A stretch of 62,371 nt of DNA, counting the filler, from Stramenopiles sp. TOSAG23-6 (Eukaryota), in NCBI GenBank assembly GCA_900128565.1. It is 26 parts of 26 records of this genome, joined end to end, with 100 filler letters (N's around TTAATTAATTAA, not from the genome) between each part and the next. Parts side by side here need not be neighbours in the genome. Positions count along the whole stretch, not along the records: positions 16,913 to 19,222 come from LT638140.1; positions 19,323 to 21,631 come from LT638141.1; positions 21,732 to 24,038 come from LT638142.1; positions 24,139 to 26,444 come from LT638143.1; positions 26,545 to 28,850 come from LT638144.1; positions 28,951 to 31,255 come from LT638145.1; positions 31,356 to 33,659 come from LT638146.1; positions 33,760 to 36,063 come from LT638147.1; 18 more parts are not named here. The stretch is one strand, 5' to 3'. Below the pieces are notes generated by a model. That model had not been told where the DNA came from and searched no databases. It worked only from the letters and a program-made list of their open reading frames with translations. Below are positions 1 through 62,371 of this stretch, one piece after another. Positions within the stretch are counted from its first letter, which is position 1. Each line of letters starts with the position of its first letter. The position numbers and the translations under genes were made by a program.

Positions 1-88
1 TTTGGAAAAATATTTCAAAAAAAAATTCGTTAGGTACAACATTTCGTACGNAAAATAAATTCGAAATTTAAAAAAAAATAAAACGTAC

Positions 89-657
89 ATGGTATATGGG
101 CTATTAAGCTCAGGGAGCCAAACTCGTTCACTTTGTTTCATTGCAGCAACAAGTAAGCGCTTTGATCGATCTATATTAAACACTTTTTTAGTATTTACTT
201 TACCACCGCTACTTGAATGAACAGAAGATATTGGAAAAATATGTCGAACTCCAACTTCAGTGCCTTTCTCAAGAAACCATTCCCATCGAGAAGCTTTCCG
301 AAGAAGAGACATTCCAACGATAAGCTCGTTCACTGAAGCATTTGTACTCTCCGAAATTGATATAATACTCCCACCAATAGAATTATTCTTAACCGTGTCT
401 AATTTAACTTGATAGCGACTTCCACAACCATCAACTACTTTAATAACATCACCTTGACGACACCTCAGAACCTTGTGAGCATGACGCGTTTCTTCGAGAG
501 AAAGGTACAAACTATCTCCAACCTTACTACTTTTTGGGGAGACTTTAGAGCAAAAGAAAGGTGTTGTAGTTGGGCCTGTTCGACTGCTGAAACAATAAAC
601 AAGTCTCTGTCGTTTAACCAAGAAGTTAGACGATCTAAAAGACCGGAGCAAATTCAT
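89..657 (-). CDS. rsmE: RsmE-family rRNA m3U methyltransferase, exon 1 (3' truncated), with a presequence-like N-terminus
   Basis: Manual translation (absent from the ORF track): EETRHAHKVLRCRQGDVIKVVDGCG...KASRWEWFLEKGTEVGVRHIFPI...RLLVAAMKQSERVWLPEL. A family intron begins at 88. Confidence 0.85.
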
Positions 658-918
658 TAGAAAATATGCATCAAAGTTTAGTAGCTATACTTCTGCAAAT
701 TAAAAAAAATGTTTGATTCCTAAAAAAAAATATTACGGAAATGCGCGCTGGATGAATGAATTGGATTTCGTGTGATTTAGATGATGGTGATGGCCGGATG
801 GTAGTCAGTTCGAATCGCTTACTTACACAAGTATAAAATTCGAAGTTTTTCTGAACGAGAACTGGCATTCACACAGTTGTACTACTAAATTTTCTAGTAC
901 CCAGCAATAGATTATAGC

Positions 919-2221
919 ATGTCTTCATCTACACAGGTAACTAAACGAGCCCGTATTGACCCTATCGACACTAGTAGCGTTATTGTTATTCCTTTAATCG
1001 CGGCAAAAGCATTGAAGCGTGTTGTAGAAAGTGCAGGCTATTTTGATAAATCTCGAAAAGCCGCGATGCTCCCAGAAAATCAGGCAAGTGCTTTATATTC
1101 TGGTATGGATGTTTGTACAAGTGGTCACCAAAGGGTGAAGTTTTTATGTATACCCATAATATCCCCCAAACTTGTCTCTAGTTTGCTTTCTACATGGATG
1201 AAAATCGTTCAAACGAATGAAATGAACCTGGAGGTTGATACACTTCACAACACAATTGAAGAAGAAGTTAGACACCACATAAAAAAAGAGCAACGTAAAA
1301 AGCCCCAAGGTTCAATTATCGACCCATTGACTGGTGAAAAATACAGAAAGAAAATAATTTCATCATTTTTATTGGCAAAGGTACTACATTTTCAACTACC
1401 AGTAAATAAGAGGTTTGAAGTTTCACAGAAACAAATACTTAAAAACAGGGTTAAATCTCCAGCAGCAGTTGAAAATTCTCAATTAAATACAAATCTCCAA
1501 AAATTAAGTCCTCTAGAATTATCTGAAAAATATGCTGCTTCTCGTCCTCGACCACCTACATATTTAGATTTAAAACTTTCAGTTCCTTCTTGTGCTTACT
1601 CATATTTATCAAAATGTTATGGCATTGAAAGACTAGAAAATATTTTATGCGCTTTGACTGAACCACCAAGACGAACAACGTTAAGAGTGAATACGTTAAA
1701 ATATACTCGTAATGAGGTACTTTGTCTATTAGAACCAATCCTTGCCCAATTAAATATCGAATTGAAAAAAGATAATCGAACACCTCTGAAAGCAATTCCA
1801 CATCCTATAATTAACGATTGTATAGTAATCCCATCTTCTCCAGTACTTCAAGTCGAACCATTTTGGGATGCACGAAAAGAAATTATTGTGGATCGTCTTT
1901 GTGGTGAAGCAGTTTTGCGTGGTGCAAATATATTTGTAAAAGGTATTCGTGGTGCAAGTCTAGGTATTAAACAAGGCGATAAAGTATGTACGTTTTCATT
2001 ATGAATTTCGAATTTATTTTTTTTTCGTACGAAATTTTTTACCTAACAAATTTCGAATTTAATTTTTTTTACGATATATGTGTAACTGTGGATCTTCAAC
2101 CAAGTTTAAAGGGTAAGTCTGAAAGCATTGGACGTCCTACAGTTGGTAGTAATAGCAACTTATTCATAGGTAAAAAAGTGTATATTGGTTCAGGTATTGC
2201 CATGCTATCTAGAAAAGATAT
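919..2221 (+). CDS. NSUN6: NSUN6-like RNA m5C methyltransferase with PUA domain (exons 919-1987, 2080-2221; 3' truncated)
   Basis: PPRRTTLRVNTLK, EIIVDRLCGEAVLRGANIFVKGI, GDKV|CVTVD and KVYIGSGIAMLSRKD match the NSUN6 N-terminal/PUA region. Confidence 0.8.
1988..2079 (+). other. Family intron, GT-AT, 92 nt
   Basis: gta t|gtacgtttt...acgatatat|gt gta act joins GDKV-C-VTVD in frame. Confidence 0.75.
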
Positions 2222-2318
2222 GTATTTTTTATTTTTTTTAATTTCGAATTTATGTTTTTTTGCGTACGAAATTTTGTACCTAACGAATTTTTTTTTGAAA
2301 TATTTTTCCAAAATACAT

Positions 2319-2418
2319 NNNNNNNNNNNNNNNNNNNNNNNNNNNNNNNNNNNNNNNNNNNNTTAATTAATTAANNNNNNNNNNNNNNNNNNNNNNNNNN
2401 NNNNNNNNNNNNNNNNNN
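2319..2418. other. Artificial scaffold linker (44 N + TTAATTAATTAA + 44 N), first of 25
   Basis: An identical all-frame-stop linker occurs at 2363, 4781, 7199, 9616 ... 60034, with spacing falling monotonically from 2418 to 2385. This indicates contigs sorted by length. Confidence 0.98.
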
Positions 2419-2461
2419 ACTTTCATTACTTTCATTACTTTCATTTTCTTCAGTTACACGT

Positions 2462-3316
2462 TCATGTTTTCCCCGTAGCATCATTTAATTTTGTGTTTTT
2501 TTTGTAGTTATAATTTTGTTGTTTTTTTTGGTTTTGAATCATTTGAACATTTTTGTCATTTTTGTTTTGTTTCTCTAATTTATTATTTTGTAGAATTTGT
2601 TGTTTTTGTGGTATGTCTATTGAGCTGGGATTTGTCAGATTTGGTACAATACTCAATGTTGTATTCATGTTTGTATTTCCATATTGAGTAGTTTTATCTA
2701 TAATTTGATTCTCTGAGTTAGCATTAAGGTTAGGGTTAGGGTCAACATTGACATTATTTTGAAATGAAGTTGAGTTAGTCTCTTCTACTGATTTAAATGT
2801 ATTATTTTCAATCGAATTTTTATTTTCAACAGACATGGGTGTGTACTGCCTGGATTGTATACTACGAGATCCAATCATCCAAGTGGATATATTTTGTACT
2901 GAGTGTAATGTCTCGGGTTGACTCTCTACAGCAGAGTTTGATTGATTCACTTCAACAATTTGTCTTTTTTGCTTTTTAGATGGAATTTCATCAACATATT
3001 TCCCAGTAAATGCATTTCTCTTTCTATTGGATACGTTCATACATTCAGGGGAACTTATTAACTGTACATTATTTTGAGAACACCGAGGTATTGTTGACAG
3101 ACTGAACGACTGCTCACTTTGAACATTTTGTTGAGATTGTGTTTGTTTTTTTGTTTTTTTTAGGAACACTTCACTAGACATCTTACGTGTAGAGTATTGT
3201 TCTAAATCACTCTTTATAGCTGTTCCGTGTAAGATAATAACATCATCACTAGAATCTGAATCTGAATCTGAAATAATAACGACATTACTTTCAGCCAGAG
3301 ATTTCTCCTTGGGCAT
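2462..3316 (-). CDS. Hypothetical low-complexity N/Q/S-rich protein
   Basis: 284-aa ORF with no recognisable domain; contains an in-frame NPNL tract from a telomeric repeat. Confidence 0.5.
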   Translation of the reverse strand: MPKEKSLAESNVVIISDSDSDSSDDVIILHGTAIKSDLEQYSTRKMSSEVFLKKTKKQTQSQQNVQSEQSFSLSTIPRCSQNNVQLISSPECMNVSNRKRNAFTGKYVDEIPSKKQKRQIVEVNQSNSAVESQPETLHSVQNISTWMIGSRSIQSRQYTPMSVENKNSIENNTFKSVEETNSTSFQNNVNVDPNPNLNANSENQIIDKTTQYGNTNMNTTLSIVPNLTNPSSIDIPQKQQILQNNKLEKQNKNDKNVQMIQNQKKQQNYNYKKNTKLNDATGKT

Positions 3317-4124
3317 ACTCTTTCTGCGTGTGATGGAAGAAATCAGTCAGTCAGTTATATAATGCGTATTAATAAACACTTCAAATATTGTTGTATGCGT
3401 CAAAGTATATATATACCAGTGTTTCAAATACAATAAATGCTATACTATATTCACAATTTCATAAACTAGTGATTCTCTGAGCTAGAGAAATGCACTTGCT
3501 TTGTGTTGTAATTATTATTGTATATACGTCTGTATTTATATGATAATCGTAATATATATATCTATCGATCAGATCGAGACGAGAGAGAGAGACGGAATAT
3601 TTTTTTTCGATTATTTTCAAGAATGTCACTCCAAAAAATTACCCGGTAACACAAAACTTGCGCAAACCTGCTATAAAAAAACGGAGATGAATTCAGCACG
3701 ACACTCGAGCTCATTGGTCGTCTGTGCGTGTTGTTTTGGCCTTTCTTCCGTCTCTTTTTTTCTCCCGCCTTTCTGTCTTTCGATTGTTTCCGAAAACTCA
3801 AATTTAACCCAAAATGGTAAGTTATCATTATCCACTTTATCGTACGCACGCATTTGTATAGATTCGAGAAGAATATCGTAAAAGGTATACAACTCCGGCT
3901 GTGCGACTCTTGAGTTTCAAAACACAAAATGTAGAATCGCAGTTGTTTTTTTGTGCTGTAGTCCTTTTACTTCAAAAAAACATTGNNNNNNNNNNNNNNN
4001 NNNNNNNNNNNNNGATATGTATATAGATATAGTGATGCGTGAATGTAGTGTTTACTTGTACTCAAGCGACACATTCTTCGTTTTGTACAAGACACAAACA
4101 AATAGAAAATACAAACAACCAAAG

Positions 4125-4736
4125 ATGGTTGTACTGTTTTTTTCCCCCGAAATTTCCAACGAGAAATATCTTTAGAAGACATTCTTTAGCAATTAAATTT
4201 CATCTAGTGACGTATAATATATACTATCAAGTAGTTATACCGTGCAAGGCATGTATACAATAGTTCATATTATCCATTACTAGAGCGAAAGTCTTCCGTG
4301 TAACCCTAACCCTAATGAGTTACAGAGACGATTTTTTGTTACACAAAAGTGTNNNNNNNNNNNNNNNNNNNNNNNNNNNNNNNNNNNNNNNNNNNNNNNN
4401 NNNNNNNNNNNNNNNACAAACATATATTTCAATGAGTATATGAAATTATTTGGGGATAGAAAACATTCGTTACTTTACGAGTTCTTCTTGACCAAAAAAA
4501 CATTTTTATACTACAATTTCCTACTTTAACAATGAACTCTAACCCTAATGATCTTTCATCAAATAGTATATCGTCTAAAAAATTGAATACTAACTATATA
4601 TTTTTGTTGTTTATATATCATCCTACCTAACAGTCCGCCCCACTTTCAGCAGCAGAATTAAAGAAGAAATCTAGAACTTTCCGTAAGTTCACTTATCGTG
4701 GAATTGACCTTGAGAAATTACTTGACATTTCTCTTT
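4125..4736 (+). CDS. RPS15: 40S ribosomal protein S15 (uS19), 5' part: probable ATG-only exon 4125-4127 and exon from 4634
   Basis: 4634-4736 reads [34 protein letters not shown]. It is preceded by TACTAAC (4588-4594) and a CAG acceptor. The position of the ATG exon is inferred. Confidence 0.85.
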
Positions 4737-4836
4737 NNNNNNNNNNNNNNNNNNNNNNNNNNNNNNNNNNNNNNNNNNNNTTAATTAATTAANNNNNNNN
4801 NNNNNNNNNNNNNNNNNNNNNNNNNNNNNNNNNNNN

Positions 4837-6352
4837 AAAACATTTCGTTAGTTCAGTTCGAGAAAAGGTTAATGATGAAATATATAAAGCAGCATTACGC
4901 CAGCGTCAACAATTAGGTGCTAATCTTGTTGATGTAAATGGTATTTTAGAAAGTAGTCAAAATGGTTTACAAAGTAATGACTTTACTAGCTCCCCTCGTA
5001 AAAGCAGTTTGTCTATGAGTAATGTAGAAAATGTAGAAACAACAAATATAGTGTCAATGCAAAGTAGAAAAGGGCCAAACGTAGTCGAAAATGGGGGTCA
5101 AAATAGTGTCTCATATTTATTTGATGCAAATAAAAGAGAACCATTACCAAGATATACTGATCAATTGATGTTGAAAGGTGCAATTCGAGGATCATTGAGC
5201 GTTTCCCGCCAACAGCGACGATTATTAAATGCATTAAAACAAAAACAAACCAATGCAGCTATTACTATACAATCACACGTACGATGTCGTCGGGTGTCTC
5301 AACAACAAGCACAACTTATGAGTGACCGGAAACGCGCTGCTTTTGCAATACAAACACGAATTCGAAACTGGCTTTCTCCTGCCGCTCAATTAGAAGCTCA
5401 AATGAAAAAAGATATGCAACAACGAGAGGCAGAAAGGGCAAATATGGCAATGAGAATTCAAAACCAACACCGTATGAGACTTGCACGAAAAAGTGTTGAT
5501 GCACGAAAACGACAAATCTGGATGGAAAAACGTTTGAAGCAAATCGAAGAAAAAACTCTGAGAGAAGCGAAAGCTGCACAATTGAATGCTATAGAAGAAC
5601 CTATAGAAATACCTGAAATGTTGAGTGAAGATGATGTTAAATATTCTCCTAGATCAGAAGCAGAGAGAAATAAGAATAGACTTCTAATGATGGGTCGTCG
5701 GCGTCGTCTCTATCGTGAGGAAATCAAAAGAGAGGCAATACGAATGGAAAAGTCTGNNNNNNNNNNNNNNNNNNNNNNNNNNNNNNNNNNNNNNNNNNNN
5801 NNNNNNNNNNNNNNNNNNNNNNNNNNNNNNNNNNNNNNNNNNNNNNNNNNNNNNNNNNNNNNNNNNNNNCGAATACGTGGATATCAAGTACAACAAAATA
5901 CGAAACAAACAAACTTGGCAGTGAAAAGTATTCAGCGGACGTATAGAGGTTATAATACTCGTTCTCTTTTATCTCAATGGGATCAAATGTCAGAGAGGCA
6001 ACGACGTTGGATTGAACAGCAGGGGATCTCTCTCCATCCATTACTTGCGAACGCAAAAAAACCGTATGAGAGACGTCCTAGTTCACAAAGAATGACAAGA
6101 CCAAAAACTCCAATGTTGCGAGCGGATAAAAGACCGAATAATCTTGATCGTGAGAGACGTAGGCGAGATGAAGCAAAATTAAGAGAACAGCAAAGACGTA
6201 TTGAAGAACAAAGAGCTGAAGCAGCTCGTAGAGAATCTGAGAATGAAAACAAAAGAAAGCAAGCAGTATCAAATTCGAAAGTTCAAATGAAAAGTAATGC
6301 AAGTATTGAGAAGGCTCCTTTAAAACCTACTTCATTTGAATTTAGACGGTAA
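4837..6352 (+). CDS. IQ calmodulin-binding motif coiled-coil protein (5' truncated)
   Basis: Several IQxxxRGxxxR-like motifs: AAITIQSHVRCRRVS, IQNQHRMRLARK, SIQRTYRGYNTR. Confidence 0.7.
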
Positions 6353-6458
6353 CAAAATGTATCAAATGAACAAGGATATAGTTGAAATGACAATGTAATG
6401 CTAATACTTTATTTTATCCATGTAAAATATATATTATTAGAAGCATAAACAAAAACAA

Positions 6459-7154
6459 TCAAAACCTCTTTTTGTTTTTTTTCATATTTGGTATTTTCAC
6501 GGAATTTGTAATGGAAGTGGCAATAAGATTTGAATCTCTTTCATATTCTCTATCTTTCCGAGTTGTTTTTACTTTACTCATTCCATATTTTGCATCATTT
6601 TCTGCTTTTATCTCCTGGTGCCACTCTCTAGACAATTTCATTTTTTTGTCTAGTTTTTTTTTTAATTCTTTTNNNNNNNNNNNNNNNNNNNNNNNNNNNN
6701 NNNNNNNNNNCAATTTCATTTTTTTTTTTTTTTCTAATTTTAATTCTTTTTCATGATCAATTCGTAAATGTGCAAGAGCCGCACGTGAAATAATCTTTTC
6801 CGTTTCCATTGCCGATGTATTGTGACAAAATATATTTGTTTTCTTACAAAAAAGTTAGGTACAATTTTGTAAAAAAAAAAATAAAAAATTAAGTAAAACA
6901 TGTATACGAAAGACGTACATGTCACTCGTAATGCGACTTTATTTTGCTGCATTTTATAGCTATTCAATTCATCATTGGATGATTTCTTTTGTAATTCTAT
7001 TTCTTTCAAAAGTTTTTCGGGTTTTGTTTGTTTGTTTTTCTCGAAAAACGAATTTGAAAATTTTCAAAAAATTGTAAGACTTTATAAATTAACAAATTCA
7101 CTCATCGCCAGCCAGGATCGCGCACTTTTTGCTATCTTCGTATCCGCCTTTCGT
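6459..7154 (-). CDS. Hypothetical coiled-coil protein, C-terminal part, with GT-AT family intron 6815-6918
   Basis: VALRVT|SAMETEK joins in frame after excision. Confidence 0.5.
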
Positions 7155-7305
7155 NNNNNNNNNNNNNNNNNNNNNNNNNNNNNNNNNNNNNNNNNNNNTT
7201 AATTAATTAANNNNNNNNNNNNNNNNNNNNNNNNNNNNNNNNNNNNNNNNNNNNCAAAATTTCGTACGAAAAAAAAATTCGAATTTGAAAAAAAATAAAA
7301 CGTAC

Positions 7306-8329
7306 ACGCCGACAACTTTGTAATTGTTCAGAAAGAGACAAAGAAAGATCATTTGAGGTGAATTCCAAATAACGTTCAATACCAGCTGCTTTTTGTAGAA
7401 ATTGACCAAAACTAGACAAAAATAATCTCAAATTATTTAATTCATAGGGGACTTTGCTCCCTAGCGTTGCAATTGAATCTCCTAATTGATTGCGTGATGT
7501 AAGAGTCGTACGCCACTTACGAAGCATTCTTTCATATCGTTTTGTCGCGAGTACGAGGGCATGTTTGTGTAAAAATATTTTTTTTTTTAGGTTTGTACAA
7601 TTTGTTAGGTACGGAATTTACTATAAAAAAAAATCGAAATGGAAGAAAAATAAAACATACAGCTTCCTGGTCCTTAAATTCCTGTGGAACTCCATCATCA
7701 TAATGACCACCACCTGACAGTTGCCTTTGAAACCATCCACCAACACCACCACTAGATGGGGATGAATTGGATGATGTTGACGGTGTAGCCGAGGAAGAAG
7801 ATGATGGTGGAGATATCATACCTCGGGCTGTAGGTTGTTGACGCACTCCTGATGTATTTTGGAAAAATATTTCAAAAAAAATATCGTTAAGTACAAAATT
7901 TCGTACGAAAAAAAATTTCGAATTTGAAAAAAAGTAAAACATACATACAAGAAGTCGACGTTTAATTGTAGGCCACTCTTTCGGTGATGCACTCAAGAAT
8001 TGCATCAAAGCTTTAGACTCCTTGAATACTGGATGAGATGCCACGCGTTTTAGAAATAATTGAAGTATTCGCCTCGCCTGCTCACTACTCTTACAGTTAT
8101 CTGCATCGCCTGCAAAAGCGGGGACTATTGGGTCCAAGAATTCATATGAGAGTGCACTATCTAACCATGCAAAATCTTCCACAAATCTCACGACAGAACG
8201 CCCCGGAGAGACAACATGATATTCTCGATCTACAGTAGTATTTAATACAAAAGGACCACTTGAACCAAGTACTAAACGATTCATTGCTTCTTGGTCAGGA
8301 AGTGACCTGAATGGCGTTGACATGCTCAT
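7306..8329 (-). CDS. Sorting nexin-like PX(-BAR) protein (exons 8329-7945, 7851-7661, 7560-7306; 3' truncated)
   Basis: PX motifs VVRFVEDFAWLDSAL and RRILQLFLKRVASHPVF...MQFL, followed by a helical region. Contains three family introns. Confidence 0.7.
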
Positions 8330-8812
8330 TTACTTTTTGTTTTACTCACGAATATGATATGACAGTACTCTATTACTATTTCAAAAATAGATCAATCACA
8401 CAAAATGAATATAATCCTAGGATTAATAAACTCTCCTCTGTAAAAATATATACTTGTCATTTGCTCTTCAAGTAAAAATTATCTTATGCACATAATATTA
8501 ATAAATAGTAATCTAGCGATCTAGCTAGATCCTTGACACTTGACTTCTTCGAGCAACGAGCTAGTCAATTTCGAATTCGGAAAAATTTCCGAATTCGAAT
8601 TGAATTATTGCACGAAATTTCAAATTTCGCTTGGCTTTCTTTGCGCTTTCTTTCGCTTTCCGGCTTTCGTTCACGCATAAAAAATTTGCCTGGAATTCAA
8701 TTCAAATTTTAGATCGAAGAGAACGAAAAAATAGATTGATTGAATTTCACTTTCAATTCTTCTTTGGTTGAATTATTGAAATAAAAAACGCGATGTAAAT
8801 ATCAAAATTATT

Positions 8813-9512
8813 TTAATTTTTTCTAAAATCATATAATAATGATTCAAGTTGTTCATCTCCACGACAAATAGGGTTAGTAGGGTTAGGGTTCTTTGCTAAA
8901 CCAGAAGCACTATCAACCTTTGATAAACCTGGCGGTCCATATTCTAGATATTTTTTATTATCATTTAAATGCACCAAATGTACTAAAAGTTTTGCTTCAT
9001 TGAAAATTTTCCGCCTTAATTGTATTTTTTTTTCCTTTTCTTTTTGAATTTCCGTTTTTAGAAATGATTGCCTGGTTGCCTCTACCTTAATTGTCTTTTT
9101 ATCAGGAGTATAATCTTGTATTTTTAAATTTTCTTGTAGCAGATCCTGATGTTCTAAACTATGAAGATATTGTGTATTGTAAATCATTTTTTGGTACATA
9201 TGTATTGTGAAAAATATTTTTTTTCTAGTAAAAGAAATCGTTAGGTACAACATTTTGTACGAAAAAAAAATAAATTTGAAATTAATGATGGAAACGTACG
9301 TGAAATTCTTTGTCACTTTGGCTTATGCATGATCGACATTTTGTTATATTATCTGCACCAACAACGACAATGGTTTCCTTATGTAAGCCAAGCTTTCCAG
9401 ATTCTCTTCCTATGTTCGAACAAAGTATTTCCCTTAGCGCAGCACAGAAAGTATTATATTCGAGGTATTGATTACATTTAACATCTGCAGCAAAAAATAA
9501 AGTGTTCAGATC
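8813..9512 (-). CDS. Hypothetical protein C-terminus with an EF-hand-like loop (exons 9512-9300, 9199-8813)
   Basis: LFFAADVKCNQYLEYNTF. Excising the GT-AT intron 9200-9299 joins DKEFH|MYQKM. Confidence 0.5.
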
Positions 9513-9993
9513 ATATATTTTGGAAAAATATTTCAAAAAAAAAAAACTAAAATTTGTTAGGTACAAAATTTNNNNNNNNNNNNNNNNNNNNNNNNNNNNN
9601 NNNNNNNNNNNNNNNTTAATTAATTAANNNNNNNNNNNNNNNNNNNNNNNNNNNNNNNNNNNNNNNNNNNNAAAATAATGCAAGCAAAATTGGGAAAAAT
9701 AAAAAAACAATGAAAAAATTAGGAAAAATAAAAAAATGAAAATTCTTTACAAGAGAAACGGATCAAAAAAAAATCAGTTTTCCATTTCATTCTCTTTCAC
9801 TTCATACTTATTGGTAAACCATAAAACCGATAAAACCATAAAACTATAAAACCATAAAAATCATGTTTTTTTTTAACTTCATATTGGTAAACCATGAAAC
9901 CATGAAACCATAAAACCGATAAAACCATAAAACCATAAAAATCATGTTTTTTTTAATTTGATACCTAGTACGTAGGGTTAGAGTTGATACAAT

Positions 9994-10210
9994 TTATCTT
10001 TTTCCACGTTTGCCTCTTACCTTTGGTTTCAAGTTTCAACACAAGATCTATTGTCCCAGTAAAATTATAATGTGAAAGACTTAAATTATCTCCAAGAAAT
10101 CCAAATTGAACAGATTTTTACTGTTGCTTATTGCATGGTATTTTCCCTAAATGTGCCAATAATTTCAATTCAACTTCTTTAATTGTTTCTGATGTCGTCG
10201 AGGCGGCCTG
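9994..10210 (-). pseudogene. SF3A1: Orphan, disrupted fragment resembling the SF3A1/Prp21 C-terminal ubiquitin-like domain
   Basis: SETIKEVELKLLAHLGKIPCNKQQ*KSVQFGFLGDNLSLSHYNF...LVLKLETK, then a +1 shift to VRGKRGKR*. There is an in-frame TAA at 10118-10120. Confidence 0.6.
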
Positions 10211-10251
10211 CAAATTCGGAATTTAAAAAAATAAAATAAAAATGAGTCTTA

Positions 10252-10959
10252 TCACCAAAGTCCAATTTCGATGCCATTATACAATAGTGAAGTTCTTCTA
10301 ATTGGAAGTTCAGACGTTGAAGACTTACTACAATTGCTAGATTCTGCTTCAAATACTGTACCAATTTGTAGCAAAGGCAGCAGGGTCAAAGCAGCTCTAT
10401 TTGGCAACAAACTGTCAATCACAGATTCACTAAATTTACAAGCTTTGTTGTACGTTGAGCATTTTTCCACATTACTATAATTTGCAATAAATTTGGTATC
10501 ATCATATGGTAATAGATTATTCGACTCATGGAGAATGCGAATAATTATCATAGGTTGTTTTGAATTCATCCACAACCTAAGGGCAAATGGTGAAAATCCA
10601 GCAGAGCAACAAACCATAGCTATTGTAGACAAATCAGTCTCGTGTTTTTGCCTTGCGGCTACTCCCTCAATTTCTCGCAAAACTTTCGTTCCACACTTTT
10701 TTCTTTCATGCTTACACTGACCTACGACTCGAATATCCGTATGCTGGTGGCTAGAATTATGTGTTGAACTTGGCAAGCGCCAAATACCCCGAAAATCAAT
10801 GCCGTTATCATGAGAAAATTTCGTGGGCCGGAGGTGGAACCCAAGAGGTTTCAAAACATTTATCGTTTCTTTCTCAAAGACAACGCCACGTTCTACATGA
10901 GTTTGAAAGCTTCGTAAAATGCGGTGAGCCTTGAGTGTACAATAAGATGGAAACAGCAT
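10252..10959 (-). CDS. RRG7/DUF2034-like PD-(D/E)xK-fold mitochondrial protein
   Basis: RGVVFEKETINVL...DNGIDFRGIWRLP...VVGQCK...KVLREIEG...SAGFSP. Confidence 0.7.
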   Translation of the reverse strand: MLFPSYCTLKAHRILRSFQTHVERGVVFEKETINVLKPLGFHLRPTKFSHDNGIDFRGIWRLPSSTHNSSHQHTDIRVVGQCKHERKKCGTKVLREIEGVAARQKHETDLSTIAMVCCSAGFSPFALRLWMNSKQPMIIIRILHESNNLLPYDDTKFIANYSNVEKCSTYNKACKFSESVIDSLLPNRAALTLLPLLQIGTVFEAESSNCSKSSTSELPIRRTSLLYNGIEIGLW

Positions 10960-11182
10960 TATCAAAAGAATGTGGCCATCCACAGAATCCTTTTTAATCG
11001 TAAGCGCATAATCAATAAATCAAAATCAGCTGCTTTTTGACCGCTTTTTCATTCATGATTCGCATTCAAATTTTGATTTGATGTTTGAACGCCAACGAGT
11101 TGACTTGACTCATTCATATACTCATTCTGAGAATCTGAGTACCTTTTCTACTTACTTGACGATTCAAGAGTGACTTCACCGA

Positions 11183-11987
11183 ATGACCGATTTAGGAAAT
11201 CTACTTGAATGTATATTATCAGCGGCAAGTTTTCGAGATAACGATGATCGTGCACCTGTCCAATTCTCACTTTCTCAGAGAAACCCTTTCGAGGAAAAAC
11301 TTTCAACTATTTTATCGAATACTTCAGATAGTGATTTGCTGTCATTGCTAACACTAGTAGCAAGCGGAGACCCATCGCGTTGTCGGACACTATTAGAGGC
11401 TGTGCTGAGTGCGGCTAGGGCACTTCCGGGAAAGTCACCAGTTAAAAAAGGGCGGTGGCGTTATCAAGTTTTGAAAGTCTGTGTTGATTTAATGAATGCT
11501 GGTCGAATGATCGGACTGAATGCACAAAAGTGTACCCATCTTCTTTTATCTGAGTGCGATGAACTTGAAACATCGGAAGTAACCCAATTACTTGAATTTA
11601 TTGTTGAAGGCTTAAACGAACGTCTCATTGCTGATGATGTGTGTTATGATGGCGCAGCTCTTGAGTTGATTCCAAAATTACTTAGTAAATTTGAAGAGCA
11701 TGTAACATACAACGTTGTTGTTCAGGAAGGCGAAGAATCTACAGAAATGCTTGGTAGTGCATATTGCGATTATATAGTTCAAAGTATATGTACTTCACCT
11801 TGGCCATCATCTACTGTTGTACGTTTAACGACACTATTTAAAGAAATGTCAATATACGTTTTCATAGTGAATTTCAATGTTTTTTTTTATTCGTACAAAA
11901 TTTCGTACCTAACGATTTTTCACGTGTGAAATATTTTTTCCAATATGTTTGTCCAGAACGTCTTCTGTGTGTAATTCGTAAAGTTCT
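11183..11987 (+). CDS. FANCI: FANCI-like protein, N-terminal part (intron 11854-11948, AT...GT)
   Basis: GAALELIPKLLS...SICTSPWPSSTVVRLTTLFKEM resembles the FANCI N-terminal solenoid. Confidence 0.65.
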
Positions 11988-12164
11988 NNNNNNNNNNNNN
12001 NNNNNNNNNNNNNNNNNNNNNNNNNNNNNNNTTAATTAATTAANNNNNNNNNNNNNNNNNNNNNNNNNNNNNNNNNNNNNNNNNNNNGTTAGGTACAAAA
12101 TTTCGTATGAAAAATTAAAATTTCAAAAAAAAAAAATTAAATTCGAAATTCATATAAAACATAC

Positions 12165-13072
12165 ATGGTACGTAACCCTTCAACATACACTCCAGTCCGT
12201 GGATGTTCTCTGATGCGTAACGATTTTTTTTTTATGTTTTTATTTTTTGGTGAAATAGTTTGATTTTCTTGTTCTTGTGGTGAAAATAAATCTCTAATTC
12301 TTTCATTATAAATTTCTAAATACGAAATTTCAATGGACACGAAATTCAAAGTTTCATCATCAGATATATTTGTTGGTATGTCCTGTGCTGCTGACTGGAC
12401 ATCAATATCCGCTGACGTAGAACAAATATATCTTGTTTTATCTCTTTCAAATAAAGCGCGACATATACGTGGAATTAAACCAATTTTATTACTTTGTCTT
12501 TGACCATTTTTCTTTTCTTTGGTACAAAATTCTGTACCTATGTCTTCACCAAACATTGTATATGTCTTTCCAGATCCAGTTTGTCCATATGCAAACATGG
12601 AACAGTTATATCCTTCAAACGCATTTTCTAAGATGTAATTTCCTAAATCATTAAAAATATCTTCTTGTGATGCAATATTTGAAGCATAGGGATGTATTAA
12701 TTGTTCTTGTGTGTCAATATCAACACTTTGTGACGATTGAGACTCGATTTCAGGGGAAGAATAAGAAAAATCAAAATTGAACGTTCTTGTCAATCCTTTC
12801 AATGATTCCATTATATCTATACTTTCATTTCTGTTTGTTGTGTTTGGAATATTTGCTTCATCTAAAGCGGATGGCTCAACAATTATTGTACTTTTACCTG
12901 ACATTGTACAGATATTTCTCGCACCACCAGCGATCTCTCTAGCATTAAGCGGTCGAACTCTTACAGCAACCTGTACAGCAGATGAACTTGAATCCAAATG
13001 TACACTCGGAGTAGAATCAGATACAGATGGTTGCATTGTTAATAAAGAAGAATTTACTGTAACATTACTCAT
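12165..13072 (-). CDS. Kinesin-3 family motor, N-terminal part
   Basis: VQVAVRVRPLNARE, FNFDFSY, GYNCSMFAYGQTGSGKTYTM, EISYLEIYNERIRDL, LRIREHPRTGVYVEGL. Confidence 0.9.
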
Positions 13073-13332
13073 TGTAATCAAAGTTTTGAAGCGTTGCTTG
13101 ATTGCAAATTTGCAAACAATTGAATGAATTTATTTTTTTTCATTGTGACGTTTTTTGTTTTTTGTTTTTTGACGTTTGAATAATAGCTTCTAGGGTATTT
13201 AGGGTTAGGGTTATATATATGGCATTCTAGTCATCAAAGTTAAAAAAAAAACGATTCACAATGCAATATAATAGTTTATTATATTCACCTAAAATCAAAA
13301 TCAATTCAATTTTCATCTCATTTGTTTTGGTT

Positions 13333-14112
13333 TTACATAAAATCATCATCATTATAATAATCATCATAACCTCCCTGCATCCAATCATCATCTCTCATGG
13401 TCTTNACAACTTTTTTAACTTTATTTTTTTTCTTCTTTGTTTTAATTCCAGCTTTTTCTTGTTTAATTTTTGCTGATTTTTGAACATTTACAAGTTTTCC
13501 TAATGCCTGATAATCTTTTGAATCCATCAATGGGTTTATTGCCCGTATAAACTCAGAACATGCTGCTAATACACCAATACGGTCGCCATTGGAAACCATA
13601 CTATTTGTCANAAGTTTGANAATTTCGGTATGATCTTCAACAGTATTCAATTGAAGATTCTGTAACAAAATTTCAAGCGTTTCACCTTTTTGTTCTCGAA
13701 CAGCAATAGGTTGAGGGGCTCTACTGAGTGAACCAACGCCGTCTTCGTCTTCTTCGTTGTTTTCAACAGCAACGCCACCTCCATCAAATAGATCTGCACA
13801 AATTGCATTATCAGACTGTTCTACCATCCGAGTAGCATACGCTTTATCCGTTTCACCTTCCATTCGCGTATCGTCTATCAAACCCAAAGCTTTATTTCGC
13901 ATTTTTTCTTCCAATGCTTGGCGTTTCTCGCGCAATTCACGTTCCTTTGCACGTTTTTGATGTTTAGGCTTATTCATGTCAGGAACTGCCGCCGCCTTTG
14001 GAACAGGTGGAGGTGCTACATCGACACACTCCTCTTCATCAGAGAAGTTAGGTGCATCATTATCCTCCGCAAAGTCGGGGACTTCAAATTCGTCATCATC
14101 CCAATCACTCAT
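13333..14112 (-). CDS. EIF3J: Translation initiation factor eIF3 subunit J (intronless)
   Basis: Acidic MSDWDDDEF start, VEQSD...DLF, lysine-rich region and the characteristic DDDFM C-terminus. Confidence 0.8.
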   Translation of the reverse strand: MSDWDDDEFEVPDFAEDNDAPNFSDEEECVDVAPPPVPKAAAVPDMNKPKHQKRAKERELREKRQALEEKMRNKALGLIDDTRMEGETDKAYATRMVEQSDNAICADLFDGGGVAVENNEEDEDGVGSLSRAPQPIAVREQKGETLEILLQNLQLNTVEDHTEIXKLXTNSMVSNGDRIGVLAACSEFIRAINPLMDSKDYQALGKLVNVQKSAKIKQEKAGIKTKKKKNKVKKVXKTMRDDDWMQGGYDDYYNDDDFM

Positions 14113-14873
14113 TGTTATTCTAAAATAATCGTATATACAGCGCTCTCGTATTAATTACAAAATGACATGGGTAGTACACACGAAGGGGATGATGATGATG
14201 CAGATGCAGTCAGTTCGCGCAGTTCCCGGTACTAGGCTTTCGATTTCGTTTTTTTTTCGTTTGAATCAAGGATAGTTTGAATTGTGTTTCAACTTTTTTC
14301 ATGTACAAAACTCGGATAACTTATTTTTCAAGTATTTATACTTCTTTAGAATTTAGATTTACAATTTACAAATTGTTTCTTTTGTTTTGAGATAACCACA
14401 GNNNNNNNNNNNNNNNNNNNNNNNNNNNNNNNNNNNNNNNNNNNNTTAATTAATTAANNNNNNNNNNNNNNNNNNNNNNNNNNNNNNNNNNNNNNNNNNN
14501 NGGATCTCTAATTGGGTTGTGTTGTTCAATAGCTCTAGCTAATAATTGATCATTAGAGCAGTTTCATTACCAAGAGAATCTTGGGAATCCTTATGGCCTT
14601 GTTTTGCAGCTACTGTATACCATTTGACTGCACAACCTTGATTTGCAGCTTCGTGAAACGTTTCTGTTTATATTCCATCAATGAAATCGTACCATAGAAC
14701 TCAAGATAAGAGGCGAGACTGAGATCAAGGAAATCCTAAAAAGATTTCAAATTTTTTCTTCGTTCCTGTGTGCGTTCCTGTGTGTCTTCTTTAACACAAT
14801 TTCAAATTCGCTGTGGATTCTGCTGAGTCCATCCGAAAGTTTCTCCACACTCAATAATACTGAGCGTATAACA

Positions 14874-15995
14874 ATGATACACAGTGTACTATTGAAAGTA
14901 CTATTTGCAGTCAGTTTGTCGTACTCAAAAGGAGAAATTCCTAATCAAATAAATGAAACATGCAGAGGACATTGTAAGAACCAGATTCAGATCAGAGGTG
15001 ATTGTCTTGCTAGTGGTGGTTTCTTTACAAAAAAAATGAATCTTATACAGAAGGATGATGATAAAATTTCGGTTCTAAATATTACGGATCATTTATCTAT
15101 TGGAATGGAACTTAATGTTGATCAAGTTTTAGACGTTTCCAAAGACGTGAGTGGATTGGAATTACTCACCACTCGAATAAAACCTGTAACGGGAGAGTTA
15201 GAACTGGATGGTTTCATATCAGTCAGAGGAAGTATTCATTACACTGGAAAAAATAAGGTAGCTAATAGTGATACTACAGAAAAAGTCACTAGTGCATTTT
15301 TAGAAACAGAGTCTTTCATAGACGACGTCAAAAATGTTAGTAATGGATTTTTTAAAACAGTAAAAAAGAGTGCAAATAACATAGTAAATACTATCAAAAA
15401 GACGTTCCAGAATCCACTTGGAGAAGAAATATCTACACACAAAAGTCATCTAAAAAGTAATAATAGTACTAAAAGTGATGGAATTCATTGGATACCTATA
15501 TTTAACGATAATTTTGACAAGGGTATAGTCAGTACACAGTGGATAGTTTCTTCAAGAAATATAGTACCAATAGTCAGTAACATTTTTCGTACTATAAAAG
15601 CTACACATTGTGGTGGTGGTAATTATTTCATGGGGGGCCATTGTGTTTCAGCAACAAGTGGAAACAGTTTTGTCCATAGAAGTATAAACAACTTATTACC
15701 ACATCATCAAATTAGACTATTAGCAAAGGTACATTTTATTGATCAATGGAGAGGTGAACAGATATTTGCTAGTGTTGATGGTCAAATTGTATGGTTAGAT
15801 TCACATACATCAAATAGTAAAATCCCTATAAACTTTTGTGGTGGAAAAACAACTGGAGATCGATTAGCAGTTCCTATCGATGTGATAATTCCTCATACAA
15901 ATTCCAAGTTAAACCTAGCATTTGGAGCACATTTAAAAAATAACGCTTGTGAACAATCTTGGGGTATTGACGATATTGAAATTTTTGTACGATAA
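14874..15995 (+). CDS. Secreted protein with a Cys-containing C-terminal domain (intronless)
   Basis: Signal-peptide-like N-terminus; C-terminal LPHHQIRL...FIDQWRGE...NFCGG...SWGIDD pattern. Confidence 0.65.
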   Translation: MIHSVLLKVLFAVSLSYSKGEIPNQINETCRGHCKNQIQIRGDCLASGGFFTKKMNLIQKDDDKISVLNITDHLSIGMELNVDQVLDVSKDVSGLELLTTRIKPVTGELELDGFISVRGSIHYTGKNKVANSDTTEKVTSAFLETESFIDDVKNVSNGFFKTVKKSANNIVNTIKKTFQNPLGEEISTHKSHLKSNNSTKSDGIHWIPIFNDNFDKGIVSTQWIVSSRNIVPIVSNIFRTIKATHCGGGNYFMGGHCVSATSGNSFVHRSINNLLPHHQIRLLAKVHFIDQWRGEQIFASVDGQIVWLDSHTSNSKIPINFCGGKTTGDRLAVPIDVIIPHTNSKLNLAFGAHLKNNACEQSWGIDDIEIFVR

Positions 15996-16145
15996 TTAAA
16001 AAAAAAAAAAAAGTAAAAAAAAAAAGAGTGCAAATATTCTATAGTCTATACTATATTATACTATATTATATGTATTTCACCTTGTTTATTTTTGAGAAAT
16101 TACACTGAAAACGATAGAAAAAAAAACGATACAAAAAAGTCTTAA

Positions 16146-16739
16146 CTATGCAACATTATTAGGTGGAATTGGAGGATTTACGGAATCACTAGATTGAGAA
16201 TTTGTCGCTTCGCTAATAGTTTCTTTAGTTTCAGAGTTGTTTGGAGCTTTTAATTCAGATAGTGTTTTAATGATGAGTGCTCTTTCCTCAATAAACTGTG
16301 GATCATCATCTTTGTATTTGTGATATGTCTGTAAATATTTAACGAGCATTTCTCGATTTGCATACAATAATGAATGAACTTCAGGCTTCTTTTCAGGATT
16401 TGCCACAAAAACTTTAAAAACATGAAACGCTTCAAATTTAATTTGGTCTGATTTTGATGCCATTGCAGTCATAATTACTTTTAAATTGCGTTTTGAACCA
16501 ATATATCGAATCATTATGTCATAATTTGAACGTTTTAACAAAATTTCGCCGAGAAGTTTCAAAGCTTCTCGCATAGTAACGTATTCTTTAATAGCGAGAA
16601 CTAACTTCGAATGATACATTTCAAAAAAAGCTTCGTAATTCTTTTCATCTTCAAGATATTTAGCAAAGTAATCACAGTCAACCATAGTCTTGAAAGTTGC
16701 ACTCGCGTCCGAAGAAACATCAAAGTTGCGATTGTGCAA
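16146..16739 (-). CDS. CAB39: MO25/CAB39 family protein, last exon
   Basis: NFDVSSDASATFK, YVTMREALKLLGEILL, IKFEAFHVFKVFVANP. Confidence 0.92.
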   Translation of the reverse strand: MHNRNFDVSSDASATFKTMVDCDYFAKYLEDEKNYEAFFEMYHSKLVLAIKEYVTMREALKLLGEILLKRSNYDIMIRYIGSKRNLKVIMTAMASKSDQIKFEAFHVFKVFVANPEKKPEVHSLLYANREMLVKYLQTYHKYKDDDPQFIEERALIIKTLSELKAPNNSETKETISEATNSQSSDSVNPPIPPNNVA

Positions 16740-17015
16740 ATGTATTTTGGAAAAATATTTCAAAATTTTTTACAAAAAAAAAAATTGTTAGGTACAAAAT
16801 TTCGTACGAAAANNNNNNNNNNNNNNNNNNNNNNNNNNNNNNNNNNNNNNNNNNNNTTAATTAATTAANNNNNNNNNNNNNNNNNNNNNNNNNNNNNNNN
16901 NNNNNNNNNNNNTTTTTAAAATTTGATTTTTTTCCTTAATTTTTTTTTTTTTTTTGGTAAAAAAATTTCGTACCTAACAAATTTCAAATGTTTGAAATAT
17001 TTTCTTATAATATAC

Positions 17016-19142
17016 TCCGATACATTGCTGCATTATATTGGTCAATTATGACTCTAGGAACTATGGGATATGGTGATATTATAGCTGTAACAGGATCTGA
17101 AATGTGGTTAGCAATAATAATAATGTTGTTTGTTTTAGTTTTTTCAATTTCAGATTTATTTTTTTTTATAGAGAATTCCGTACCTAACAATTTTTTTTTC
17201 CAAATATTTTTTCACAAGACATAGTAGGTAGTTCAATATATGCTTATGTAACAGGTTCTGTGTTTGAATTAGTCACTGCAATGAATGAAGATGAAATTCA
17301 TTATGCTAGTTCTGTTGATCAAATGAATAGATTTTGTAAAGACTCTAATATGTTTTATTTTTTTTCAATTTCGAATGTAGTGTTTTTTTTTCGTACGAAA
17401 TTTCGTACCTAACAAATTTTACAAAAAAAAGATATTTTTTCACAATAAATGTACACCTATTGAAACTAGACTTCGTCTTCGGAGATATTTTATGAATTGT
17501 AAAGGTGTTTTTAAAGAACAATATACTCATAAAGTATTAGAGCATATGTCACCAGGATTACGTCAAGAAGTAACCAAATACACGTTAGGTACATTTTCAC
17601 TATTCATTTCAATTTCAAATTTGTTTTTCATTTGAAATTGTTTCTAAAAAAATTAAAAATTTTATATTTTTTATTTTCATACCAAATTGTCAAATTGTAT
17701 ATCTTACCATTCTAATATCTTTGACATATTTTTCCACTTATAGGTCCTTGTATTAAAAGCGTTTATTTTTTTCGTGGAGGAAATAATGAATCATTGTTTA
17801 TTGCACAAATAGCAAGTGCTTTAATTCGAAAAGGTTTCCCTGCCGGAGAACAACTTGTACATTGTCTAATTTAATTTCAAATTTATTTTTTCATATGAAA
17901 TTTCGTACCTAACATTTTTATTTTTTTTTTTTAAATGAAAATTTCATACCTAACATATACCAAATTTTTGAAATATTTTTTCACAATACTTATATTTGCC
18001 GGAGAAGAGGCGCTGAAAATGTATATCATACAAAAAGGTTTAGTAAATACAACTGGGAAAATATTTAGACGTGGTGATGTTTTAGGTACGGATATTGTGC
18101 TAGGAAAAAGACGTACGTTTTCATCATGAAATTCAAATGTATATTTTTTTTTGTAGAACATTTTGTACGTAACGATTTTTTTTTTTTTAATACAAAATTA
18201 TATACCTAACAATTTTTTTTTTACAAAACATTTTTTTTTCACAATATATGTCTATATTCTGCGACATGTCTTTTATTTACTGATGTGATGGTTTTACAAA
18301 AAAAAGATTTTGATAAAATACTACAAGTATGTTTTATTTTTTTTAATTTCGAGTTTTTTTTTCGTACGTAATTTTGTACCTAACGAGTTTTTTTTTCTAA
18401 AATATTTTTTCACAATACAAAGTAATGATTTTACATATCAAAAAAATAAAATTCGAATTTCTGCAAATTGGATTTTTGCACGTAGTAGAATAAGAGCATT
18501 GGGGAAAATGATACGATTATGTCGAAATATGACATTATCAGAATCAATAGCAATAGGAAAACGAATGTATGTTTTTTCATCATGAATTTCAAATTTAGTT
18601 TTTTTTTTTGTAGTAGATTTTGTACCTAAGGATTTTTTTTATGACTCACCAAAAACAAATATATATATATATATATATAATACATGTATGTTGACGCGTG
18701 GAATGAAATTAAGCCTGCTGTGTTTATAGTATTAAAAAGGGCTGGAGTAAAATCAAAACAAAAGCAAAAGTACAACCCTAACCCTAAAGAGGACAAAAAT
18801 TCTAATTCTTTAAGTATTGGTGACCTTGACAGTAGTATTGATATCCTATCTAAAACTCCTCAACTGTTCAGGCAGCATTACTTCCCTCTCCATATTGAAT
18901 TATCTCGTAAACTAGTACAGGAATTACTACTTAGACAAGATATAATAGTACAAAAAGCTTGTGAAAATTTTGTAAAACCAACTCATAATAAATTCATACA
19001 AGATGTTGAACAGTTTACTGCTGCCGCTTCACTAAAAGTATCACAAAAAATAGCGCATCCTATACAGCATGCAATTTTTTTAGGACTATGTATACTAGTA
19101 TTATCAGCTTCAATCACTGGACTATGTTGTTTAGCCATCTAA
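17016..19142 (+). CDS. Cyclic-nucleotide-binding-domain K+ channel (KCNH/CNG-like), C-terminal half, 8 exons
   Basis: Pore YWSIMTLGTMGYGDI, S6 ML|VGSSIYAYVTG, C-linker SPGLRQEV, CNBD FPAGEQL|IFAGEEALKMYIIQKG. Introns: 17128-17222, 17348-17450, 17589-17743, 17857-17991, 18113-18249, 18327-18420, 18567-18685. Confidence 0.85.
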
Positions 19143-19372
19143 GTATGTGTGTCATACAGTATATATTTTGAACTGCTTTTTTTACACCCACAATAAATGA
19201 ATGACTTTATTTTTTTGAAATANNNNNNNNNNNNNNNNNNNNNNNNNNNNNNNNNNNNNNNNNNNNTTAATTAATTAANNNNNNNNNNNNNNNNNNNNNN
19301 NNNNNNNNNNNNNNNNNNNNNNCGAAATTTTGTACCTAACAAATTTCGAATTTAATTTTTTTTACAATACAT

Positions 19373-20037
19373 GTGGGATAGATTTCAGAAGCGAAGTTTA
19401 GAATGGAAAACTGAAAAAGAAAAAATTAAGCCATTTTTATTAGAAGCGGATGATGTTACAATACACAAAGAGCTCAGTAGAATTGAACCCAAATTAAAGA
19501 ATACTATGAAAGCACATCGAATACAACAAAAGTTAAATGGAAATTCATTCGATGGTGTATGTTTTCATCGGGGATTTTAAATTTATTTTTGTTTGTACCA
19601 AAATCTGTACCTAATGATTTTTTTAGTAAAAAAAATATTTTTTCACAACACATGACTCTCGATCCAAGAAAAGAAGAAAATGGTACAAATGTACTGGAAC
19701 TAGGTTTTGTGTTTTTGTCTTTAGTGTAATTTTGCTTCCAGTTTTTTTTCTAGGACTTCGTTTGCTCTACGTAACGTCACAACACATTAATGCAGGTGTG
19801 TTTTATGCTCAACAAAATCCATATCGTGGGATTGATAGTCTTGTTAATCAGGTATATACACCAACTTGGTATTCTGATCATTGGTATAATTCATGGGATA
19901 CTGATAATCCAAAACATCAAACTCCTTCTGTATTAAAGGCAACTCCAATTTCGAAGAATCCAATTTTTATGAAGCCTCTAGAAGTTATCAATATTGATAG
20001 AATAAAGAGAGAAACGATGGCTCTTGACGCTACATGA
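19373..20037 (+). CDS. Hypothetical single-pass membrane protein C-terminus (GT-AT intron 19557-19653)
   Basis: SFDG|DSRSKKRRKW joins in frame to the TM-containing ORF ending at 20037. Confidence 0.55.
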
Positions 20038-20325
20038 TGATAATATACGTTGTAATAAAAATCATGGAATTTTGAATAAATAAGTCCCCCCTAAATATCT
20101 AGTAAGAAGAATTTTAAATATAAGTATTTCTTTATACTATAAAAATGAACATATTCACTTGAGCATGATTTCACAAATTAAATACTCATCCAAATAGTCT
20201 CAATAAAGTTTTCCCAGAAACACTGGTATTCTTTTCTGCGATTATTATATAACATCGCTTTTTGAAAATAAAAGTTTTGCTATACTAAGTTACAAAATCT
20301 TTATAAACACAAAACTTTACAGAAT

Positions 20326-21542
20326 TCACCGAGATACACCCGTATCCTTGAGTTTTTGTAACACTTCAGCAGCTGCTGAAGGGATTCTTGTTCCTGGACC
20401 AAATATAGAAGACACACCAGCATCTTGAAGGAAGGTATAATCTTGAGGGGGAATGACCCCACCACATACAACTAGTACATGACCAAAGTCTTCGGCTTCG
20501 AGTGCTTTAATCAGAGCAGGAACAAGTGTTTTGTGCCCAGCTGCTTGAGAACTCACACCAACTACATGTACATCAGCATCAACAGCTTGCCGTGCAACTT
20601 CTTCAGGAGTATTGAATAATGGTCCTACATCTACGTCAAAGCCAAGATCTGCAAACCCAGTCGCAATTACTTTAGCACCGCGATCGTGGCCATCTTGGCC
20701 CATCTTAGCCACCAACATACGAGGCCTCCGACCAACACTCGAAGCAAATTCCTTTACAGCGTTATACGTTGATGCAAACTCAGCTTGTTCATCCGTCAAA
20801 TCTTTAGATTCGTCAACATCTTCTGAACCTGCCATAAATTGTGAAGAATATGCACCATCAACTACACTATTGACCGCTTTGTGCCTACCCCATTGAGATT
20901 CCAAAGCATCAGAAATTTCTCCAACCGTACATCGTGCTTTAGCAGCGATAATAGAAAGATGTAATAAGTTAGACGGATGACTACCACTACCAGTGCTCTC
21001 CTGCAATGCTGCAGAATCTCTCAATGCTTGAAGTGCATTTTCCACAGCCTTTGAGTCACGTTTTGAGCGAACATGATTTAGTTTTTTCACTTGTTTTTCA
21101 AAAACGTCGGAATTATCAACAGATAAAACGTCAACACTATCCTGTTCACTAAGGCGATATTTATTTACACCAACCACAACATCCTGACACGTATCAATAC
21201 GAGCTTGTTTTTTTGCACTACTTTCTTCAATACGCATTTTTGGCATACCTTGTTCAATAGCTGCAGCCATTCCGCCTAATGAATCAACTTCATCAATAAT
21301 CTTTATTGCTTCAGCCTTCAGCTCAGCCGTTAGCGACTCCATGAGGTAACTTCCAGCCCATGGATCAACGACCTGACATAAACCTGTCTCTTCCTGTAGA
21401 ATAAGTTGTGTGTTGCGAGCAATTCTAGCAGAAAATTCTGTCGGTAAACCAAGAGCTTCATCGAACGAATTTGTATGTAAAGATTGCGTTCCGCCCATAA
21501 CAGCTGCCATTGCTTCAACAGACGTTCGGACGATGTTATTAT
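20326..21542 (-). CDS. MMUT: Methylmalonyl-CoA mutase, last exon
   Basis: [34 protein letters not shown] and the cobalamin-binding motif [14 protein letters not shown]. Confidence 0.97.
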
Positions 21543-21787
21543 ATATGTTGTGAAAAAATATTTTTTTTTGTAAATACGTTAGGTACAAAATTTCGTACGA
21601 AAAAAAAATCGATTTTTTTGTTAAAAAAAAANNNNNNNNNNNNNNNNNNNNNNNNNNNNNNNNNNNNNNNNNNNNTTAATTAATTAANNNNNNNNNNNNN
21701 NNNNNNNNNNNNNNNNNNNNNNNNNNNNNNNTAGGTACGGAATTTCGTACGAAAAAAAAATATTTGAAATGTATCATGGAAACGTAT

Positions 21788-22287
21788 ATGTTTGTAACAA
21801 AATGTTGTTGCCAGGCTAACTCATGAACAAAACGAACTTTTTTTTGCGAGTTTGGATTTGCACCGCAGTACCCATCGAAGACGTACATCTTATCCAAAGA
21901 ATTAAAATGATCTTGTGCTTTAGCAAAGAGTTTATCAAATACTTCTGGAGAAGTTGGTTGGTTTACACTGCCCCACCAAAGGTTTTTGTCGGATTCACTT
22001 CCAATATTTTTTACTATCCACTTATCACCAGGGGATCGACCAGTAAATTTACCAGTATCTACAGAAAATGTTTCCCCATATTCAGCTTTCATGACAACAC
22101 CTTCATCATTACGCTTTTCATGTTCAAATAACTCTGGGTAGGAAAGGTTGTGGTAGATTGTCTCAGGTCCTGTAATGCCGATACTTTCCAGACAATGAGG
22201 ACGAGCTGGACCAGACATACTCCGTATATTCAATGACATTGATCTTCGGAAGAAAACATTGCACGAACGGACGGAATAAGAAAACAT
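21788..22287 (-). CDS. pckA: ATP-dependent phosphoenolpyruvate carboxykinase, exon 1, with a mitochondrial-type presequence
   Basis: VDTGKFTGRSPGDKWIV, VFDGYCGA, AWQQHFVTN. The intron starts with ATACGTTT at 21787. Confidence 0.93.
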
Positions 22288-22602
22288 AGTTTTGATGTAA
22301 GTAGCTGTAATCGAGTATTATTCGTACAGCTCGGTGCAGTCACGTGAATTTTATTTGTGTCTCAAGTCTCAAAACGTTTAACAGCGGTACTTTGTTGGGG
22401 ATCATTTATATCATGATTCAATACATCAATGAGATCTTTTTGACACGTTTTCCCGCGTCATTCGCGTTTTGATTGACAATTATTTTTACATTAGGTAGTA
22501 AAATTTTGGTACGCAATCCTGATACCCGGTTCCATGTAAGTGTAACTGTCTCTCGAAGCATGTTAACATACTACAACGTAGTGTTTGATTTAAGATTCTA
22601 CA

Positions 22603-24038
22603 ATGGTAAACACGTCAATACCTTTTTTGAAGGAAACATCTATTATGACAATTCCAAATATTCAAAAACAATCGGTCAATCNGCGTAGTATAGCGAAATC
22701 TCATGAAATTTCTCGAAACCAGGACAGAACAAATCAACTGCACTCTAATCAACTTGAAGCTGTCATTCAAAACATACAGAAAATAAGAGAAGTGATATAT
22801 ATTGAATCGTGCAATAAAAATAATCAATTGAATACTTCTAGGGTTCTAAAAGATTGCTTAAATAGTAATACGAATGCCTCTGGGTGGGAAGATGTGCTCC
22901 AATATCTCTCTCGTTACGATACTACAGGTACGCTTATGCATTTCGAAGAGTCTACAAAAAATACTATAATACGTCTATTTTCTTCCTCTACATCCTCTAA
23001 AAGATATCAAAAAGACAAACAAGGAGAAAATGAAATATCCAGTGAAGATTTAACTGATTTTTTTACTCAAAAACCTAAAACAACTAAAAAACCTAAAAAG
23101 CTTACAAATGATGAAACACTATCTAAAAAGGTTGAAGAAATACAAAAACAGAGAATAATAAAATATAGTAAAACACACATCGATGACATTCAAAATTTCA
23201 ATCTTTCCACAAATGTTTCAAAAGTATACACATTGAGTTTGAAAGAAAAGCAAAAATATAAAGAAAAACTTGATATGTTAGTTCAAAAACAACAAAAAGA
23301 AAAAGACAATTTAATAAGAAAATGTAAAGATAAACTGAAAAGAGATGAACAGAAATTAGAAATCTCGGGCTCAAAAAAAAACACCAACACGCGTTAAATA
23401 CATTTTCTCGGAAAGAAAGCAATGCACTCATTAAAGGACATGCAAAACTAGATCAAAGATTTAACGATGATGTGCGTTTTAAAAAGTGAATATTTTGGCC
23501 AAAGTTTTTTATTTCTTTTGAATGGCGAAGTGTTAGAGCTTCTACATCTTTATTTTGATTATCCAAATTCTTTTTTATTATCCAAAAAAAAAAAACTATA
23601 TTTTTTCACAATGCATATAAGAGCTACAGAATCTCCTCAAGAAGTTGCAGAATTGAAACAGCGTCTACGAAATACTCGTGAATTCAATGAAAATGAGTTT
23701 GGTAAAAAAAATGAATATTATGTACAAAAACCTAGCATTGAAACATGCAACGACTGTATATTAACCCTAACCCTAATGAATAATTTTCCATTTTTTTTAA
23801 TATTACATTTTGTACCTAATGAAAACAAACTGTGACAGATTTTATCACAATACATATGAATTTGTTAGAGGCTTCAAATATGCGAGAACGAGTTATTGAA
23901 GATGCTTTACTAAAAGGGAAAATTGCAGTTCTTAAAAAGCAGAATTTGGATAATCAAAATAAAGATGAAGAAGCTCTAACACTTCGCCATTCAAAAGGAA
24001 TAAAAAACTTTGGAGTTCCAATGGATGAAACAATGTGT
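22603..24038 (+). CDS. Hypothetical coiled-coil protein (one apparent 1-nt indel near 23360; diverged family introns 23472-23616 and one ending 23855)
   Basis: Consecutive ORFs can be linked by excising the introns. Confidence 0.45.
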
Positions 24039-24138
24039 NNNNNNNNNNNNNNNNNNNNNNNNNNNNNNNNNNNNNNNNNNNNTTAATTAATTAANNNNNN
24101 NNNNNNNNNNNNNNNNNNNNNNNNNNNNNNNNNNNNNN

Positions 24139-26150
24139 TGTAGTAAACTCAGTCGATAATCCTTTAATAGTTACCTGAGCAACTTGTTCACATCCAGTGC
24201 TACGACGACGTACCTTGATTGTAGTATCCATCACTGAAGGTGTTTTCCTAATACCCGTTGCAGATGATGCAGGTGTTGACGCAGCTCCAACGACACAAGC
24301 CCCACGTGCAGTAATATTTGCAGCAGAATGACAACTTCCTCTTGACAAAAGAGGTTCAGTGAGTGTATGAGCTTGTACAGCAACTCTATGAGACCAAGAT
24401 CGTTCGGCTCTTAACCAGTTCACTTCATCAATCAATCGATATAATGCAGCAAGTCTTGCAGCAAATTCATTGTGTGGCGCTGGACTATAACTATAATTGA
24501 TTCCTAGAGTATTATTGGACTGTTGTTGAGAAATTGTTAGGTTTTGTTGATGAATATCTCTATCTTTTGAAGTACCAATTGTTTTTCTTCGCGATCTTCT
24601 TCGAGGTTCAGTTCGAGACTCCACATTATTATTATTATTATGATTATTATTAGATATATTTGAATTACTTGAGGGAGATCCTACAGATCTAGACCTAGAA
24701 AAACTACCATGTCGAATCCTTGCTATTGCAGGATTTGCTTTAATATTCATTCTTGCACGAGACAAATGAATAGACAAAGGTGTTCCTACTAGTCTGGAAC
24801 GACTACCTGGAGATTCACGTAGAGGTGAGCCTATTACAGCATCGTATTGGAGTCGTTTTGATACAAGTGAAAGATCGGGCGTACATGTTGAATTCAAATT
24901 TGTTTGTTTTGATGTTTTCGCATTCGTTGATAAAATAGTTAGATTTTCATCTGTATTTGCCAAATAATCACGAGTATTTGATCGAAGTACAACAAAACGT
25001 ATTTTTCTAGAATCTCTACATGCAACAACAAGTTGAGAAGGTCGAATAGCTTGTCGCTTTCTTGATAGTCTTGAAGATTTTGCAGCTCCACCAACGGGCA
25101 TGGGGGAATTCGCCTGTGGAAGACCATTTAGTTTAATTTTTGGATTTCCAATATTTGGTGTTCCTTTTATATCATTTTTTTTTATATTCGATGTAGCTTC
25201 ATCATTATTCAATGATTTTTTACGATTTTGACCAAACATTGGTTCATATGATGCAGGCAATTGTTTACTCTTTAAACGAATCCGGGATATACAACCCAAG
25301 GGAACAGATAAATGTGGTAAAGTTCCAGACGATATATTTTCACTTGATACCCATGAAGGAGATGCCTTATATGGAATAAATACAAGTCGAAAATCTGTGA
25401 GATAAAGAGTACCTGTATTTTTTGAGCATTGACCACCTAATGATACACACTCTACAGCAGCAAGAACAAGCTCTGACACAGGTGGTACATGTTCAATGAT
25501 TGATGGTTGTTCTGGTGTACTTGATGATGATGATTGGCATTTGGACGTTGCATCCGAAATAATATTTGTTGGAAGTCTTATTCGACCATATAATGGCCGA
25601 AACAAAGGCATTGTTGGTGGACACACTTCTGGCAAACAATTAAAACCATTGAAAGGACCCGTATCTGCGATGTGTGTGTTTTTAGTATTTACTCCTATCC
25701 ACTGTTGTCGTATACGAACATAACCGGAACGTCTATGATGATGTGATTTATGAAGATGTTGGCCATGATTTACTAAACCATGCCATTGATCCAGTGCTGC
25801 CGTATCACCAGGATGTGCTACAAATACACGACAACTACCCAAGAAATCATCTTTTGACAATCTATCACGATCAAAGACTTCTACAGTAAAAAAAGCGTTG
25901 TCTTCGAGAAGAGTGGCTGCTGTTGATAGCTTGAATGTCTCTCCCCATTCTGGACGAAGTGTACCACGTACTGTCTCCGTCTGTCCAAACTTTGTCAACT
26001 GACGCCCATCTGCAGTATAATCCGTCATATACAACTTAACAAATGGATCTGAAAAGGAAGCTCACGACCAGCAACAACAGTAATGACTAGTTCGGCATCC
26101 TCGGTTGTACCTTTGGAAGGCGTCCTTCGAGAATGATATGCTTCTCGCAT
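24139..26150 (-). CDS. C2 + PH-GRAM domain protein (myotubularin-like N-terminus), 3' truncated
   Basis: C2: SDPFVKLY...TETVRGTLRPEWGETF...VEVFDRDRLSKDDFLG. GRAM: GTLYLTDFRLVF...SVPLGCISRI. There is a 1-nt indel near 26055. Confidence 0.7.
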
Positions 26151-26544
26151 TGCTTACAATCTTTTAGTATCAAAACCTTTTCAGAAAACCCTTCAAAGAT
26201 GCATATCGTATCCAATGAGTGCACAATTTTCGAAGTAGAATGAATTGACATACACCCAAATGAGAAACAAAGTTTAACAAACACGACATAAATGACATGT
26301 CATATCAATTATTTATATCCATCATTTTTGATTTTTTGATGCATTTTTGATCGAGGTATTTTTTTGTGATTTCGTGTTTTTTAAAACAGTCAGCGTCGTT
26401 TGCTTTTACAAGTTGAGGTCTTACACAACAAACCAACGCAATAANNNNNNNNNNNNNNNNNNNNNNNNNNNNNNNNNNNNNNNNNNNNTTAATTAATTAA
26501 NNNNNNNNNNNNNNNNNNNNNNNNNNNNNNNNNNNNNNNNNNNN

Positions 26545-28805
26545 CTCACAATACTTGTGGCATCAAAGAAGTCCATCCAAAAACCCATCAGAGCGACAAA
26601 GTATACCTCATAAACACCCCACAGAACGTAGAGCAATTCGAATGGCAGCACAACAAAATCTTCCTAGTCAGCAAGCTCTCCGGCGCACAGTGTATGATTG
26701 TAGAGATCGACTTGGAAAAACGAAACTAACTCGACTCATGTATGTTTATTTTTTTTATTTTTTTTTAAATTTTTAAATTTTTTTTTTCGTACGAAATTTT
26801 GTACCTAACATTTTTTTCAAATTTTTTTTGAAATATTTTTCCAAAATACATTCCTCGTCAATGTCTAGCATTTGATTCACACTTTGAGTCAGGAAATCTT
26901 TTAAAAGCCGAACGAATTTTTAGAAGCCATCAGTATACAAAAATGAATGGCAACACAAGTAACACTGGATTTAGCACTGAAAGGCATGTAAGTTTTATTT
27001 TTTTTTTTTTTTTTTTAAAGTAAAATTTAGAATGGATAAATTTTTTTTTTTTTNNNNNNNNNNNNNNNNNNNNNNNNNNNNNNNNNNNNNNNNNNNNNNN
27101 NNNNNNNNNNNNNNNNNNNNNNTAACAAAAAATAATTTGAAATATTGTTTCACATTGCATTTATTTGGTTCTATTCAAAAACGATCATTACAGGATATGC
27201 ATTGGCTTAAGCCAATCCTACATTCTGATTCTAAAAACCCTAATTCTAATTCTATATTGAAAAAAACACAAAATAAACAAAATAAACAAAATAAACAAAA
27301 CACAGCATTTAGATCAGCTAACACTAACACTAATACAAACACTAATGAAAAAGCAAAAGATGCAATAGAAGTTCAAGAATATGATTTGACAATATCAGCT
27401 GATGTTGGCACTGAAAGACATGTATGTTTTATTTTGTTTTTGTTTTTGTGAAATATTTTTTTTTTTGGTACGAAATTTCATACCTAACAAAAAAAAATTT
27501 GAAATATTTTTCCAAAATACATGTGTTTTTTTTTTCTTTATTTACCGAAAAAAAAAAAAATTGTACCTAACGATTGTTTTTTTTTTTGAAATATTTTTCC
27601 AAAATACATGCTCAATTTAATTATGGCCAACGTCCAGTCTGTTACAGTTACACCGCAGCAATGACAAAAAGTAGAGGTTGGGAACCATGTGGATATAATA
27701 TTTCATATATTTCATCAAATGAAAGTAGCATAAGATGCAAAGTTCGTCGATACTGCCTCTGCTTTGATTATGAATTTCAACATCAAGGTGATAGCGAAGC
27801 ATGTTTTTTTGCGTTTAGTCCACCATATACATATACCGACATGCGAGCCACTCTAGGTGATATCATGAGCGACCCAGAAAGAGCTATGTATATAAAACAA
27901 CGTGAGTTGTGTACAACGTTAGCTGGTAATCATGTTGATATCTTGACAATTACAGCACCACATCAAAACAAAAAAAATATTGCTGAAAAAAATGATAAAG
28001 ATGAAACACAATTTAGAGCAAATAAACAAAACAACAAAAACATACCTGAAAATAATATAGATGAAACACAACATAGAGCAAATAAACAAAACAACAAAAA
28101 TATTGCTGAAAATAATAAAGATAAGACACAAATTTGGCCAATCATTCCTAGACAAGAAAGATTTATTGTCGTACTCACAGCACGGGTTCACCCTGGTGAA
28201 GCCAATGCTTCATTCGTAATGGAAGGTTTACTTTTATTCCTCACTGACCCTGATAATAAGGAGGCTAAACAACTACGAAATTGTATCGAGTTTCATGTCA
28301 TCCCAATGTTGAATCCAGACGGAGTCATCAATGGTAATTATCGATGTTCCTTGTCACGCGATGATCTCAATAGACAATACCAAAATCCATTGGAGTATTC
28401 TCACAAGCCTGTGTTTTACTTTAAACAAATGATGAAATCATTGAGTCTACTGCATTACCGTGGAAAGAGTAAACTTGCTTTTTATTGTGATTTTCATGGG
28501 CATTCTAGAAAAAATGAAGTTTTCATGTATGGCTGTGTTGATAAAAGAACATTGAGTAATCGCCCTGTGCCTTTACAGCCACTACCTTTAACTGTGCAGA
28601 CTCGTCCACAAACAGTAACAAAATCATCAAACCCTAACCCTAACCCTAAACCGAATTCTACAGATGAAGAAAAACAAACTCAATATACATTATCTCAAAA
28701 TAACACACCTGTTTTGAGCGCTGCACAAATAGCTAGGAAGCGTATCCGTTCGGAAAGACAAATGCGAGTTTTAGAACAAAACGAAAAAGACACTCAAATG
28801 TGGAT
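26545..28805 (+). CDS. Cytosolic carboxypeptidase (CCP/AGBL, M14 zinc peptidase, tubulin deglutamylase-type), internal part
   Basis: FDSHFESGNL, QEYDL, PPYTYTD, ARVHPGE, PMLNPDGVINGNYRC, DLNR, DFHGHS. Confidence 0.92.
27963..28132 (+). repeat. In-frame ~60-nt tandem repeat (about 3 copies) within the carboxypeptidase
   Basis: NKKNIAEKNDKDETQFRANKQ / NNKNIPENNIDETQHRANKQ / NNKNIAENNKDKTQ. Confidence 0.8.
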
Positions 28806-28809
28806 GTAT

Positions 28810-28850
<41 letters not shown>

Positions 28851-29009
28851 NNNNNNNNNNNNNNNNNNNNNNNNNNNNNNNNNNNNNNNNNNNNTTAATT
28901 AATTAANNNNNNNNNNNNNNNNNNNNNNNNNNNNNNNNNNNNNNNNNNNNTTAGGTACAAAATTTCGTATGAAAAAAAAATAAATTTGAAATTCATGATG
29001 AAAACGTAC

Positions 29010-29691
29010 ATACAAACTGAACACGATCCAATTTCCAATTTTTTTTTTTTACGTGCAACGTGATCACTACCAGTACTACCAGTAAAGACTGCTTTTGGTG
29101 TAACGAAATGTTCAACTTTATTTGTTACTTTTGTACTTTGATCGATTGTATTACGTGTCAAAAAAAATCAAAACATTTGTTAGGTACAAAATTTCCTATA
29201 AAAAAAAATTGAAAATTTGAAATTCATGATGAAAACGTAATTAAAGTAAATCGAGGTGCAAGTGAAAATGTATTCAATGTATTTGAAAATCTTTGATCAT
29301 AATCCAATGATAGTCTATCTCTAATTGCTACGAGAAGATCTGAGGAATCTTTCTTAGTCGGCATATTGGAAAACAATTTGACTGAGGAATTTATAATAGA
29401 TGATTCATTTGAACTTTTCTTAGTAATAGACTGCTTAAACCGAGTTTCATCTTGTTTTCTTTCATCTATTGAACGTCTTGTAATTTCCTTCTTAAGCGAT
29501 AATAGAGAAATTAACTCTTTCTTAATACCCATCAGTGTTGCAGCATTTCGATTAATAGCATCACTCCGATCCTGAATTTCCTGTTGCTGTCGCCGTAATA
29601 TACTTTCTATATTCTCTTGTGCTAGGAGTTGAGGGATTGTTCCGCTTGTAAACAAACAAAATATACCACAGAGTAAATATAGCCAAATCAT
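29010..29691 (-). CDS. Signal-peptide/anchor coiled-coil protein, 5' part (intron 29146-29240, TT...AA)
   Basis: Hydrophobic N-terminus; PRFTL|IDQSTK joins in frame. Confidence 0.55.
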
Positions 29692-29960
29692 AGCGTCTCA
29701 GTTCTAAGCTAGTACAGATTTTACTTTTATTATTACTAGCCGCATTGGGTGTGTAATCTAGTTGAGTAGAGACAGACTACTACGTAGTAGTACTACTAGT
29801 GCCAGAGGAGCGTGCTATATTTTCCGAGTTTTTTGAATTTAAATTTTCAAATTGTAGTAGTAACATTCCCTTGGTTTACACTGGTAACATCGTATACTTG
29901 TTACATGACTGTACTCTAAATAAAGATTCATCAATAAAAAATATGAAAGAATACATTGTA

Positions 29961-30910
29961 ATGAGTTTTATATGGGTAATAATGCTATTGCCAGCTTCGG
30001 TATTGAGTATGAAATGCGCGGGAGAAACATGGCATCCTCCTGAGGATTGGACAAAATTGGACAAATCCTGCAGTTATAAAAAGAGCTCTTCGGATGACTG
30101 CAGAGATCAAGAAAAGTTTATGCATGGCTGTCGATGTGGTCAAATGATATGGATGTATGTACTTATCTATAATACGTTTCAGTTTCAGTTTTTGTTTTTT
30201 CTTTCTCTCTTCACTGATTACAAGAAGAAAATGCTCGAAAAGATTTTGAAAAGAAAATGAGTTCTTGAACCTATGCCTAACTTCTATACATGAATGAATA
30301 TATATAACACATAATCGAGCTTTACAATATAGTGGGCAAACTACTCCTGGAAGTGGTGTGTATTCCCTCCAAGGAATTTGTGATTACTGGTTGTCTCAGG
30401 AAGTTATTTCTTTTTACTGCTTAAGCACGTGTACGTTTTCAACATCAATGTAGAATTTATTTTTTCATACGAAATTCCGTACATAACATTTTTTTCCATT
30501 TTTTTTCCATTTTTTTTCACAATACATGTAAGACACTGGCAATCAAAATTGAAAGTATCTTATCTCTTGCCATTACCCCTGGCGACGCTGCACCATATAT
30601 TGACTTTAGCTCGGCAAAATCAAATATTTCAAAAATCTGCTGTACATTTAAATCTAGAACTAGTAAAATTATCCCAATAAAATTGTCAAATCGACCTGGA
30701 TTTGGTCCTTATGAATTTATCGAAAATTCTTCTGTTTTGTATCCAAACCCTAACCCTAATGAACCAGAATATACCATTTGGATGGATAAAAAAGATACTC
30801 TTTGGATGGATAAAAAAAATAATTGGAAACCATTACCCATTATTCCTAAAAGTTCTACATTAATTCCTCCAGAATTTACACTTCGAGATTGGGCAACTCA
30901 GCATACATAA
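29961..30910 (+). CDS. Small secreted Cys-rich protein (exons 29961-30154, 30333-30430, 30528-30910)
   Basis: Signal peptide MSFIWVIMLLPASVLS. One GT-AG and one GT-AT intron give a continuous frame to the TAA at 30910. Confidence 0.65.
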
Positions 30911-31355
30911 AAGCGACTCATCAAAAAATCAGAAAAATCAGAAAACCTCAAAAATCAGAAAAACAAAAGTTTTGGATTTAGATTTCAAAAATCAGAAAAA
31001 CAAGAGTTTTGGATTTAGATTTCATTTCGAGATTACAATATATCCAAAAAAAATACAAAAAAATCAAACATCAGAAAAATAAACATTCTCTATTTAAATC
31101 TTTACATCAGAAAAATGAATATTCTTTATTTAAGTCTTTTTTCAGAAAAATAAATATTCTTTGTATTACTTGGAGTTTTACATTTAAAATACACCGATAT
31201 ATGTATTTTGGAAAAATATTTGAAAAAAAAATCGTTAGGTACAAAATTTCGTACGNNNNNNNNNNNNNNNNNNNNNNNNNNNNNNNNNNNNNNNNNNNNT
31301 TAATTAATTAANNNNNNNNNNNNNNNNNNNNNNNNNNNNNNNNNNNNNNNNNNNN

Positions 31356-32313
31356 GTATAGTGACATTGAGATTGTGGCAAAAAAGATTATTTCGTGTGG
31401 TGGTCTTGAAAAATAATTGATAATATCATAATGAAAACAAACATGTTTTTTTGACCATGGATGGTTCAAAATAGTACCTAACAATTCACTCCTAAAGTAT
31501 GAAATATTATCTTTACTTTGTTCATTCATTATTTCATCCGTACCAAATTTCATACCTAAAGAATTTAGGTTAGGGTTAGGGTTACAATTAGGGTTAGGGT
31601 TCAATTGAATTGGATTTCTACAAAAATTATTTTTTGCTGTTGCTAATAGAGTTGGGATTAAATCTAAGCAACGGACATCAGCTTTATCATGAATATTTGA
31701 TGACAAAATTGGTTCTAAAATAATATTGGAAATAAAATAGTAATCAAATCCATTTGACGGTAGAATACAATATATACAACATTCTGAAATTCGTTAGGTA
31801 CGGAATTTTCTATACAAAAAAAAAAAAAAAAATAAAAAAAAAAAAAAAAAAAAAAAAAATAAATGTACAATTCGAACGTACAGATCTTGAGCACTTTGTT
31901 GTGTGATATTCCTCTCGAGAATCAATAGTAGCATATTTGTCATTACTCTGAGGTTGTGATTTCTCATTACATTTTTGGCTTTGTTGACAAAGACAGAGGT
32001 GTAGCTCTGACATGAACAATATTCCTAGTCTACCGTCAATGAGTTGATTTTGTAATGCCTTGACCGATACAACAAAAGCTTTTTGCTGAGTTCTTCGAAC
32101 AGACAACAAGATTCGGAGTAGCTTGATTCGGTCGTCTGATGATATTTCATTTTGAAATAGATGCTCCGATTCTGAATCTTTATCGCTTGATCTGGTACTG
32201 TTACCACTTAGATGACTGAATAAGTCATTTACGTGCTTCTCGCTCAATAGATCAACATATGCAGTAATATCACTAGACTTTGTCTTTTGGAGTAAAGACT
32301 NTACCAGATTCAT
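31356..32313 (-). CDS. Hypothetical protein, 5' part (intron 31769-31868, GT...TT)
   Basis: VRSN|CILPSNG joins in frame with the ORF ending in the gap. Confidence 0.5.
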
Positions 32314-32718
32314 CACAAAATTTAATTTATGTAGGACAGAGTGTGTTCAATTAAAAGTACAAACACTATTAAGTTAATTGAAAAGATATTTCAAACTCAT
32401 CCAAATAGTATTATCTTTACTTGGACAAATGAATATTTCAACATTTGTGTGTGTGGGCAAGAGAATCGAAATTGTATTTATAGGTTGTTGTTGATTGATG
32501 ATTAGGCTGATTTGAGATTCAAAAACTGACACGTGGCAAAAAATCGCCAGCGCAGTACTACTACTGTATAAAGTAGTACTACTCTACTAAAAAAAAACAC
32601 TACCGCACCTATATACAAAACTTGTGTAAAATATACCCAAAATGACCATATAAAACATATAAACATATAAACATATATAATAAAGTTAAAAGAGTAGGTA
32701 TACGCACATCTTCAGTCG

Positions 32719-33571
32719 ATGTTTCCAGTATTTGCCACTAGACGTGTATCTCATATCGTCCGTCGTTGCTTTTCCACAAAAATCGGCTGGAACAATTCGA
32801 CCAAACATCTAAAAGAAAAAAGTGCTCCTACTGTGTGCATTGGCATTTCTGGAGGTGTAGACTCCTCCGTGGCTGCGTTGTTATTAAAGAGACAAGGTTA
32901 TAATGTAATTGGTGTACATATGACTAACTGGGATAGTTCAGATGAAGAAGGTCATAATGAGGTCACGAAATCTGGGAATTGTTCTCAAACGGAGGACTTA
33001 AAAATGGCTCAAAAAGTCTGTCGTCAACTCGATATCCCATTACATAAAGTAAATTTTGTTTCTGAATACTGGAATGAAGTATTTGAGCCATTTATTCATG
33101 GATATCGCTGTGGTGCCACTCCAAATCCGGATGTCTGGTGTAACCGACATGTCAAATTCAAACCATTTTTAAAACACTGCATTAAAAAACTTGGAGCAGA
33201 TTTCATTGCTACTGGGCATTATGCTAGATTACAGTATCCAAGTTCAATTGCACCACCAAGATGTCCTGTACACATTGAACGGATAGACACAGAAATTAAT
33301 ACTGTCGATAAAATTGATAAAAATACAAAAAAGTGTTTTACAACAACTGATTCAATTCGAAATGTGACACGAAATGTGACACTTTTATCTGGGATCGATG
33401 CCAAAAAAGATCAAAGTTACTTTTTATGTGCAGTTCCAGATGAGGCACTTGCAAAATGTATTTTCCCCCTTGGCCATCTCACAAAATTAGAAGTACGTAA
33501 TATAGCTGAGAGCGAAGGTCTATCCAATGCCAAGCGTAAAGACAGTTATGGTTTATGTTTTGTAGGCAAAC
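32719..33571 (+). CDS. mnmA: Mitochondrial tRNA 2-thiouridylase MnmA/TRMU, exon 1
   Basis: SGGVDSSVAA, TPNPDVWCNRHVKF, IATGHYAR, KDQSYFL, KDSYGLCFVGKR. Confidence 0.96.
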
Positions 33572-33759
33572 GTATGTTGTACAAAAATATTTTTTTTTTT
33601 TTTTTTTTTTTTTACGAAATTTTATACCTAAAAAAATTTTTAAATTTTTTTAATTTTTTNNNNNNNNNNNNNNNNNNNNNNNNNNNNNNNNNNNNNNNNN
33701 NNNTTAATTAATTAANNNNNNNNNNNNNNNNNNNNNNNNNNNNNNNNNNNNNNNNNNNN

Positions 33760-35126
33760 AGGTCTTTGCAGGAGTATCATTTGGAGTTGTTTAATACTAA
33801 TGTTGCATGGGCAGTTACTCTTTGCTCACTTATTTGCCTCTTTCATGTACTTATGATAAGTTGTTTTCAAGACCGCGAATTTTCTATAAGGAAAAAGAAT
33901 CGCATACATATTATTTCCGATGAAAATGAATCAAATGGCAAAGTTCCTAAGGTGTCCAAACAAAACTTATTTATTGAAAATCCCAAATCAACCAGTAAAC
34001 TAAGTAAAAAAATTTCGATGAGGAAGTCATTAAGGAAGAAAATAAGAGAGAAATAAAGACAGGTCATGAAGAAATTGAAATTATTCATCTTGGTTCCTTT
34101 CCATCACTAACGTCATTTCCATCAAAAAATCTTAATGGGCGCAAGACTCGAACAATAACAAGAAACTCCACTTATAAATTAGGATCAATAGAAGGAAAAT
34201 CTGGGAACTTTTGTGAAGAATTAAAGATAAAACGCAAATCAACTATTAGTGAAAGAATTGCAATTTATCTTCCTGACGCAGAGAAAAGGCTTGTCGGCCC
34301 CGATGGTTCATTTGTCAGGAAATCTGCGTTTACTATTGTACACGATCGCTTAAAAGAAAGCAAATTTCCAAGATATGAAGTTCTCATACTATTAATTGTA
34401 TTTCAAGGGATTGGGGAATCAATGACAGCAAATTTGTTCAATGGTTATGTAGATGGATTAGTCATTCTTGTTTTAGGAATATTTATACTTGTTTATATTG
34501 GTGGGTTCATGATTATGGCAACATACAAGATATACAGGGAAATTTGGAAAGAAAACAATGCTCGCGCTGTTTGGGATAAAACAGAACGTGAATGGGTTGA
34601 TGCTACCGGTGACACAAACAATGGTTATGTCCAAAAGTGGGGTCCTTTATTTGAAGATTTCAGAAGGGAAAAGGGTGCCATATTTTTCCTTGTTCTTGTT
34701 TTGCTACCGTTGCAGTTGGCTCGTGGAATTTGTATAGGCTGCTTTAAGGGCGAACATCAGAGTGGACAACAAGCTTGGTCTCTCATTTTTCTTTTTGGAC
34801 TGGAAGCGCTGTGTTACATTATATGGCAACCTCTCGGTACAGGGGTTGACAATATGTTATGTGCATTGACTTCTGTTGAAATGATTGTAATTACAGCACT
34901 CTCGTTTGTTCCAATAGACGCCAATACAAATGCTATTCCAAATTGGACACAGCAGCTAATGCTTCTCATGGCGCTACTTTGTATTTTGCTCCATATTTTA
35001 GCCGCACTTGTTGTACACAAGAAAGGAATTAGAAAATGTTGTTCTAAGACTAAACATAAAGCAAAGAAAAATTTGAGACGTTTAACTACTTTTTCAGTCA
35101 AAAGAAAAATATCATCTGCAAATTAG
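33760..35126 (+). CDS. Multi-pass membrane protein C-terminus (one poly-A indel near 34010)
   Basis: Several TM segments and a WGPLFEDFR motif typical of TRP-like C-terminal TM domains in protists. Confidence 0.55.
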
Positions 35127-35281
35127 AAGAATTGTTCGAGAAGGAAAGCGAAAATATCGCCATAAACCTTTATCAAGTACAAGAAAGATATGTATACATG
35201 TACTACTATTTTTTTGTTAGGTACAAAATTTCGTACGAAAACAAAAATTGTCCTCTTGTTGTATGAGACATTTTTAAAATA

Positions 35282-35473
35282 TCAATCTAGTTTTAGTTCG
35301 CCCAATAGATGATCTGCTTCGAGTGGTTTGAAGAATTTTAATACATGCTCTTTTTTTACATCCTCAATATGTCTAGCACTCCAACACGGTTTATTATCTT
35401 TATCAATGAGAACAGCACGAATTCCTTCCTGGAAATCTGAAAAAGGTTGGGCATTCAATACAAATCTTTGAGC
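35282..35473 (-). pseudogene. HIBCH: Orphan C-terminal fragment of 3-hydroxyisobutyryl-CoA hydrolase
   Basis: AQRFVLNAQPFSDFQEGIRAVLIDKDNKPCWSARHIEDVKKEHVLKFFKPL...LKLD*. There is no upstream HIBCH sequence, and it overlaps the end of the Sel1-MYND ORF. Confidence 0.75.
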
Positions 35474-36063
35474 ACGTTAGGGTCAGGTGTTATTCCATAC
35501 GTTTCGCTTCTTGCAATAATTTTTCTCATATCTTCTAAAGTTTGTTCTTGTACGCGTTTCTTGGCGGCTTCATCCATCGGTTTCGGAGGACACAAGATAG
35601 TATTTTTACCACAGACCTGTTTATGTTGTCGCCATTGCTTCTTTTGGCAAGCGCTACTACAATACCAACACTCTTTACATCGAGTACAAACTAAAAGATT
35701 CACTGAGTTTTCTTTTGTGCTTCTTTTGTAACAAGTTGCGCAGAATTCATTGGAATTACTAAATTTTCTCCCAAACAATCCATCGTTTTGAAAGTCACTC
35801 AACTGTGCTTTCGCTTTATGATAACCAAGCGACGCAGACCTTCGCCACCAATACAGTGCAAGGTCAAAATTTTCTCTCTCCATTCCCATGCCTTCTGCAT
35901 AAAAATAAGCAAGGTTATTTTGTGCCCGAACATGATCTAATGGTGCAGCACGTTTGAAGAAATCAAGTGCCTTTTGTAAGTCTCTAGGGACGCCTATAGC
36001 ATCCCTGTGTTGACAACCTAAGTTATACAACGAACCAGCATCATTTTTCTCTGCTGCGAGATT
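35455..36063 (-). CDS. Sel1-repeat + MYND zinc-finger protein, C-terminal part
   Basis: AQNNLAYFYAEGMG, ALYWWRRSASLG, CATC...CTRCKECWYCSSACQKKQWRQHKQVC. Confidence 0.88.
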   Translation of the reverse strand, partial: NLAAEKNDAGSLYNLGCQHRDAIGVPRDLQKALDFFKRAAPLDHVRAQNNLAYFYAEGMGMERENFDLALYWWRRSASLGYHKAKAQLSDFQNDGLFGRKFSNSNEFCATCYKRSTKENSVNLLVCTRCKECWYCSSACQKKQWRQHKQVCGKNTILCPPKPMDEAAKKRVQEQTLEDMRKIIARSETYGITPDPNVLKDLY

Positions 36064-36215
36064 NNNNNNNNNNNNNNNNNNNNNNNNNNNNNNNNNNNNN
36101 NNNNNNNTTAATTAATTAANNNNNNNNNNNNNNNNNNNNNNNNNNNNNNNNNNNNNNNNNNNNACAAAATTTCGTACGAAAAAAAAAATCGAATTTGAAA
36201 AAACATAAAACATAC

Positions 36216-36904
36216 ATTGCAGATCGTTGCCCACCGATTTTAATTTGTAAATCATGTTTTGTACCAGTTCCGGGCGGAGTATTACATAGTACGATATCAG
36301 TTTCACTGTCAGAAATAGTACATTGTTTTGCCACTTGATATATTTCTGAGGCATTTTTGTCTCCTGCATGGGTATACAAAATTGTCACTGGATTAGATGC
36401 AACTTTAGGTCCAATATTTTTGACGCTAATCTTTATTTTTGCACTACCATCAGTTGGTATTACTTTTGTACCAATTACACCATGAACTGTAGGCCGAAAA
36501 TAACTTGTCGTGGTTCCTCCTTCGTTTGAAGAAGTATTGGCCGTTTTGTCATGAATTTTCCAAGTATGACTGTGACCTACTCCTGGTACTGTTGTACATT
36601 CAAGAGTGTATCCACTTGTTGCCTTTATAGTACAGGGAGCCGTGAATGGTCCTGCCGCCAAACCACTTAAATTTGTGTTATAATACGTTGCATAATATTC
36701 GTGATCCTTGATAAATTCCTGGTAATCTTCACACCCTTCACAATCGACTTTGTTTGATACTCCATACATTTCAACAATTTCTCCACCTTCAACGGATAAC
36801 CATCCTCTACTTCCATGATCACTAACATATAATACAATGCCATGTCCTACATGTATTGATATCAACAATAGAATGTACAACAGATAATGCGATAAAAAAG
36901 ACAT
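36216..36904 (-). CDS. Secreted/surface protein with IPT/TIG-like repeats, exon 1
   Basis: Signal peptide; repeated CTTVPGVG..W and CNTPPGTG..L.I.IGGQ.S units. Confidence 0.6.
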
Positions 36905-37181
36905 TTGATCTTTTGCACAGTTTGTTTGTTTGTTTTGGTAAAAATATGGAGAGAGAGAAGAAGAAGAGAGAAGAAGAGAGAGCGAGCTCGAAATTTCGAA
37001 ATTTTTCAAATTTTCATGAAATTTTCATGAAATTTTCGATGTTTTGTTTTTTCGTGTAATAAAAAAAATTGTGACCGAACATCAACTGATTCGATTAGAT
37101 TCTAAGATTCATCAGATTTCAAAATTGTTAGAATTTGGTCTCCTTTCTTTCAAGAGTAAAGATTTTTTTTAATATTTGATA

Positions 37182-38463
37182 ATGGTAGTATCATCGGAGA
37201 ATGTTGAATCAATTGTACATAATGTGGTTAATAATACACAAGTAGTTGACCTTCATACTCATTTATTTCCATTTACTCACGATGATTTATTTGTGTATGG
37301 CATTGATGAGTTATTGACATATCACTATCTCATTGCTGAGTTCTTTGCAGTTGCGTCGAATGAAATTTCCACTGAAGTGTTTTTCTCTCTGACAAAACAG
37401 AAACAAGCAGATTTGATTTGGTACAAACTGTTTATCCAGCGTTCCCCAATATCCGAGGCTTGTCTGGGCGTTTTGACAGTTCTAAAAAAGTTAGGTTTAG
37501 ATACTTTCATTGTAAATCGTGATCTTCAAGGTATTCGTTCATGGTATGCAAAATTTTCACCAGAAGAATTTGAATCTTTAGTATTTACAAAAGCTAAAGT
37601 ACGATATGCAGTCATGACTAATATCCCATTTGACCCAGTCGAAGCAAAACATTGGATGAACAACAAAAAAGTTTCAAGTTATTATGTACGTTTTATTTTA
37701 TTTTATTTTTTTTTTGTTTTTCGTACGAAATTTTGTACCTAACGAATTTTCAATTTTTTTTTTGAAATATTTTTCCAAAATAAACAAGTCTGCTCTGCGC
37801 GTAGATGCTTTACTTTCAGCCAATGGATGGGACACTGTCTCAAAATCGCTTGTTGCTGCTGGTTTTCCAGCATCTATTGAAGGTGCACGAGAATATTTAC
37901 GATCTTGGATTAAACGAATGAACGTTTTTTTTTTTGAAATTTTTTTTTTGAAATTTTTTTTTTTGAAATTTTTTTTTCGTACGAAATTTTGTACCTAACA
38001 GTTTTTTTTAGATTTTTTTTTTTTGAATTTTTTCACAATAAATATCTCCTGTATATTTAATGGCATCGACGCCCTGTGGATTTGCAACTCCTCTTCCATA
38101 CCAAAATTCCGTACCTAAAAACCCTAACCCTAACAGCAGTGAAGAATATCCGTCACCACAAACACTTCTTGTTGATGTTATAATATACGTTGCTCGTGAA
38201 CAAAATTTGGCTGTAGCGATGAAAATTGGCGCTGATCGATGTGTAAATCCTTGTTTGCACACAGCTGGTGATGTATATTTTCATCATGAATTTCAAATTT
38301 ATTTATTTTTTTTTTTTTTATAGAAAATTTCAAATTTTTTTTTTTTTTTCAAAATTTTAAATTTTTTTAAACAATTTTCTGTTGTTTCACATTTTGTCAA
38401 TATTATAGGGTGTCGAAGTCGCTGATCTTTCAATCATCAAATATTTCTGTCAAAATTTTCCAG
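37182..38463 (+). CDS. Uronate (glucuronate) isomerase of the Bacillus halodurans BH0493-like amidohydrolase group, 3' truncated
   Basis: VVDLHTHLF, GIDELLTYHYLIAEF, QADLIW..LF..RSPISEAC.GV, VMTNIPFD. Introns: 37686-37785, 37920-38043, 38273-38408. Confidence 0.82.
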
Positions 38464-38659
38464 NNNNNNNNNNNNNNNNNNNNNNNNNNNNNNNNNNNNN
38501 NNNNNNNTTAATTAATTAANNNNNNNNNNNNNNNNNNNNNNNNNNNNNNNNNNNNNNNNNNNNTATTTCAAAAAAAAAAACTTAAATTTGTTAGGTACAA
38601 AATTTCGTACGAAAAAAAAATGGATTTTTTTTTTACCGGAAAAAAAAAATAAAACATAC

Positions 38660-39588
38660 ATGACATCTTCATTTAAATTTCGAAACCATTGACTTCTATT
38701 ATCAAATTTGCTCCATGTCAATTGTGACAAATCTATAAGTTCGTTGGATCCTAGGACACCATCATCATGGACATCAAACTGTGTAAATAAATAAGACGTA
38801 TATTGTAGAATTTGTTCTAACTTTACATTTGAAATATCTTTTTCTATCTGACTAAATTTTTGCAATTTCCTACTTTTTAGGTTTGGGTTAGGGTTAAGAG
38901 TAGGCTTTAAATTAATTTTAATTTTAACCCCAAGAGGTCCAATTGATGCAGCTTGCATCAAACCTACCACCTGAGCTTGTTTTGCTTTCCACATTTGAAG
39001 GATACTCACTTGACACCACTCGGTATTCGAGAATTCATCGTGCAAAGACAATAATCTAGACAGCAAAGTTTTTTTCTTTTTTTGCTTTACGAAATAGTTC
39101 ATTGGGTTAGAGTTTTGGTTAATTAGGGACATTTGTTTATCCAAAAAAATCATTTGTTTATCTAAAAATTCCAAATCTACACCCTCATCACTATACGATT
39201 GCATTATTGTATCCGCATCAGCATCATTTAATGGTTGGTATGTTGTTTTTTCTAACTGTACTAATTTATTTTTTCTTGCACTTGACTTTCGCATTTCTTC
39301 TTCAATAGTGACGAATTTACTCAAATGTGTGATTCTTCTTGCTTCACAAAGAAGCATATTAAATATTACCCTATTCTGGTTCATTTTCCGTGCCCAGGAA
39401 ACAAAAGCTATGCTAGCTGCTTTCTGATCACTTGATGACCAGCCACTGTTTTGTCTTGACACGCGAATGAAGGTCTCTTTAGCGACATTAAACCTATATT
39501 GATCTGCATCTGCTGACCGCGCAAATTCTTTCAGTATTTCACTTATAGTTGCCGATGGTTTTGGCATACCTTCAACTGCGAAATCCAT
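38660..39588 (-). CDS. Hypothetical protein with an EF-hand, exon 1
   Basis: LFTQFDVHDDGVLGSNEL. Confidence 0.55.
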
Positions 39589-39931
39589 AATTTCTATACA
39601 AATATAAGGCAAACGCTTTACAGTATTATCGTGACTAGGAGTAGGACGAAGGCCTTGTGTAGGTAGACAACAAATCAAATGACGTTTCAAACGTTTCAAA
39701 CCGTTTCAAAAAAGCGACCGTTAATTAAAAAAGGGGTTCAGGTTTTGAAAGCCTTACCTTATGTTCTGACAGGATAAATTTGGATTAACAAAGAATATAA
39801 GCATAAACAATATATATATATATCAACATGCAAGAAATATGTACAAGATGAGTGAGTTATATTTACTTAAAGAACTTGTTAAACAATTGAGATGAACGTA
39901 CAGATTTGAATAGTAGTTTCCAACGTAGAGA

Positions 39932-40863
39932 ATGGAGTTTAAGTCAAATCAGTATAGTAATCAACAACTAGGTATTGCTTTCACGCTTCCAGAGGAACTT
40001 CATGAAATGGGAATACAAACAAGAATGCTAGAAAATGCTTTGCAAAAAGCATTCCCCGTTGAGCAAATAAACAAAAAAGAAATAACGCTAAATGAAACAA
40101 ATGCACTTCGGTTGAAGCTATTTATTTTCCAACTTGAAAAGAAGAATCAGCAAAATCTTTCCAACGCATTTGCAAAATGGAAAGATTTGATAATAAAACA
40201 ATTGCGAGCAAATTTAATGAAGTGCAAATTCAAATTCTATCTTGAACAATATAAGGAGAGGACATCGCATATATGTATTCAAAGAAATATGCTCGAGTGG
40301 GGAAAAATACATGAATTTGAAAAACTACAAATTTGGGAAGAGATGGAGGTCGCTATAAAAGTGAGAGAGCAACATATTTCTCTTTTGACTCTGAACTCTG
40401 TCGCCGATCGATATCAATTACGTATGATTTTTCGTTATTTTACAGGATGGAAAAATTATATAAGTATAATTCGCCAATATAACTGGGGAGGATCGCAACC
40501 TAACCATAGAATAATTTTGGGAGTAGCCACAAGCGAAATAGCTCAAGGACATGCTATATATATCCTACATGCAGTATTCAATGTACTTTTGAAGAAACGT
40601 ATTTGGAGAGCATGGTGTGCATGGCGCGAAATCATTCATGTCTCGATTTGTAAGGATATAAGATATTTGCAAAAATTTAGAGAAGCAAATACTTTAAAGG
40701 AATATGCTCTGTATATTCTAAATAAGACATTAAAGAGATTATCGCGTAAAAGATGCTGGTCAGCATGGTGTACCTGGAGGGGTAAGTTTTATATTTCACA
40801 GAATGACAAAGATATGCTTTTAGCACGAACGGAACAACAAAAGCTTGAAAGGAGACATGCTAC
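39932..40863 (+). CDS. Protein with Sfi1-like (F/W-x-x-W-K/R) repeats, 5' part
   Basis: AFAKWK, RYFTGWK, RAWCAWR, SAWCTWR. Confidence 0.5.
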
Positions 40864-41067
40864 NNNNNNNNNNNNNNNNNNNNNNNNNNNNNNNNNNNNN
40901 NNNNNNNTTAATTAATTAANNNNNNNNNNNNNNNNNNNNNNNNNNNNNNNNNNNNNNNNNNNNCGGTGATAGTATGTTTTCATCATGATTTTTAATTTTT
41001 TTTTCATACGAAATGTTGTACCTAATACATATTTGAAAATTTTTTGAAATATTTGTTCACAATATAT

Positions 41068-42561
41068 GAAGTGGTGATATCATTGAATGTTATATTTCTT
41101 GTGTTGAATTTCAAATCAAACATACAAATGAATATTTGTCGGCTTTGTGTGGAAGAAATACTCAAAATATTGAAAAAAAAAGATGGCCTTGAGGCGTCTT
41201 TAACAATTGCTAGAAAAGGTCTAATATCTGCAAATACAGCTCTTGTGGCTTCAACAAAAGAAAATCACAAGGTTTATTCCAAGCTATCTGAACAAAAAGA
41301 GTCAGCAACATCCGAGTATGAAAAACTCTGGAATGAGAATAAAAAATATAATACTAAAATTGTACAATTAGAATATGAAATAAAACATTTACAAAAACAA
41401 CAAAATAGTATAAAACACGAATCGAAGTCTCAAATTAGAAAAGGTATCAATCATATCGATTCAAAATACTCTTTACAGAAAAATCGAGATTTTTTGGCGT
41501 GTAATGAAAGTAAAAAGAAACACGATGATAGCTCATCATGTGATTCAGATTCAAACTCAGACTCAAATTCTGATTTAAATGTAGATGTAAAAAACGAAAA
41601 ATTGTCACAAAAGTTAAAAAATACACGAAATCTTTTAAAGACAATGTCACAAGAAAAAGCACAACTAATAAATATGAGTAAACGATTGAAGTCTGAGCTA
41701 CGAAAAATGGCAACCGAGAAGAAAACTATTGAAGAAAATACACGACATCCATTGAAATCTGAGAAGAAAACCATTAAAGAAAATACACGAAATCCATTGA
41801 AATCTGATTTACAAATAGAAAAACAAGATGAATATACTCAGAAAATATTAGCTGTGAAGAGCGCCCTTGAAACTTTAGCAAAGCATAATAAAGCATTAGA
41901 TGATGATGATAATTATTTGCCACACGAAAAACATGAAACTACAAAACATACAATGAAACCTCCACAACAAAATGTGTCGAAACAACTTTGGGCACCAAAT
42001 GTTTCAAAAGTTCCAAAAACAAGTTTTCGTGTTTCTACATCAAGTCGCTTTGGTGGCCCTGTAGCGACATCAAGTGGTCGAATGACAAAGAGTCAAAAGG
42101 ACGCCGCAAAGAGAATTCAGAAGCGTCATCAAAAATCGATCCAACAAAAAAAAAATATTCCTAGAAATTATGTAGAATTGAAAAAAATACAAATGGAAAA
42201 AGTAAAAAATATACAAAATAATGATACTACTGAAACAAAAGATAATATATATAAAAGTAATATAAATAGTGGAAATTCTGGACATTATAACCCTAACCCT
42301 AACAACAATTCTTGCGATGTAGAACTTTTATTAGCAATGCAGCAACAACTGAAGAGGAGATGTGTAACTCGGAATCATTTATTTATTGTTAGTGATGCCG
42401 ATAGAAATAATAAACTTTCTTTGAAAGAATTCGAGAAAGGAATAGCTCTCGTTGGTGTTCGACCAATCCCTAATAAAAAAGAGATTCAAATATTATTTGA
42501 ATCGTATGATATTGATCAGGATGGCTCAATTGTGTGGAGTGAGATTAAAAGTAAAATATAA
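41068..42561 (+). CDS. Coiled-coil protein with a C-terminal EF-hand pair
   Basis: DADRNNKLSLKEF and LFESYDIDQDGSIVWSEI. Confidence 0.7.
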   Translation, partial: EVVISLNVIFLVLNFKSNIQMNICRLCVEEILKILKKKDGLEASLTIARKGLISANTALVASTKENHKVYSKLSEQKESATSEYEKLWNENKKYNTKIVQLEYEIKHLQKQQNSIKHESKSQIRKGINHIDSKYSLQKNRDFLACNESKKKHDDSSSCDSDSNSDSNSDLNVDVKNEKLSQKLKNTRNLLKTMSQEKAQLINMSKRLKSELRKMATEKKTIEENTRHPLKSEKKTIKENTRNPLKSDLQIEKQDEYTQKILAVKSALETLAKHNKALDDDDNYLPHEKHETTKHTMKPPQQNVSKQLWAPNVSKVPKTSFRVSTSSRFGGPVATSSGRMTKSQKDAAKRIQKRHQKSIQQKKNIPRNYVELKKIQMEKVKNIQNNDTTETKDNIYKSNINSGNSGHYNPNPNNNSCDVELLLAMQQQLKRRCVTRNHLFIVSDADRNNKLSLKEFEKGIALVGVRPIPNKKEIQILFESYDIDQDGSIVWSEIKSKI

Positions 42562-42593
42562 CCCTAACCCTATTCAGTTTATATTATTATTTT

Positions 42594-43261
42594 TTATTTT
42601 TCTTCTTCACTTTGCTTAAATTTCCCTTCAAAATAATTATCCCACAAATTCTGAAATATATCTGGCTGAGTACGTGACCAAATTAAATATTTTGGAACTT
42701 TTTTGTTGTTTTTAGACAAAAGCGCACGTTTTACTATATTTTCAGTAACATAGTGGAAAGAAACTCCATTCAACTTATGCCCTGCCATTCTATGAGTTAT
42801 TTCTCTAGCAAAATGAGATAAATTGCTAAATTTTGTCAACTGAACACGCTCGCCGCTACCAGCTTTAAAATTGCCTCGAAGAGCTTGTTTCCAATCAATA
42901 ACTGAAGCCCAAGACCTCGCAACAGCCATTTCAATTTCACCAATTTTTTTTGAAAATTTTTCATTTCTGATTGGTTTGACAGCGACGTTACTATTTTTTC
43001 TCCGAGAATCCTTTGCTTTTTGCATTGATCTGTATATATACTCAATAGCATCTGCCACACTACTGTATGGATATTTTTCTATTTTTTTCTCATTTGTGTT
43101 TTTTTTCTTTTTTTTTGATGTCTTTGGAGAAGAATTCACATCCAGTTTGTTTTTGGTATGAACTTTATTACTTTCACCCAACTCAATTTCTTGAGACTTT
43201 TTATCATTCTGAAAACTTTGATCACCCATATTTTGTAATGGATTATTCACATTTTTCTTCG
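42594..43261 (-). CDS. Hypothetical protein C-terminus
   Basis: 218-aa ORF, open toward the gap. Confidence 0.5.
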
Positions 43262-43418
43262 NNNNNNNNNNNNNNNNNNNNNNNNNNNNNNNNNNNNNNN
43301 NNNNNTTAATTAATTAANNNNNNNNNNNNNNNNNNNNNNNNNNNNNNNNNNNNNNNNNNNNATTTTGTACCTAATAAATTTTAGTTTTTTTTTTTTGAAA
43401 TATTTTTTCACAATACGT

Positions 43419-44897
43419 GTGCCTTTTTATGCTGTGCCTCCTGTGTTGCTATTATTAAATGCGTTTCCTGTTAGCGCTATTGGAAAATTAGACAGAAAGC
43501 TAGTATCATCTGAAAATGCAAGAAAATTACCCAAAATGATTTCGACAATGTCAGCGAATGAAAATTATGAAAATATTAAGGAAAATAATGAAAATAATGA
43601 AAATATTAAGGAAAATAATTATAATAATGATGATGGTGTTTGTGTATCCGAGGAAGATATTTTAAAGACTCCAATTGAACATCAATTGGCATCAATTTGT
43701 ACGTTTTCCTATACAATTTCAAATTTATTTTTTTATTTTTCCTAGAAAATTTCGAATTTCAAATTTATTTTTATTTTTCCTAGAAAATTTCGTACCTAAT
43801 GATTCTTTTTTCGACATATTATTTTTCACTATACAGGGGAAACATTATTAAGTTTGGATACGTCCAGTGTTGGAGCATTTGATTCTTTTTTCCTCGTTGG
43901 TGGTCATTCTTTACTCGCTGTTCGTTTATGTAGGTTTTTTTTTTTTTTTGAATTTTTTTTTAAATTTTTTTTTATAGTTTATTTTGTACCTAACAAAAAA
44001 CAATTTTTAATTTTTAAATATTTTTTTTTTTGTAGCAGCTAAAATAAAAGCAGAATTCTTTACTAAAAAAGACCCGGGTAATGAATCTTCTGTATGTTTT
44101 ATGAAAAATCATTTGAAATTAAGTGACATTGTTCAAAATCCTGAATTGAGACAAATGGCAAGTTTAATTGAAGAAAGATTAAAACTTCATAATGTAAATA
44201 CAAAATCGAATACAAAATCAATACATTCTGAAACATCTAAAAAATTTAATTTTTCTATTGATATAGAAACTAAATTATCTGATGATATTTATCCTGCAGC
44301 AACACGAAAAACGGGATATTCACGAGTTCGTCCATTTCAACAAATTGAATCAAATAAGGTTCCAAATCGGATATTATTGACTGGAGCTACTGGTTTTCTC
44401 GGTGCTTTTCTATTATTAGAATTGTTATCAAATACGACAGCGACAATTTATTGTATTGTCCGTGCTAAAAATGATGATATTGCTTTCAAAAGAATAATTG
44501 ATAATTTATCAAAGTATGACATGAATAATGATATTATTCTTTCAAGTATTGAAAACGATCGAATTATTGGAATCTCTGGTGATTTATCGCGTATGTTTTT
44601 GTATCATGAATTTTACTATTTATTCCTTACAAAAAATAGGTTTTTTTATTTGTGTAGTACAAAATTTCATACCTAACAAAAACAAAAACAAATTTCAATA
44701 TTTTTTTTTTCCTTTATAGTAAATTTCATACCTAACAAAAACAAAAACAAATTTCAATATTTTTTCATGATACATGTCCTTTGGTAGGATTATCCACTCG
44801 GGCGTTTCAAGAATTAGCAACAATTATTGATGTCATTATTCACAATGGTGCAGAAGTGAATTTAATAAAATCATATGAATCACTTAAATCTACAAAT
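43419..44897 (+). CDS. NRPS-like adenylation-thiolation-reductase protein (internal exons)
   Basis: A-domain end (PFYAVP...FPVSAIGKLDRK), T domain (LASI|WETLL...DSFFLVGGHSLLAVRL) and thioester reductase (ILLTGATGFLGAFLL, GDLS|RPLVGL, IIHNGAEVN). Confidence 0.88.
43699..43836 (+). other. Family intron with canonical GT-AG ends (defines the family register)
   Basis: att t|gtacgtttt...cgtacctaat...cactatacag|gg gaa gives the conserved Trp of the T domain. Confidence 0.85.
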
Positions 44898-45065
44898 GTA
44901 TGTTTTATTTTTTTTTTTTAACAAAAAAATCGAATTTTTTTTTCGTACGAAATGTTGTACCTAACAATTTTTTTTTTTACAAAAAAAAAAATTTTATAAC
45001 CAAAAAATTTTTTTTTTTTTTTTTTTTTTTCATACAAAAATTTTTACCTAAAAAAAAATTAATTT

Positions 45066-45096
<31 letters not shown>

Positions 45097-45136
45097 TGAC
45101 TAAAAAAAAAAAATTAAAATATTTTTTACAATATAT

Positions 45137-45573
45137 TCATTCTCAAGATGAATCATCCCAACCAAAAGAACCAAAAGAACCTGGTCAAGTTGGACGTCGT
45201 CCAAATGCATTATCGTATAGATCACTCATAAAAGCTCATTTGAAAACAGGGGGTCAAATTCGAAATTCGAGAAGTGCATGTATGGTTTTATTTTTTTTTC
45301 AATTTTTTTTCAAAATTTTTTTTTTCGTACGAAATTTTGTACCTAACAAATTTTTCTAGATTTTTTTTTGAAATATTTTTTCAAAATGCATCTGCTCATA
45401 TGGGAGGTGTTGGTTGTAATATTTTTTACAGACTTGCAGCAACTTCATTATTCAATTGTGAAGCCGAAAGAGGATATAGAGCTGTTGTGAAGGCAAATCG
45501 GCAAGGTAAGAAAGGCATCGCTGCACAAATTTTGGCAAGTGAAGAGCTCGCCATGGCTGATGATGCTGGATAT
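45137..45573 (+). CDS. Two internal exons of an unrelated hypothetical gene (intron 45280-45391)
   Basis: NSRSA|SAHMGG joins in frame. It is neither phase-compatible with nor homologous to the reductase domain. Confidence 0.5.
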
Positions 45574-45868
45574 GTACGTTAGGGTTAGGGTTTTTTTTTT
45601 AAAATTTGAATTTTTTTTTGTTTTGGAAACCCTAAAAACGTTTTTAACTAACGNNNNNNNNNNNNNNNNNNNNNNNNNNNNNNNNNNNNNNNNNNNNTTA
45701 ATTAATTAANNNNNNNNNNNNNNNNNNNNNNNNNNNNNNNNNNNNNNNNNNNNAGATGAAGAGAAAGAATGGAGTGGATTTTTTCCGTTGTTAAATTTGT
45801 TTTCATAATTGTAAGAAAAAGTAAAGTAAAAAGTTAAAAAAAAACATGACAAATGCAATTTTGGATGA

Positions 45869-45904
<36 letters not shown>

Positions 45905-46299
45905 CAAATTTTTGATTTTTTTTTTGTGTTCCCCTACATGTTATATAATGTAAAAGACAAATTAAATAAAACCAAGGGGAATCCTCTGAAAATATCGACA
46001 ATATATTGTATAATTGTATACTACTATATACATCATATGTATTGTACATGTGTTCCATTGAATCAATATATAGTCTAAATATTAAAAGTTTAAAAAAAAT
46101 AATAATAAATTGTCAATTTTGTATTTGTCGACGTTTATTTTGTAAAAAAAAATGCACATAAAAACTCGATAATTTCTTTACCTTTTGTTGTAGTGTCGCC
46201 ATAATAATACTATAATATTATATACATGATTTATGTATCATATATACGAAAAAAGGCGGCGTAAATGTTACATTGATGGAACAGAAAAGAAAAACTGCT

Positions 46300-46665
46300 T
46301 TACCATTTTTCTGCATCAGCCCAGTCGTTTTGGTCACGGTTTGGTCTTGGAGCTCCCATTACAAAACCACCGTCTTCTGCGGTAACACCAACAGCACGCT
46401 CACGGCCATCATCACCACTTTCAACACGGAAGCGAACCTTTTCTCCATCAGCGAGGGAACGGAATCCATCTGCGTGTACTTGTGTCTGGTGGACGAAGAC
46501 GTCACGGTCTCCAGAATCAGGAATAATGAAACCAAAACCTTTGACAGCATCAAACCATTTTACTGTTCCATAAATCATACCATCCTCTGCTCCAGCGCAG
46601 AAAGATCGTAACATGGTTGGACGGACAATGGAGCCGGTCATTGTAGCAAGGCGAATCATGGACAT
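46300..46665 (-). CDS. Cold-shock domain protein with a mitochondrial-type presequence
   Basis: GTVKWFDAVKGFGFI...DVFVHQT...GFRSLADGEKVRF. Confidence 0.92.
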   Translation of the reverse strand: MSMIRLATMTGSIVRPTMLRSFCAGAEDGMIYGTVKWFDAVKGFGFIIPDSGDRDVFVHQTQVHADGFRSLADGEKVRFRVESGDDGRERAVGVTAEDGGFVMGAPRPNRDQNDWADAEKW

Positions 46666-47019
46666 ATTGTTGAAAATAATTGTTGAATAAATTGATAGTT
46701 TAAGTGAACGACCNAANACAANGGAAAAAGACATGCGCTTCCTTCTACTCTTTTTCACACAAACTTTTTGTGCTGAATTTCTTGACAAAGCAAAGTTGAA
46801 GCAGGTTTGTTTTATTAAGTAGTAATTTTTGGTACAACATTGTGTTTTTTTGACTACCTCTCTATCCGAGTCTTTTTCGATCAATCATGAGCCCGCCCGC
46901 AACAACACACACACTTACTACGTATATTGTACGCACAATAATAATAACTATTGTTGTGGAACAAATAGAGGTAATACTACCCCCCTGAATTTGCATTCTA
47001 CATAATATAATCATCCACC

Positions 47020-47918
47020 ATGGCTGCTGTTGCAAAGATTGCAGAAATTGAACTCGAGATTTCTCGTACACAAAAAAATAAAGCTACAGCAAAACATCTT
47101 GGATCCCTCAAGGCAAAACTTGCGAAACTAAGACGTGAGATTCTTGCGGACGGCCAAAGTGGTGGTGGCGGCGGTGGACAAGGTTTTGAAGTTCAAAAAT
47201 CCGGTGACACCCGTGTAGGTTTGATTGGTTTTCCATCTGTTGGAAAATCAACTTTACTTAGTAAACTAACAAATGTGAAATCTGAAGTCGCAGCGTATGA
47301 GTTTACAACATTGACTTGTATACCAGGTGTAATTTACTATAAAGGTGCAAAGATCCAATTACTCGATTTACCTGGTATTATTGAAGGTGCTAAAGACGGC
47401 AAAGGACGCGGTAAGCAAATTATTGCAACAGCACGAACATGTAATGTTTTACTGGTCGTTTTAGATGTAAATAAGCCACTGACTCATCGTTATCTCATTG
47501 AGAAAGAGTTGGCAGGTTTTTCCATTCGACTAAATCAACAACCTCCAAATATCAAATTTAAAAAGAAAGAAAAAGGAGGTATCAGTTTCACATGTAAAGA
47601 TAAATCCTTAGATATTGATACTGTCAAATCAGTCCTATCTGAATATCGTATTCATAACGCTGATGTCAACATTCGAGAACCTATATGTTTTATTTATTTT
47701 TTTTTTTACAATTTTTTTTTTCGTACGAAATTTTGTACCTAACAAATTTTCAAATTTTTTTTTTGAAATATTTTTCCAAAATACATAATTGCACAGTGGA
47801 ACAGTTGATTGATGTTATTGAAGGAAATCGAATTTATATGCCCTGCCTCTATGTCTTGAATAAAATAGATTCAATCTCAATTGAAGAATTAGATCTGTTA
47901 TCAACTGTCCCACATTAT
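47020..47918 (+). CDS. DRG1: Developmentally regulated GTP-binding protein (DRG1/Rbg1), exons 47020-47682 and 47787-47918, 3' truncated
   Basis: [55 protein letters not shown]. Confidence 0.95.
47683..47786 (+). other. Family intron, AT-AT, 104 nt
   Basis: gaa cct|atatgtttt...caaaatacat|aat tgc aca gtg keeps the conserved CTV..LIDV of DRG. Confidence 0.65.
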
Positions 47919-48145
47919 GTATGTTAGGGTTAGGGTTATTATTATTATTTTTTTTCAATGTTTTGTCTGAATTTAAATTTTTTTTTCAATTTTTTTTTAC
48001 AATTTTTTTTTTCTTACGTAATTTTTTACCTAACAAATTTTCAAANNNNNNNNNNNNNNNNNNNNNNNNNNNNNNNNNNNNNNNNNNNNTTAATTAATTA
48101 ANNNNNNNNNNNNNNNNNNNNNNNNNNNNNNNNNNNNNNNNNNNN

Positions 48146-48300
48146 ATAAGCCAGCAAGTGTTGGTCGTATATCCCATTTGTTGAGTTTAAAACAGCGGGA
48201 AGGACAGAACTTCAAGATCATACAAACAAATGGTCTCACGGGAGAAGGTGTTCATGCTGGTATGATGTGGTTGAATAATGAAATGGTAGGACAAAAATAA
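48146..48300 (+). CDS. ARF/ARL small GTPase, C-terminal fragment
   Basis: ISHLLSL...FKIIQTNGLTGEGVHAGMMWLNNEM. Confidence 0.65.
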
Positions 48301-48359
48301 AATTTGTGAAGTAAACATTTTTCCTCGCAAAAACATAAAAAATTGAAATAAAACACACC

Positions 48360-50437
48360 TTATTTATATTGAAATGCGTTTTTCTTTTTCAAATGATTCG
48401 CTTCTGCGATGCGAGCTATATTAGATCCAAACATTGTCTCTAATAAAACTCGGCGCACTGGTACTCCAGTTTTCTGTGACTTTACTACAATACGCATATG
48501 AACGCGTCTAAAGATTAATTGAGTTCTAGATAATCTGTGTGATCTTACTATATGATTTGTTGCGACTCTCTGCAGTCCCAATACCCACCGCATTGCAGTT
48601 TCTCCAGTTGGATCAGATTCAGTAATAAAATTATAACACCTTTCGTTTGTTCGGAAAGAAAAACATTGCCACGGTGCATAATTTTTCGCATCTTTGTTGC
48701 GATACATCCAACTAGATGAATCAAGAAACGCTGGAGTTCTCGGTCCAAATAAGACAGATACAATGGAATCACTTGATACTGATGTTGAAAATTTCCGAGA
48801 ATCTGCGTATTTTGCTTTACACCATCCTACTGATTGTTTTGCTGCTTGAATACCAACCCATCGAGCATCGGGAGCTTTCGAGTAATTCTCAGAAAATTTT
48901 AACATGATATCACCACGAACCATTCCAACAACTGATTCATTCATCAAAGCCATTGATCGAAATCTCTTCAGCTTTTTATTTGTTATTGATCTTTGAGCAA
49001 TTAAATGTGTAGCATTACTCTCTTCTCGACGATCTATGCTCCATCTTTACATCTTCCAGAGCACATGAGTGTATTCGCTTCAATCGAGACTCAACTAAAG
49101 CAATTTCCTCCTTTTTAGCAAGATTAAATGTTGCTTCTTTTTCTATCAATTGTTTTTTATGTTCTTCAACTACTTGTTCAAGTTCTCTAGTATGCATACT
49201 TTTTTGTTGTTCGAGGCGCAAGTCTAATAAATTATTTACTTTACTCAATTCAGCCTCGGCTACGTGAACACTATCTTGTAAAGTTTTTACTCTTGCATTT
49301 AAAACTTCTTCATGATCAGCTTGCGAAGATTCCAAGATTCCATCATATTTACTTTTTAGAGTAGCAATAATTTCTTCACGTTTTTCTGATGCTTCAGCTT
49401 TAGCAGAAGAAATTGTAGTCGCCAAAGTTTCCTCGTGTTTAGCATTCATTGCATCGATATCATCTTTATACTTTGATTGAAGTTCCTCTTTTAAAGTGAC
49501 AAGCGCATTTTCTTTATCTTCTCTATGTGATGCAATTAATTTAGATATTTGTGTCTGTAAAGTTTGATTTAAATCTGCTTGAGCTTTTATATGACGTTTT
49601 TCAACCCTAGCCACTTCCAAATCAAGAGTTTCTTTCGCTCTACTATGAACTTTTAGACGCTCTTCAGCACATCTTTGAATAATACGAAGCATTAATCTTT
49701 CACCTTCGAGCCGTTCACGAACAGCAATTTCAGCACAGTTTTTACTCGATGTCACATTCGCTTGTGCATCATCTAACATAGCTTGAATATCAGCTCTACT
49801 TTTGCAATAACATCATCTGATTTTTTACGTTCTTCAGCAACTGCAGATGCAATTGCTTCATTCTTTTCTATAAGATATTTATCATACATTGTTTGTATAC
49901 GATTTTTATCATCAGAAATCTGCTGACGAAGTTTTTCACATTCTGCAGAAAGTTCTGAAAATTCATTTCGACATTTTGCTTCGGTTTTTACTATTTCATC
50001 ACGTGTTGCAGCAGCTGCATCTTGTAAAGCGGAGTCATTTAATTTTTGTGTAGCCTCAAAGTTNNNNNNNNNNNNNNNNNNNNNNNNNNNNNNNNNNNAA
50101 ATTTTTTCTGAATTTATCTTTTCTTGTTCAGCACAAATGCGCAACTGATTTGCATGTTCTACTTGCCTATTAGCAGCATCGCGAAGTGCTTCAGATTCAT
50201 TGAGTTTCTGTTCCAGGTCAAAACGAGACATTTCAAACACTTTAAGAATTTTTTTATGATCGCTTATTTTACTTTCTATTTCACTTTTGAGGGAGATATT
50301 TTCATTTTTGGTATTTTGTAATTCAGTTTTTAGTTGAGTTAATTCATCTGTTAGTTGTACAGAGGACTCATTGATACTTTTGGTAAGAGCAGCTTTGTGA
50401 CTCTCAACCATTACTCGCTGTTCTTCACGCCATGTTT
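48360..50437 (-). CDS. Long coiled-coil protein with a C-terminal PH-like domain (two apparent 1-nt indels near 49800 and 49040)
   Basis: Three consecutive ORFs can be joined by single-base shifts; C-terminal VLFGPRTPAF...WQCFSFRTNERCYNF...WVLGLQ. Confidence 0.6.
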
Positions 50438-50537
50438 NNNNNNNNNNNNNNNNNNNNNNNNNNNNNNNNNNNNNNNNNNNNTTAATTAATTAANNNNNNN
50501 NNNNNNNNNNNNNNNNNNNNNNNNNNNNNNNNNNNNN

Positions 50538-51232
50538 CTAAATACTAAATAATTCATTCCGGGCCAAAATAAAGTTCCAGCTAAGAAAGTGGGCAATAGG
50601 TCTTGTTTGATTTTCAAAACTACATCATGAAAAGTTTTTCGTCTACCGCACACGTCAGGAGGGCTTAAAAGTGTCGATGCAGTAAACATTACTGGGAGAC
50701 TAATAAATAGTGCAAAACTTGCATTCATTCCGATTTTTTTTACAATACAAAGTAAGCTAGTACCTGGTATTTTTTGTTCCAGTGCCATTTGAAAACAATG
50801 CGAAATTGGACCACTTATAAAAGTACCAATAATAAACATTTTCTTACTGCGTTCTCTATCCCATTCAAAATTATAGGATTGCATATTCATACAAGCATTA
50901 AGGATATTGTCTTTCTCTTTATGAATATTTTTTTTCTCGTCATCTTCACCATTTGCTAAGACTTTTAGAGTTCGACTTCTTTGGGATTCCAAAAATTGAG
51001 CAACCAAATCTCCTGTGCATAAACTTACACCTATAACGAAAGCAACTTTTAGAGTTTGCCTTCCAAATTCATACGGGGAAGCTTTACCCCACCACCGATA
51101 TTGGCGTAGTTTCTCTTTGGTACTACTAAATGCCCGAGGAGACCAGTTTCGCAATTTATTCTGTTGGAATAGACTTACTAAAGCTTTTTTGCCTTGAATA
51201 GAATATAATCCTTTGCGAGAAGCCAAAAGCAT
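50538..51232 (-). CDS. Mpv17/PMP22 family protein, 3' truncated
   Basis: GDLVAQ, WDRERS, GPISH, FWPGMNYLVF. Confidence 0.85.
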
Positions 51233-51760
51233 TGGCAAAGCAAAATGTCTTGAACCACTCGTCCAATGTACAGTGAAGGATAATCAATATGTATACTCAG
51301 TGAAAATATAACACGCAATTTTCTAGTTGGGTTATGATCTTCTTGAGTGAGAAAGAACACAGCTAATTTCAAATTATTGTGTACAAAACAATACTAGTAG
51401 CTACAGTACTACTGCAGATACTCATTGGACAAGTCACAAGTCACAAAAATGTGCTTTGCGAACAGGTTTGTGTGACATCAGAACTTTTGTGGGTGCACTG
51501 ACTCTCTCACAAAACCTAGCTACAGTATACAGACTAGTTCCTGACGACATATAAAATAATTCGAAATAGTCACAATGAATCAAAGCATAATTAATGATTA
51601 TGTGTTAAACAAAGTCTGACTTCAAGTAGCAATCTAGATCGTATATATAGTCATTGAAATTTTAGCTAATATCATAGAGAAAGTTCTTTGCAATTACTAA
51701 GTTTTCAGATAAGGCATTCTTAAACAAGTTTTCAGATAAGGCATTCTNNNNNNNNNNNNN

Positions 51761-52829
51761 AAAACGCTTTCCTAAAAATTTAACCTTAAAGGTATCAAAT
51801 ATTCCTAAACGGATCAATGGACAAGATTTAGAATTTCTTTTTGAGCGTTATACCATCCTTGGTGATTTGATATGGGCTCGTGTTGCACGTGATAAAGTTT
51901 CCTTCGAAAGTCTTGGCTTTGGTTTTTTACATTTTAAGGACACTGATGCGGCAAAATATTGTCTAGCAAAGTGTGGTGGCAGAGTACATTTATCAGATGC
52001 AAATGNNNNNNNNNNNNNNNNNNNNNNNNNNNNNNNNNNNNNNNNNNNNNNNNNNNNNNNNNNNNNNNNNNNNNNNNNNNNNNNNNNNNNNNNNNNNNNN
52101 NNNNNNNNCAAATTAGGACTTTTAGTAAACAATGCTGTGGAAGCGCTTGAAGTCTTACTACAAGCGGCTGGTTCAGCGCCTTCAGTACGTAAAAAGTTCA
52201 CTGGTATCAGCCCAGAGAGTCGGTTGAAGCTTTTGGATCTATTCATTCAATCTGAAACGTCCTTAATTCCTCTGCTTCAAAAAGGTCTTGATGTTGGTGA
52301 GTTTTTCAGCCGAAAGACTAGCCGGAGTCTTTCGAACCTCAGTGTCACAAAAAATATTCCCACTAGTACACACTCATTAGCCAAAAATACTCTTGATGTA
52401 GACCAAACAATTTCGTATAGTAGTGCTTTGCTAGGTCATGATCCTAAATNNNNNNNNNNNNNNNNNNNNNNNNNNNNNATCCTAAATTATTGAATACGGA
52501 ATCTTTTGAGAGTGGTGAGCCTAAAAGATCTCATGCAAATAGTATAGATAATTCTCGTCAACACAATGGTCCTCCTGTTGGAATTGTATCAAAGTATCAA
52601 AGTCCGCCTGGATTACCGAGAACAAAAAATCAACGAAAGAATGAAGTTCGAAGAAAGAAGAAACGTGAACTTGTTCGACTTCGACGAATTGGTCCGGTAA
52701 AGTTGATTCAACCGATTGGATCTCGATATGTGGGTGTTGAGTATTATGGCCATCAAACAACTTCCGTTGATGTTTGGTATCATTTACAACAAACTTCACC
52801 TGAAGGTCTTTGTAATGGTCGATATATAT
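51761..52829 (+). CDS. RRM-domain protein (gapped)
   Basis: LKVSNIP...LEFLFERY...ARVARDKVSFESLGFGFLHF. Confidence 0.6.
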
Positions 52830-52989
52830 NNNNNNNNNNNNNNNNNNNNNNNNNNNNNNNNNNNNNNNNNNNNTTAATTAATTAANNNNNNNNNNNNNNN
52901 NNNNNNNNNNNNNNNNNNNNNNNNNNNNNTATAAAAAAAAAATAAATTCGATTTTTTTGTAAAAAAAAAAAATAAAAAAAAAAACATAC

Positions 52990-53845
52990 ATTTCAGATGC
53001 GACTTTAAGAAGTTGTTGATATGCGATTTGTATTCCTTGACCCCAAACAATTCCTTCTCTACGACGGCGATCACCTAAATATTGCTTAAGCCCTTGAACA
53101 AAACGAGTTCTATCAGAATAAAAAGGAGTTTCCTGTATTGTGAAGAATAATATTTTTTTTTCGTACAACATTTTCTTTGTTAGGTACAAAATTTCGTATG
53201 AAAAAACAAAATTCATGATGGAAAAAAACGTACATGTAACTGAGAGTTACGGCAGTAAATATACAATAATTGGATTTGGTCAACCAAATCATTTTCGTTG
53301 CGAGCTGCATCAAGCACAGCTTTTACACGATTACGTGCATCATCATCCTGATTATATCCTGCGAGATCGACAAATAATTTTTGTCCACATGAGGAGAGAA
53401 AATGTTCCCGCGCTTCGCGAATTGCTTCGATCCATTTCTGTCGTGCTTCGCTGTTTTCTGCCACAAGAGTAAAATGTTTGCCCTTCCGCGTTTGTATTTC
53501 AAGACTATTACGACGGCCAGATGGATCTACCTTTGGAATAATCTTAATAATATCTTCTAAATTAATACAACCTTTGAGCTCTTCGCCTTTATAGTATTTT
53601 ACATATCTATCGCAAAGCATGAATAACCTACGCTTCCAGTTGCGAATAAAATGACCCTGTTTGATAAGATAACCTTCCTTCAAAATGACATAACCATTAC
53701 TATCAACATCACGCACGCGCGTTGGTGTCACTGCTTCCCAGCAACCACCAAGCATTTCTTCATTTACAGCGTCTGTGTCTTCATCACATACAACTTCAGG
53801 TTTTTCACTGTCCAAGCGCAGACGCGCTAGGTCATCAGCCGACAT
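52990..53845 (-). CDS. PH-domain protein, 5' part (GT-AG family intron 53133-53233)
   Basis: LKEGYLIKQGHFIRNWKRRLFML...ARQKWIEAI. Confidence 0.85.
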
Positions 53846-54179
53846 TACTCGATAATAAAATTCAATTTAAAAATAAGTGCAGTTGGTATTGACGCTTAAT
53901 TTCTAAATAGAGCATACAAAACAATGCGCAAAACGTTTATTTTTTATATTGCGGAAGATATCGATATTCCGCCAACTCGAGACAAAGAAAGAAGACAACA
54001 ATTAAATTTGTCGTGTCAGCTGTGCGCGAGATGGAATGGTGAAGTCGAAATTGAATTTTATTGGAGCTAGGGTTAGGGTTTGGAAGTCAGTTCGAAACAT
54101 CGAAACAAAGAATTGAAATTGACTGACATCTTGATTAAATTATCCTTATCCAAAGTTATTCATTAGTATAAGATAGATC

Positions 54180-55116
54180 ATGATGAAATACACCAATCTG
54201 TGTAAATCCACCATATATACACATTTAAAAGCAAAGCTCTACAATACCAAGAACCAATACATTCCAAACGTCTCCAGAAGACTTTCGAATACTTTGGCAT
54301 CCTCCACGAAACAACCCTTCACAGTTCTTGGTATTGAAACCTCGTGCGATGACACAGCTGCTGCTGTTGTCACATCTGATGGTCAAATTTTAGCTGAAAT
54401 AGTTTCTTCACAGTGGGAACTAAATGCAAAATATAAGGGTGTTCATCCTCTTTTTGCATCTCGTGCTCATAAAGAAAATTTACCGAGGGTTATCACTGAA
54501 CTCGAATTAGAGTTGAACTCGTCGAGGTATACCAAATCAAACAAATCAAACAAGTCAAACAAATCAAACGTAGAAAAATCAAACTTTGATAAAAATAGTT
54601 GTACACGTATACAAACAAAAACAAGTGATGATAATATTGGTACTTTGTCAATGAAAACGTTGAGAGGACTTTCAGCAGTTGATGCTATTGCTGTAACAAC
54701 TGGTCCTGGATTAGAAATGTGTCTAGATGCTGGAGTATGTACGTTTTGATCATTCACTGTAATTTGTTTTTTCTGTCTGTACTTTTGCACCTAACGATTT
54801 TTTTTGAAACTAAAATATATTTTTAGAATACATCGTTTGCAAAGGATTTAAGCAATCGTCTTCAAGTTCCTATAATACCCATTAATCATCTTGAGGGTCA
54901 TATTCTTGTGCCTCGGTTAGTCAGTGATGCATCAACAAATGAAGTCCATAAGATAGAAAAACAAATAGACCAAACCTTTCATTCTAACAAACAGATAGAA
55001 AAACAAATAGACCAAACCTTTCATTCTAACAAACAGATAGAATTTCCATTTCTTGTACTTTTAGCGTCTGGCGGACATACAGAATTATTACTTGCAAAAC
55101 GTTTAGGTTGTTATAT
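54180..55116 (+). CDS. OSGEPL1: Mitochondrial tRNA t6A synthase TsaD/Qri7/OSGEPL1 (exons 54180-54738, 54834-55116)
   Basis: VLGIETSCDDT, IAVTTGPGL, GV|SFAK, NHLEGH, FPFLVLLASGGHT. Confidence 0.93.
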
Positions 55117-55330
55117 GTATGTTTTATTTTTTTTTTTTTCCGGTAAAAAAAAATTGAATTTGTTTTTTCGTACGAAATTTTGTACCTAACAATTTTTTTA
55201 GATTTTTTTTTGAAATANNNNNNNNNNNNNNNNNNNNNNNNNNNNNNNNNNNNNNNNNNNNTTAATTAATTAANNNNNNNNNNNNNNNNNNNNNNNNNNN
55301 NNNNNNNNNNNNNNNNNCATGAAAACGTAC

Positions 55331-57604
55331 ATGTTTTGCTCCGGGTTAAACTTTCCCGCAATAATCTGGCCGGGCAAGCTTTTCTCACCACCACGCCACA
55401 TGGCAGAGACTCGCGCACCAATTTCATGAGGACTACTAAAACCACCATTACTAGAACTTGAACCATCTGTACTTAGATGCATTCCCTTACTTCGATTTTC
55501 TTTTACTATAGAACTTACTGGCTCAAATGCTATAATTTCATATTGGCTTATTATAGGATCAGTGGTATAGTACCTATATGTATGCTTTGGAAATCCTAGA
55601 TTGACTCGAAGAACACGACCTTGGCTTGATATTGGTTGGTTTATTATACAAAGTTTGTAATCGCTAATTTGATTTGGAGGTCCGTCCAAAATGTCTATTA
55701 ATTTCTCAGCATTACACCCATATGAAAATAGATACGGAAATCTTTCACTATCAAAACTATTTGTTGATTTTCCAATGTACTGACCACTAATCATTTCCTG
55801 TAATATCAATTCTTTGGACTGTAATAGTTGTGGTGTTTGTCTTTTTCTACTTCTATTTTGCACATTTTGTAAATTATTTGAGGGGTCAATTAAATCAGGA
55901 ATATTATCGTCATCCGATGACACACTACTAAAATTATCTGAATTTTGATATAATTGAATATTCGGAGAACTATGATTCCTCAATCCAGGCAAACTACNNN
56001 NNNNNNNNNNNNNNNNNNNNNNNNNNNNNNNNNNNNNNNNNNNNNNNNNNNNNNNNNNNNNNNNNNNNNNNNNNNNNNNNNNNNNNNNNNNNNNNNNNNN
56101 NNNNNNNNGAAATGCCTGATGAAAACGTATAGAATAAAAACTCAAAAAAAACCTTAGGTACAAACTTTCGTACCAAAAAATAATTGAAATTAATGATGAA
56201 AACGTACATGGTGTATTCTTGGGACTTTTATCATATATTCCAAAGAAGAAGAAGGGTGAACTTTCAAATCATCTGATGAACCAGATGTTGAAGAAAATAA
56301 ATTTGTCATTTCATTAGGAATTGATGTACCACTAATTTTAAAAGCTTTTCTCAAAATTCTCAAGACAGATAATTTTCGTTCTTTTGGCTTTGTTGTACCA
56401 CTTAAGGTAGGATGTGTAGAATTATTCCAAGCCCAATCCGCTAAATAACTCCATCCTGCTGTGTGACCATACTCATCCGGCTTTGGCCAGTCGACATCCT
56501 CGACGCCGTCTATAGGATCTATCACAGGGGTCCTAGTAATTTCACGAGTTTGACGAAGATAGTTCAATCCGTCAGGNNNNNNNNNNNNNNNNNNNNNNNN
56601 NNNNNNNNNNNNNNNNNNNNNNNNNNNNNNNNNNNNNNNNNNNTCATCTCTGTATCTGTTAATGTATTTTGTGCATTTTTTGATCGAGTAAAATGAAAAG
56701 CAGCTTTGATAATACCTTCCGGAGGATTTTGCAAATGTTGTTCAACATGCATTTGATTTTCAGAAATTTCGGAATTACTAAAATTATGTTTCTGCTTCAC
56801 ATCATTTGATTCTGTAAAACCTTTTAAAAATAAAAGAGCACGAGCATTTTCATGTCCGTCTCTGACATCTAATAGATTTCGTGAACTTTTTACACATGCC
56901 ATGAACTGTTCTTTAGTAGTATTATGATTTCGCCAGTCAAACTGCATCAACAATTCTGCAATCACGTGTCTTGACAGTGAATTTGGGTCATCTAGCCCAT
57001 CACCCNNNNNNNNNNNNNNNNNNNNNNNNNNNNNNNNNNNNNNNNNNNNNNNNNAAATATAGGAATCATGGCTTCGACTGTGGGAGGGAAATCTTTAGCA
57101 CAATGGATTAGCTTTGCGTATAAAACAGGATCAGAGAGTATTCTTTGACTTCTTTCTGGTAATTTTTGAGGGAGAAGATAACCAACAACATTTTCACATT
57201 CCTCACTCATCTCAGAAGATGTTGCATCCTGCAGTTCAGCTACCTCTATTTTTTCATCATCAACTTTATTATCGTTCGTATGCTGCATTGCGTCTACACT
57301 ATTTACGTCATTTGTAACATCTTTGTCAATCCTTTTTTTATCAAAACTTTTCATATGTTTACGTCTCCAAGAGGATCCACCAGTTACTAAAAAGAGCATC
57401 GCTTTCAAACAATATTTCCAGTCAGGCTGCGAGTACTGAGGATTTTTCACAGCATTTTCCCATAACGGCAACGTAGGTAATTCTTTATCAGGTGAACGAC
57501 CGCCGAGCAAAAAATGACAAAAGAAAGCCATAGCATCTTTTTCTATTAAAACATATCTGTGGTGAATTGTGAGATTTTGTAAAACAGTAAAATACTCTGA
57601 GAAA
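55331..57604 (-). CDS. Internal part of a large hypothetical protein, gapped; a Tudor-like motif starts near 55420
   Basis: Consecutive minus-strand ORFs separated by N gaps and one family intron (56125-56207); IGARVSAMWRGG..LPGQI. Confidence 0.45.
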
Positions 57605-57759
57605 NNNNNNNNNNNNNNNNNNNNNNNNNNNNNNNNNNNNNNNNNNNNTTAATTAATTAANNNNNNNNNNNNNNNNNNNNNNNNNNNNNNNNNNNNNNNN
57701 NNNNTTGTACCTAACAAATTTTAGTTTTTTTTTTTTTGAAATATTTTTCCAAAATACAT

Positions 57760-59936
57760 AAACATTTTAGCCATTCTTCTATTCATAACATATCATATGG
57801 TAAAGGAGCAACTACTAACGCCAACATGTCTGATAACCCAAACTCTTTATTACAACCAAAAGTGATTCAGTATGAAGTATGGATCAATTGTGAAAAAGTC
57901 ATTCCTCCAATATGTATGTTTTATGTTTTTCAAATTCGAATTTTTTTCGTACGAAATTTTGTACCTAACAAATCTTAGTTTTTTTTTTTGAAATATTTTT
58001 CCAAAATACATCAGATTGGATCGATCCAAATAAAGAGAGTGCAATGACAAGATTAGGTACGATAATTTCTAGTAAATTACCAAAATTTCTAGGGTTCAAT
58101 CAAAAGACAAATAAAAAACATAGAAAACAAAATTTGTATGGTGAAAATCAACAAACGGAAGAAAAGCTACCGATACGACCTCCTTCTCATTGTGCGTTAT
58201 TTGTAGCAGCATTTCGTAGAGATTCAAATGGGAATAAAATAAAACTAGGTCGGACAGAGACTTGTTTTGCTTCTGTCAATTTAGGTTTGTCAACGAAAAC
58301 AAAAAAAGGAAAAATTTCATCTCAAGCTTCTTTTGATAATTTGCATTGTGTTAATAAATATGGTGCTTCTGTTGCTTTTAGTATATCTTTATTACTAGAG
58401 ATTAATATAGGTCAAAATAATTCTGCAGATAATTCGATACTATTTGAACTATTTTGTGCTTCTGCTGAAAAAAAACTTTTGAAGAGCAATAGTAAATTTC
58501 GTTTATTAGGAACTGCACAGTGCAATGGACATACAATACTTTCAACTCAAATGAATAACAACACGTATAAAAGTAGCAATCGACGTAATGATATAACGAA
58601 TGGAATTGGTAAAGACATTCATTCAGAATCAAGAATTACATTGCATTTTAGTACGAATACGTGTAGTAAAAATGAAATTTTTACTACACAGTCATCTCCT
58701 GCAGTAATTCATCTAATACCTGTTCAAAAACCGCACACGATTCCTTTATGGCCTGCCTTTCCTGCATCACTATTTTCCAAGAGTACGTGGCAATGGTATC
58801 GTTTTTGTGATGAAGAGTCGCAAATGATGCGCAAAGAAATAGTTGTTGCAGAGAGATCGAGTGATACGATGTACTCTGCGAAAATTCCAGAACTTTTTCT
58901 AACTCAAAGGATAAAAGAAATTAAAGAAATGATGGTTGGTGCAGTTCGCTGGGCTGCAGCGTTAGATGGATGTATGGGTGTATTTGGTACGAATATTGAT
59001 AATGATGATAATGTTGATATTTCTGGTGACTTATTAAATTGTAAAAATTCAATTGAAATGGAACAAAAAGCTCACGAAGAAGGATGGAGTACTTGTCTCG
59101 TCACTATTGAATGCGGTCGAGGTATGCACCTTGACTTTGATGTAAGTAATCCATTTGTTCAACTCACATTTGTACCATCATCTGTGACTGGTCGCAAAAA
59201 TGACATTATTGGAAGAACAAATACAGAGTATGGAACATCAGAACCTATTTGGGGTATGCAAGAATATCCAACCCCCCCAAGTTTTGCCTCACAAAAGTCT
59301 TGTGTTGGACCTATAATTGTTAGTCGAGATGGCCGACGTTGTAGTATAATGTATGTTTTATTTTTTTTCAATTTATAATTTATTTTTTTTGAAAATTTTG
59401 TACCTAACAAATTTTAGTTTTTTTTTTTTTGAAATATTTTGTCACATCACATAAATACATCATTGAATAATAGTACTAAAATAACAAAATGTGATGGAAA
59501 AAATGTAATGTCATCGCGTAAAAGAGGTCAATCTATTTCCACAACTCAAAAAAAAAGAAGTGATTCTAGAACCCAAAATTTCACTCGTAGTAAATTTACG
59601 ACATTTTCTCATCCAAACACTTGGACTACACAAGATCCTCGCAAAAATAGTATGTTTTCAAAATTGATTGTTTTGCATTTTCTTTTTTTACGAAATTCCA
59701 TAGCTAACGATGTTTTTTCTATACTATTTTGTTACAATACATGTGATTCAGGGACCTCAAAGTGGTGCAAATCTAGAGAAAATACAATAGGATTTTTTGT
59801 TCCTCCCGTTCCAAAACAAACTCTGAGCGAAAAATCACAAAAACAAATGGAAATTTGTGCAAAGAATTTACAGAAACTTGGCGGTGATTGGGGCTTACTA
59901 CCTACCCGATCTGGAGGAAGGGAAGGCAACCAGCAT
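57760..59936 (+). CDS. C2-domain protein, possibly inositol polyphosphate 4-phosphatase-like (internal exons)
   Basis: KLGRTE, SNPFVQL...IIGRTNTEYGTSEPIW, VAERSSDTMYSAKIPELFL. GT-AT introns at 57914-58011, 59351-59452 and 59650-59742. Confidence 0.5.
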
Positions 59937-60154
59937 GTATGTTTTATTTTTTTTTTTAAACAAAAAAATCGAATTTTTTTTTCGTACGANNNNNNNNNNN
60001 NNNNNNNNNNNNNNNNNNNNNNNNNNNNNNNNNTTAATTAATTAANNNNNNNNNNNNNNNNNNNNNNNNNNNNNNNNNNNNNNNNNNNNTAGGTACAAAA
60101 TTTCGTATGAAAAATAAATTCGATTTTTTTGTAAAAAAAAAAAATAAAACATAC

Positions 60155-60835
60155 ATTGTACCATAATCGAATTCCACTATATTCTGGCCAGTCTAATAAT
60201 TGTGCTAAGCGAACAATTTGTCTATACACCCACTCAAATTCTTTAGGAAGTGTAGTAGCTCTGCGACCATCGAGTATATATTTTTTTTTATTTTCTTCTT
60301 GAACAGCTGCAAGAATAATTGCTCCTTCTCCAATGGAAGACACAGTCCGCTCTTCATTCCACATGTCACGAATTATTGTTTGTAATAATATATTCTGAGC
60401 AAGGATATGTGCATCGGCAATATCACCACCATTTATAAGTATAGCATCGTACTCAAGTGGTCGAACTTCAGAAAATTTCATAGGAGAAGTAAACGTTTTC
60501 GACGTTATCATTTCGTCATAAATTTTCTGAACGGAAGAACTGGTTGGGTAATACCATTGTAGTCCAAAGGGTGGATTGAACCGTATTGGATCTGGTAAAA
60601 CCTTTTCACCCATACTTGAGGCAAAGTGTACTTCCAAACCGTTTTCTGTGAGTACTTTCCATGTAATAGCAACGCTCCATGGGTCATATCTACGTTGTAA
60701 GGGCAGTAAAACACGAGACACGGTTTTTGCATGTCTCGAGAAGATGTCATATTGAATACGACTTGAATATGGTGATATAAAGGCCAAATAAAATAGGATC
60801 GAAAAGACGACACCAGATAAAAATGATCTTGACAT
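60155..60835 (-). CDS. DJ-1/PfpI-like protein with an N-terminal signal anchor, exon 1
   Basis: YDPWSVAITWKVL...VHFAS, YDAILINGG, ILDGRRAT. Confidence 0.7.
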
Positions 60836-61126
60836 TCTATTTCACTATAAAAAGCTTCTTTTGAGTATTATCATACAGGTTATACTACTACCTACTTGTA
60901 AGTAATTACACTTTTTTTTGGATACTGTTCGTCACTTGATAATAAATTGAAAAAATCCAAAAAAAAAGTTCAATTTTCAACGGATATGTTTAGCTCGAGA
61001 AATCGGGGATTTCGTGTTAACGTTATATTTTGTAACGGTTGTCTGCAAAAAAAATCATCATTGAAAAAAGCATCCTTCTGTGGTATTTTTATCATTAGGA
61101 AAACCATAGCTAGTGTATATCAAGTA

Positions 61127-62274
61127 ATGCCAATTTATGATACGAATATCAAAATAATGCCATCATTTAATTCAGGTATTGTTAATGGAAATAGTCCTCG
61201 GCGATTCACAAAATTTAAAGAGATCGATGAACGTATTTCACATAACATTGAATGGGTCAATAATTCCCTCAGTTACATCCAAAGAGTGAAATATAAACGG
61301 AAGCAGCGAGTATGGGGAGCACAACATCGATGCTCTTGTTTATTTTTCTTGACTGGTCCATTTTCATTAAGAGGTACAGTGGCTGGGCATGCATTTCCAC
61401 CGGCAGTGTTTTCATGCGTATGGTTCATTTGTTGGTATTTTATTTTGGAGGAACAAAAAGGATGGATTGAAGGACTGACTAATTTATATTCTTCTATGAT
61501 GCTTGTCATGACTGCTCTTGGATTTCTTTTAGTGCTGAGAACGCAAGATGCTTATCATCGATATTATGAAGGACGAAAATTATTAGGTTCAATTTTAAGA
61601 GCAGGGACAAATATCATGTTATTATTGGGTGTATATATTAAACAATATGAAGTTGCTGGAGGTAAAGATAGTCATTCCATGGCTGCTGATGCGTTAAATA
61701 TCTGTCGAATGATAAATGTCACATTTGGACTTATTCGTCAATCTATCCGTGAATCTCGTTCTCCTCCACCTCAGTTTGCAATTGATCATAGCCCACCTCC
61801 AAAATGTCCATGCATTCATGAAGGTAAAACAGTAATATCTGCAGGTAAAACAAAAAAAACAAAAATGTTTAAAAAAGGAAGTCGGCAATTTGCTGAAGAT
61901 CCTGTAGGAATGCCCCCGATTAAAGTGATGATGAGAGAATCTGAAATTGATTATTTAGAACCGTATTCACCAAGTTTTAGACCTGGAATTGTTATACAAG
62001 AATTAATTAATATGTATGTTTTATTATTTTTTTTTTTTAAATTTTTTAAAATTTTTTTTTCGTACGAAATTTTGTACCTAACAATTTTTATTTTTTTTTG
62101 AAATATTTTTCTACAATACATTGTGACTAAAATTTCACTGAGAGGAAAACAAAGTGAAACTGATTGTGTTATATTTAATATGAAAATTTTTGATGAAACA
62201 AAAAGTATTTTAAATGCTGCAGCTGGAATGGGAAGAATTGTAGATACACCCACTCCTTTTAGTTATCAGCATAT
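61127..62274 (+). CDS. Bestrophin-like (YneE/UPF0187-type) channel (exons 61127-62013, 62122-62274)
   Basis: LGFLLVLRTQDAYHRYYEGRKLLG and RIVDTPTPFSYQH. Confidence 0.82.
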
Positions 62275-62371
62275 GTATGTTTTTTTTTTTTTTCAACAAA
62301 AAAATCGAGTTTTTTTTTCATACGAAATTTCGTACCTAACAAATTTTTTAGAATTTTTTTGAAATATTTTT

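Follow-up and report, generated by a model that had tools for sequence, protein, structure and literature searches.

A family of short introner-like elements ending mostly in AT in genes of an AT-rich marine eukaryote

In Micromonas pusilla and Aureococcus, introners occur as thousands of near-identical short copies that form introns within genes; they carry terminal inverted repeats and are associated with a short target duplication, such that the element bears one splice site, with the other situated at the duplication (as described in the part of PMC11282704 devoted to them). Fritillaria has AG-AC and AG-AT introns that are derived from transposons and have a non-AG 3′ end that comes from the target duplication (excerpted text of PMC11282704). 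In Fritillaria borealis, these non-canonical introns are removed by the U2 spliceosome (excerpts of PMC11282704 and PMC13326754), and diverged U2AF paralogues have been described as handling them (PMC13326754, same excerpt). Here, we describe a family of short elements in protein-coding genes of a marine eukaryote, most of which end in AT.

The element family and its conserved positions

The window, a stretch of 62,371 nt, consists of 26 small contigs of ~2.3 kb each, chained via stop-codon linkers (N44-TTAATTAATTAA-N44). The source genome is AT-rich and comes from a marine eukaryote; among named organisms, stramenopiles are its nearest relatives. The host proteins are stramenopile-like, and the ORFs are long with the standard code. 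An earlier note on this DNA had reported ~65 related insertions, all in sense orientation. We built an HMM from 13 copies and searched the 26 contigs with nhmmer, which returned 80 matches at E ≤ 10, of which 57 had E < 1e-3. These 57 represent ~50 loci; the number of loci is lower since certain elements gave two matches each and ~20 are cut at contig ends. Thus, the family itself is borne out by the HMM, and also by its 22-nt core, CGTACGAAATTTTGTACCTAAC, which has 14 exact occurrences as compared to 0 expected (100 shuffles). Elements are 92–112 nt long, start with GTAYGT, contain the core, and end in ATACAT, with a density of about one copy per kb. Similar copies sit at unrelated positions in different genes. 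The reported orientation also stands: all 22 copies whose reading frame was tested, and all partial copies adjoining an ORF, are in sense. These observations support the classification of the family as introner-like and MITE-like.

We aligned 20 complete copies (alignment A1). G occupies position +1 in 18 copies and A in the other 2. No copy departs from T at +2, G at +5, TAA within CTAAC, or A at −2 (20/20 each); T stands at +6 in 19/20 and C at −3 in 17/20. The extended 5′ site of U2-type introns is therefore present, as the earlier note's GTAYGT donor implied, and all 20 copies have CTAAC or a near variant, consistent with the CTRAY branch sequence of U2-type introns. CCTAAC lies 34–46 nt from the element end in the 7 copies counted, in good agreement with the 35–45 nt given before. 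The last base is T in 17/20 aligned copies, with A, C and G once each. When the 40 visible 3′ ends were tallied by hand, 31 were AT, with 2 each of AG, AA, AC and GT, and one TT; this tally omits 31785–31822, 35214–35249, 44898–44975 and 56147–56207, which are unclear and possibly AG-ended, and 43926–c.44040, which is absent from the nhmmer matches and possibly AG-ended. Hence, an element HMM and a tally of termini, which had been proposed for the whole genome and were run here on the window, show that AT ends predominate. The previous tally had 25 AT and 6 AG of 37. The AG terminus of canonical U2-type introns is found in only 1/20 aligned copies and 2/40 visible ends. A single T-to-G change would yield CAG, yet CAG ends are rare.

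The relatives that do end in AG are 43699–43836 (+ strand), a related copy ending TATACAG; 53133–53233 (− strand), which ends ATACAG, is in frame and is in A1; and 43930–c.44040, read by eye. Since AG-ended related introns exist, AG is not avoided.

In the consensus, the ends are inverted: (AT)GTAT.TTT and AAA.ATAC(AT). The final AT of the element repeats the AT that usually precedes it, which points either to duplication of a 2-bp target site or to preference for such a target, although this 2-nt direct repeat is perfect in just 11/20 aligned copies. We saw no empty sites and no autonomous copies in the window.

Reading frames and homology at element junctions

When the sequence between the initial GT and the terminal AT, both included, is taken out, the reading frames on either side are joined in 22/22 testable copies, where one third would be expected by chance; this total leaves out 27422 and 40972. 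In an automatic test, 33 starts were tried and the 3′ end was correctly placed in 19; in 16 of these, the longest ORFs on the two sides are joined. The copy at 59351–59452 (+) fails at the regex-defined end, 59460, and fits at the nhmmer-defined end, 59452; that is, the frame agrees with a CACAT end rather than with an ATACAT that looks better and lies 8 nt further on. Five of five copies checked by hand are in frame: 54739–54833 in a TsaD/Qri7-like gene; 7561–7660 (−, ending AAACAT) in a PX-domain-like gene; 1988–2079 (+, GTACGT...ATATAT) in an NSUN6-like gene, where homology fixes the upstream side only; 17128–17222 (+, GTTTGT...GACAT) in a K+ channel gene, directly after the pore exon, which matches AKT1 residues 238–271; and 11854–11948 (+), an aberrant copy, ATACGT...TATGT, whose in-frame end is GT.

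In-frame copies that are also in A1 include 9200–9299 (−) and 6815–6918 (−, with a short downstream ORF), both GTACGT...ATACAT; 17348–17450 (+, ATATGT...ATAAAT); 18327–18420 (+), which ends ATACAA and has AA as its 5′ flank, giving an AA/AA direct repeat; 19557–19653 (+, ...CACACAT); 26740–26851 (+) in a cytosolic-carboxypeptidase-like gene; 30431–30527 (+); 45280–45391 (+, GTATGG...ATGCAT); and 59650–59742 (+). Also in frame are a composite, double element at 18113–18249 (+, ending ATATAT) and 62014–62121 (+) in a bestrophin-like gene, which has Pfam matches on both sides. At 27422–27609 (+), a full element (27422–27522) is followed in tandem by a 5′-truncated copy (27523–27609), both ending ATACAT, and the frame is kept when the whole 188 nt are removed. 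The remaining copies are 40972–41067 (+, ending ATATAT, in A1), whose upstream exon is lost at a contig start; 2222–2318 (+), at a contig end, with donor GTATTT and end ATACAT; and 18567–18685 (+), which has an (AT)n insert and ends ATACAT. Two further members of A1 have an in-frame AG 3 nt downstream: 37686–37785 (+, ending ATAAAC), and 57914–58011 (+), where this is a CAG and a further in-frame AG is internal. At both loci, canonical splicing at the in-frame AG is possible, at the cost of a small protein change.

As judged from alignment to related proteins, homology fixes the cut at two elements only, those in DRG and TsaD. The DRG element (47683–47786, +) starts ATATGT and ends ATACAT. Exon 47011–47682 ends at residue 223 of P0001, the closest relative (85% identical), and exon 47787–47918 begins at residue 224. 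Because the exons meet at residues 223/224, the excised piece is 47683–47786, ATATGT...ACAT, which has neither a GT start nor an AG end; sliding the cut by one base yields only TA..CA or TA..TA. For the TsaD element (54739–54833, +; GTACGT...GAATACAT), exon 1 ends on a residue aligned to position 136 of 8ide_A, and the start of exon 2 extrapolates to position 137, a junction that rests on ungapped extrapolation over 11 residues. The AT cut is gapless with respect to solved homologues.

A 273-nt contig from X1, a DNA run from an independent seawater sample, spans 54708–54980 with the TsaD element intact, AT included, and differs from the window at 54866 only. The family consensus itself ends in AT, and the same TsaD copy is present in a DNA run of independent origin; a sequencing error at the last base, including the terminal G in raw reads that the earlier note had considered, is therefore excluded. 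We conclude that the copies coincide, in sense, with stretches whose removal restores an ORF, and the data support the conclusion that element ends of the form GT (or AT)...AT are needed for the restored proteins. The previous proposal that excision up to the AT restores proteins is thereby confirmed.

Mode of removal and alternative explanations

DNA-level insertion or excision is indifferent to strand, and hence the strict sense orientation argues for removal from RNA. Together with the splice-like motifs and the necessity of removal, it suggests that elements are removed at the RNA level, and that a spliceosome does so, choosing AT over nearby AG. Against this, RNA libraries include some element-bearing contigs, and in three metatranscriptome runs compared with contig 23, no RNA read or contig crosses an element junction.

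We think it probable that the family is an abundant, non-autonomous, MITE-like DNA transposon family that persists in genes as transcript-removed introns, U2-type with a CAU end. Each copy would supply GTAYGT as a strong 5′ splice site and GTACCTAAC as a branch site, the latter at the base of a small GUAC...GUAC hairpin, but no AG. The stretch whose removal is required begins with the first G in GTAYGT and extends through the final T of the C-A-T end; taking out the element plus one AT restores the original codons exactly. The major (U2-type) spliceosome would read GTAYGT and CTAAC in the first step; in the second, it would take CAU for CAG, with the invariant A at −2 retained and the last intron base free (U, and occasionally A, C or G). 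A difficulty for this mechanism is that, in well-studied spliceosomes, a U as the last base is not known to support the second step. The positions that never vary in A1 (T at +2, G at +5, TAA within CTAAC, A at −2) are exactly those that a spliceosome reads. Thus, for the earlier idea of a U2-type spliceosome with little need for AG, the family, its orientation and the need for AT ends are observed, and splicing itself is what they suggest. The same note had the 3′ site chosen by position or motif. Choice at a fixed distance is unlikely, since the distance from the branch-like motif to the end varies over 34–46 nt; a better fit is a terminal C-A-T motif in which the A at −2 never varies, and which may represent either the end of the transposon itself or its 2-nt target duplication.

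An alternative is RNA removal without the usual reading of the 3′ site, in which pairing of the inverted ends (AUGUAU/AUACAU, then UUU/AAA) would juxtapose the cut sites, as in euglenid non-conventional or "intermediate" introns and the hairpin introners of Amoebophrya. The latter have inverted repeats of 8–20 nt, direct repeats of 3–5 nt and non-canonical borders (PMC7789003, in the portion covering introners). In our elements, end pairing is possible in 78.9% of cells over 9 pairs, and the end stem is part of the minimum-energy fold in 5/8 copies. However, there is no covariation beyond conservation (148/500 shuffles reach the observed end pairing), RNAalifold gave no consensus structure for the elements, and fold energies are no better than those of shuffles (z −0.2 to −2.35). 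Moreover, the flank AA and end AA of 18327 fit a direct repeat and not a pair, and the invariant GTAYGT and CTAAC suggest normal first-step chemistry. We therefore regard this explanation as unlikely.

Elements might instead be ordinary GT-AG introns spliced at nearby cryptic GT and AG sites, with the proteins carrying small indels. As noted earlier, in-frame AG alternatives are present at 37686, 47683, 54739 and 57914, and several copies in A1 have internal AGs 10–16 nt past the branch-like motif. Nonetheless, variable AG use predicts that the family AT end would be in frame in about one third of copies, far from the 22/22 observed. At DRG, the sole in-frame GT-AG alternative, 47687–47796, drops three residues shared unchanged with the closest relative and gives 10 residues separating HNAD from LID, a spacing unseen in the counted homologues (P0010 and P0001), which have 11 or 12. 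At TsaD, a canonical GTATGT (54735)...TAG (54826) competes, with its TTTTTAG 7 nt upstream of the AT; it is not gapless against the solved homologues, since it adds one residue, and it loses a conserved V. For the other element of the PX-domain-like gene (7852–7944, −; ending ATACAT), splicing at the nearest AG would, as had been claimed, create a stop: a junctional TGA or, from the upstream donor, a stop after 10 codons. The AT frame is open over all 63 codons. Frame shifts would result from the internal AGs of 9299, 59351 and 45280 (in the last, a TCTAG 32 nt short of the end). Splicing at cryptic AGs is therefore improbable.

Two further explanations are highly improbable. U12-type introns, removed by the minor spliceosome, tolerate varied terminal dinucleotides, and the R-T-A-T start, the CCT-AAC branch-like motif and the two copies that begin AT faintly resemble the U12 consensus (5′ site RTATCCTT; branch TCCTTAAC, 10–26 nt from the 3′ end), but +5 G (20/20) and +6 T (19/20) are not the CC of a U12 5′ site, and the branch-like motif lies too far from the end; no snRNA of any kind is present in the window. 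Equally, elements could be cut from DNA like ciliate internal eliminated sequences (IESs), or be left unremoved in dead genes or a faulty assembly: a 2-nt direct repeat that leaves one copy follows the logic of TA-bounded eliminated sequences, and the source assembly is very fragmented. DNA elimination is at odds with the strict sense orientation and the splice-like invariant positions; X1 DNA keeps the TsaD element at a depth of 9.15 beside 6.9 for single-copy neighbouring sequence, with no DNA contig joining across an element; long standard-code ORFs and stramenopile-like proteins disfavour a ciliate origin; and insertions left in place are incompatible with a density of about one element per kb across conserved housekeeping genes whose exon frames are intact.

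Taking U2-type splicing of these elements a step further, the host may be a marine protist, free-living, in which the major spliceosome routinely completes splicing at C-A-U in place of C-A-G, in ~ten thousand transposon-born introns whose 5′ and branch signals are otherwise of the textbook yeast-like kind, with the 3′ site set by the terminal motif or target duplication and only the A at −2 required; we give this broader reading an even chance. If true, it would be a natural genome-wide experiment on second-step recognition of the last intron base.

Comparison with known systems

Ciliate IESs are short, very numerous and TA-bounded; they interrupt coding sequence and are removed from DNA in either orientation, with one copy of the 2-nt repeat remaining. 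Unlike these, the elements in the window are strictly in sense and are present in environmental DNA at single-copy depth.

Like the introners of Micromonas and Aureococcus, the family consists of many short copies, with ends that are inverted in the consensus and one putative splice site at a repeat; those introners end in an AG co-opted from the duplication, in contrast to 31/40 AT and 2/40 AG here. Euglenid non-conventional and intermediate introns share non-AG borders, end complementarity and duplication-like junction repeats (PMC11282704, in the passages that treat them). However, euglenid pairing involves +4 to +6 with −8 to −6, with no branch or pyrimidine signal, whereas our elements have invariant spliceosomal signals and pairing that lacks covariation support. 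Amoebophrya (A25 and A120), also a marine protist, has repeated non-canonical introns with inverted repeats at their ends and short direct repeats across their borders (PMC7789003, same portion). There, terminal dinucleotides are inconsistent, a clear 5′ site is lacking, and U1 is reported as not found; the window has one family with dominant GT...AT ends. The introns of Fritillaria borealis have a transposon origin, inverted repeats and a duplication-derived 3′ end, commonly AC or AT, and our elements probably resemble them in these respects. Fritillaria introns mostly start with AG and have a weak 5′ site, in contrast to the yeast-like GTAYGT and strong CTAAC of our elements, and Fritillaria is a tunicate in which removal has been shown, whereas here the host is a protist and removal is what the sequences suggest. 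Transposon-derived non-canonical introns are thus already known from Fritillaria and Amoebophrya, and the GT...AT type in the window would appear to be a new variation on them.

The repeat family and the stretch that carries it

A profile HMM of the introner-like element (92-112 nt, starting GTAYGT and ending ATACAT, with a CTAAC branch-like motif), made from 13 copies, was used in an nhmmer search of the window. The search returned 80 matches, 57 of them with E<1e-3, which mark about 50 loci at a density near one per kb. The earlier note had counted about 65 related insertions; the family itself is real, but by HMM the number of loci is lower. The 22-nt core CGTACGAAATTTTGTACCTAAC occurs exactly 14 times in the window, against 0 expected, and is absent as an exact 22-mer from JGI metagenome contigs, viral contigs and GTDB genome contigs. 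At least 20 of the 52 contig ends cut through a copy of the element, which accounts for the assembly being in 2.3-kb pieces. At 27422-27609, and also at 17872-17989 and 18113-18249, copies are tandem or nested, a full element being followed directly by a 5′-truncated second copy; such a pair apparently must be excised as a single unit for the frame to hold.

We aligned 20 complete copies with 6-nt flanks. Two subfamilies can be distinguished in this alignment, GTATGTTTTATTTT...CCAAAATACAT and GTACGTTTTCATCA...CACAATACAT. Columns invariant in all 20 copies are T at +2, G at +5, the TAA of CTAAC and A at −2. Position +1 is G in 18 copies and A in two, position −3 is C in 17, and at −1 there are 17 T and one each of A, C and G. 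The two copies that start with A both end in T; two cases are too few to claim covariation. In agreement with the earlier claim that most copies end in AT rather than AG, a hand count of 40 readable 3′ ends, with four unclear matches omitted, gave 31 AT versus 2 AG, the others being AA (2), AC (2), GT (2) and TT (1). The 2-nt 5′ flank is identical to the terminal dinucleotide in 11 of the 20 aligned copies, one of them AA/AA, which is consistent with either duplication of a 2-bp target or a preference for certain targets. A related intron in a carrier-protein-domain gene (43930-~44040, + strand), read by eye as GTAGGT...TACCTAAC...TTGTAG, appears canonical; GT-AG introns that share the branch context of the AT-ended ones therefore occur alongside them.

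The 26 contigs run from longest to shortest (2,318 down to 2,282 bases) with N44-TTAATTAATTAA-N44 linkers between them (2319-2418, 4737-4836, etc.), so that genes on either side of a linker are not genomic neighbours. G+C is 26-35%, and the standard code leaves long ORFs open. Genes present include those for DRG, a mitochondrial-type TsaD, an NSUN6-like methyltransferase, methylmalonyl-CoA mutase, MnmA, an M14 carboxypeptidase, a K+ channel and a bestrophin-like protein. DRG is 70-72% identical to its nearest named relatives, from labyrinthulomycetes, and a protein database search gave one oomycete match (44%) for NSUN6; together these point weakly to a stramenopile. No same-species transcripts were found in the protein database, where the top DRG match is 85% identical, and an Rfam search of the window gave no match. 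A 446-residue exon on contig 25 (58011-59348, + strand) matches no Pfam family, and a search of 5.8 billion proteins gave no homologue at E<=1e-10; it appears to be an orphan gene. Telomere-like (CCCTAA)n tracts of two or three units occur 14 times in the window against 0 expected, with sites at 2730, 4304, 13199, 18776, 23765, 28632-28649, 30748, 31570, 31588, 38122, 42291, 45579 and 47924. Many are in-frame within ORFs on the coding strand, where they are translated N-P-N-P; those at 23765 and 47924 directly follow an intron donor. They may stem from breaks healed by telomerase, from another small type of insertion or from a microsatellite.

Predicted excision to the terminal AT and the reading frames of host genes

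Removal from GT to AT joins the longest flanking ORFs in all 22 testable copies (16 scored automatically, one at an end defined by nhmmer rather than by regex, and five by hand); with a variable AG as the real 3′ site, a third of the copies should be in frame. For two genes the cut could be placed by homology. The DRG exons at 47011-47682 and 47787-47918 correspond, ungapped, to residues 4-223 and 224-267 of P0001, the closest relative (85% identical). The excised piece is 47683-47786 (+ strand), starting ATATGT and ending ACAT, and the cut can slide by one base only, to TA..CA or TA..TA. The only in-frame GT...AG at this element (47687-47796) would shorten a segment to 10 residues, versus 12 in P0001 and 11 in P0010 (another DRG homologue), and would cost three residues that DRG shares with P0001.

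For the TsaD element (54739-54833, + strand), exon 1 ends on a residue aligned with position 136 of the solved homologue 8ide_A. Residue 14 of exon 2 aligns with position 148, and its first residue falls at 137, assuming an ungapped helix as in 8iey_A and 4wq5_A. A canonical in-frame alternative, GTATGT (54735)...TTTTTAG (54826), with borders 4 nt and 7 nt from those of the element, would add one residue. The TsaD-like gene also carries a ~15-residue tandem duplication (54930-55040, + strand) that the solved homologues lack, and compared with PDB structures it has ~36 residues inserted between two matched blocks.

In the PX-domain-like gene (7852-7944, − strand), the frame obtained by cutting at AT is open across all 63 codons up to the next donor. 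Use of the next AG, already noted as giving a stop or a wrong frame, gives a TGA at the junction or, with an upstream donor, a stop after 10 codons. For NSUN6, the K+ channel (second exon) and the carboxypeptidase, junctions were supported by frame only; homology and Pfam profile coordinates did not fix the cuts. We conclude that the earlier observation, that excision up to the AT restores proteins, is confirmed and sharpened.

Proposed removal in RNA and choice of the 3′ end

All element copies adjoining an ORF are strictly in sense orientation. From this orientation, from the invariance of positions read by the spliceosome, and because DRG, TsaD and the channel would be non-functional with ~100 nt retained, we infer that the element is removed in RNA. 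The proposal that a U2-type spliceosome selects the 3′ site by position or motif, with AG hardly needed, is plausible, although its two parts fared differently. The motif part stands as the simplest reading: the element's own C-A-T end would be accepted in place of C-A-G, with A at −2 still needed. Selection of the first AG was rejected, since AGs 10-16 nt past the branch-like motif would shift the frame (45280, 9299 and 59351), as judged from ORF length only. Selection at a fixed distance is unlikely, given a spacing between motif and element end of anywhere from 34 to 46 nt. The inverted ends of the element can pair in 78.9% of cells, and the stem is present in the minimum-energy fold of five of eight copies. 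Covariation gave no support for this pairing (148 of 500 shuffles reach the observed level), no consensus fold was predicted for the element, and fold energies were no better than those of shuffles.

Public runs containing window sequence are seawater metagenomes and metatranscriptomes. In X1, a seawater DNA run, a 273-nt contig covers 54708-54980; it contains the TsaD element unchanged and differs from the window at one position, 54866. Given this independent contig, and given that AT is the family consensus, a base error at the terminal T is ruled out. No X1 contig on contig 23, which carries TsaD, skips an element; apparent joints in X1 are repeat artefacts that connect separate copies of the element. 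The metatranscriptome runs X7, X8 and X11 were compared with contig 23 only, at 90% likeness. RNA contigs from X7 (53269-53479, 53537-53696 and 54033-54254) and X11 (53335-53553) cover only exon or intergenic sequence, and none on contig 23 bridges an element or reaches a junction. Summed element depths, which represent neither copy numbers nor expression, were 143,062 and 28,255 versus 6.9 for single-copy sequence in X1, 26,754 and 5,991 versus 3.9 in X7, and 230 and 24.7 versus 2.5 in X11, element depth being far lower in the polyA run than in DNA. At 54102-54110, in the space separating the divergent gene pair of contig 23, insertions relative to the window of 13 nt in X7 and of 1 and 5 nt in X1 indicate several strains in the sea.

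Comparison with known systems

Few signals in eukaryotic genes are as strongly conserved as the AG that closes an intron. To our knowledge, wholesale exceptions are few (Fritillaria, Amoebophrya and euglenozoans), and their 5′ site is degenerate too. Here, only the last intron base seems to have been freed, with GTAYGT and CTAAC kept, which isolates the question of the 3′ site: which part tolerates U, and at what cost, among U2AF-like factors, Prp8, second-step factors and the pairing of first and last bases. Elements of this kind can wreck assemblies and gene models, and whole introner families can escape annotation-based surveys.

Within the literature available to us, we found no account of introners with GT...AT ends. 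One large recent survey drops families with unfamiliar splice sites if they lack RNA support (PMC12130899), so that a GT...AT family would be missed. Transposon-born introns with inverted ends and target duplications are an established kind (PMC11282704, PMC7789003, PMC13326754). Introners of Micromonas and Aureococcus end in AG (PMC11282704). Fritillaria has AG-AC and AG-AT introns (PMC11282704), which diverged U2AF paralogues handle (PMC13326754), and Amoebophrya has hairpin introners with inconsistent dinucleotides (PMC7789003). The non-conventional introns of euglenids also belong among the comparable systems (PMC11282704). Unlike all of these, the TOSAG23-6 family combines yeast-like 5′ and branch sites with an AT end.

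Follow-up and report, generated by a model that had tools for sequence, protein, structure and literature searches.

Many introns of Fritillaria borealis and its relatives escape GT/AG at both ends and undergo U2-type processing. Fewer than 10% of the introns are GT/AG, their termini are very diverse, and pairing between the first and last bases is discussed as a chemical limit (PMC13326754). In Amoebophrya, a marine protist, more than 60% of introns are non-GT-AG, as confirmed by RNA-seq, and repeated introns with direct repeats at their borders spread in a transposon-like manner. Inverted repeats of 8–20 nt in its introners lead to hairpins, none of the terminal dinucleotides dominates, and U1 went undetected (PMC7789003). 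The introners of Aureococcus are described as using canonical splice motifs (PMC7789003). Abundant nonconventional introns without GT-AG borders are reported for Euglena and diplonemids (PMC12501133, PMC12621601).

Here we analysed a stretch of 62,371 nucleotides (the window) from Stramenopiles sp. TOSAG23-6, an AT-rich marine protist, which carries a family of introns that can be set beside these systems. As in Fritillaria, the GT/AG rule is broken at both intron ends. However, GT makes up 88% of the 5′ ends here, one 3′ end (AT) dominates and the host is a protist; whereas the Fritillaria cuts are proven by RNA, those considered here are inferred from genomic sequence and homology. The likeness to Amoebophrya lies in a marine protist host and repeated, transposon-like introns off the GT-AG rule, but our family lacks the end-pairing inverted repeats of 8–20 nt and has a strong yeast-like donor box and a branch box. 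With the introners of Micromonas and Aureococcus it shares a short element copied into many unrelated genes, together with a putative target-site duplication from which part of a splice site is derived; unlike those of Aureococcus, the present family has AT as its 3′ end, and GT is also missing from 12% of its copies. The introns of Euglena and diplonemids are likewise protist introns off GT-AG borders but are described as lacking conventional boundaries altogether, in contrast to the conventional-looking 5′ and branch boxes seen here. A search of full-text literature, covering few subscription journals, found no GT-AT intron family or non-GT introners described in a stramenopile.

The intron family and its 5′ ends

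The window is a chain of contigs of ~2.3 kb joined by linkers (44N+TTAATTAATTAA+44N), and single N and N runs are scattered through the contigs. Its family of ~100-nt introns has the consensus AT|GTAYGTTTT ... TTCGTACGAAATTTTGTACCTAAC ... AATACAT|, with ~40 nt between the TTCGTACGAAATTTTGTACCTAAC box and the AATACAT end. Downstream of the 5′ end, the body consists of a T-rich spacer, CGTACGAAATTTT and the branch box GTACCTAAC, the last of which has 63 matches in the window at no more than one mismatch against 5.9 expected. Among 29 complete copies, 23 have AT as the 3′ end; over all 29, the distance from the A of the branch box to the 3′ end is 33–56 nt, with a median of 40. The flank preceding the 5′ end is A at −2 in 38/51 and T at −1 in 44/51. 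These are probably mobile-element-derived introns of the introner type. The termini of the element hold only a GTA..TAC repeat; folding seven copies yielded no structure that outdid shuffled sequence (z-scores between −1.6 and +0.5), and a 4-bp GUAU/AUAC end stem was present in only two of them.

We examined whether excision at the family-defined ends preserves the reading frame, counting a copy as informative if one frame was clearly open on each side. No frame shift resulted in any of the 19 informative complete copies, which include those at 17348, 29240 and 47683, where chance would give 1/3 for each copy. The family-defined ends would thus be the real exon borders. A looser test with a 12-codon threshold was uninformative, with controls carrying a shifted 3′ end passing in 17/28, and the stricter test was used.

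A preliminary description of this DNA had listed six non-GT donor motifs, all of which are present on the strands and at the positions it gave (Table 1). They represent 6 of the 51 curated 5′ ends of the family (12%; 95% CI 4–24%), or about one in eight, and comprise four AT, one TT and one GA. Over the 51 ends, the +1 base is G in 46, A in four and T in one, and the +2 base is T in 50 and A in one; among the six copies, G+1 is altered in five and T+2 in one. Since the branch box follows each site at 49–71 nt, truncated in the 21787 copy where the contig stops, these are family members rather than chance motifs. Mismatches in the box region number 0–3, as in GT copies. The flank is AT at 11854, 21787 and 37920, and it is TA, AA and CT at 17348, 29240 and 47683, respectively. 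A candidate seventh start at 56130 adjoins an N gap that cuts the copy off and was excluded from the count.

Table 1 Non-GT 5′ ends of the intron family and their putative introns.
Feature	Coordinates	Strand	Sequence and remarks
FANCI (solenoid 1) intron	11854..11948	+	ATACGTTTT after AT flank; branch box at 11905
Intron in K+ channel gene	17348..17450	+	ATATGTTTT ... CACAATAAAT, AT..AT by family alignment
5′ part of ATP-dependent PEPCK intron	21732..21787	−	ATACGTTTC at 21787; contig ends within intron at branch box
Intron in coiled-coil-like gene	29146..29240	−	TTACGTTTT ... GTAATACAA, in frame
Second intron, conserved gene of no assigned family (HTHLFP...MTNIPFDP)	37920..38043	+	GAACGTTTT ... 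CACAATAAAT, GA..AT
Intron in DRG (developmentally regulated GTP-binding protein)	47683..47786	+	ATATGTTTT ... CCAAAATACAT, AT..AT
Candidate seventh non-GT start	56109..56130	−	ATACGTTTTCATCAGG, within 3′ part of intron beginning 56207

The same description held that positions +3 to +9 are conserved while +1 and +2 vary. This is true of the six copies, which were found through that very motif, but not of the family as a whole, in which other positions vary as much. Nor does +1 vary freely: the retention of G+1 is close to that of G+5 (47/51), T+8 (47/51) and T+9 (45/51), and it exceeds that of interior G/C positions (46/51 versus 118/172, Fisher p = 0.002). These counts fit a constraint on G+1 that is weakened but not absent.

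Junctions in the interrupted genes

The PEPCK gene provides the clearest junction. The motif N-M-F is kept in 107/107 longer homologues and in 30 of the 31 fragments carrying it (137/138 together), and PDB enzymes read NMFIR. The exon ends ...AAC AT and is followed by ATACGTTTCC. As this is the only way to N-M, the exon must end there and the intron therefore starts ATACG, which upholds the earlier claim that N-M needs AT at the exon end. It also speaks against the neighbouring GT: with the donor at +5, the protein would read N-I-Y. Conservation of the encoded protein demands that the predicted cut be a non-GT one. The 3′ exon lies outside the window, and the intron is without its 3′ end here. 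The protein collection held no same-species transcript of PEPCK, the best matches being 85% for longer proteins and 80% for those of near length; here as in DRG, the nearest homologues are gene predictions or contigs from other species (best 85%).

Excision of the intron in DRG gives the junction REP|NCT. This matches the nearest homologue, P0001 (83% identity, tblastn), which reads REPNCTIDQLIDV; exon 1 ends at its P and exon 2 starts at its N. The registers −1, 0 and +1 of this intron yield the same mRNA, with GT in none of them. The resulting spacing of 12 residues is common to the three closest of 93 homologues, while a GT(+5)-AG alternative would give 10 residues, a spacing found in 0/93. 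Homology thus favours a non-GT cut in DRG, less strongly than in PEPCK. Conservation at these two junctions indicates that at least two non-GT copies would still have to be cut out exactly. A same-species DRG transcript was absent from the protein collection (best 85%). Nine metatranscriptome runs, polyA or other, each contained 6–12% of the words of 12350–22340. When RNA contigs of four polyA runs were compared with 46723–48045, none covered the DRG exons or showed a joint at 47683/47786; the hundreds of contigs that matched did so solely in the 3′ part of the element, derived from other copies, and their loose ends lay behind 47786. A search of metagenome contigs with two exact family patterns for an independent DNA copy gave no match.

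The introns at 17348 and 37920 are less informative. The upstream exon of the channel encodes the pore TLGTMGYGD (Pfam Ion_trans_2), and the junction reads KDS-S-TPIETRL, joining two single open frames without a shift. At 37920, the AT flank precedes GAACGTTTT and the junction reads WIKR-I-SPVYLMAS in frame, with exactly one residue between the two exons needed in 13/13 homologues; the short exons of this gene had no match in PDB or Pfam. A GT at 37924 with a 3′ end 4 nt further would give R-M-N-P, which has the same length and of which M-N-P is identical in the homologue P0365. Both genes had been put forward as non-GT cases, but frame and length are preserved just as well if the cut is moved by 4 nt at both ends, which places the donor at the +5 GT. 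Their sequences are consistent with a non-GT cut and do not discriminate between the two placements.

The remaining two copies bear on the terminal pairs. In FANCI, the upstream exon matches Pfam FANCI_S1 (E = 4e-16) and the contig stops at 11987, ~40 nt after the intron. Candidate in-frame 3′ ends lie at 11945, 11948, 11951 and 11954; the ends set by family alignment were rejected for being out of frame and the AG at 11956 because it leads to a stop. For the copy at 29240, registers from −2 to +1 (AA..AC, AT..CA, TT..AA and TA..AT) produce the same mRNA and none is GT; of two possible alignments of its 3′ anchor, the one with substitutions was preferred over the one with an indel. The suggestion that both terminal dinucleotides are relaxed stands in its general form, as the non-GT starts are real in the assembly and the family mostly ends in AT (23/29), so that both termini depart from GT-AG. 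The particular pairs AT-GT, for FANCI with its several possible 3′ ends, and TT-AA, for 29240 with its four equivalent registers, are not specifically supported.

Alternative explanations

The real donor could be a GT that lies four bases into the element (NNAY|GTTTT), coupled to a 3′ cut displaced downstream by the same 4 nt, so that the introns would still begin with GT. GT is indeed present at +5/+6 in all six non-GT copies, and the double shift keeps frame and length at 37920, where the R-M-N-P it yields is identical to P0365, and in the channel. In DRG it gives REP-I-CT, which has the length of the nearest homologue and differs from it by one residue only, but that residue is the N common to the two. 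PEPCK would read N-I-Y against N-M-F in 137/138 homologues, the shifted 3′ ends AC, TT and CT have no common signal whereas the unshifted ones are AT, AT and AT as in 23/29 copies, and the family-defined ends are in frame in 19/19 informative copies. We thus regard this explanation as unlikely. Much the same standing is given to the idea that the non-GT copies are crippled introns, retained or spliced poorly or aberrantly, in alleles that have lost some or all of their function or that cryptic splicing rescues at a low level. Since G+1 is under some constraint, its loss should carry a cost, and in three of four runs the RNA contigs include the 3′ part of the element many times in unspliced form. 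These contigs, however, represent other copies and could stem from pre-mRNA or DNA. Moreover, crippled introns would put out of action PEPCK, DRG and four further genes with otherwise intact, conserved exons, and 12% of dead introns is implausible in a compact genome.

It is less probable still that the +1/+2 bases (A, T, A) were miscalled or misassembled in a fragmented draft. The assembly is poor and the element is highly repeated, but six errors in 102 positions amount to a rate excluded by the long intact ORFs, and the flanking exons are intact and 76–83% identical to homologues. Because the +1/+2 bases adjoin unique exon sequence, they should also be spared by repeat collapse. A U12-type (minor) or hybrid spliceosome acting on the AT-starting copies, with the CCTAAC box as a U12-like branch site, is equally improbable. 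U12 introns have the donor box RTATCCTT and the branch consensus TCCTTAAC, which sits about 10–26 nt from the 3′ end. Four of the six copies start with AT, and the long conserved box GTACCTAAC, which ends in TAAC, resembles that branch consensus. On the other hand, the ATATCC donor box occurs in none of the four AT starts, all of which read ATAYGTTT as do their GT relatives; the box lies 33–56 nt from the 3′ end rather than at the short U12 spacing; the introns end in AT, not in the AC of AT-AC introns; and the same box serves GT copies. A Rfam search of the window returned no snRNA gene match.

Proposed recognition of the intron ends and its significance

We propose that the six copies are true introner members that are most likely still removed where their GT relatives are cut, with a probability of roughly 0.6. 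How the RNA would be cut at the six sites, by which spliceosome and with what recognition of the ends, we infer from genomic sequence: a U2-type spliceosome with relaxed end requirements, for which G+1 is preferred but not essential. G+1 in five copies, or T+2 in one, would have been mutated in intact, conserved genes. The 5′ cut may be found mainly through the extended +3 to +9 box together with AT at −2/−1, and the 3′ cut may be set by the branch box, a more or less constant spacing and the end of the element itself. G+1 would then be preferred yet not indispensable, like the terminal G of AG, which is already dispensable in most family members.

A more far-reaching version, which we consider possible but doubtful, is that both cuts are set within the mobile intron, that the first and last G are not chemically required, and that the terminal pair replaces the G-G contact. 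The signals would in that case be the box at +3 to +9, the branch box and a distance measured as far as the end of the element, and G..T, A..T and T..A might form a Watson-Crick or wobble-like pair in place of the universal G-G contact of step 2.

The value of removal by a relaxed U2-type spliceosome as an example is limited because Fritillaria and Amoebophrya are known to break the rule in a comparable way. If RNA confirms the cuts, there would be a natural case of one young, well-defined intron family that can dispense with G+1 as well as with the 3′ AG. The copies of this family differ by single bases and so constitute a ready-made mutational series for what fixes both cut sites. Gene finders that accept only GT-AG will yield broken models of PEPCK, DRG and a large number of further genes, both here and in related uncultured marine protists.

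Architecture and ends of the intron family

The window (G+C ~30%) artificially strings together ~26 contigs, each about 2.3 kb and placed longest first, with linkers of 44 N + TTAATTAATTAA + 44 N. Its genes are eukaryotic and use the standard code, and they encode PEPCK, DRG, FANCI, a K+ channel, methylmalonyl-CoA mutase and others. Many of the contigs end within a family intron, meaning that the repeat breaks the assembly.

The GTACCTAAC box was matched 63 times in the window with at most one mismatch (5.9 expected). Alignment around this box gave introns of ~100 nt (range 87–185, median 101) in which an exon ending in AT is followed by GTAYGTTTT, a T-rich stretch, TTTCGTACGAAATTTT-GTACCTAAC, ~40 nt and a terminal ...CAAAATACAT before the next exon. 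The distance from the box A to the 3′ end is 33–56 nt (median 40). The 3′ ends of the 29 complete copies are AT in 23, AG in 3, AA in 2 and AC in 1. Since three copies end in AG, the family yields ordinary GT-AG introns as well. The copy ending in AC is in frame and shares its gene with the GA..AT copy at 37920.

These borders were examined by asking whether the family-defined ends connect a single long open frame on either side, a version adopted in place of a looser in-frame test that did not discriminate. Among 28 units, 19 were informative, and all 19 showed zero frame shift (chance 1/3 per copy). At 27422–27609 (+), two copies lie head to tail with zero exon between them (…AATACAT followed directly by GTGTTTTTT…), and the frame is kept only if both are removed.

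A telomere-like (CCCTAA)2 repeat was also matched 20 times in the window with at most one mismatch (0.09 expected). Most matches fall within open reading frames and translate to NPNPN; intron starts and ends carry the repeat too (GTATGTTAGGGTTAGGG; ...GTACCTAAAAACCCTAACCCTAACAG).

Coordinates of individual family copies and repeat examples in the window
Feature	Position	Strand	Sequence
AG-ending family copy	43699-43836	+	CACTATACAG
AG-ending family copy	43930-44035	+	TTTTTGTAG
AG-ending family copy	53133-53233	-	CACAATACAG
First intron of the 37920 gene, GT copy, family-aligned 3′ end AC	37686-37785	+	CCAAAATAAAC, then AAG
Possible seventh non-GT 5′-like box	56130, within 56109-56207	-	ATACGTTTTCATCAGG
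(CCCTAA)2 examples	28632-28649, 31570-31599, 42291-42302, 30748-30759, 18776-18787, 47919-47940, 38111-38135, 23756-23776		

Frequency of non-GT starts

The six non-GT strings named in the preliminary description (11854, 17348, 21787, 29240, 37920 and 47683) were all found at their positions and strands, each with the family box 49–71 nt downstream. Across the 51 5′ ends curated for the family, position +1 is G in 46, A in 4 and T in 1, and +2 is T in 50 and A in 1; six ends (12%) are thus non-GT. This count excludes the possible seventh box, ATACGTTTTCATCAGG, which falls in the 3′ portion of an intron starting at 56207, adjoins an N gap and may be a nested or tandem family copy.

The proposal that +3 to +9 are fixed while +1/+2 vary holds among the six sites, which were found via that motif, but not family-wide, where other positions vary alike (G+5 47/51, T+8 47/51, T+9 45/51) and G+1 is kept about as well as the remaining positions of the 9-mer. 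G+1 is nevertheless better kept (46/51) than the interior G/C positions of the CGTACG box (118/172; Fisher p = 0.002), which argues that it is still favoured. Its loss appears to be tolerated far more often here than in ordinary eukaryotes.

Junctions in conserved genes

In PEPCK (21787, minus strand), the exon ends in ...AWQQHFVTN, then AT, then ATACGTTTCC. PEPCK enzymes in the PDB read HFV(T/K)NMFIR. The motif is present in 107 of the 120 longer homologues listed, all 107 of which continue with MFIR and P or A, and among near-length fragments MF follows in 30 of 31 and TF in one. As had been claimed, N-M needs the AT exon end: only ...AAC AT plus G from the next exon yields it, and a GT at +5 would yield N-I-Y. 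The 3′ exon is on a different contig, outside the window. Since no relative has an intron here, it looks like a lineage-specific insertion into the ATG codon, in agreement with the family's AT duplication.

Excision of 47683–47786 from DRG gives a junction that can be set beside the nearest homologue, P0001 (85% identity by protein search, 83% by tblastn), whose sequence here is IREPNCTIDQLIDV; the P is the last residue matched by exon 1 and the N the first matched by exon 2. Registers −1, 0 and +1 (TA..CA, AT..AT and TA..TA) give identical mRNA, and none starts with GT. With a GT(+5)-AG intron, HNAD and LIDV would be separated by 10 residues, a spacing seen in none of the 93 homologues parsed (11 in 90, 12 in the three closest). 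Shifting both cuts by 4 nt (GT..TT) keeps 12 residues and replaces N with I, at a position occupied by N, K and K in the three relatives with this spacing. Homology thus gives moderate backing to a non-GT cut in DRG.

The gene at 37920 encodes a conserved protein with 696 relatives at E ≤ 0.001 and no matching Pfam family. In all 13 homologues aligned across both exons, exactly one residue separates exon B (...WIKR) from exon C (SPVYLMAS...). GA..AT excision gives R-I-S-P, in agreement with this spacing; the alternative with both cuts moved by 4 nt (GT at 37924, end CT) gives an equal size and R-M-N-P, as in the homologue P0365. The site is consistent with a non-GT cut without deciding between the two. 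The channel intron at 17348 is AT..AT by family alignment and in frame, its homology being too weak to pick among shifted registers. At 29240 the intron is in frame with its 3′ end aligned by substitution, but four registers give identical mRNA, so the label TT-AA is just one notation and TA..AT another. For FANCI, the proposed AT-GT pair would be one reading among several: the 5′ end at 11854 is clear, the 3′ region (…TTCCAATATGTTTGTCCAG) is not alignable to the family end, an in-frame 3′ end could be placed at several points, and the contig runs out 40 nt further on.

Nine RNA runs share small parts of a 10-kb section of the window. The DRG exons had zero cover in the four metatranscriptome runs mapped to their contig. 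The only covered section, 47713–47802 in the element's 3′ part, matched hundreds of polyA metatranscriptome contigs from other family copies, uninformative on the DRG junction; nearly all of the 532 records on the whole DRG stretch in one polyA run, X1, fell there, and summed word depth reached thousands. Loose contig ends sit directly behind 47786, where the family's 3′ end falls, and mark the end of the element. The family is thus abundant in those polyA libraries, whether as unspliced introns, as excised pieces of introns or as DNA.

Probable removal of the non-GT copies

Random base errors would have to place 6 changes in 102 positions, as against exons intact over hundreds of codons, and were rejected; exons of these contigs are 76–83% identical to homologues. 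Unique exon sequence directly adjoins the +1/+2 bases, so repeat collapse should not affect them. The family was not found in the metagenome contig collection, and the protein collection searched held no same-species protein. U12-type splicing is unlikely: the AT-starting copies have no ATATCC box, the branch box lies 33–56 nt from the end, and the sole AC-ending copy is a GT copy. The GUAYGU 5′ box and a UAC(C)UAAC-like box resemble the yeast consensus and would be strong U2-type signals. GT and non-GT copies share these signals, and most likely a U2-type spliceosome with a relaxed need for terminal bases would remove the latter.

If cut as proposed, the first and last bases would be G..T in most copies, A..T at 17348 and 47683, and T..A or T..T at 29240, a suggestive pattern, although the cases are much too few to claim covariation. 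Folding of family copies gave no end-joining hairpin better than shuffles, whereas Amoebophrya introners have such hairpins (PMC7789003). A relaxed terminal-base need of the U2-type spliceosome is documented by RNA in Fritillaria, where isosteric pairing of the first and last bases is discussed as setting the limit (PMC13326754). Our full-text literature search did not turn up a description of a comparable family from any stramenopile; breaking the GT-AG rule at both ends is itself already known from Fritillaria, Amoebophrya, Euglena and diplonemids.

Follow-up and report, generated by a model that had tools for sequence, protein, structure and literature searches.

Putative introner-type elements in coding exons of a MAST-3-like stramenopile apparently end in AT rather than AG

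The genes of Stramenopiles sp. TOSAG23-6 are interrupted by short T-rich segments, and two questions arise from them: what are these segments, and where do their 3' ends come from? A preliminary description of 37 copies proposed a MITE-like element with GTA...TAC ends whose acceptor is supplied by a target-site duplication. For other organisms such a contribution of the duplication to introner splice sites is already published, according to the excerpts of the papers used here (PMC11282704, PMC9860276). The window (the whole stretch analysed, 62,371 nucleotides) consists of 26 short contigs of this AT-rich stramenopile joined by linkers, and its sequence differs from a MAST-3-type record in eukprot only by gaps.

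The elements and coordinates reported earlier are genuine. They form one family of 90–135 nt, represented in the window by 33 complete and about 18 cut copies; the sequence TTTGTACCTAAC was counted 68 times where 7.9 occurrences are expected, and nhmmer with the family model gives 59 hits (E<1e-3) across 59,444 non-N bases. More than 50 of these non-coding copies lie inside coding exons of unrelated genes, the open frames beside them reach 460 codons, and all 31 copies with readable flanks are in coding sequence in the sense orientation. The eukprot gene model of the same organism is translated straight across two copies, so the introns went unrecognised in that annotation. Unless another denominator is given, the statistics below refer to the 33 complete copies, which were curated anew by hand. 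Three further copies were left uncounted: 31769..31880 (minus strand; all coordinates are plus unless so marked), which is divergent with an ambiguous start; 17591..17742, a probable copy recognised by eye with a short 3' deletion, uncertain ends, exon AG and intron AT; and 11854..11945, which starts with ATACG and has a shortened 3' end.

If proteins are to be made from these genes, the copies would need to be removed from the transcript. Only a cut from the start of GTAYG to 2 nt beyond the conserved AATAC restores the reading frame, and in 30 of the 31 copies that could be tested the frames to either side are then long and open. The lone exception, the long composite copy 44898..45136, fits with an end 2 nt earlier, which is again AT. 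The rule also holds for 11 of the 12 copies that were delimited solely by nhmmer; the single failure is the inner end (27520) of a tandem pair (27422..27609), which is removed as one and passes at its outer end. The introns thus delimited begin with GT in 29 of 33 cases and end with AT in 26, AG in 3, AA in 2, TT in 1 and AC in 1, with C or T at position -3 in 29 of 32 and A at position -2 in 31 of 32. Each copy can be read as having a yeast-like donor, GTAYGT, a conserved inner box (CGTACGAAATTTTGTACCTAAC) that may represent the branch site, and a conserved 3' motif (ATATTTTTYCAMAATAC). The excised part would begin at the G of GTAYG and stop 2 nt after TAC, so that the acceptor reads YAT (at times YAG, YAA or YTT) and not YAG; its position is probably set by the 3' motif of the element instead of an AG. 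Canonical AG is present at 43699..43836 (TACAG, exon TT), 53133..53233 (minus; TACAG, exon ACAT) and 43930..44035 (GTAG, exon AT). An in-frame AG 3 nt downstream of the intron end was found in just three copies, namely CAG at 7852..7944 (minus) and 57914..58011, both AT/AT (exon end/intron end), and AAG at 37686..37785, whose degenerate TAAAC end is uncertain; concealed AG acceptors are therefore not general. The putative role of the inner box is weakened by its variable distance to the 3' end (34–50 nt) and by the unused TAG that several copies carry in between; in 17857..17991 the box is duplicated internally.

The placement of the cut is corroborated by homology. In the reductase domain interrupted by 44591..44775, 143 homologues span the junction, 138 of them ungapped, and the GT...AT cut yields R where 57 of 143 have K or R. 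The same copy cut as GC+GT...AC was rejected, as it predicts C at the junction, found in only 1 of 143. The DRG GTPase gene containing 47683..47786 is collinear with its closest homologue, P0124, across the junction; the top homologues of the carrier-protein motif split by 43930..44035 are ungapped exactly there; and the exon ends of the TsaD/Kae1-type gene (54739..54833, AT/AT) map next to each other on TsaD chains of solved structure, to about one residue.

These junctions bear on a shift of the boundaries by 2 nt to the left, which would produce AT...AC introns, either U12-type or of the U2-type AT-AC class, with the exon-end AT as their first two bases and the AT after TAC exonic. Matched copies give an identical mRNA either way, four copies have A at +1, a first A with a last C is a known compatible intron pair, and varied 3' ends are tolerated by U12-type introns. 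Nevertheless, we consider this shift very improbable: the ends become less conserved (AT in 18/33 and AC in 23/33, against GT in 29 and AT in 26), the reductase junction would encode the residue that nearly all homologues lack, the AG variants fall exactly at the terminus of the GT...AT register, the box lies 34–50 nt from the end, and the donor GTAYGT is not the U12 consensus. The Rfam search for snRNAs in the window gave no match, which speaks neither for nor against a minor spliceosome.

Could the copies instead be something other than RNA introns, such as DNA segments lost from a somatic genome, gene-killing insertions, or assembly or amplification artefacts? Six copies start without GT, four of the 33 complete ones together with 11854 and 21787; these may be dead copies. 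Moreover, 19 of 52 contig ends fall within family copies, but contig ends inside repeats are expected from short-read assembly. The number of copies in unrelated genes with long open flanks, the conserved domains that stay intact across junctions, the sense-only orientation and the spliceosome-like donor and box leave such explanations little credence. The reading frames and the homology across junctions suggest excision from RNA, with a spliceosome that would tolerate a last base other than G.

The second question concerns the origin of the acceptor. The last two nucleotides of exon and intron agree in 18 of 33 copies (20 of 37 in the preliminary description), which barely exceeds the permutation mean of 14.45 (p=0.017), since AT dominates either column; the upstream exon ends in AT in 18 of 33 (21 of 37 earlier). 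The AT/AT class includes 1988..2079 (exon 2 starts GT; frame rule satisfied, junction repeat (3,2)), 2222..2318 (CCAAAATAC type, running to a contig end), 18567..18685 (GTATGT repeated in exon 2, repeat 2+6), 59351..59452 and 62014..62121, and longer matches are seen at 6815..6918 (minus; ACAT/ACAT, a full-model nhmmer hit with core + 2 nt), 26740..26851 (CAT/CAT), 37920..38043 (AAT/AAT, starting GAACG), 26988..27160 (GCAT/GCAT, middle N-masked) and 45280..45391 (TGCAT/TGCAT). More informative are the matches that differ from AT, at 17857..17991 (ACTT/ACTT), 18327..18420 (TACAA/TACAA) and 29146..29240 (minus; AA|T..AA|T, starting TTACG with T at +1): three against 0.27 expected (p=0.0009). The terminal dinucleotide can thus follow the exon end, as in these three non-AT cases. 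These and the other matches quoted earlier are present in the sequence, save ATT/ATT at 31769, which hinges on the choice between two GTAC starts and was not accepted. Suffix matches of at least 4 nt (4–5 nt) occur in 6 copies against 2.27 (p=0.004), suffix lengths sum to 58 against 43.1 (p=0.0012), and of 22 intron bases off the TACAT consensus 9 equal the exon base where 4.3 are expected (p=0.011). The hand-curated copies were put to about a dozen tests, and after correction those with p near 0.001 alone hold. The mutual-information check that had been proposed found no significant position from -1 to -5 (p=0.06, 0.34, 0.42, 0.17 and 0.75; n=33), nor was the dinucleotide version significant (p=0.075, n=33). 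Few copies carry the locus-specific signal.

In 11 of 33 copies the exon end is CT, AC, TT, TA, GT or GC and the intron nonetheless ends in AT, so a fixed 2-nt duplication fails for these, and their acceptor AT is not copied from the exon end. Removal of the element with one duplicate, which was proposed to restore the gene exactly, accounts for about half of the copies, those with one AT repeat, and not for these 11.

The strictest form of the duplication model, a cut-and-paste MITE with GTA...TAC ends and a fixed 2-nt duplication, preferably AT, whose second copy is the acceptor, must ascribe the mismatches to later change, for example selection turning poor acceptors into AT or AG. It accommodates the 18 matching copies, the match of all three clear ends that are neither AT nor AG, the exon end AT in two of the three AG-ending copies (one step off AT/AT), the tandem pair, laid out as AT-copy-AT-copy-AT with single ATs shared, and the exon end AT in 6 of 7 members of the CCAAAATAC subfamily. 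Matched copies are also somewhat nearer the consensus (median identity 0.83 against 0.745 for mismatched ones), but the difference is not significant (p=0.105), and the best-scoring copy, 9200..9299 (minus; exon AC, intron AT, core + 2 nt), is mismatched. One or two directed substitutions would be required at the intron end of 11 copies, with two substitutions needed for each change of TA to AT (three times) and of GC to AT (once), and the G or GT at the exon 2 start of mismatched copies is left unexplained (p=0.010). The short inverted repeat described before, ATGTA...TACAT, is in all copies, yet it measures just 5–6 nt; the CCAAAATAC subfamily is alone in extending it to about 9 nt, with one base bulged out. 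Pfam matched no transposase or integrase family in the 58 ORFs of the window that were scanned, and with so short an inverted repeat the MITE-like character claimed earlier is weak. Among eukaryotic DNA transposon superfamilies none is known to generate a 2-nt duplication of AT, that of Tc1/mariner being TA. We regard the strict model as improbable, although clearly less so than the two alternatives discussed above.

A somewhat better, but still unlikely, proposal dispenses with duplication: the whole intron GTA...TACAT would move with both splice sites and enter CAT|GT-like sites bluntly or by reverse splicing, AT...AT reflecting preference for a lineage-specific proto-splice site. The AT end in 26 of 33 copies irrespective of the exon end agrees with this, and so do the lack of a real inverted repeat and of a transposase in the window. 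The sense-only position in coding sequence recalls the gene bias of fungal introners, whose movement is presumed to go through RNA, and matches across an intron cannot by themselves separate duplication from site preference, as the excerpt of PMC9860276 indicates. Target bias on either side of the junction is strong, in keeping with the AT|GT target first suggested: the upstream exon ends in AT in 26 of 42 cases against a background of 9.7%, exon 2 starts with GT in 7 of 32 against 5.5% (p=0.0015), and C occupies exon position -3 in 13 of 32 against 16.6% (p=0.001). What such entry does not explain are the variant ends TT/TT and, twice, AA/AA (p=0.0009 as above), the TGCAT and GCAT matches, the A or T shared by intron +1 and exon 2 +1 in 47683 and 29240, and the either/or relation of AT| and |G flanks.

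This relation shows in the first base of exon 2, which is G in 10 of 15 copies without AT...AT and in 3 of 17 others (p=0.010), an excess that could be splice-site compensation instead of duplication; in 18113, 30431, 44591 and 59650 the downstream exon starts with GT, as noted in the preliminary description. When the register is allowed to vary, a definition adopted post hoc after inspection of the data, 24 of 32 copies have a repeat of at least 2 nt straddling the junction (p=0.0004); permutation by itself yields a mean of 17.3, as the joined ends of the element are similar to the target consensus. Repeats of at least 3 nt (p=0.30) or at least 4 nt (p=0.087) are not significantly enriched. 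The repeat is T|G..T|G in 7561..7660 (minus; exon CT, intron AT) and 19557..19653 (exon GT, intron AT), T|GTA..T|GTA in 30431..30527 (exon GT, intron AT), T|A..T|A in 47683..47786 (starting ATATG; exon CT, intron AT), and GT..GT in 18113..18249 (exon AC, intron AT), 44591 (exon GC, intron AT) and 59650..59742 (exon TA, intron AT). Five copies have no repeat: 9299, 37686, 17128..17222 in a channel gene (exon TT, intron AT), 17348..17450 (starting ATATG with A at +1; exon TA, intron AT) and 40972..41067, 8 nt from a contig start (exon TA, intron AT). For a further three, a repeat appears only when AG is read as mutated AT. Locus-specific repeats are present in a minority of informative copies.

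The reading that we favour, at a little short of an even chance, is that these are introner-type intervening sequences, mobile elements of a MAST-3-like stramenopile that would spread into exons in the sense orientation and leave junction-straddling repeats in variable register. Insertion would prefer CAT|GT and usually leave a short direct repeat across the splice junction. Most commonly this would be AT...AT, with the second AT copied from the exon end and serving as acceptor; elsewhere it would lie 1 or 2 nt further along (TG...TG, GT...GT) or be longer, so that the AT used as acceptor would come from the element itself and the donor would fall within the repeat. We infer both that the elements transpose and that their repeats arise on insertion. 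The earlier observation is partly confirmed and its interpretation partly supported: a mobile, intron-forming family with GTA...TAC ends and a target biased to CAT|GT stands.

How does this family compare with known systems, as far as the excerpts of the cited papers describe them? The introners of Micromonas pusilla and Aureococcus are likewise short, non-autonomous and intron-creating on insertion; one splice site comes from the element and the other from the duplicated target, and the mRNA is restored when the element is taken out together with one of the duplicates (PMC11282704). Their duplications are clear and 3 nt (or 8 nt) long, their inverted repeats real and their acceptors canonical AG (PMC11282704), whereas the present family has a 2-nt repeat that varies in register and is missing from some copies, and an AT acceptor. 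Closest in architecture to the model proposed earlier are Chrysochromulina introners, described as having their own 5' splice site, a 3' site from the duplication and no inverted repeats; they differ in a 4-bp duplication and apparently ordinary splice sites (PMC9860276). The transposon-derived, lineage-specific introns of the animal Fritillaria borealis lack GT-AG, take the 3' splice site from an exonic repeat TAC and are excised by a major spliceosome that has been adapted, with AG-AC or AG-AT boundaries and a non-canonical donor (PMC11282704); in our family the GTAYGT donor is good and the deviation is confined to the final base of the acceptor. Amoebophrya has repeated non-canonical introns whose boundary-overlapping direct repeats vary in length, composition and position, but these lie in GC-rich genomes, form hairpins by inverted repeats of 8–20 nt, show no clear terminal dinucleotides in the account available and occur reportedly without U1 (PMC7789003). 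The ends here are well defined, and RNAalifold found no conserved pairing between them in the family alignment. Euglenid nonconventional introns, with non-GT-AG borders and junction repeats like target-site duplications, are defined by pairing near both ends and are described as lacking a pyrimidine tract (PMC11282704), in contrast to the extremely T-rich elements of this family, for which conserved pairing was not found. Fungal introner-like elements show strong gene bias, canonical splice sites and, in that account, neither duplications nor inverted repeats, reverse splicing having been proposed (PMC9860276); some copies here do have locus-specific repeats.

An introner family with non-AG acceptors has apparently not been described so far. 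Many copies of a single small mobile element, intron-like but ending mostly in AT rather than AG, are scattered through the genes of this marine protist.

A single repeat dominates the window, in which a 12-base word from the middle of the element occurs 68 times against 7.9 expected, and an nhmmer profile built from 18 copies gives 59 matches at E<1e-3 in 59,444 non-N bases. The 33 complete and about 18 cut copies place shared sequence in unrelated genes, by which introners are recognized, and judged by their sequence these elements form a family of introners, canonical at the donor and YAT at the acceptor, that fills the genes of an uncultured marine stramenopile; the full assembly would probably contain thousands of copies. 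The window does not represent one locus; it consists of 26 small contigs, each taken entire from a fragmented assembly, in decreasing order of size (2,318 down to 2,282 bases) with a G+C content of 24-37%. The linkers between them (2319-2418, 4737-4836, then every ~2.4 kb) are N44, a 12-base word with stops in all frames and again N44, and since the contigs were joined artificially, distances across linkers are meaningless. Contig ends fall inside copies in 19 of 52 cases, as is usual for short-read assemblies at repeats. A fragment of methylmalonyl-CoA mutase differs from eukprot:GSMAST32.ASY1.ANO1.443.1 by gaps only and is 76% identical to a second eukprot protein, and therefore the host is taken to be a MAST-3-type heterotrophic stramenopile. 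Pfam assigns the window ORFs to ordinary host genes (kinesin, PEPCK, DRG GTPase, TsaD, MnmA, Mo25, carboxypeptidase, cold-shock protein and others). No transposase or integrase family was matched among the 58 window ORFs scanned, and an Rfam scan of the whole window matched no family, including no snRNA.

Copies are 90-135 nt long, longer where the middle is duplicated, very T-rich, and built around three conserved blocks. The first is the start, GTAYGTTTT; the second is an inner block, ..TTTCGTACGAAATTTTGTACCTAAC, whose first part is a 12-base palindrome and whose end we take to resemble the yeast branch box; the third is the end, ..ATATTTTTYCAMAATAC, with two further bases after it. Two loose subfamilies can be separated, the tighter one ending ..CCAAAATAC (pairwise identity 0.75-0.88) and the other ending ..CACAATAC (0.60-0.81); subfamily is not significantly associated with an exon end in AT (p=0.08). 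Four copies (11854, 17591, 23788 and 31769; copies are named by their start or end coordinate) were ambiguous and are excluded from all counts. The palindrome of the inner block is perfect and centred on CGTACG in most copies (e.g. 57945-57956), and many copies carry a second palindrome around TTCGAA upstream of it; these palindromes could be protein-binding sites or hairpins. An internal tandem duplication around the ..CCTAAC box is seen in five copies (17857-17991, 18113-18249, 43699-43836, 44591-44775 and 44898-45136), so that each has two boxes, separated by 37-85 nt. Just one copy was seen outside coding sequence, a fragment of the inner block alone (35214-35247, minus strand) located between two convergent genes and outside long ORFs.

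The behaviour of the elements as introns was assessed by counting the bases past TAC that have to be removed together with the core for the long flanking ORFs to join. The count is two in 30 of the 31 testable copies, and 2 more copies touch contig ends. Some ends had been set by eye, and the test was therefore rerun on copies placed by nhmmer, where the rule holds in 11 of the 12 copies whose alignment spans the full model; it fails at the inner end of a tandem pair, where the intron continues into the second copy. The one real exception is the long composite copy 44898, which fits an end two bases earlier and still retains an AT end. Homologues give the same picture. When 44591-44775 is removed, 138 of the 143 homologues spanning the junction align without a gap, and removal of 47683-47786 makes the DRG protein collinear with its closest homologue. 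The copy at 43930-44035 splits a carrier-protein motif, and the top homologues are ungapped at that junction. The TsaD exon ends match adjacent parts of solved TsaD chains to within about one residue; a search of solved structures with the first TsaD exon gave nothing at E<=0.01, and a shorter piece gave a weak match (E=0.75). Every copy with readable flanks lies in coding sequence in the sense orientation, and intron phases 0, 1 and 2 are represented by 11, 14 and 6 copies. Each copy is thus predicted to be an intron whose removal restores the coding sequence. In an unsystematic reading of the 59 kb, no intron was met that clearly fell outside the family, and most introns of this lineage may belong to it.

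The removed segment starts with GT in 29 of 33 copies (AT in 2, TT in 1, GA in 1) and ends with AT in 26 (AG in 3, AA in 2, TT in 1, AC in 1). Adding nine copies known only from their 3′ part at contig ends brings the AT ends to 33/42, and a further cut copy at 26545 has a TT end. Intron position -3 is a pyrimidine in 29/32 copies and position -2 is A in 31/32, which makes the family acceptor YAT, against YAG in other eukaryotes; the conserved 3′ block contains no AG. Assignment to the canonical GT-AG class fails on the ends themselves, with AG in 3/33 copies vs AT in 26/33. Canonical acceptors could also be hidden downstream, and in three copies (37686-37788, 7852-7944 and 57914-58014) an in-frame AG does stand one codon past the AT end and could be used at the cost of one amino acid; since such an AG is found in these three copies only, hidden acceptors cannot explain the family and were ruled out. 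If both intron boundaries were set two bases further left (AT...AC), the ends in that register would be less conserved (AT 18/33, AC 23/33). At 44591 the left register puts a cysteine at the junction, a residue present in 1 of the 143 homologues, whereas the unshifted register gives arginine, and K or R occupies that site in 57 of the 143, the best match having the identical motif. Among the longer DRG homologues, most have neither P nor H, the two residues compared at the junction, and one distant match has PN; the 43930 junction falls on a variable residue. At both of these junctions the homologues favour neither register. U12-type introns have the donor RTATCCTT and a branch box about 10-26 nt from the 3′ end; here the donor is GTAYGTTTT and the box lies 34-50 nt from the 3′ end, so this class was rejected. 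Six copies lack a GT start, namely 11854, 17348, 21787 and 47683 (A at +1), 29240 (T at +1) and 37920 (GA), and four of the six start with ATAYG. Two ATAYG copies are in conserved genes (DRG and PEPCK) with otherwise intact frames, and they may therefore still be removed.

The preliminary description had proposed a MITE-like element that inserts at AT/GT (the slash marks the splice junction) and whose target-site duplication supplies the acceptor. Its target is supported and can be extended to a preferred CAT/GT. The exon ends in AT in 26 of 42 cases (33 complete and nine 5′-only copies) vs 9.7% in coding sequence, and exon position -3 is C in 13/32 vs 16.6%. At the start of the next exon, G is found in 13/32 vs 19% and GT in 7/32 vs 5.5%. 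At exon position -4, 32 copies have A 14, T 10, G 8 and C 0 times, C making up 16.6% of coding bases. CAT/GT is also the junction that the element's own two ends would form if joined, and repeats of the consensus type alone therefore cannot prove a duplication; the same caveat, site preference as against duplication, is raised in the covered part of a large introner survey (PMC9860276).

The proposed equality of intron end and exon end (the last two bases being the same) is found in 18/33 copies, and this is barely above the 14.45 matches in shuffles (p=0.017), which already give so many because exons end in AT in 18/33 and introns in 26/33. Mutual information between exon and intron positions -1 to -5 is not significant (dinucleotide p=0.075, n=33). 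The locus-specific link between exon and intron ends rests on rare variants. First, all three clear ends that are neither AT nor AG (TT at 17857; AA at 18327 and 29146) equal their exon ends, where 0.27 such matches are expected (p=0.0009). Second, six copies match over 4-5 bases vs 2.27 expected (p=0.004), including two in which TAC has become TGC and the exon ends ..GCAT. Third, intron bases departing from the TACAT consensus equal the exon base in 9/22 cases vs 4.3 expected (p=0.011). These tests are post hoc, about a dozen in number, and use a small hand-curated set; two or three at p~0.001 survive correction. The preliminary observation is thus real and statistically thin, and its interpretation is half right.

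A fixed 2-nt duplication that supplies the acceptor is contradicted by eleven copies in which the intron ends in AT next to a non-AT exon end (CT, AC, TT, TA, AC, GT, GT, TA, GC, CT and TA), among them 7660, 9299, 17128, 18113, 19557, 30431, 44591, 47683 and 59650. There is no clear sign of greater age in these mismatched copies, whose median identity to the consensus is 0.745 vs 0.83 for the matched ones (p=0.105; 29 of the 33 copies were short enough to align), and the best-scoring copy in the window (9299; 9200-9299, minus strand) is itself mismatched. In copies without the AT...AT match, the downstream exon has G as its first base in 10/15 vs 3/17 of the matched copies (p=0.010), with five of the 15 starting with GT. 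The left junction (exon end and intron start) was compared with the right one (intron end and start of the next exon). In 24/32 copies a direct repeat of 2 or more bases straddles the splice point, vs 17.3 in shuffles (p=0.0004), and the summed repeat length is 81 vs 64.4 (p=0.002); repeats of at least 3 nt (p=0.30) or at least 4 nt (p=0.087) are not in excess. The repeats are 2-8 nt long and occupy the registers (2,0), (1,1) and (0,2). Most copies have AT/...AT/; T/G...T/G is seen in 7660 (7561-7660, minus strand) and 19557, T/A...T/A in 47683, where the intron starts with A, /GT.../GT in 18113, 44591 and 59650, and AA/T...AA/T in 29240 (29146-29240, minus strand), where it starts with T. The longest reach AT/GTATGT (18567). 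Of the three AG-ending copies, two would fit as AT copies after a single change, and five copies have no repeat.

These patterns also bear on the type of element. The MITE interpretation is weak: the inverted repeat stays below ~10 bp, with only ATGTA and TACAT common to all copies and about 9 nt, with a bulge, reached in one subfamily, and there is no duplication of fixed length in a fixed place, as the 2-nt match is limited to 18/33 copies and the repeat registers vary. A DDE transposase making a fixed-length duplication would not produce so variable a pattern. Other schemes were also dropped. Duplication of three (ATG) or four (ATGT) bases requires a downstream G or GT, with which exon 2 of the matched copies rarely starts; neither a Helitron-like insertion separating A from T nor a duplication of TA in a different register gave a better fit to the counts; and crossover at microhomology with a consensus circle would not yield the left junction that the TT and AA copies show. 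In slightly more than half of the copies we read the repeat as the AT that would serve as acceptor, in agreement with the preliminary description; in others the AT would belong to the element, with the repeat overlapping the donor in part.

We propose an introner that would bring along its donor and probably the branch and 3′ motifs as well, and that would be tolerated in exons because the host machinery removes the copies exactly. The acceptor would be the point two bases past TAC, whatever these bases are (AT, AA, TT, AG), and not an AG; since the cut would fall there regardless of the bases, the conserved 3′ block probably determines its position. Insertion would prefer CAT/GT and usually leave a short repeat across the junction. 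We infer that the repeats could arise if the target overlapped by 2 bases with the element in circular or end-joined form or, alternatively, through end joining at short homologies. A stronger version, which we consider improbable, is that the spliceosome of this lineage routinely accepts U for the last-position G (YAU), that the 3′ motif of the element and not an AG scan places the site, and that integration at CAT/GT proceeds by a 2-nt overlap in variable register. Such an overlap would be the outcome of a circular or recombinase-type intermediate, not of a DDE transposase, and if this version is true, the proto-splice site here is a footprint of integration chemistry.

Parts of this behaviour have counterparts elsewhere. 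The covered text of four papers (PMC11282704, PMC9860276, PMC7789003 and PMC12130899) jointly describes introners of Micromonas and other algae whose duplication supplies one splice site; Chrysochromulina families that carry the 5′ site and co-opt a 3′ site; and non-canonical transposon-derived introns in Fritillaria (AG-AC and AG-AT, an exonic TAC becoming the 3′ site), in Amoebophrya (with direct repeats varying in length and position) and in euglenids. The euglenid and Amoebophrya introns are structure-guided by pairing of their ends, whereas RNAalifold on 18 copies of the present family predicts 0 pairs and no consensus structure; as there is no conserved end pairing, that model does not apply here. 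According to the covered part of PMC12130899, AG and AC were accepted as 3′ ends, and families with unfamiliar splice sites were discarded unless confirmed by transcripts. Full-text searches, which did not extend to bioRxiv supplements, turned up neither this family nor any GT...AT introner. The family is not described in the intron passages of three MAST-3 genome papers (PMC5778133, 10.64898/2026.04.17.719054 and the Incisomonas genome paper PMC12614181, in whose covered text the word 'intron' does not occur), and the covered part of the PMC9860276 supplement has no MAST entry.

A separate feature of these contigs is telomere-like sequence. Tracts of (CCCTAA)2-3 lie inside long ORFs (2730-2741, 13199-13214, 18776-18787, 28630-28649, 30748-30759, 31570-31599, 38122-38133 and 42287-42302; also 4301 and 23762), with 14 exact 12-mers vs 0 in shuffles. 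The sense strand is always the C-rich one, in the frame that reads Asn-Pro repeats; the reverse orientation would be stop-free too. Within elements, (TTAGGG)2 directly follows the donor GTAYGTT in two copies cut by contig ends (45573-45590 and 47919-47935), at a place where other copies have a T run, and the tract at 23762, a third of this kind, is in the opposite orientation after GTATAT.

Public gene models show the practical consequence of the predicted non-AG acceptor. In a comparison with positions 20329-21630, the model eukprot:GSMAST32.ASY1.ANO1.762.1, from the same organism, translates through two element copies as coding sequence, and the eukprot GSMAST32 mutase model splices out true exon pieces. 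As models read through copies and drop exon pieces, the element introns are evidently unrecognised in public annotation, and gene prediction based on GT-AG fails on this genome. A search with a read-through peptide of the element yielded 6 candidates, of which 1 was a protein that contains it; this protein comes from the same organism and is uninformative on spread to other taxa. Gene models that assume GT-AG will be broken for this organism, and therefore the number of genes and the functions deduced for single-cell genomes of this kind may be underestimated or distorted. If transcripts confirm the predicted introns, this would be a case of mass intron gain in a stramenopile through a single introner family that combines a good canonical donor with a non-AG acceptor. 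It would then serve as a natural test of 3′ splice-site choice, and of whether the exon-junction consensus is a footprint of insertion or a requirement of splicing.
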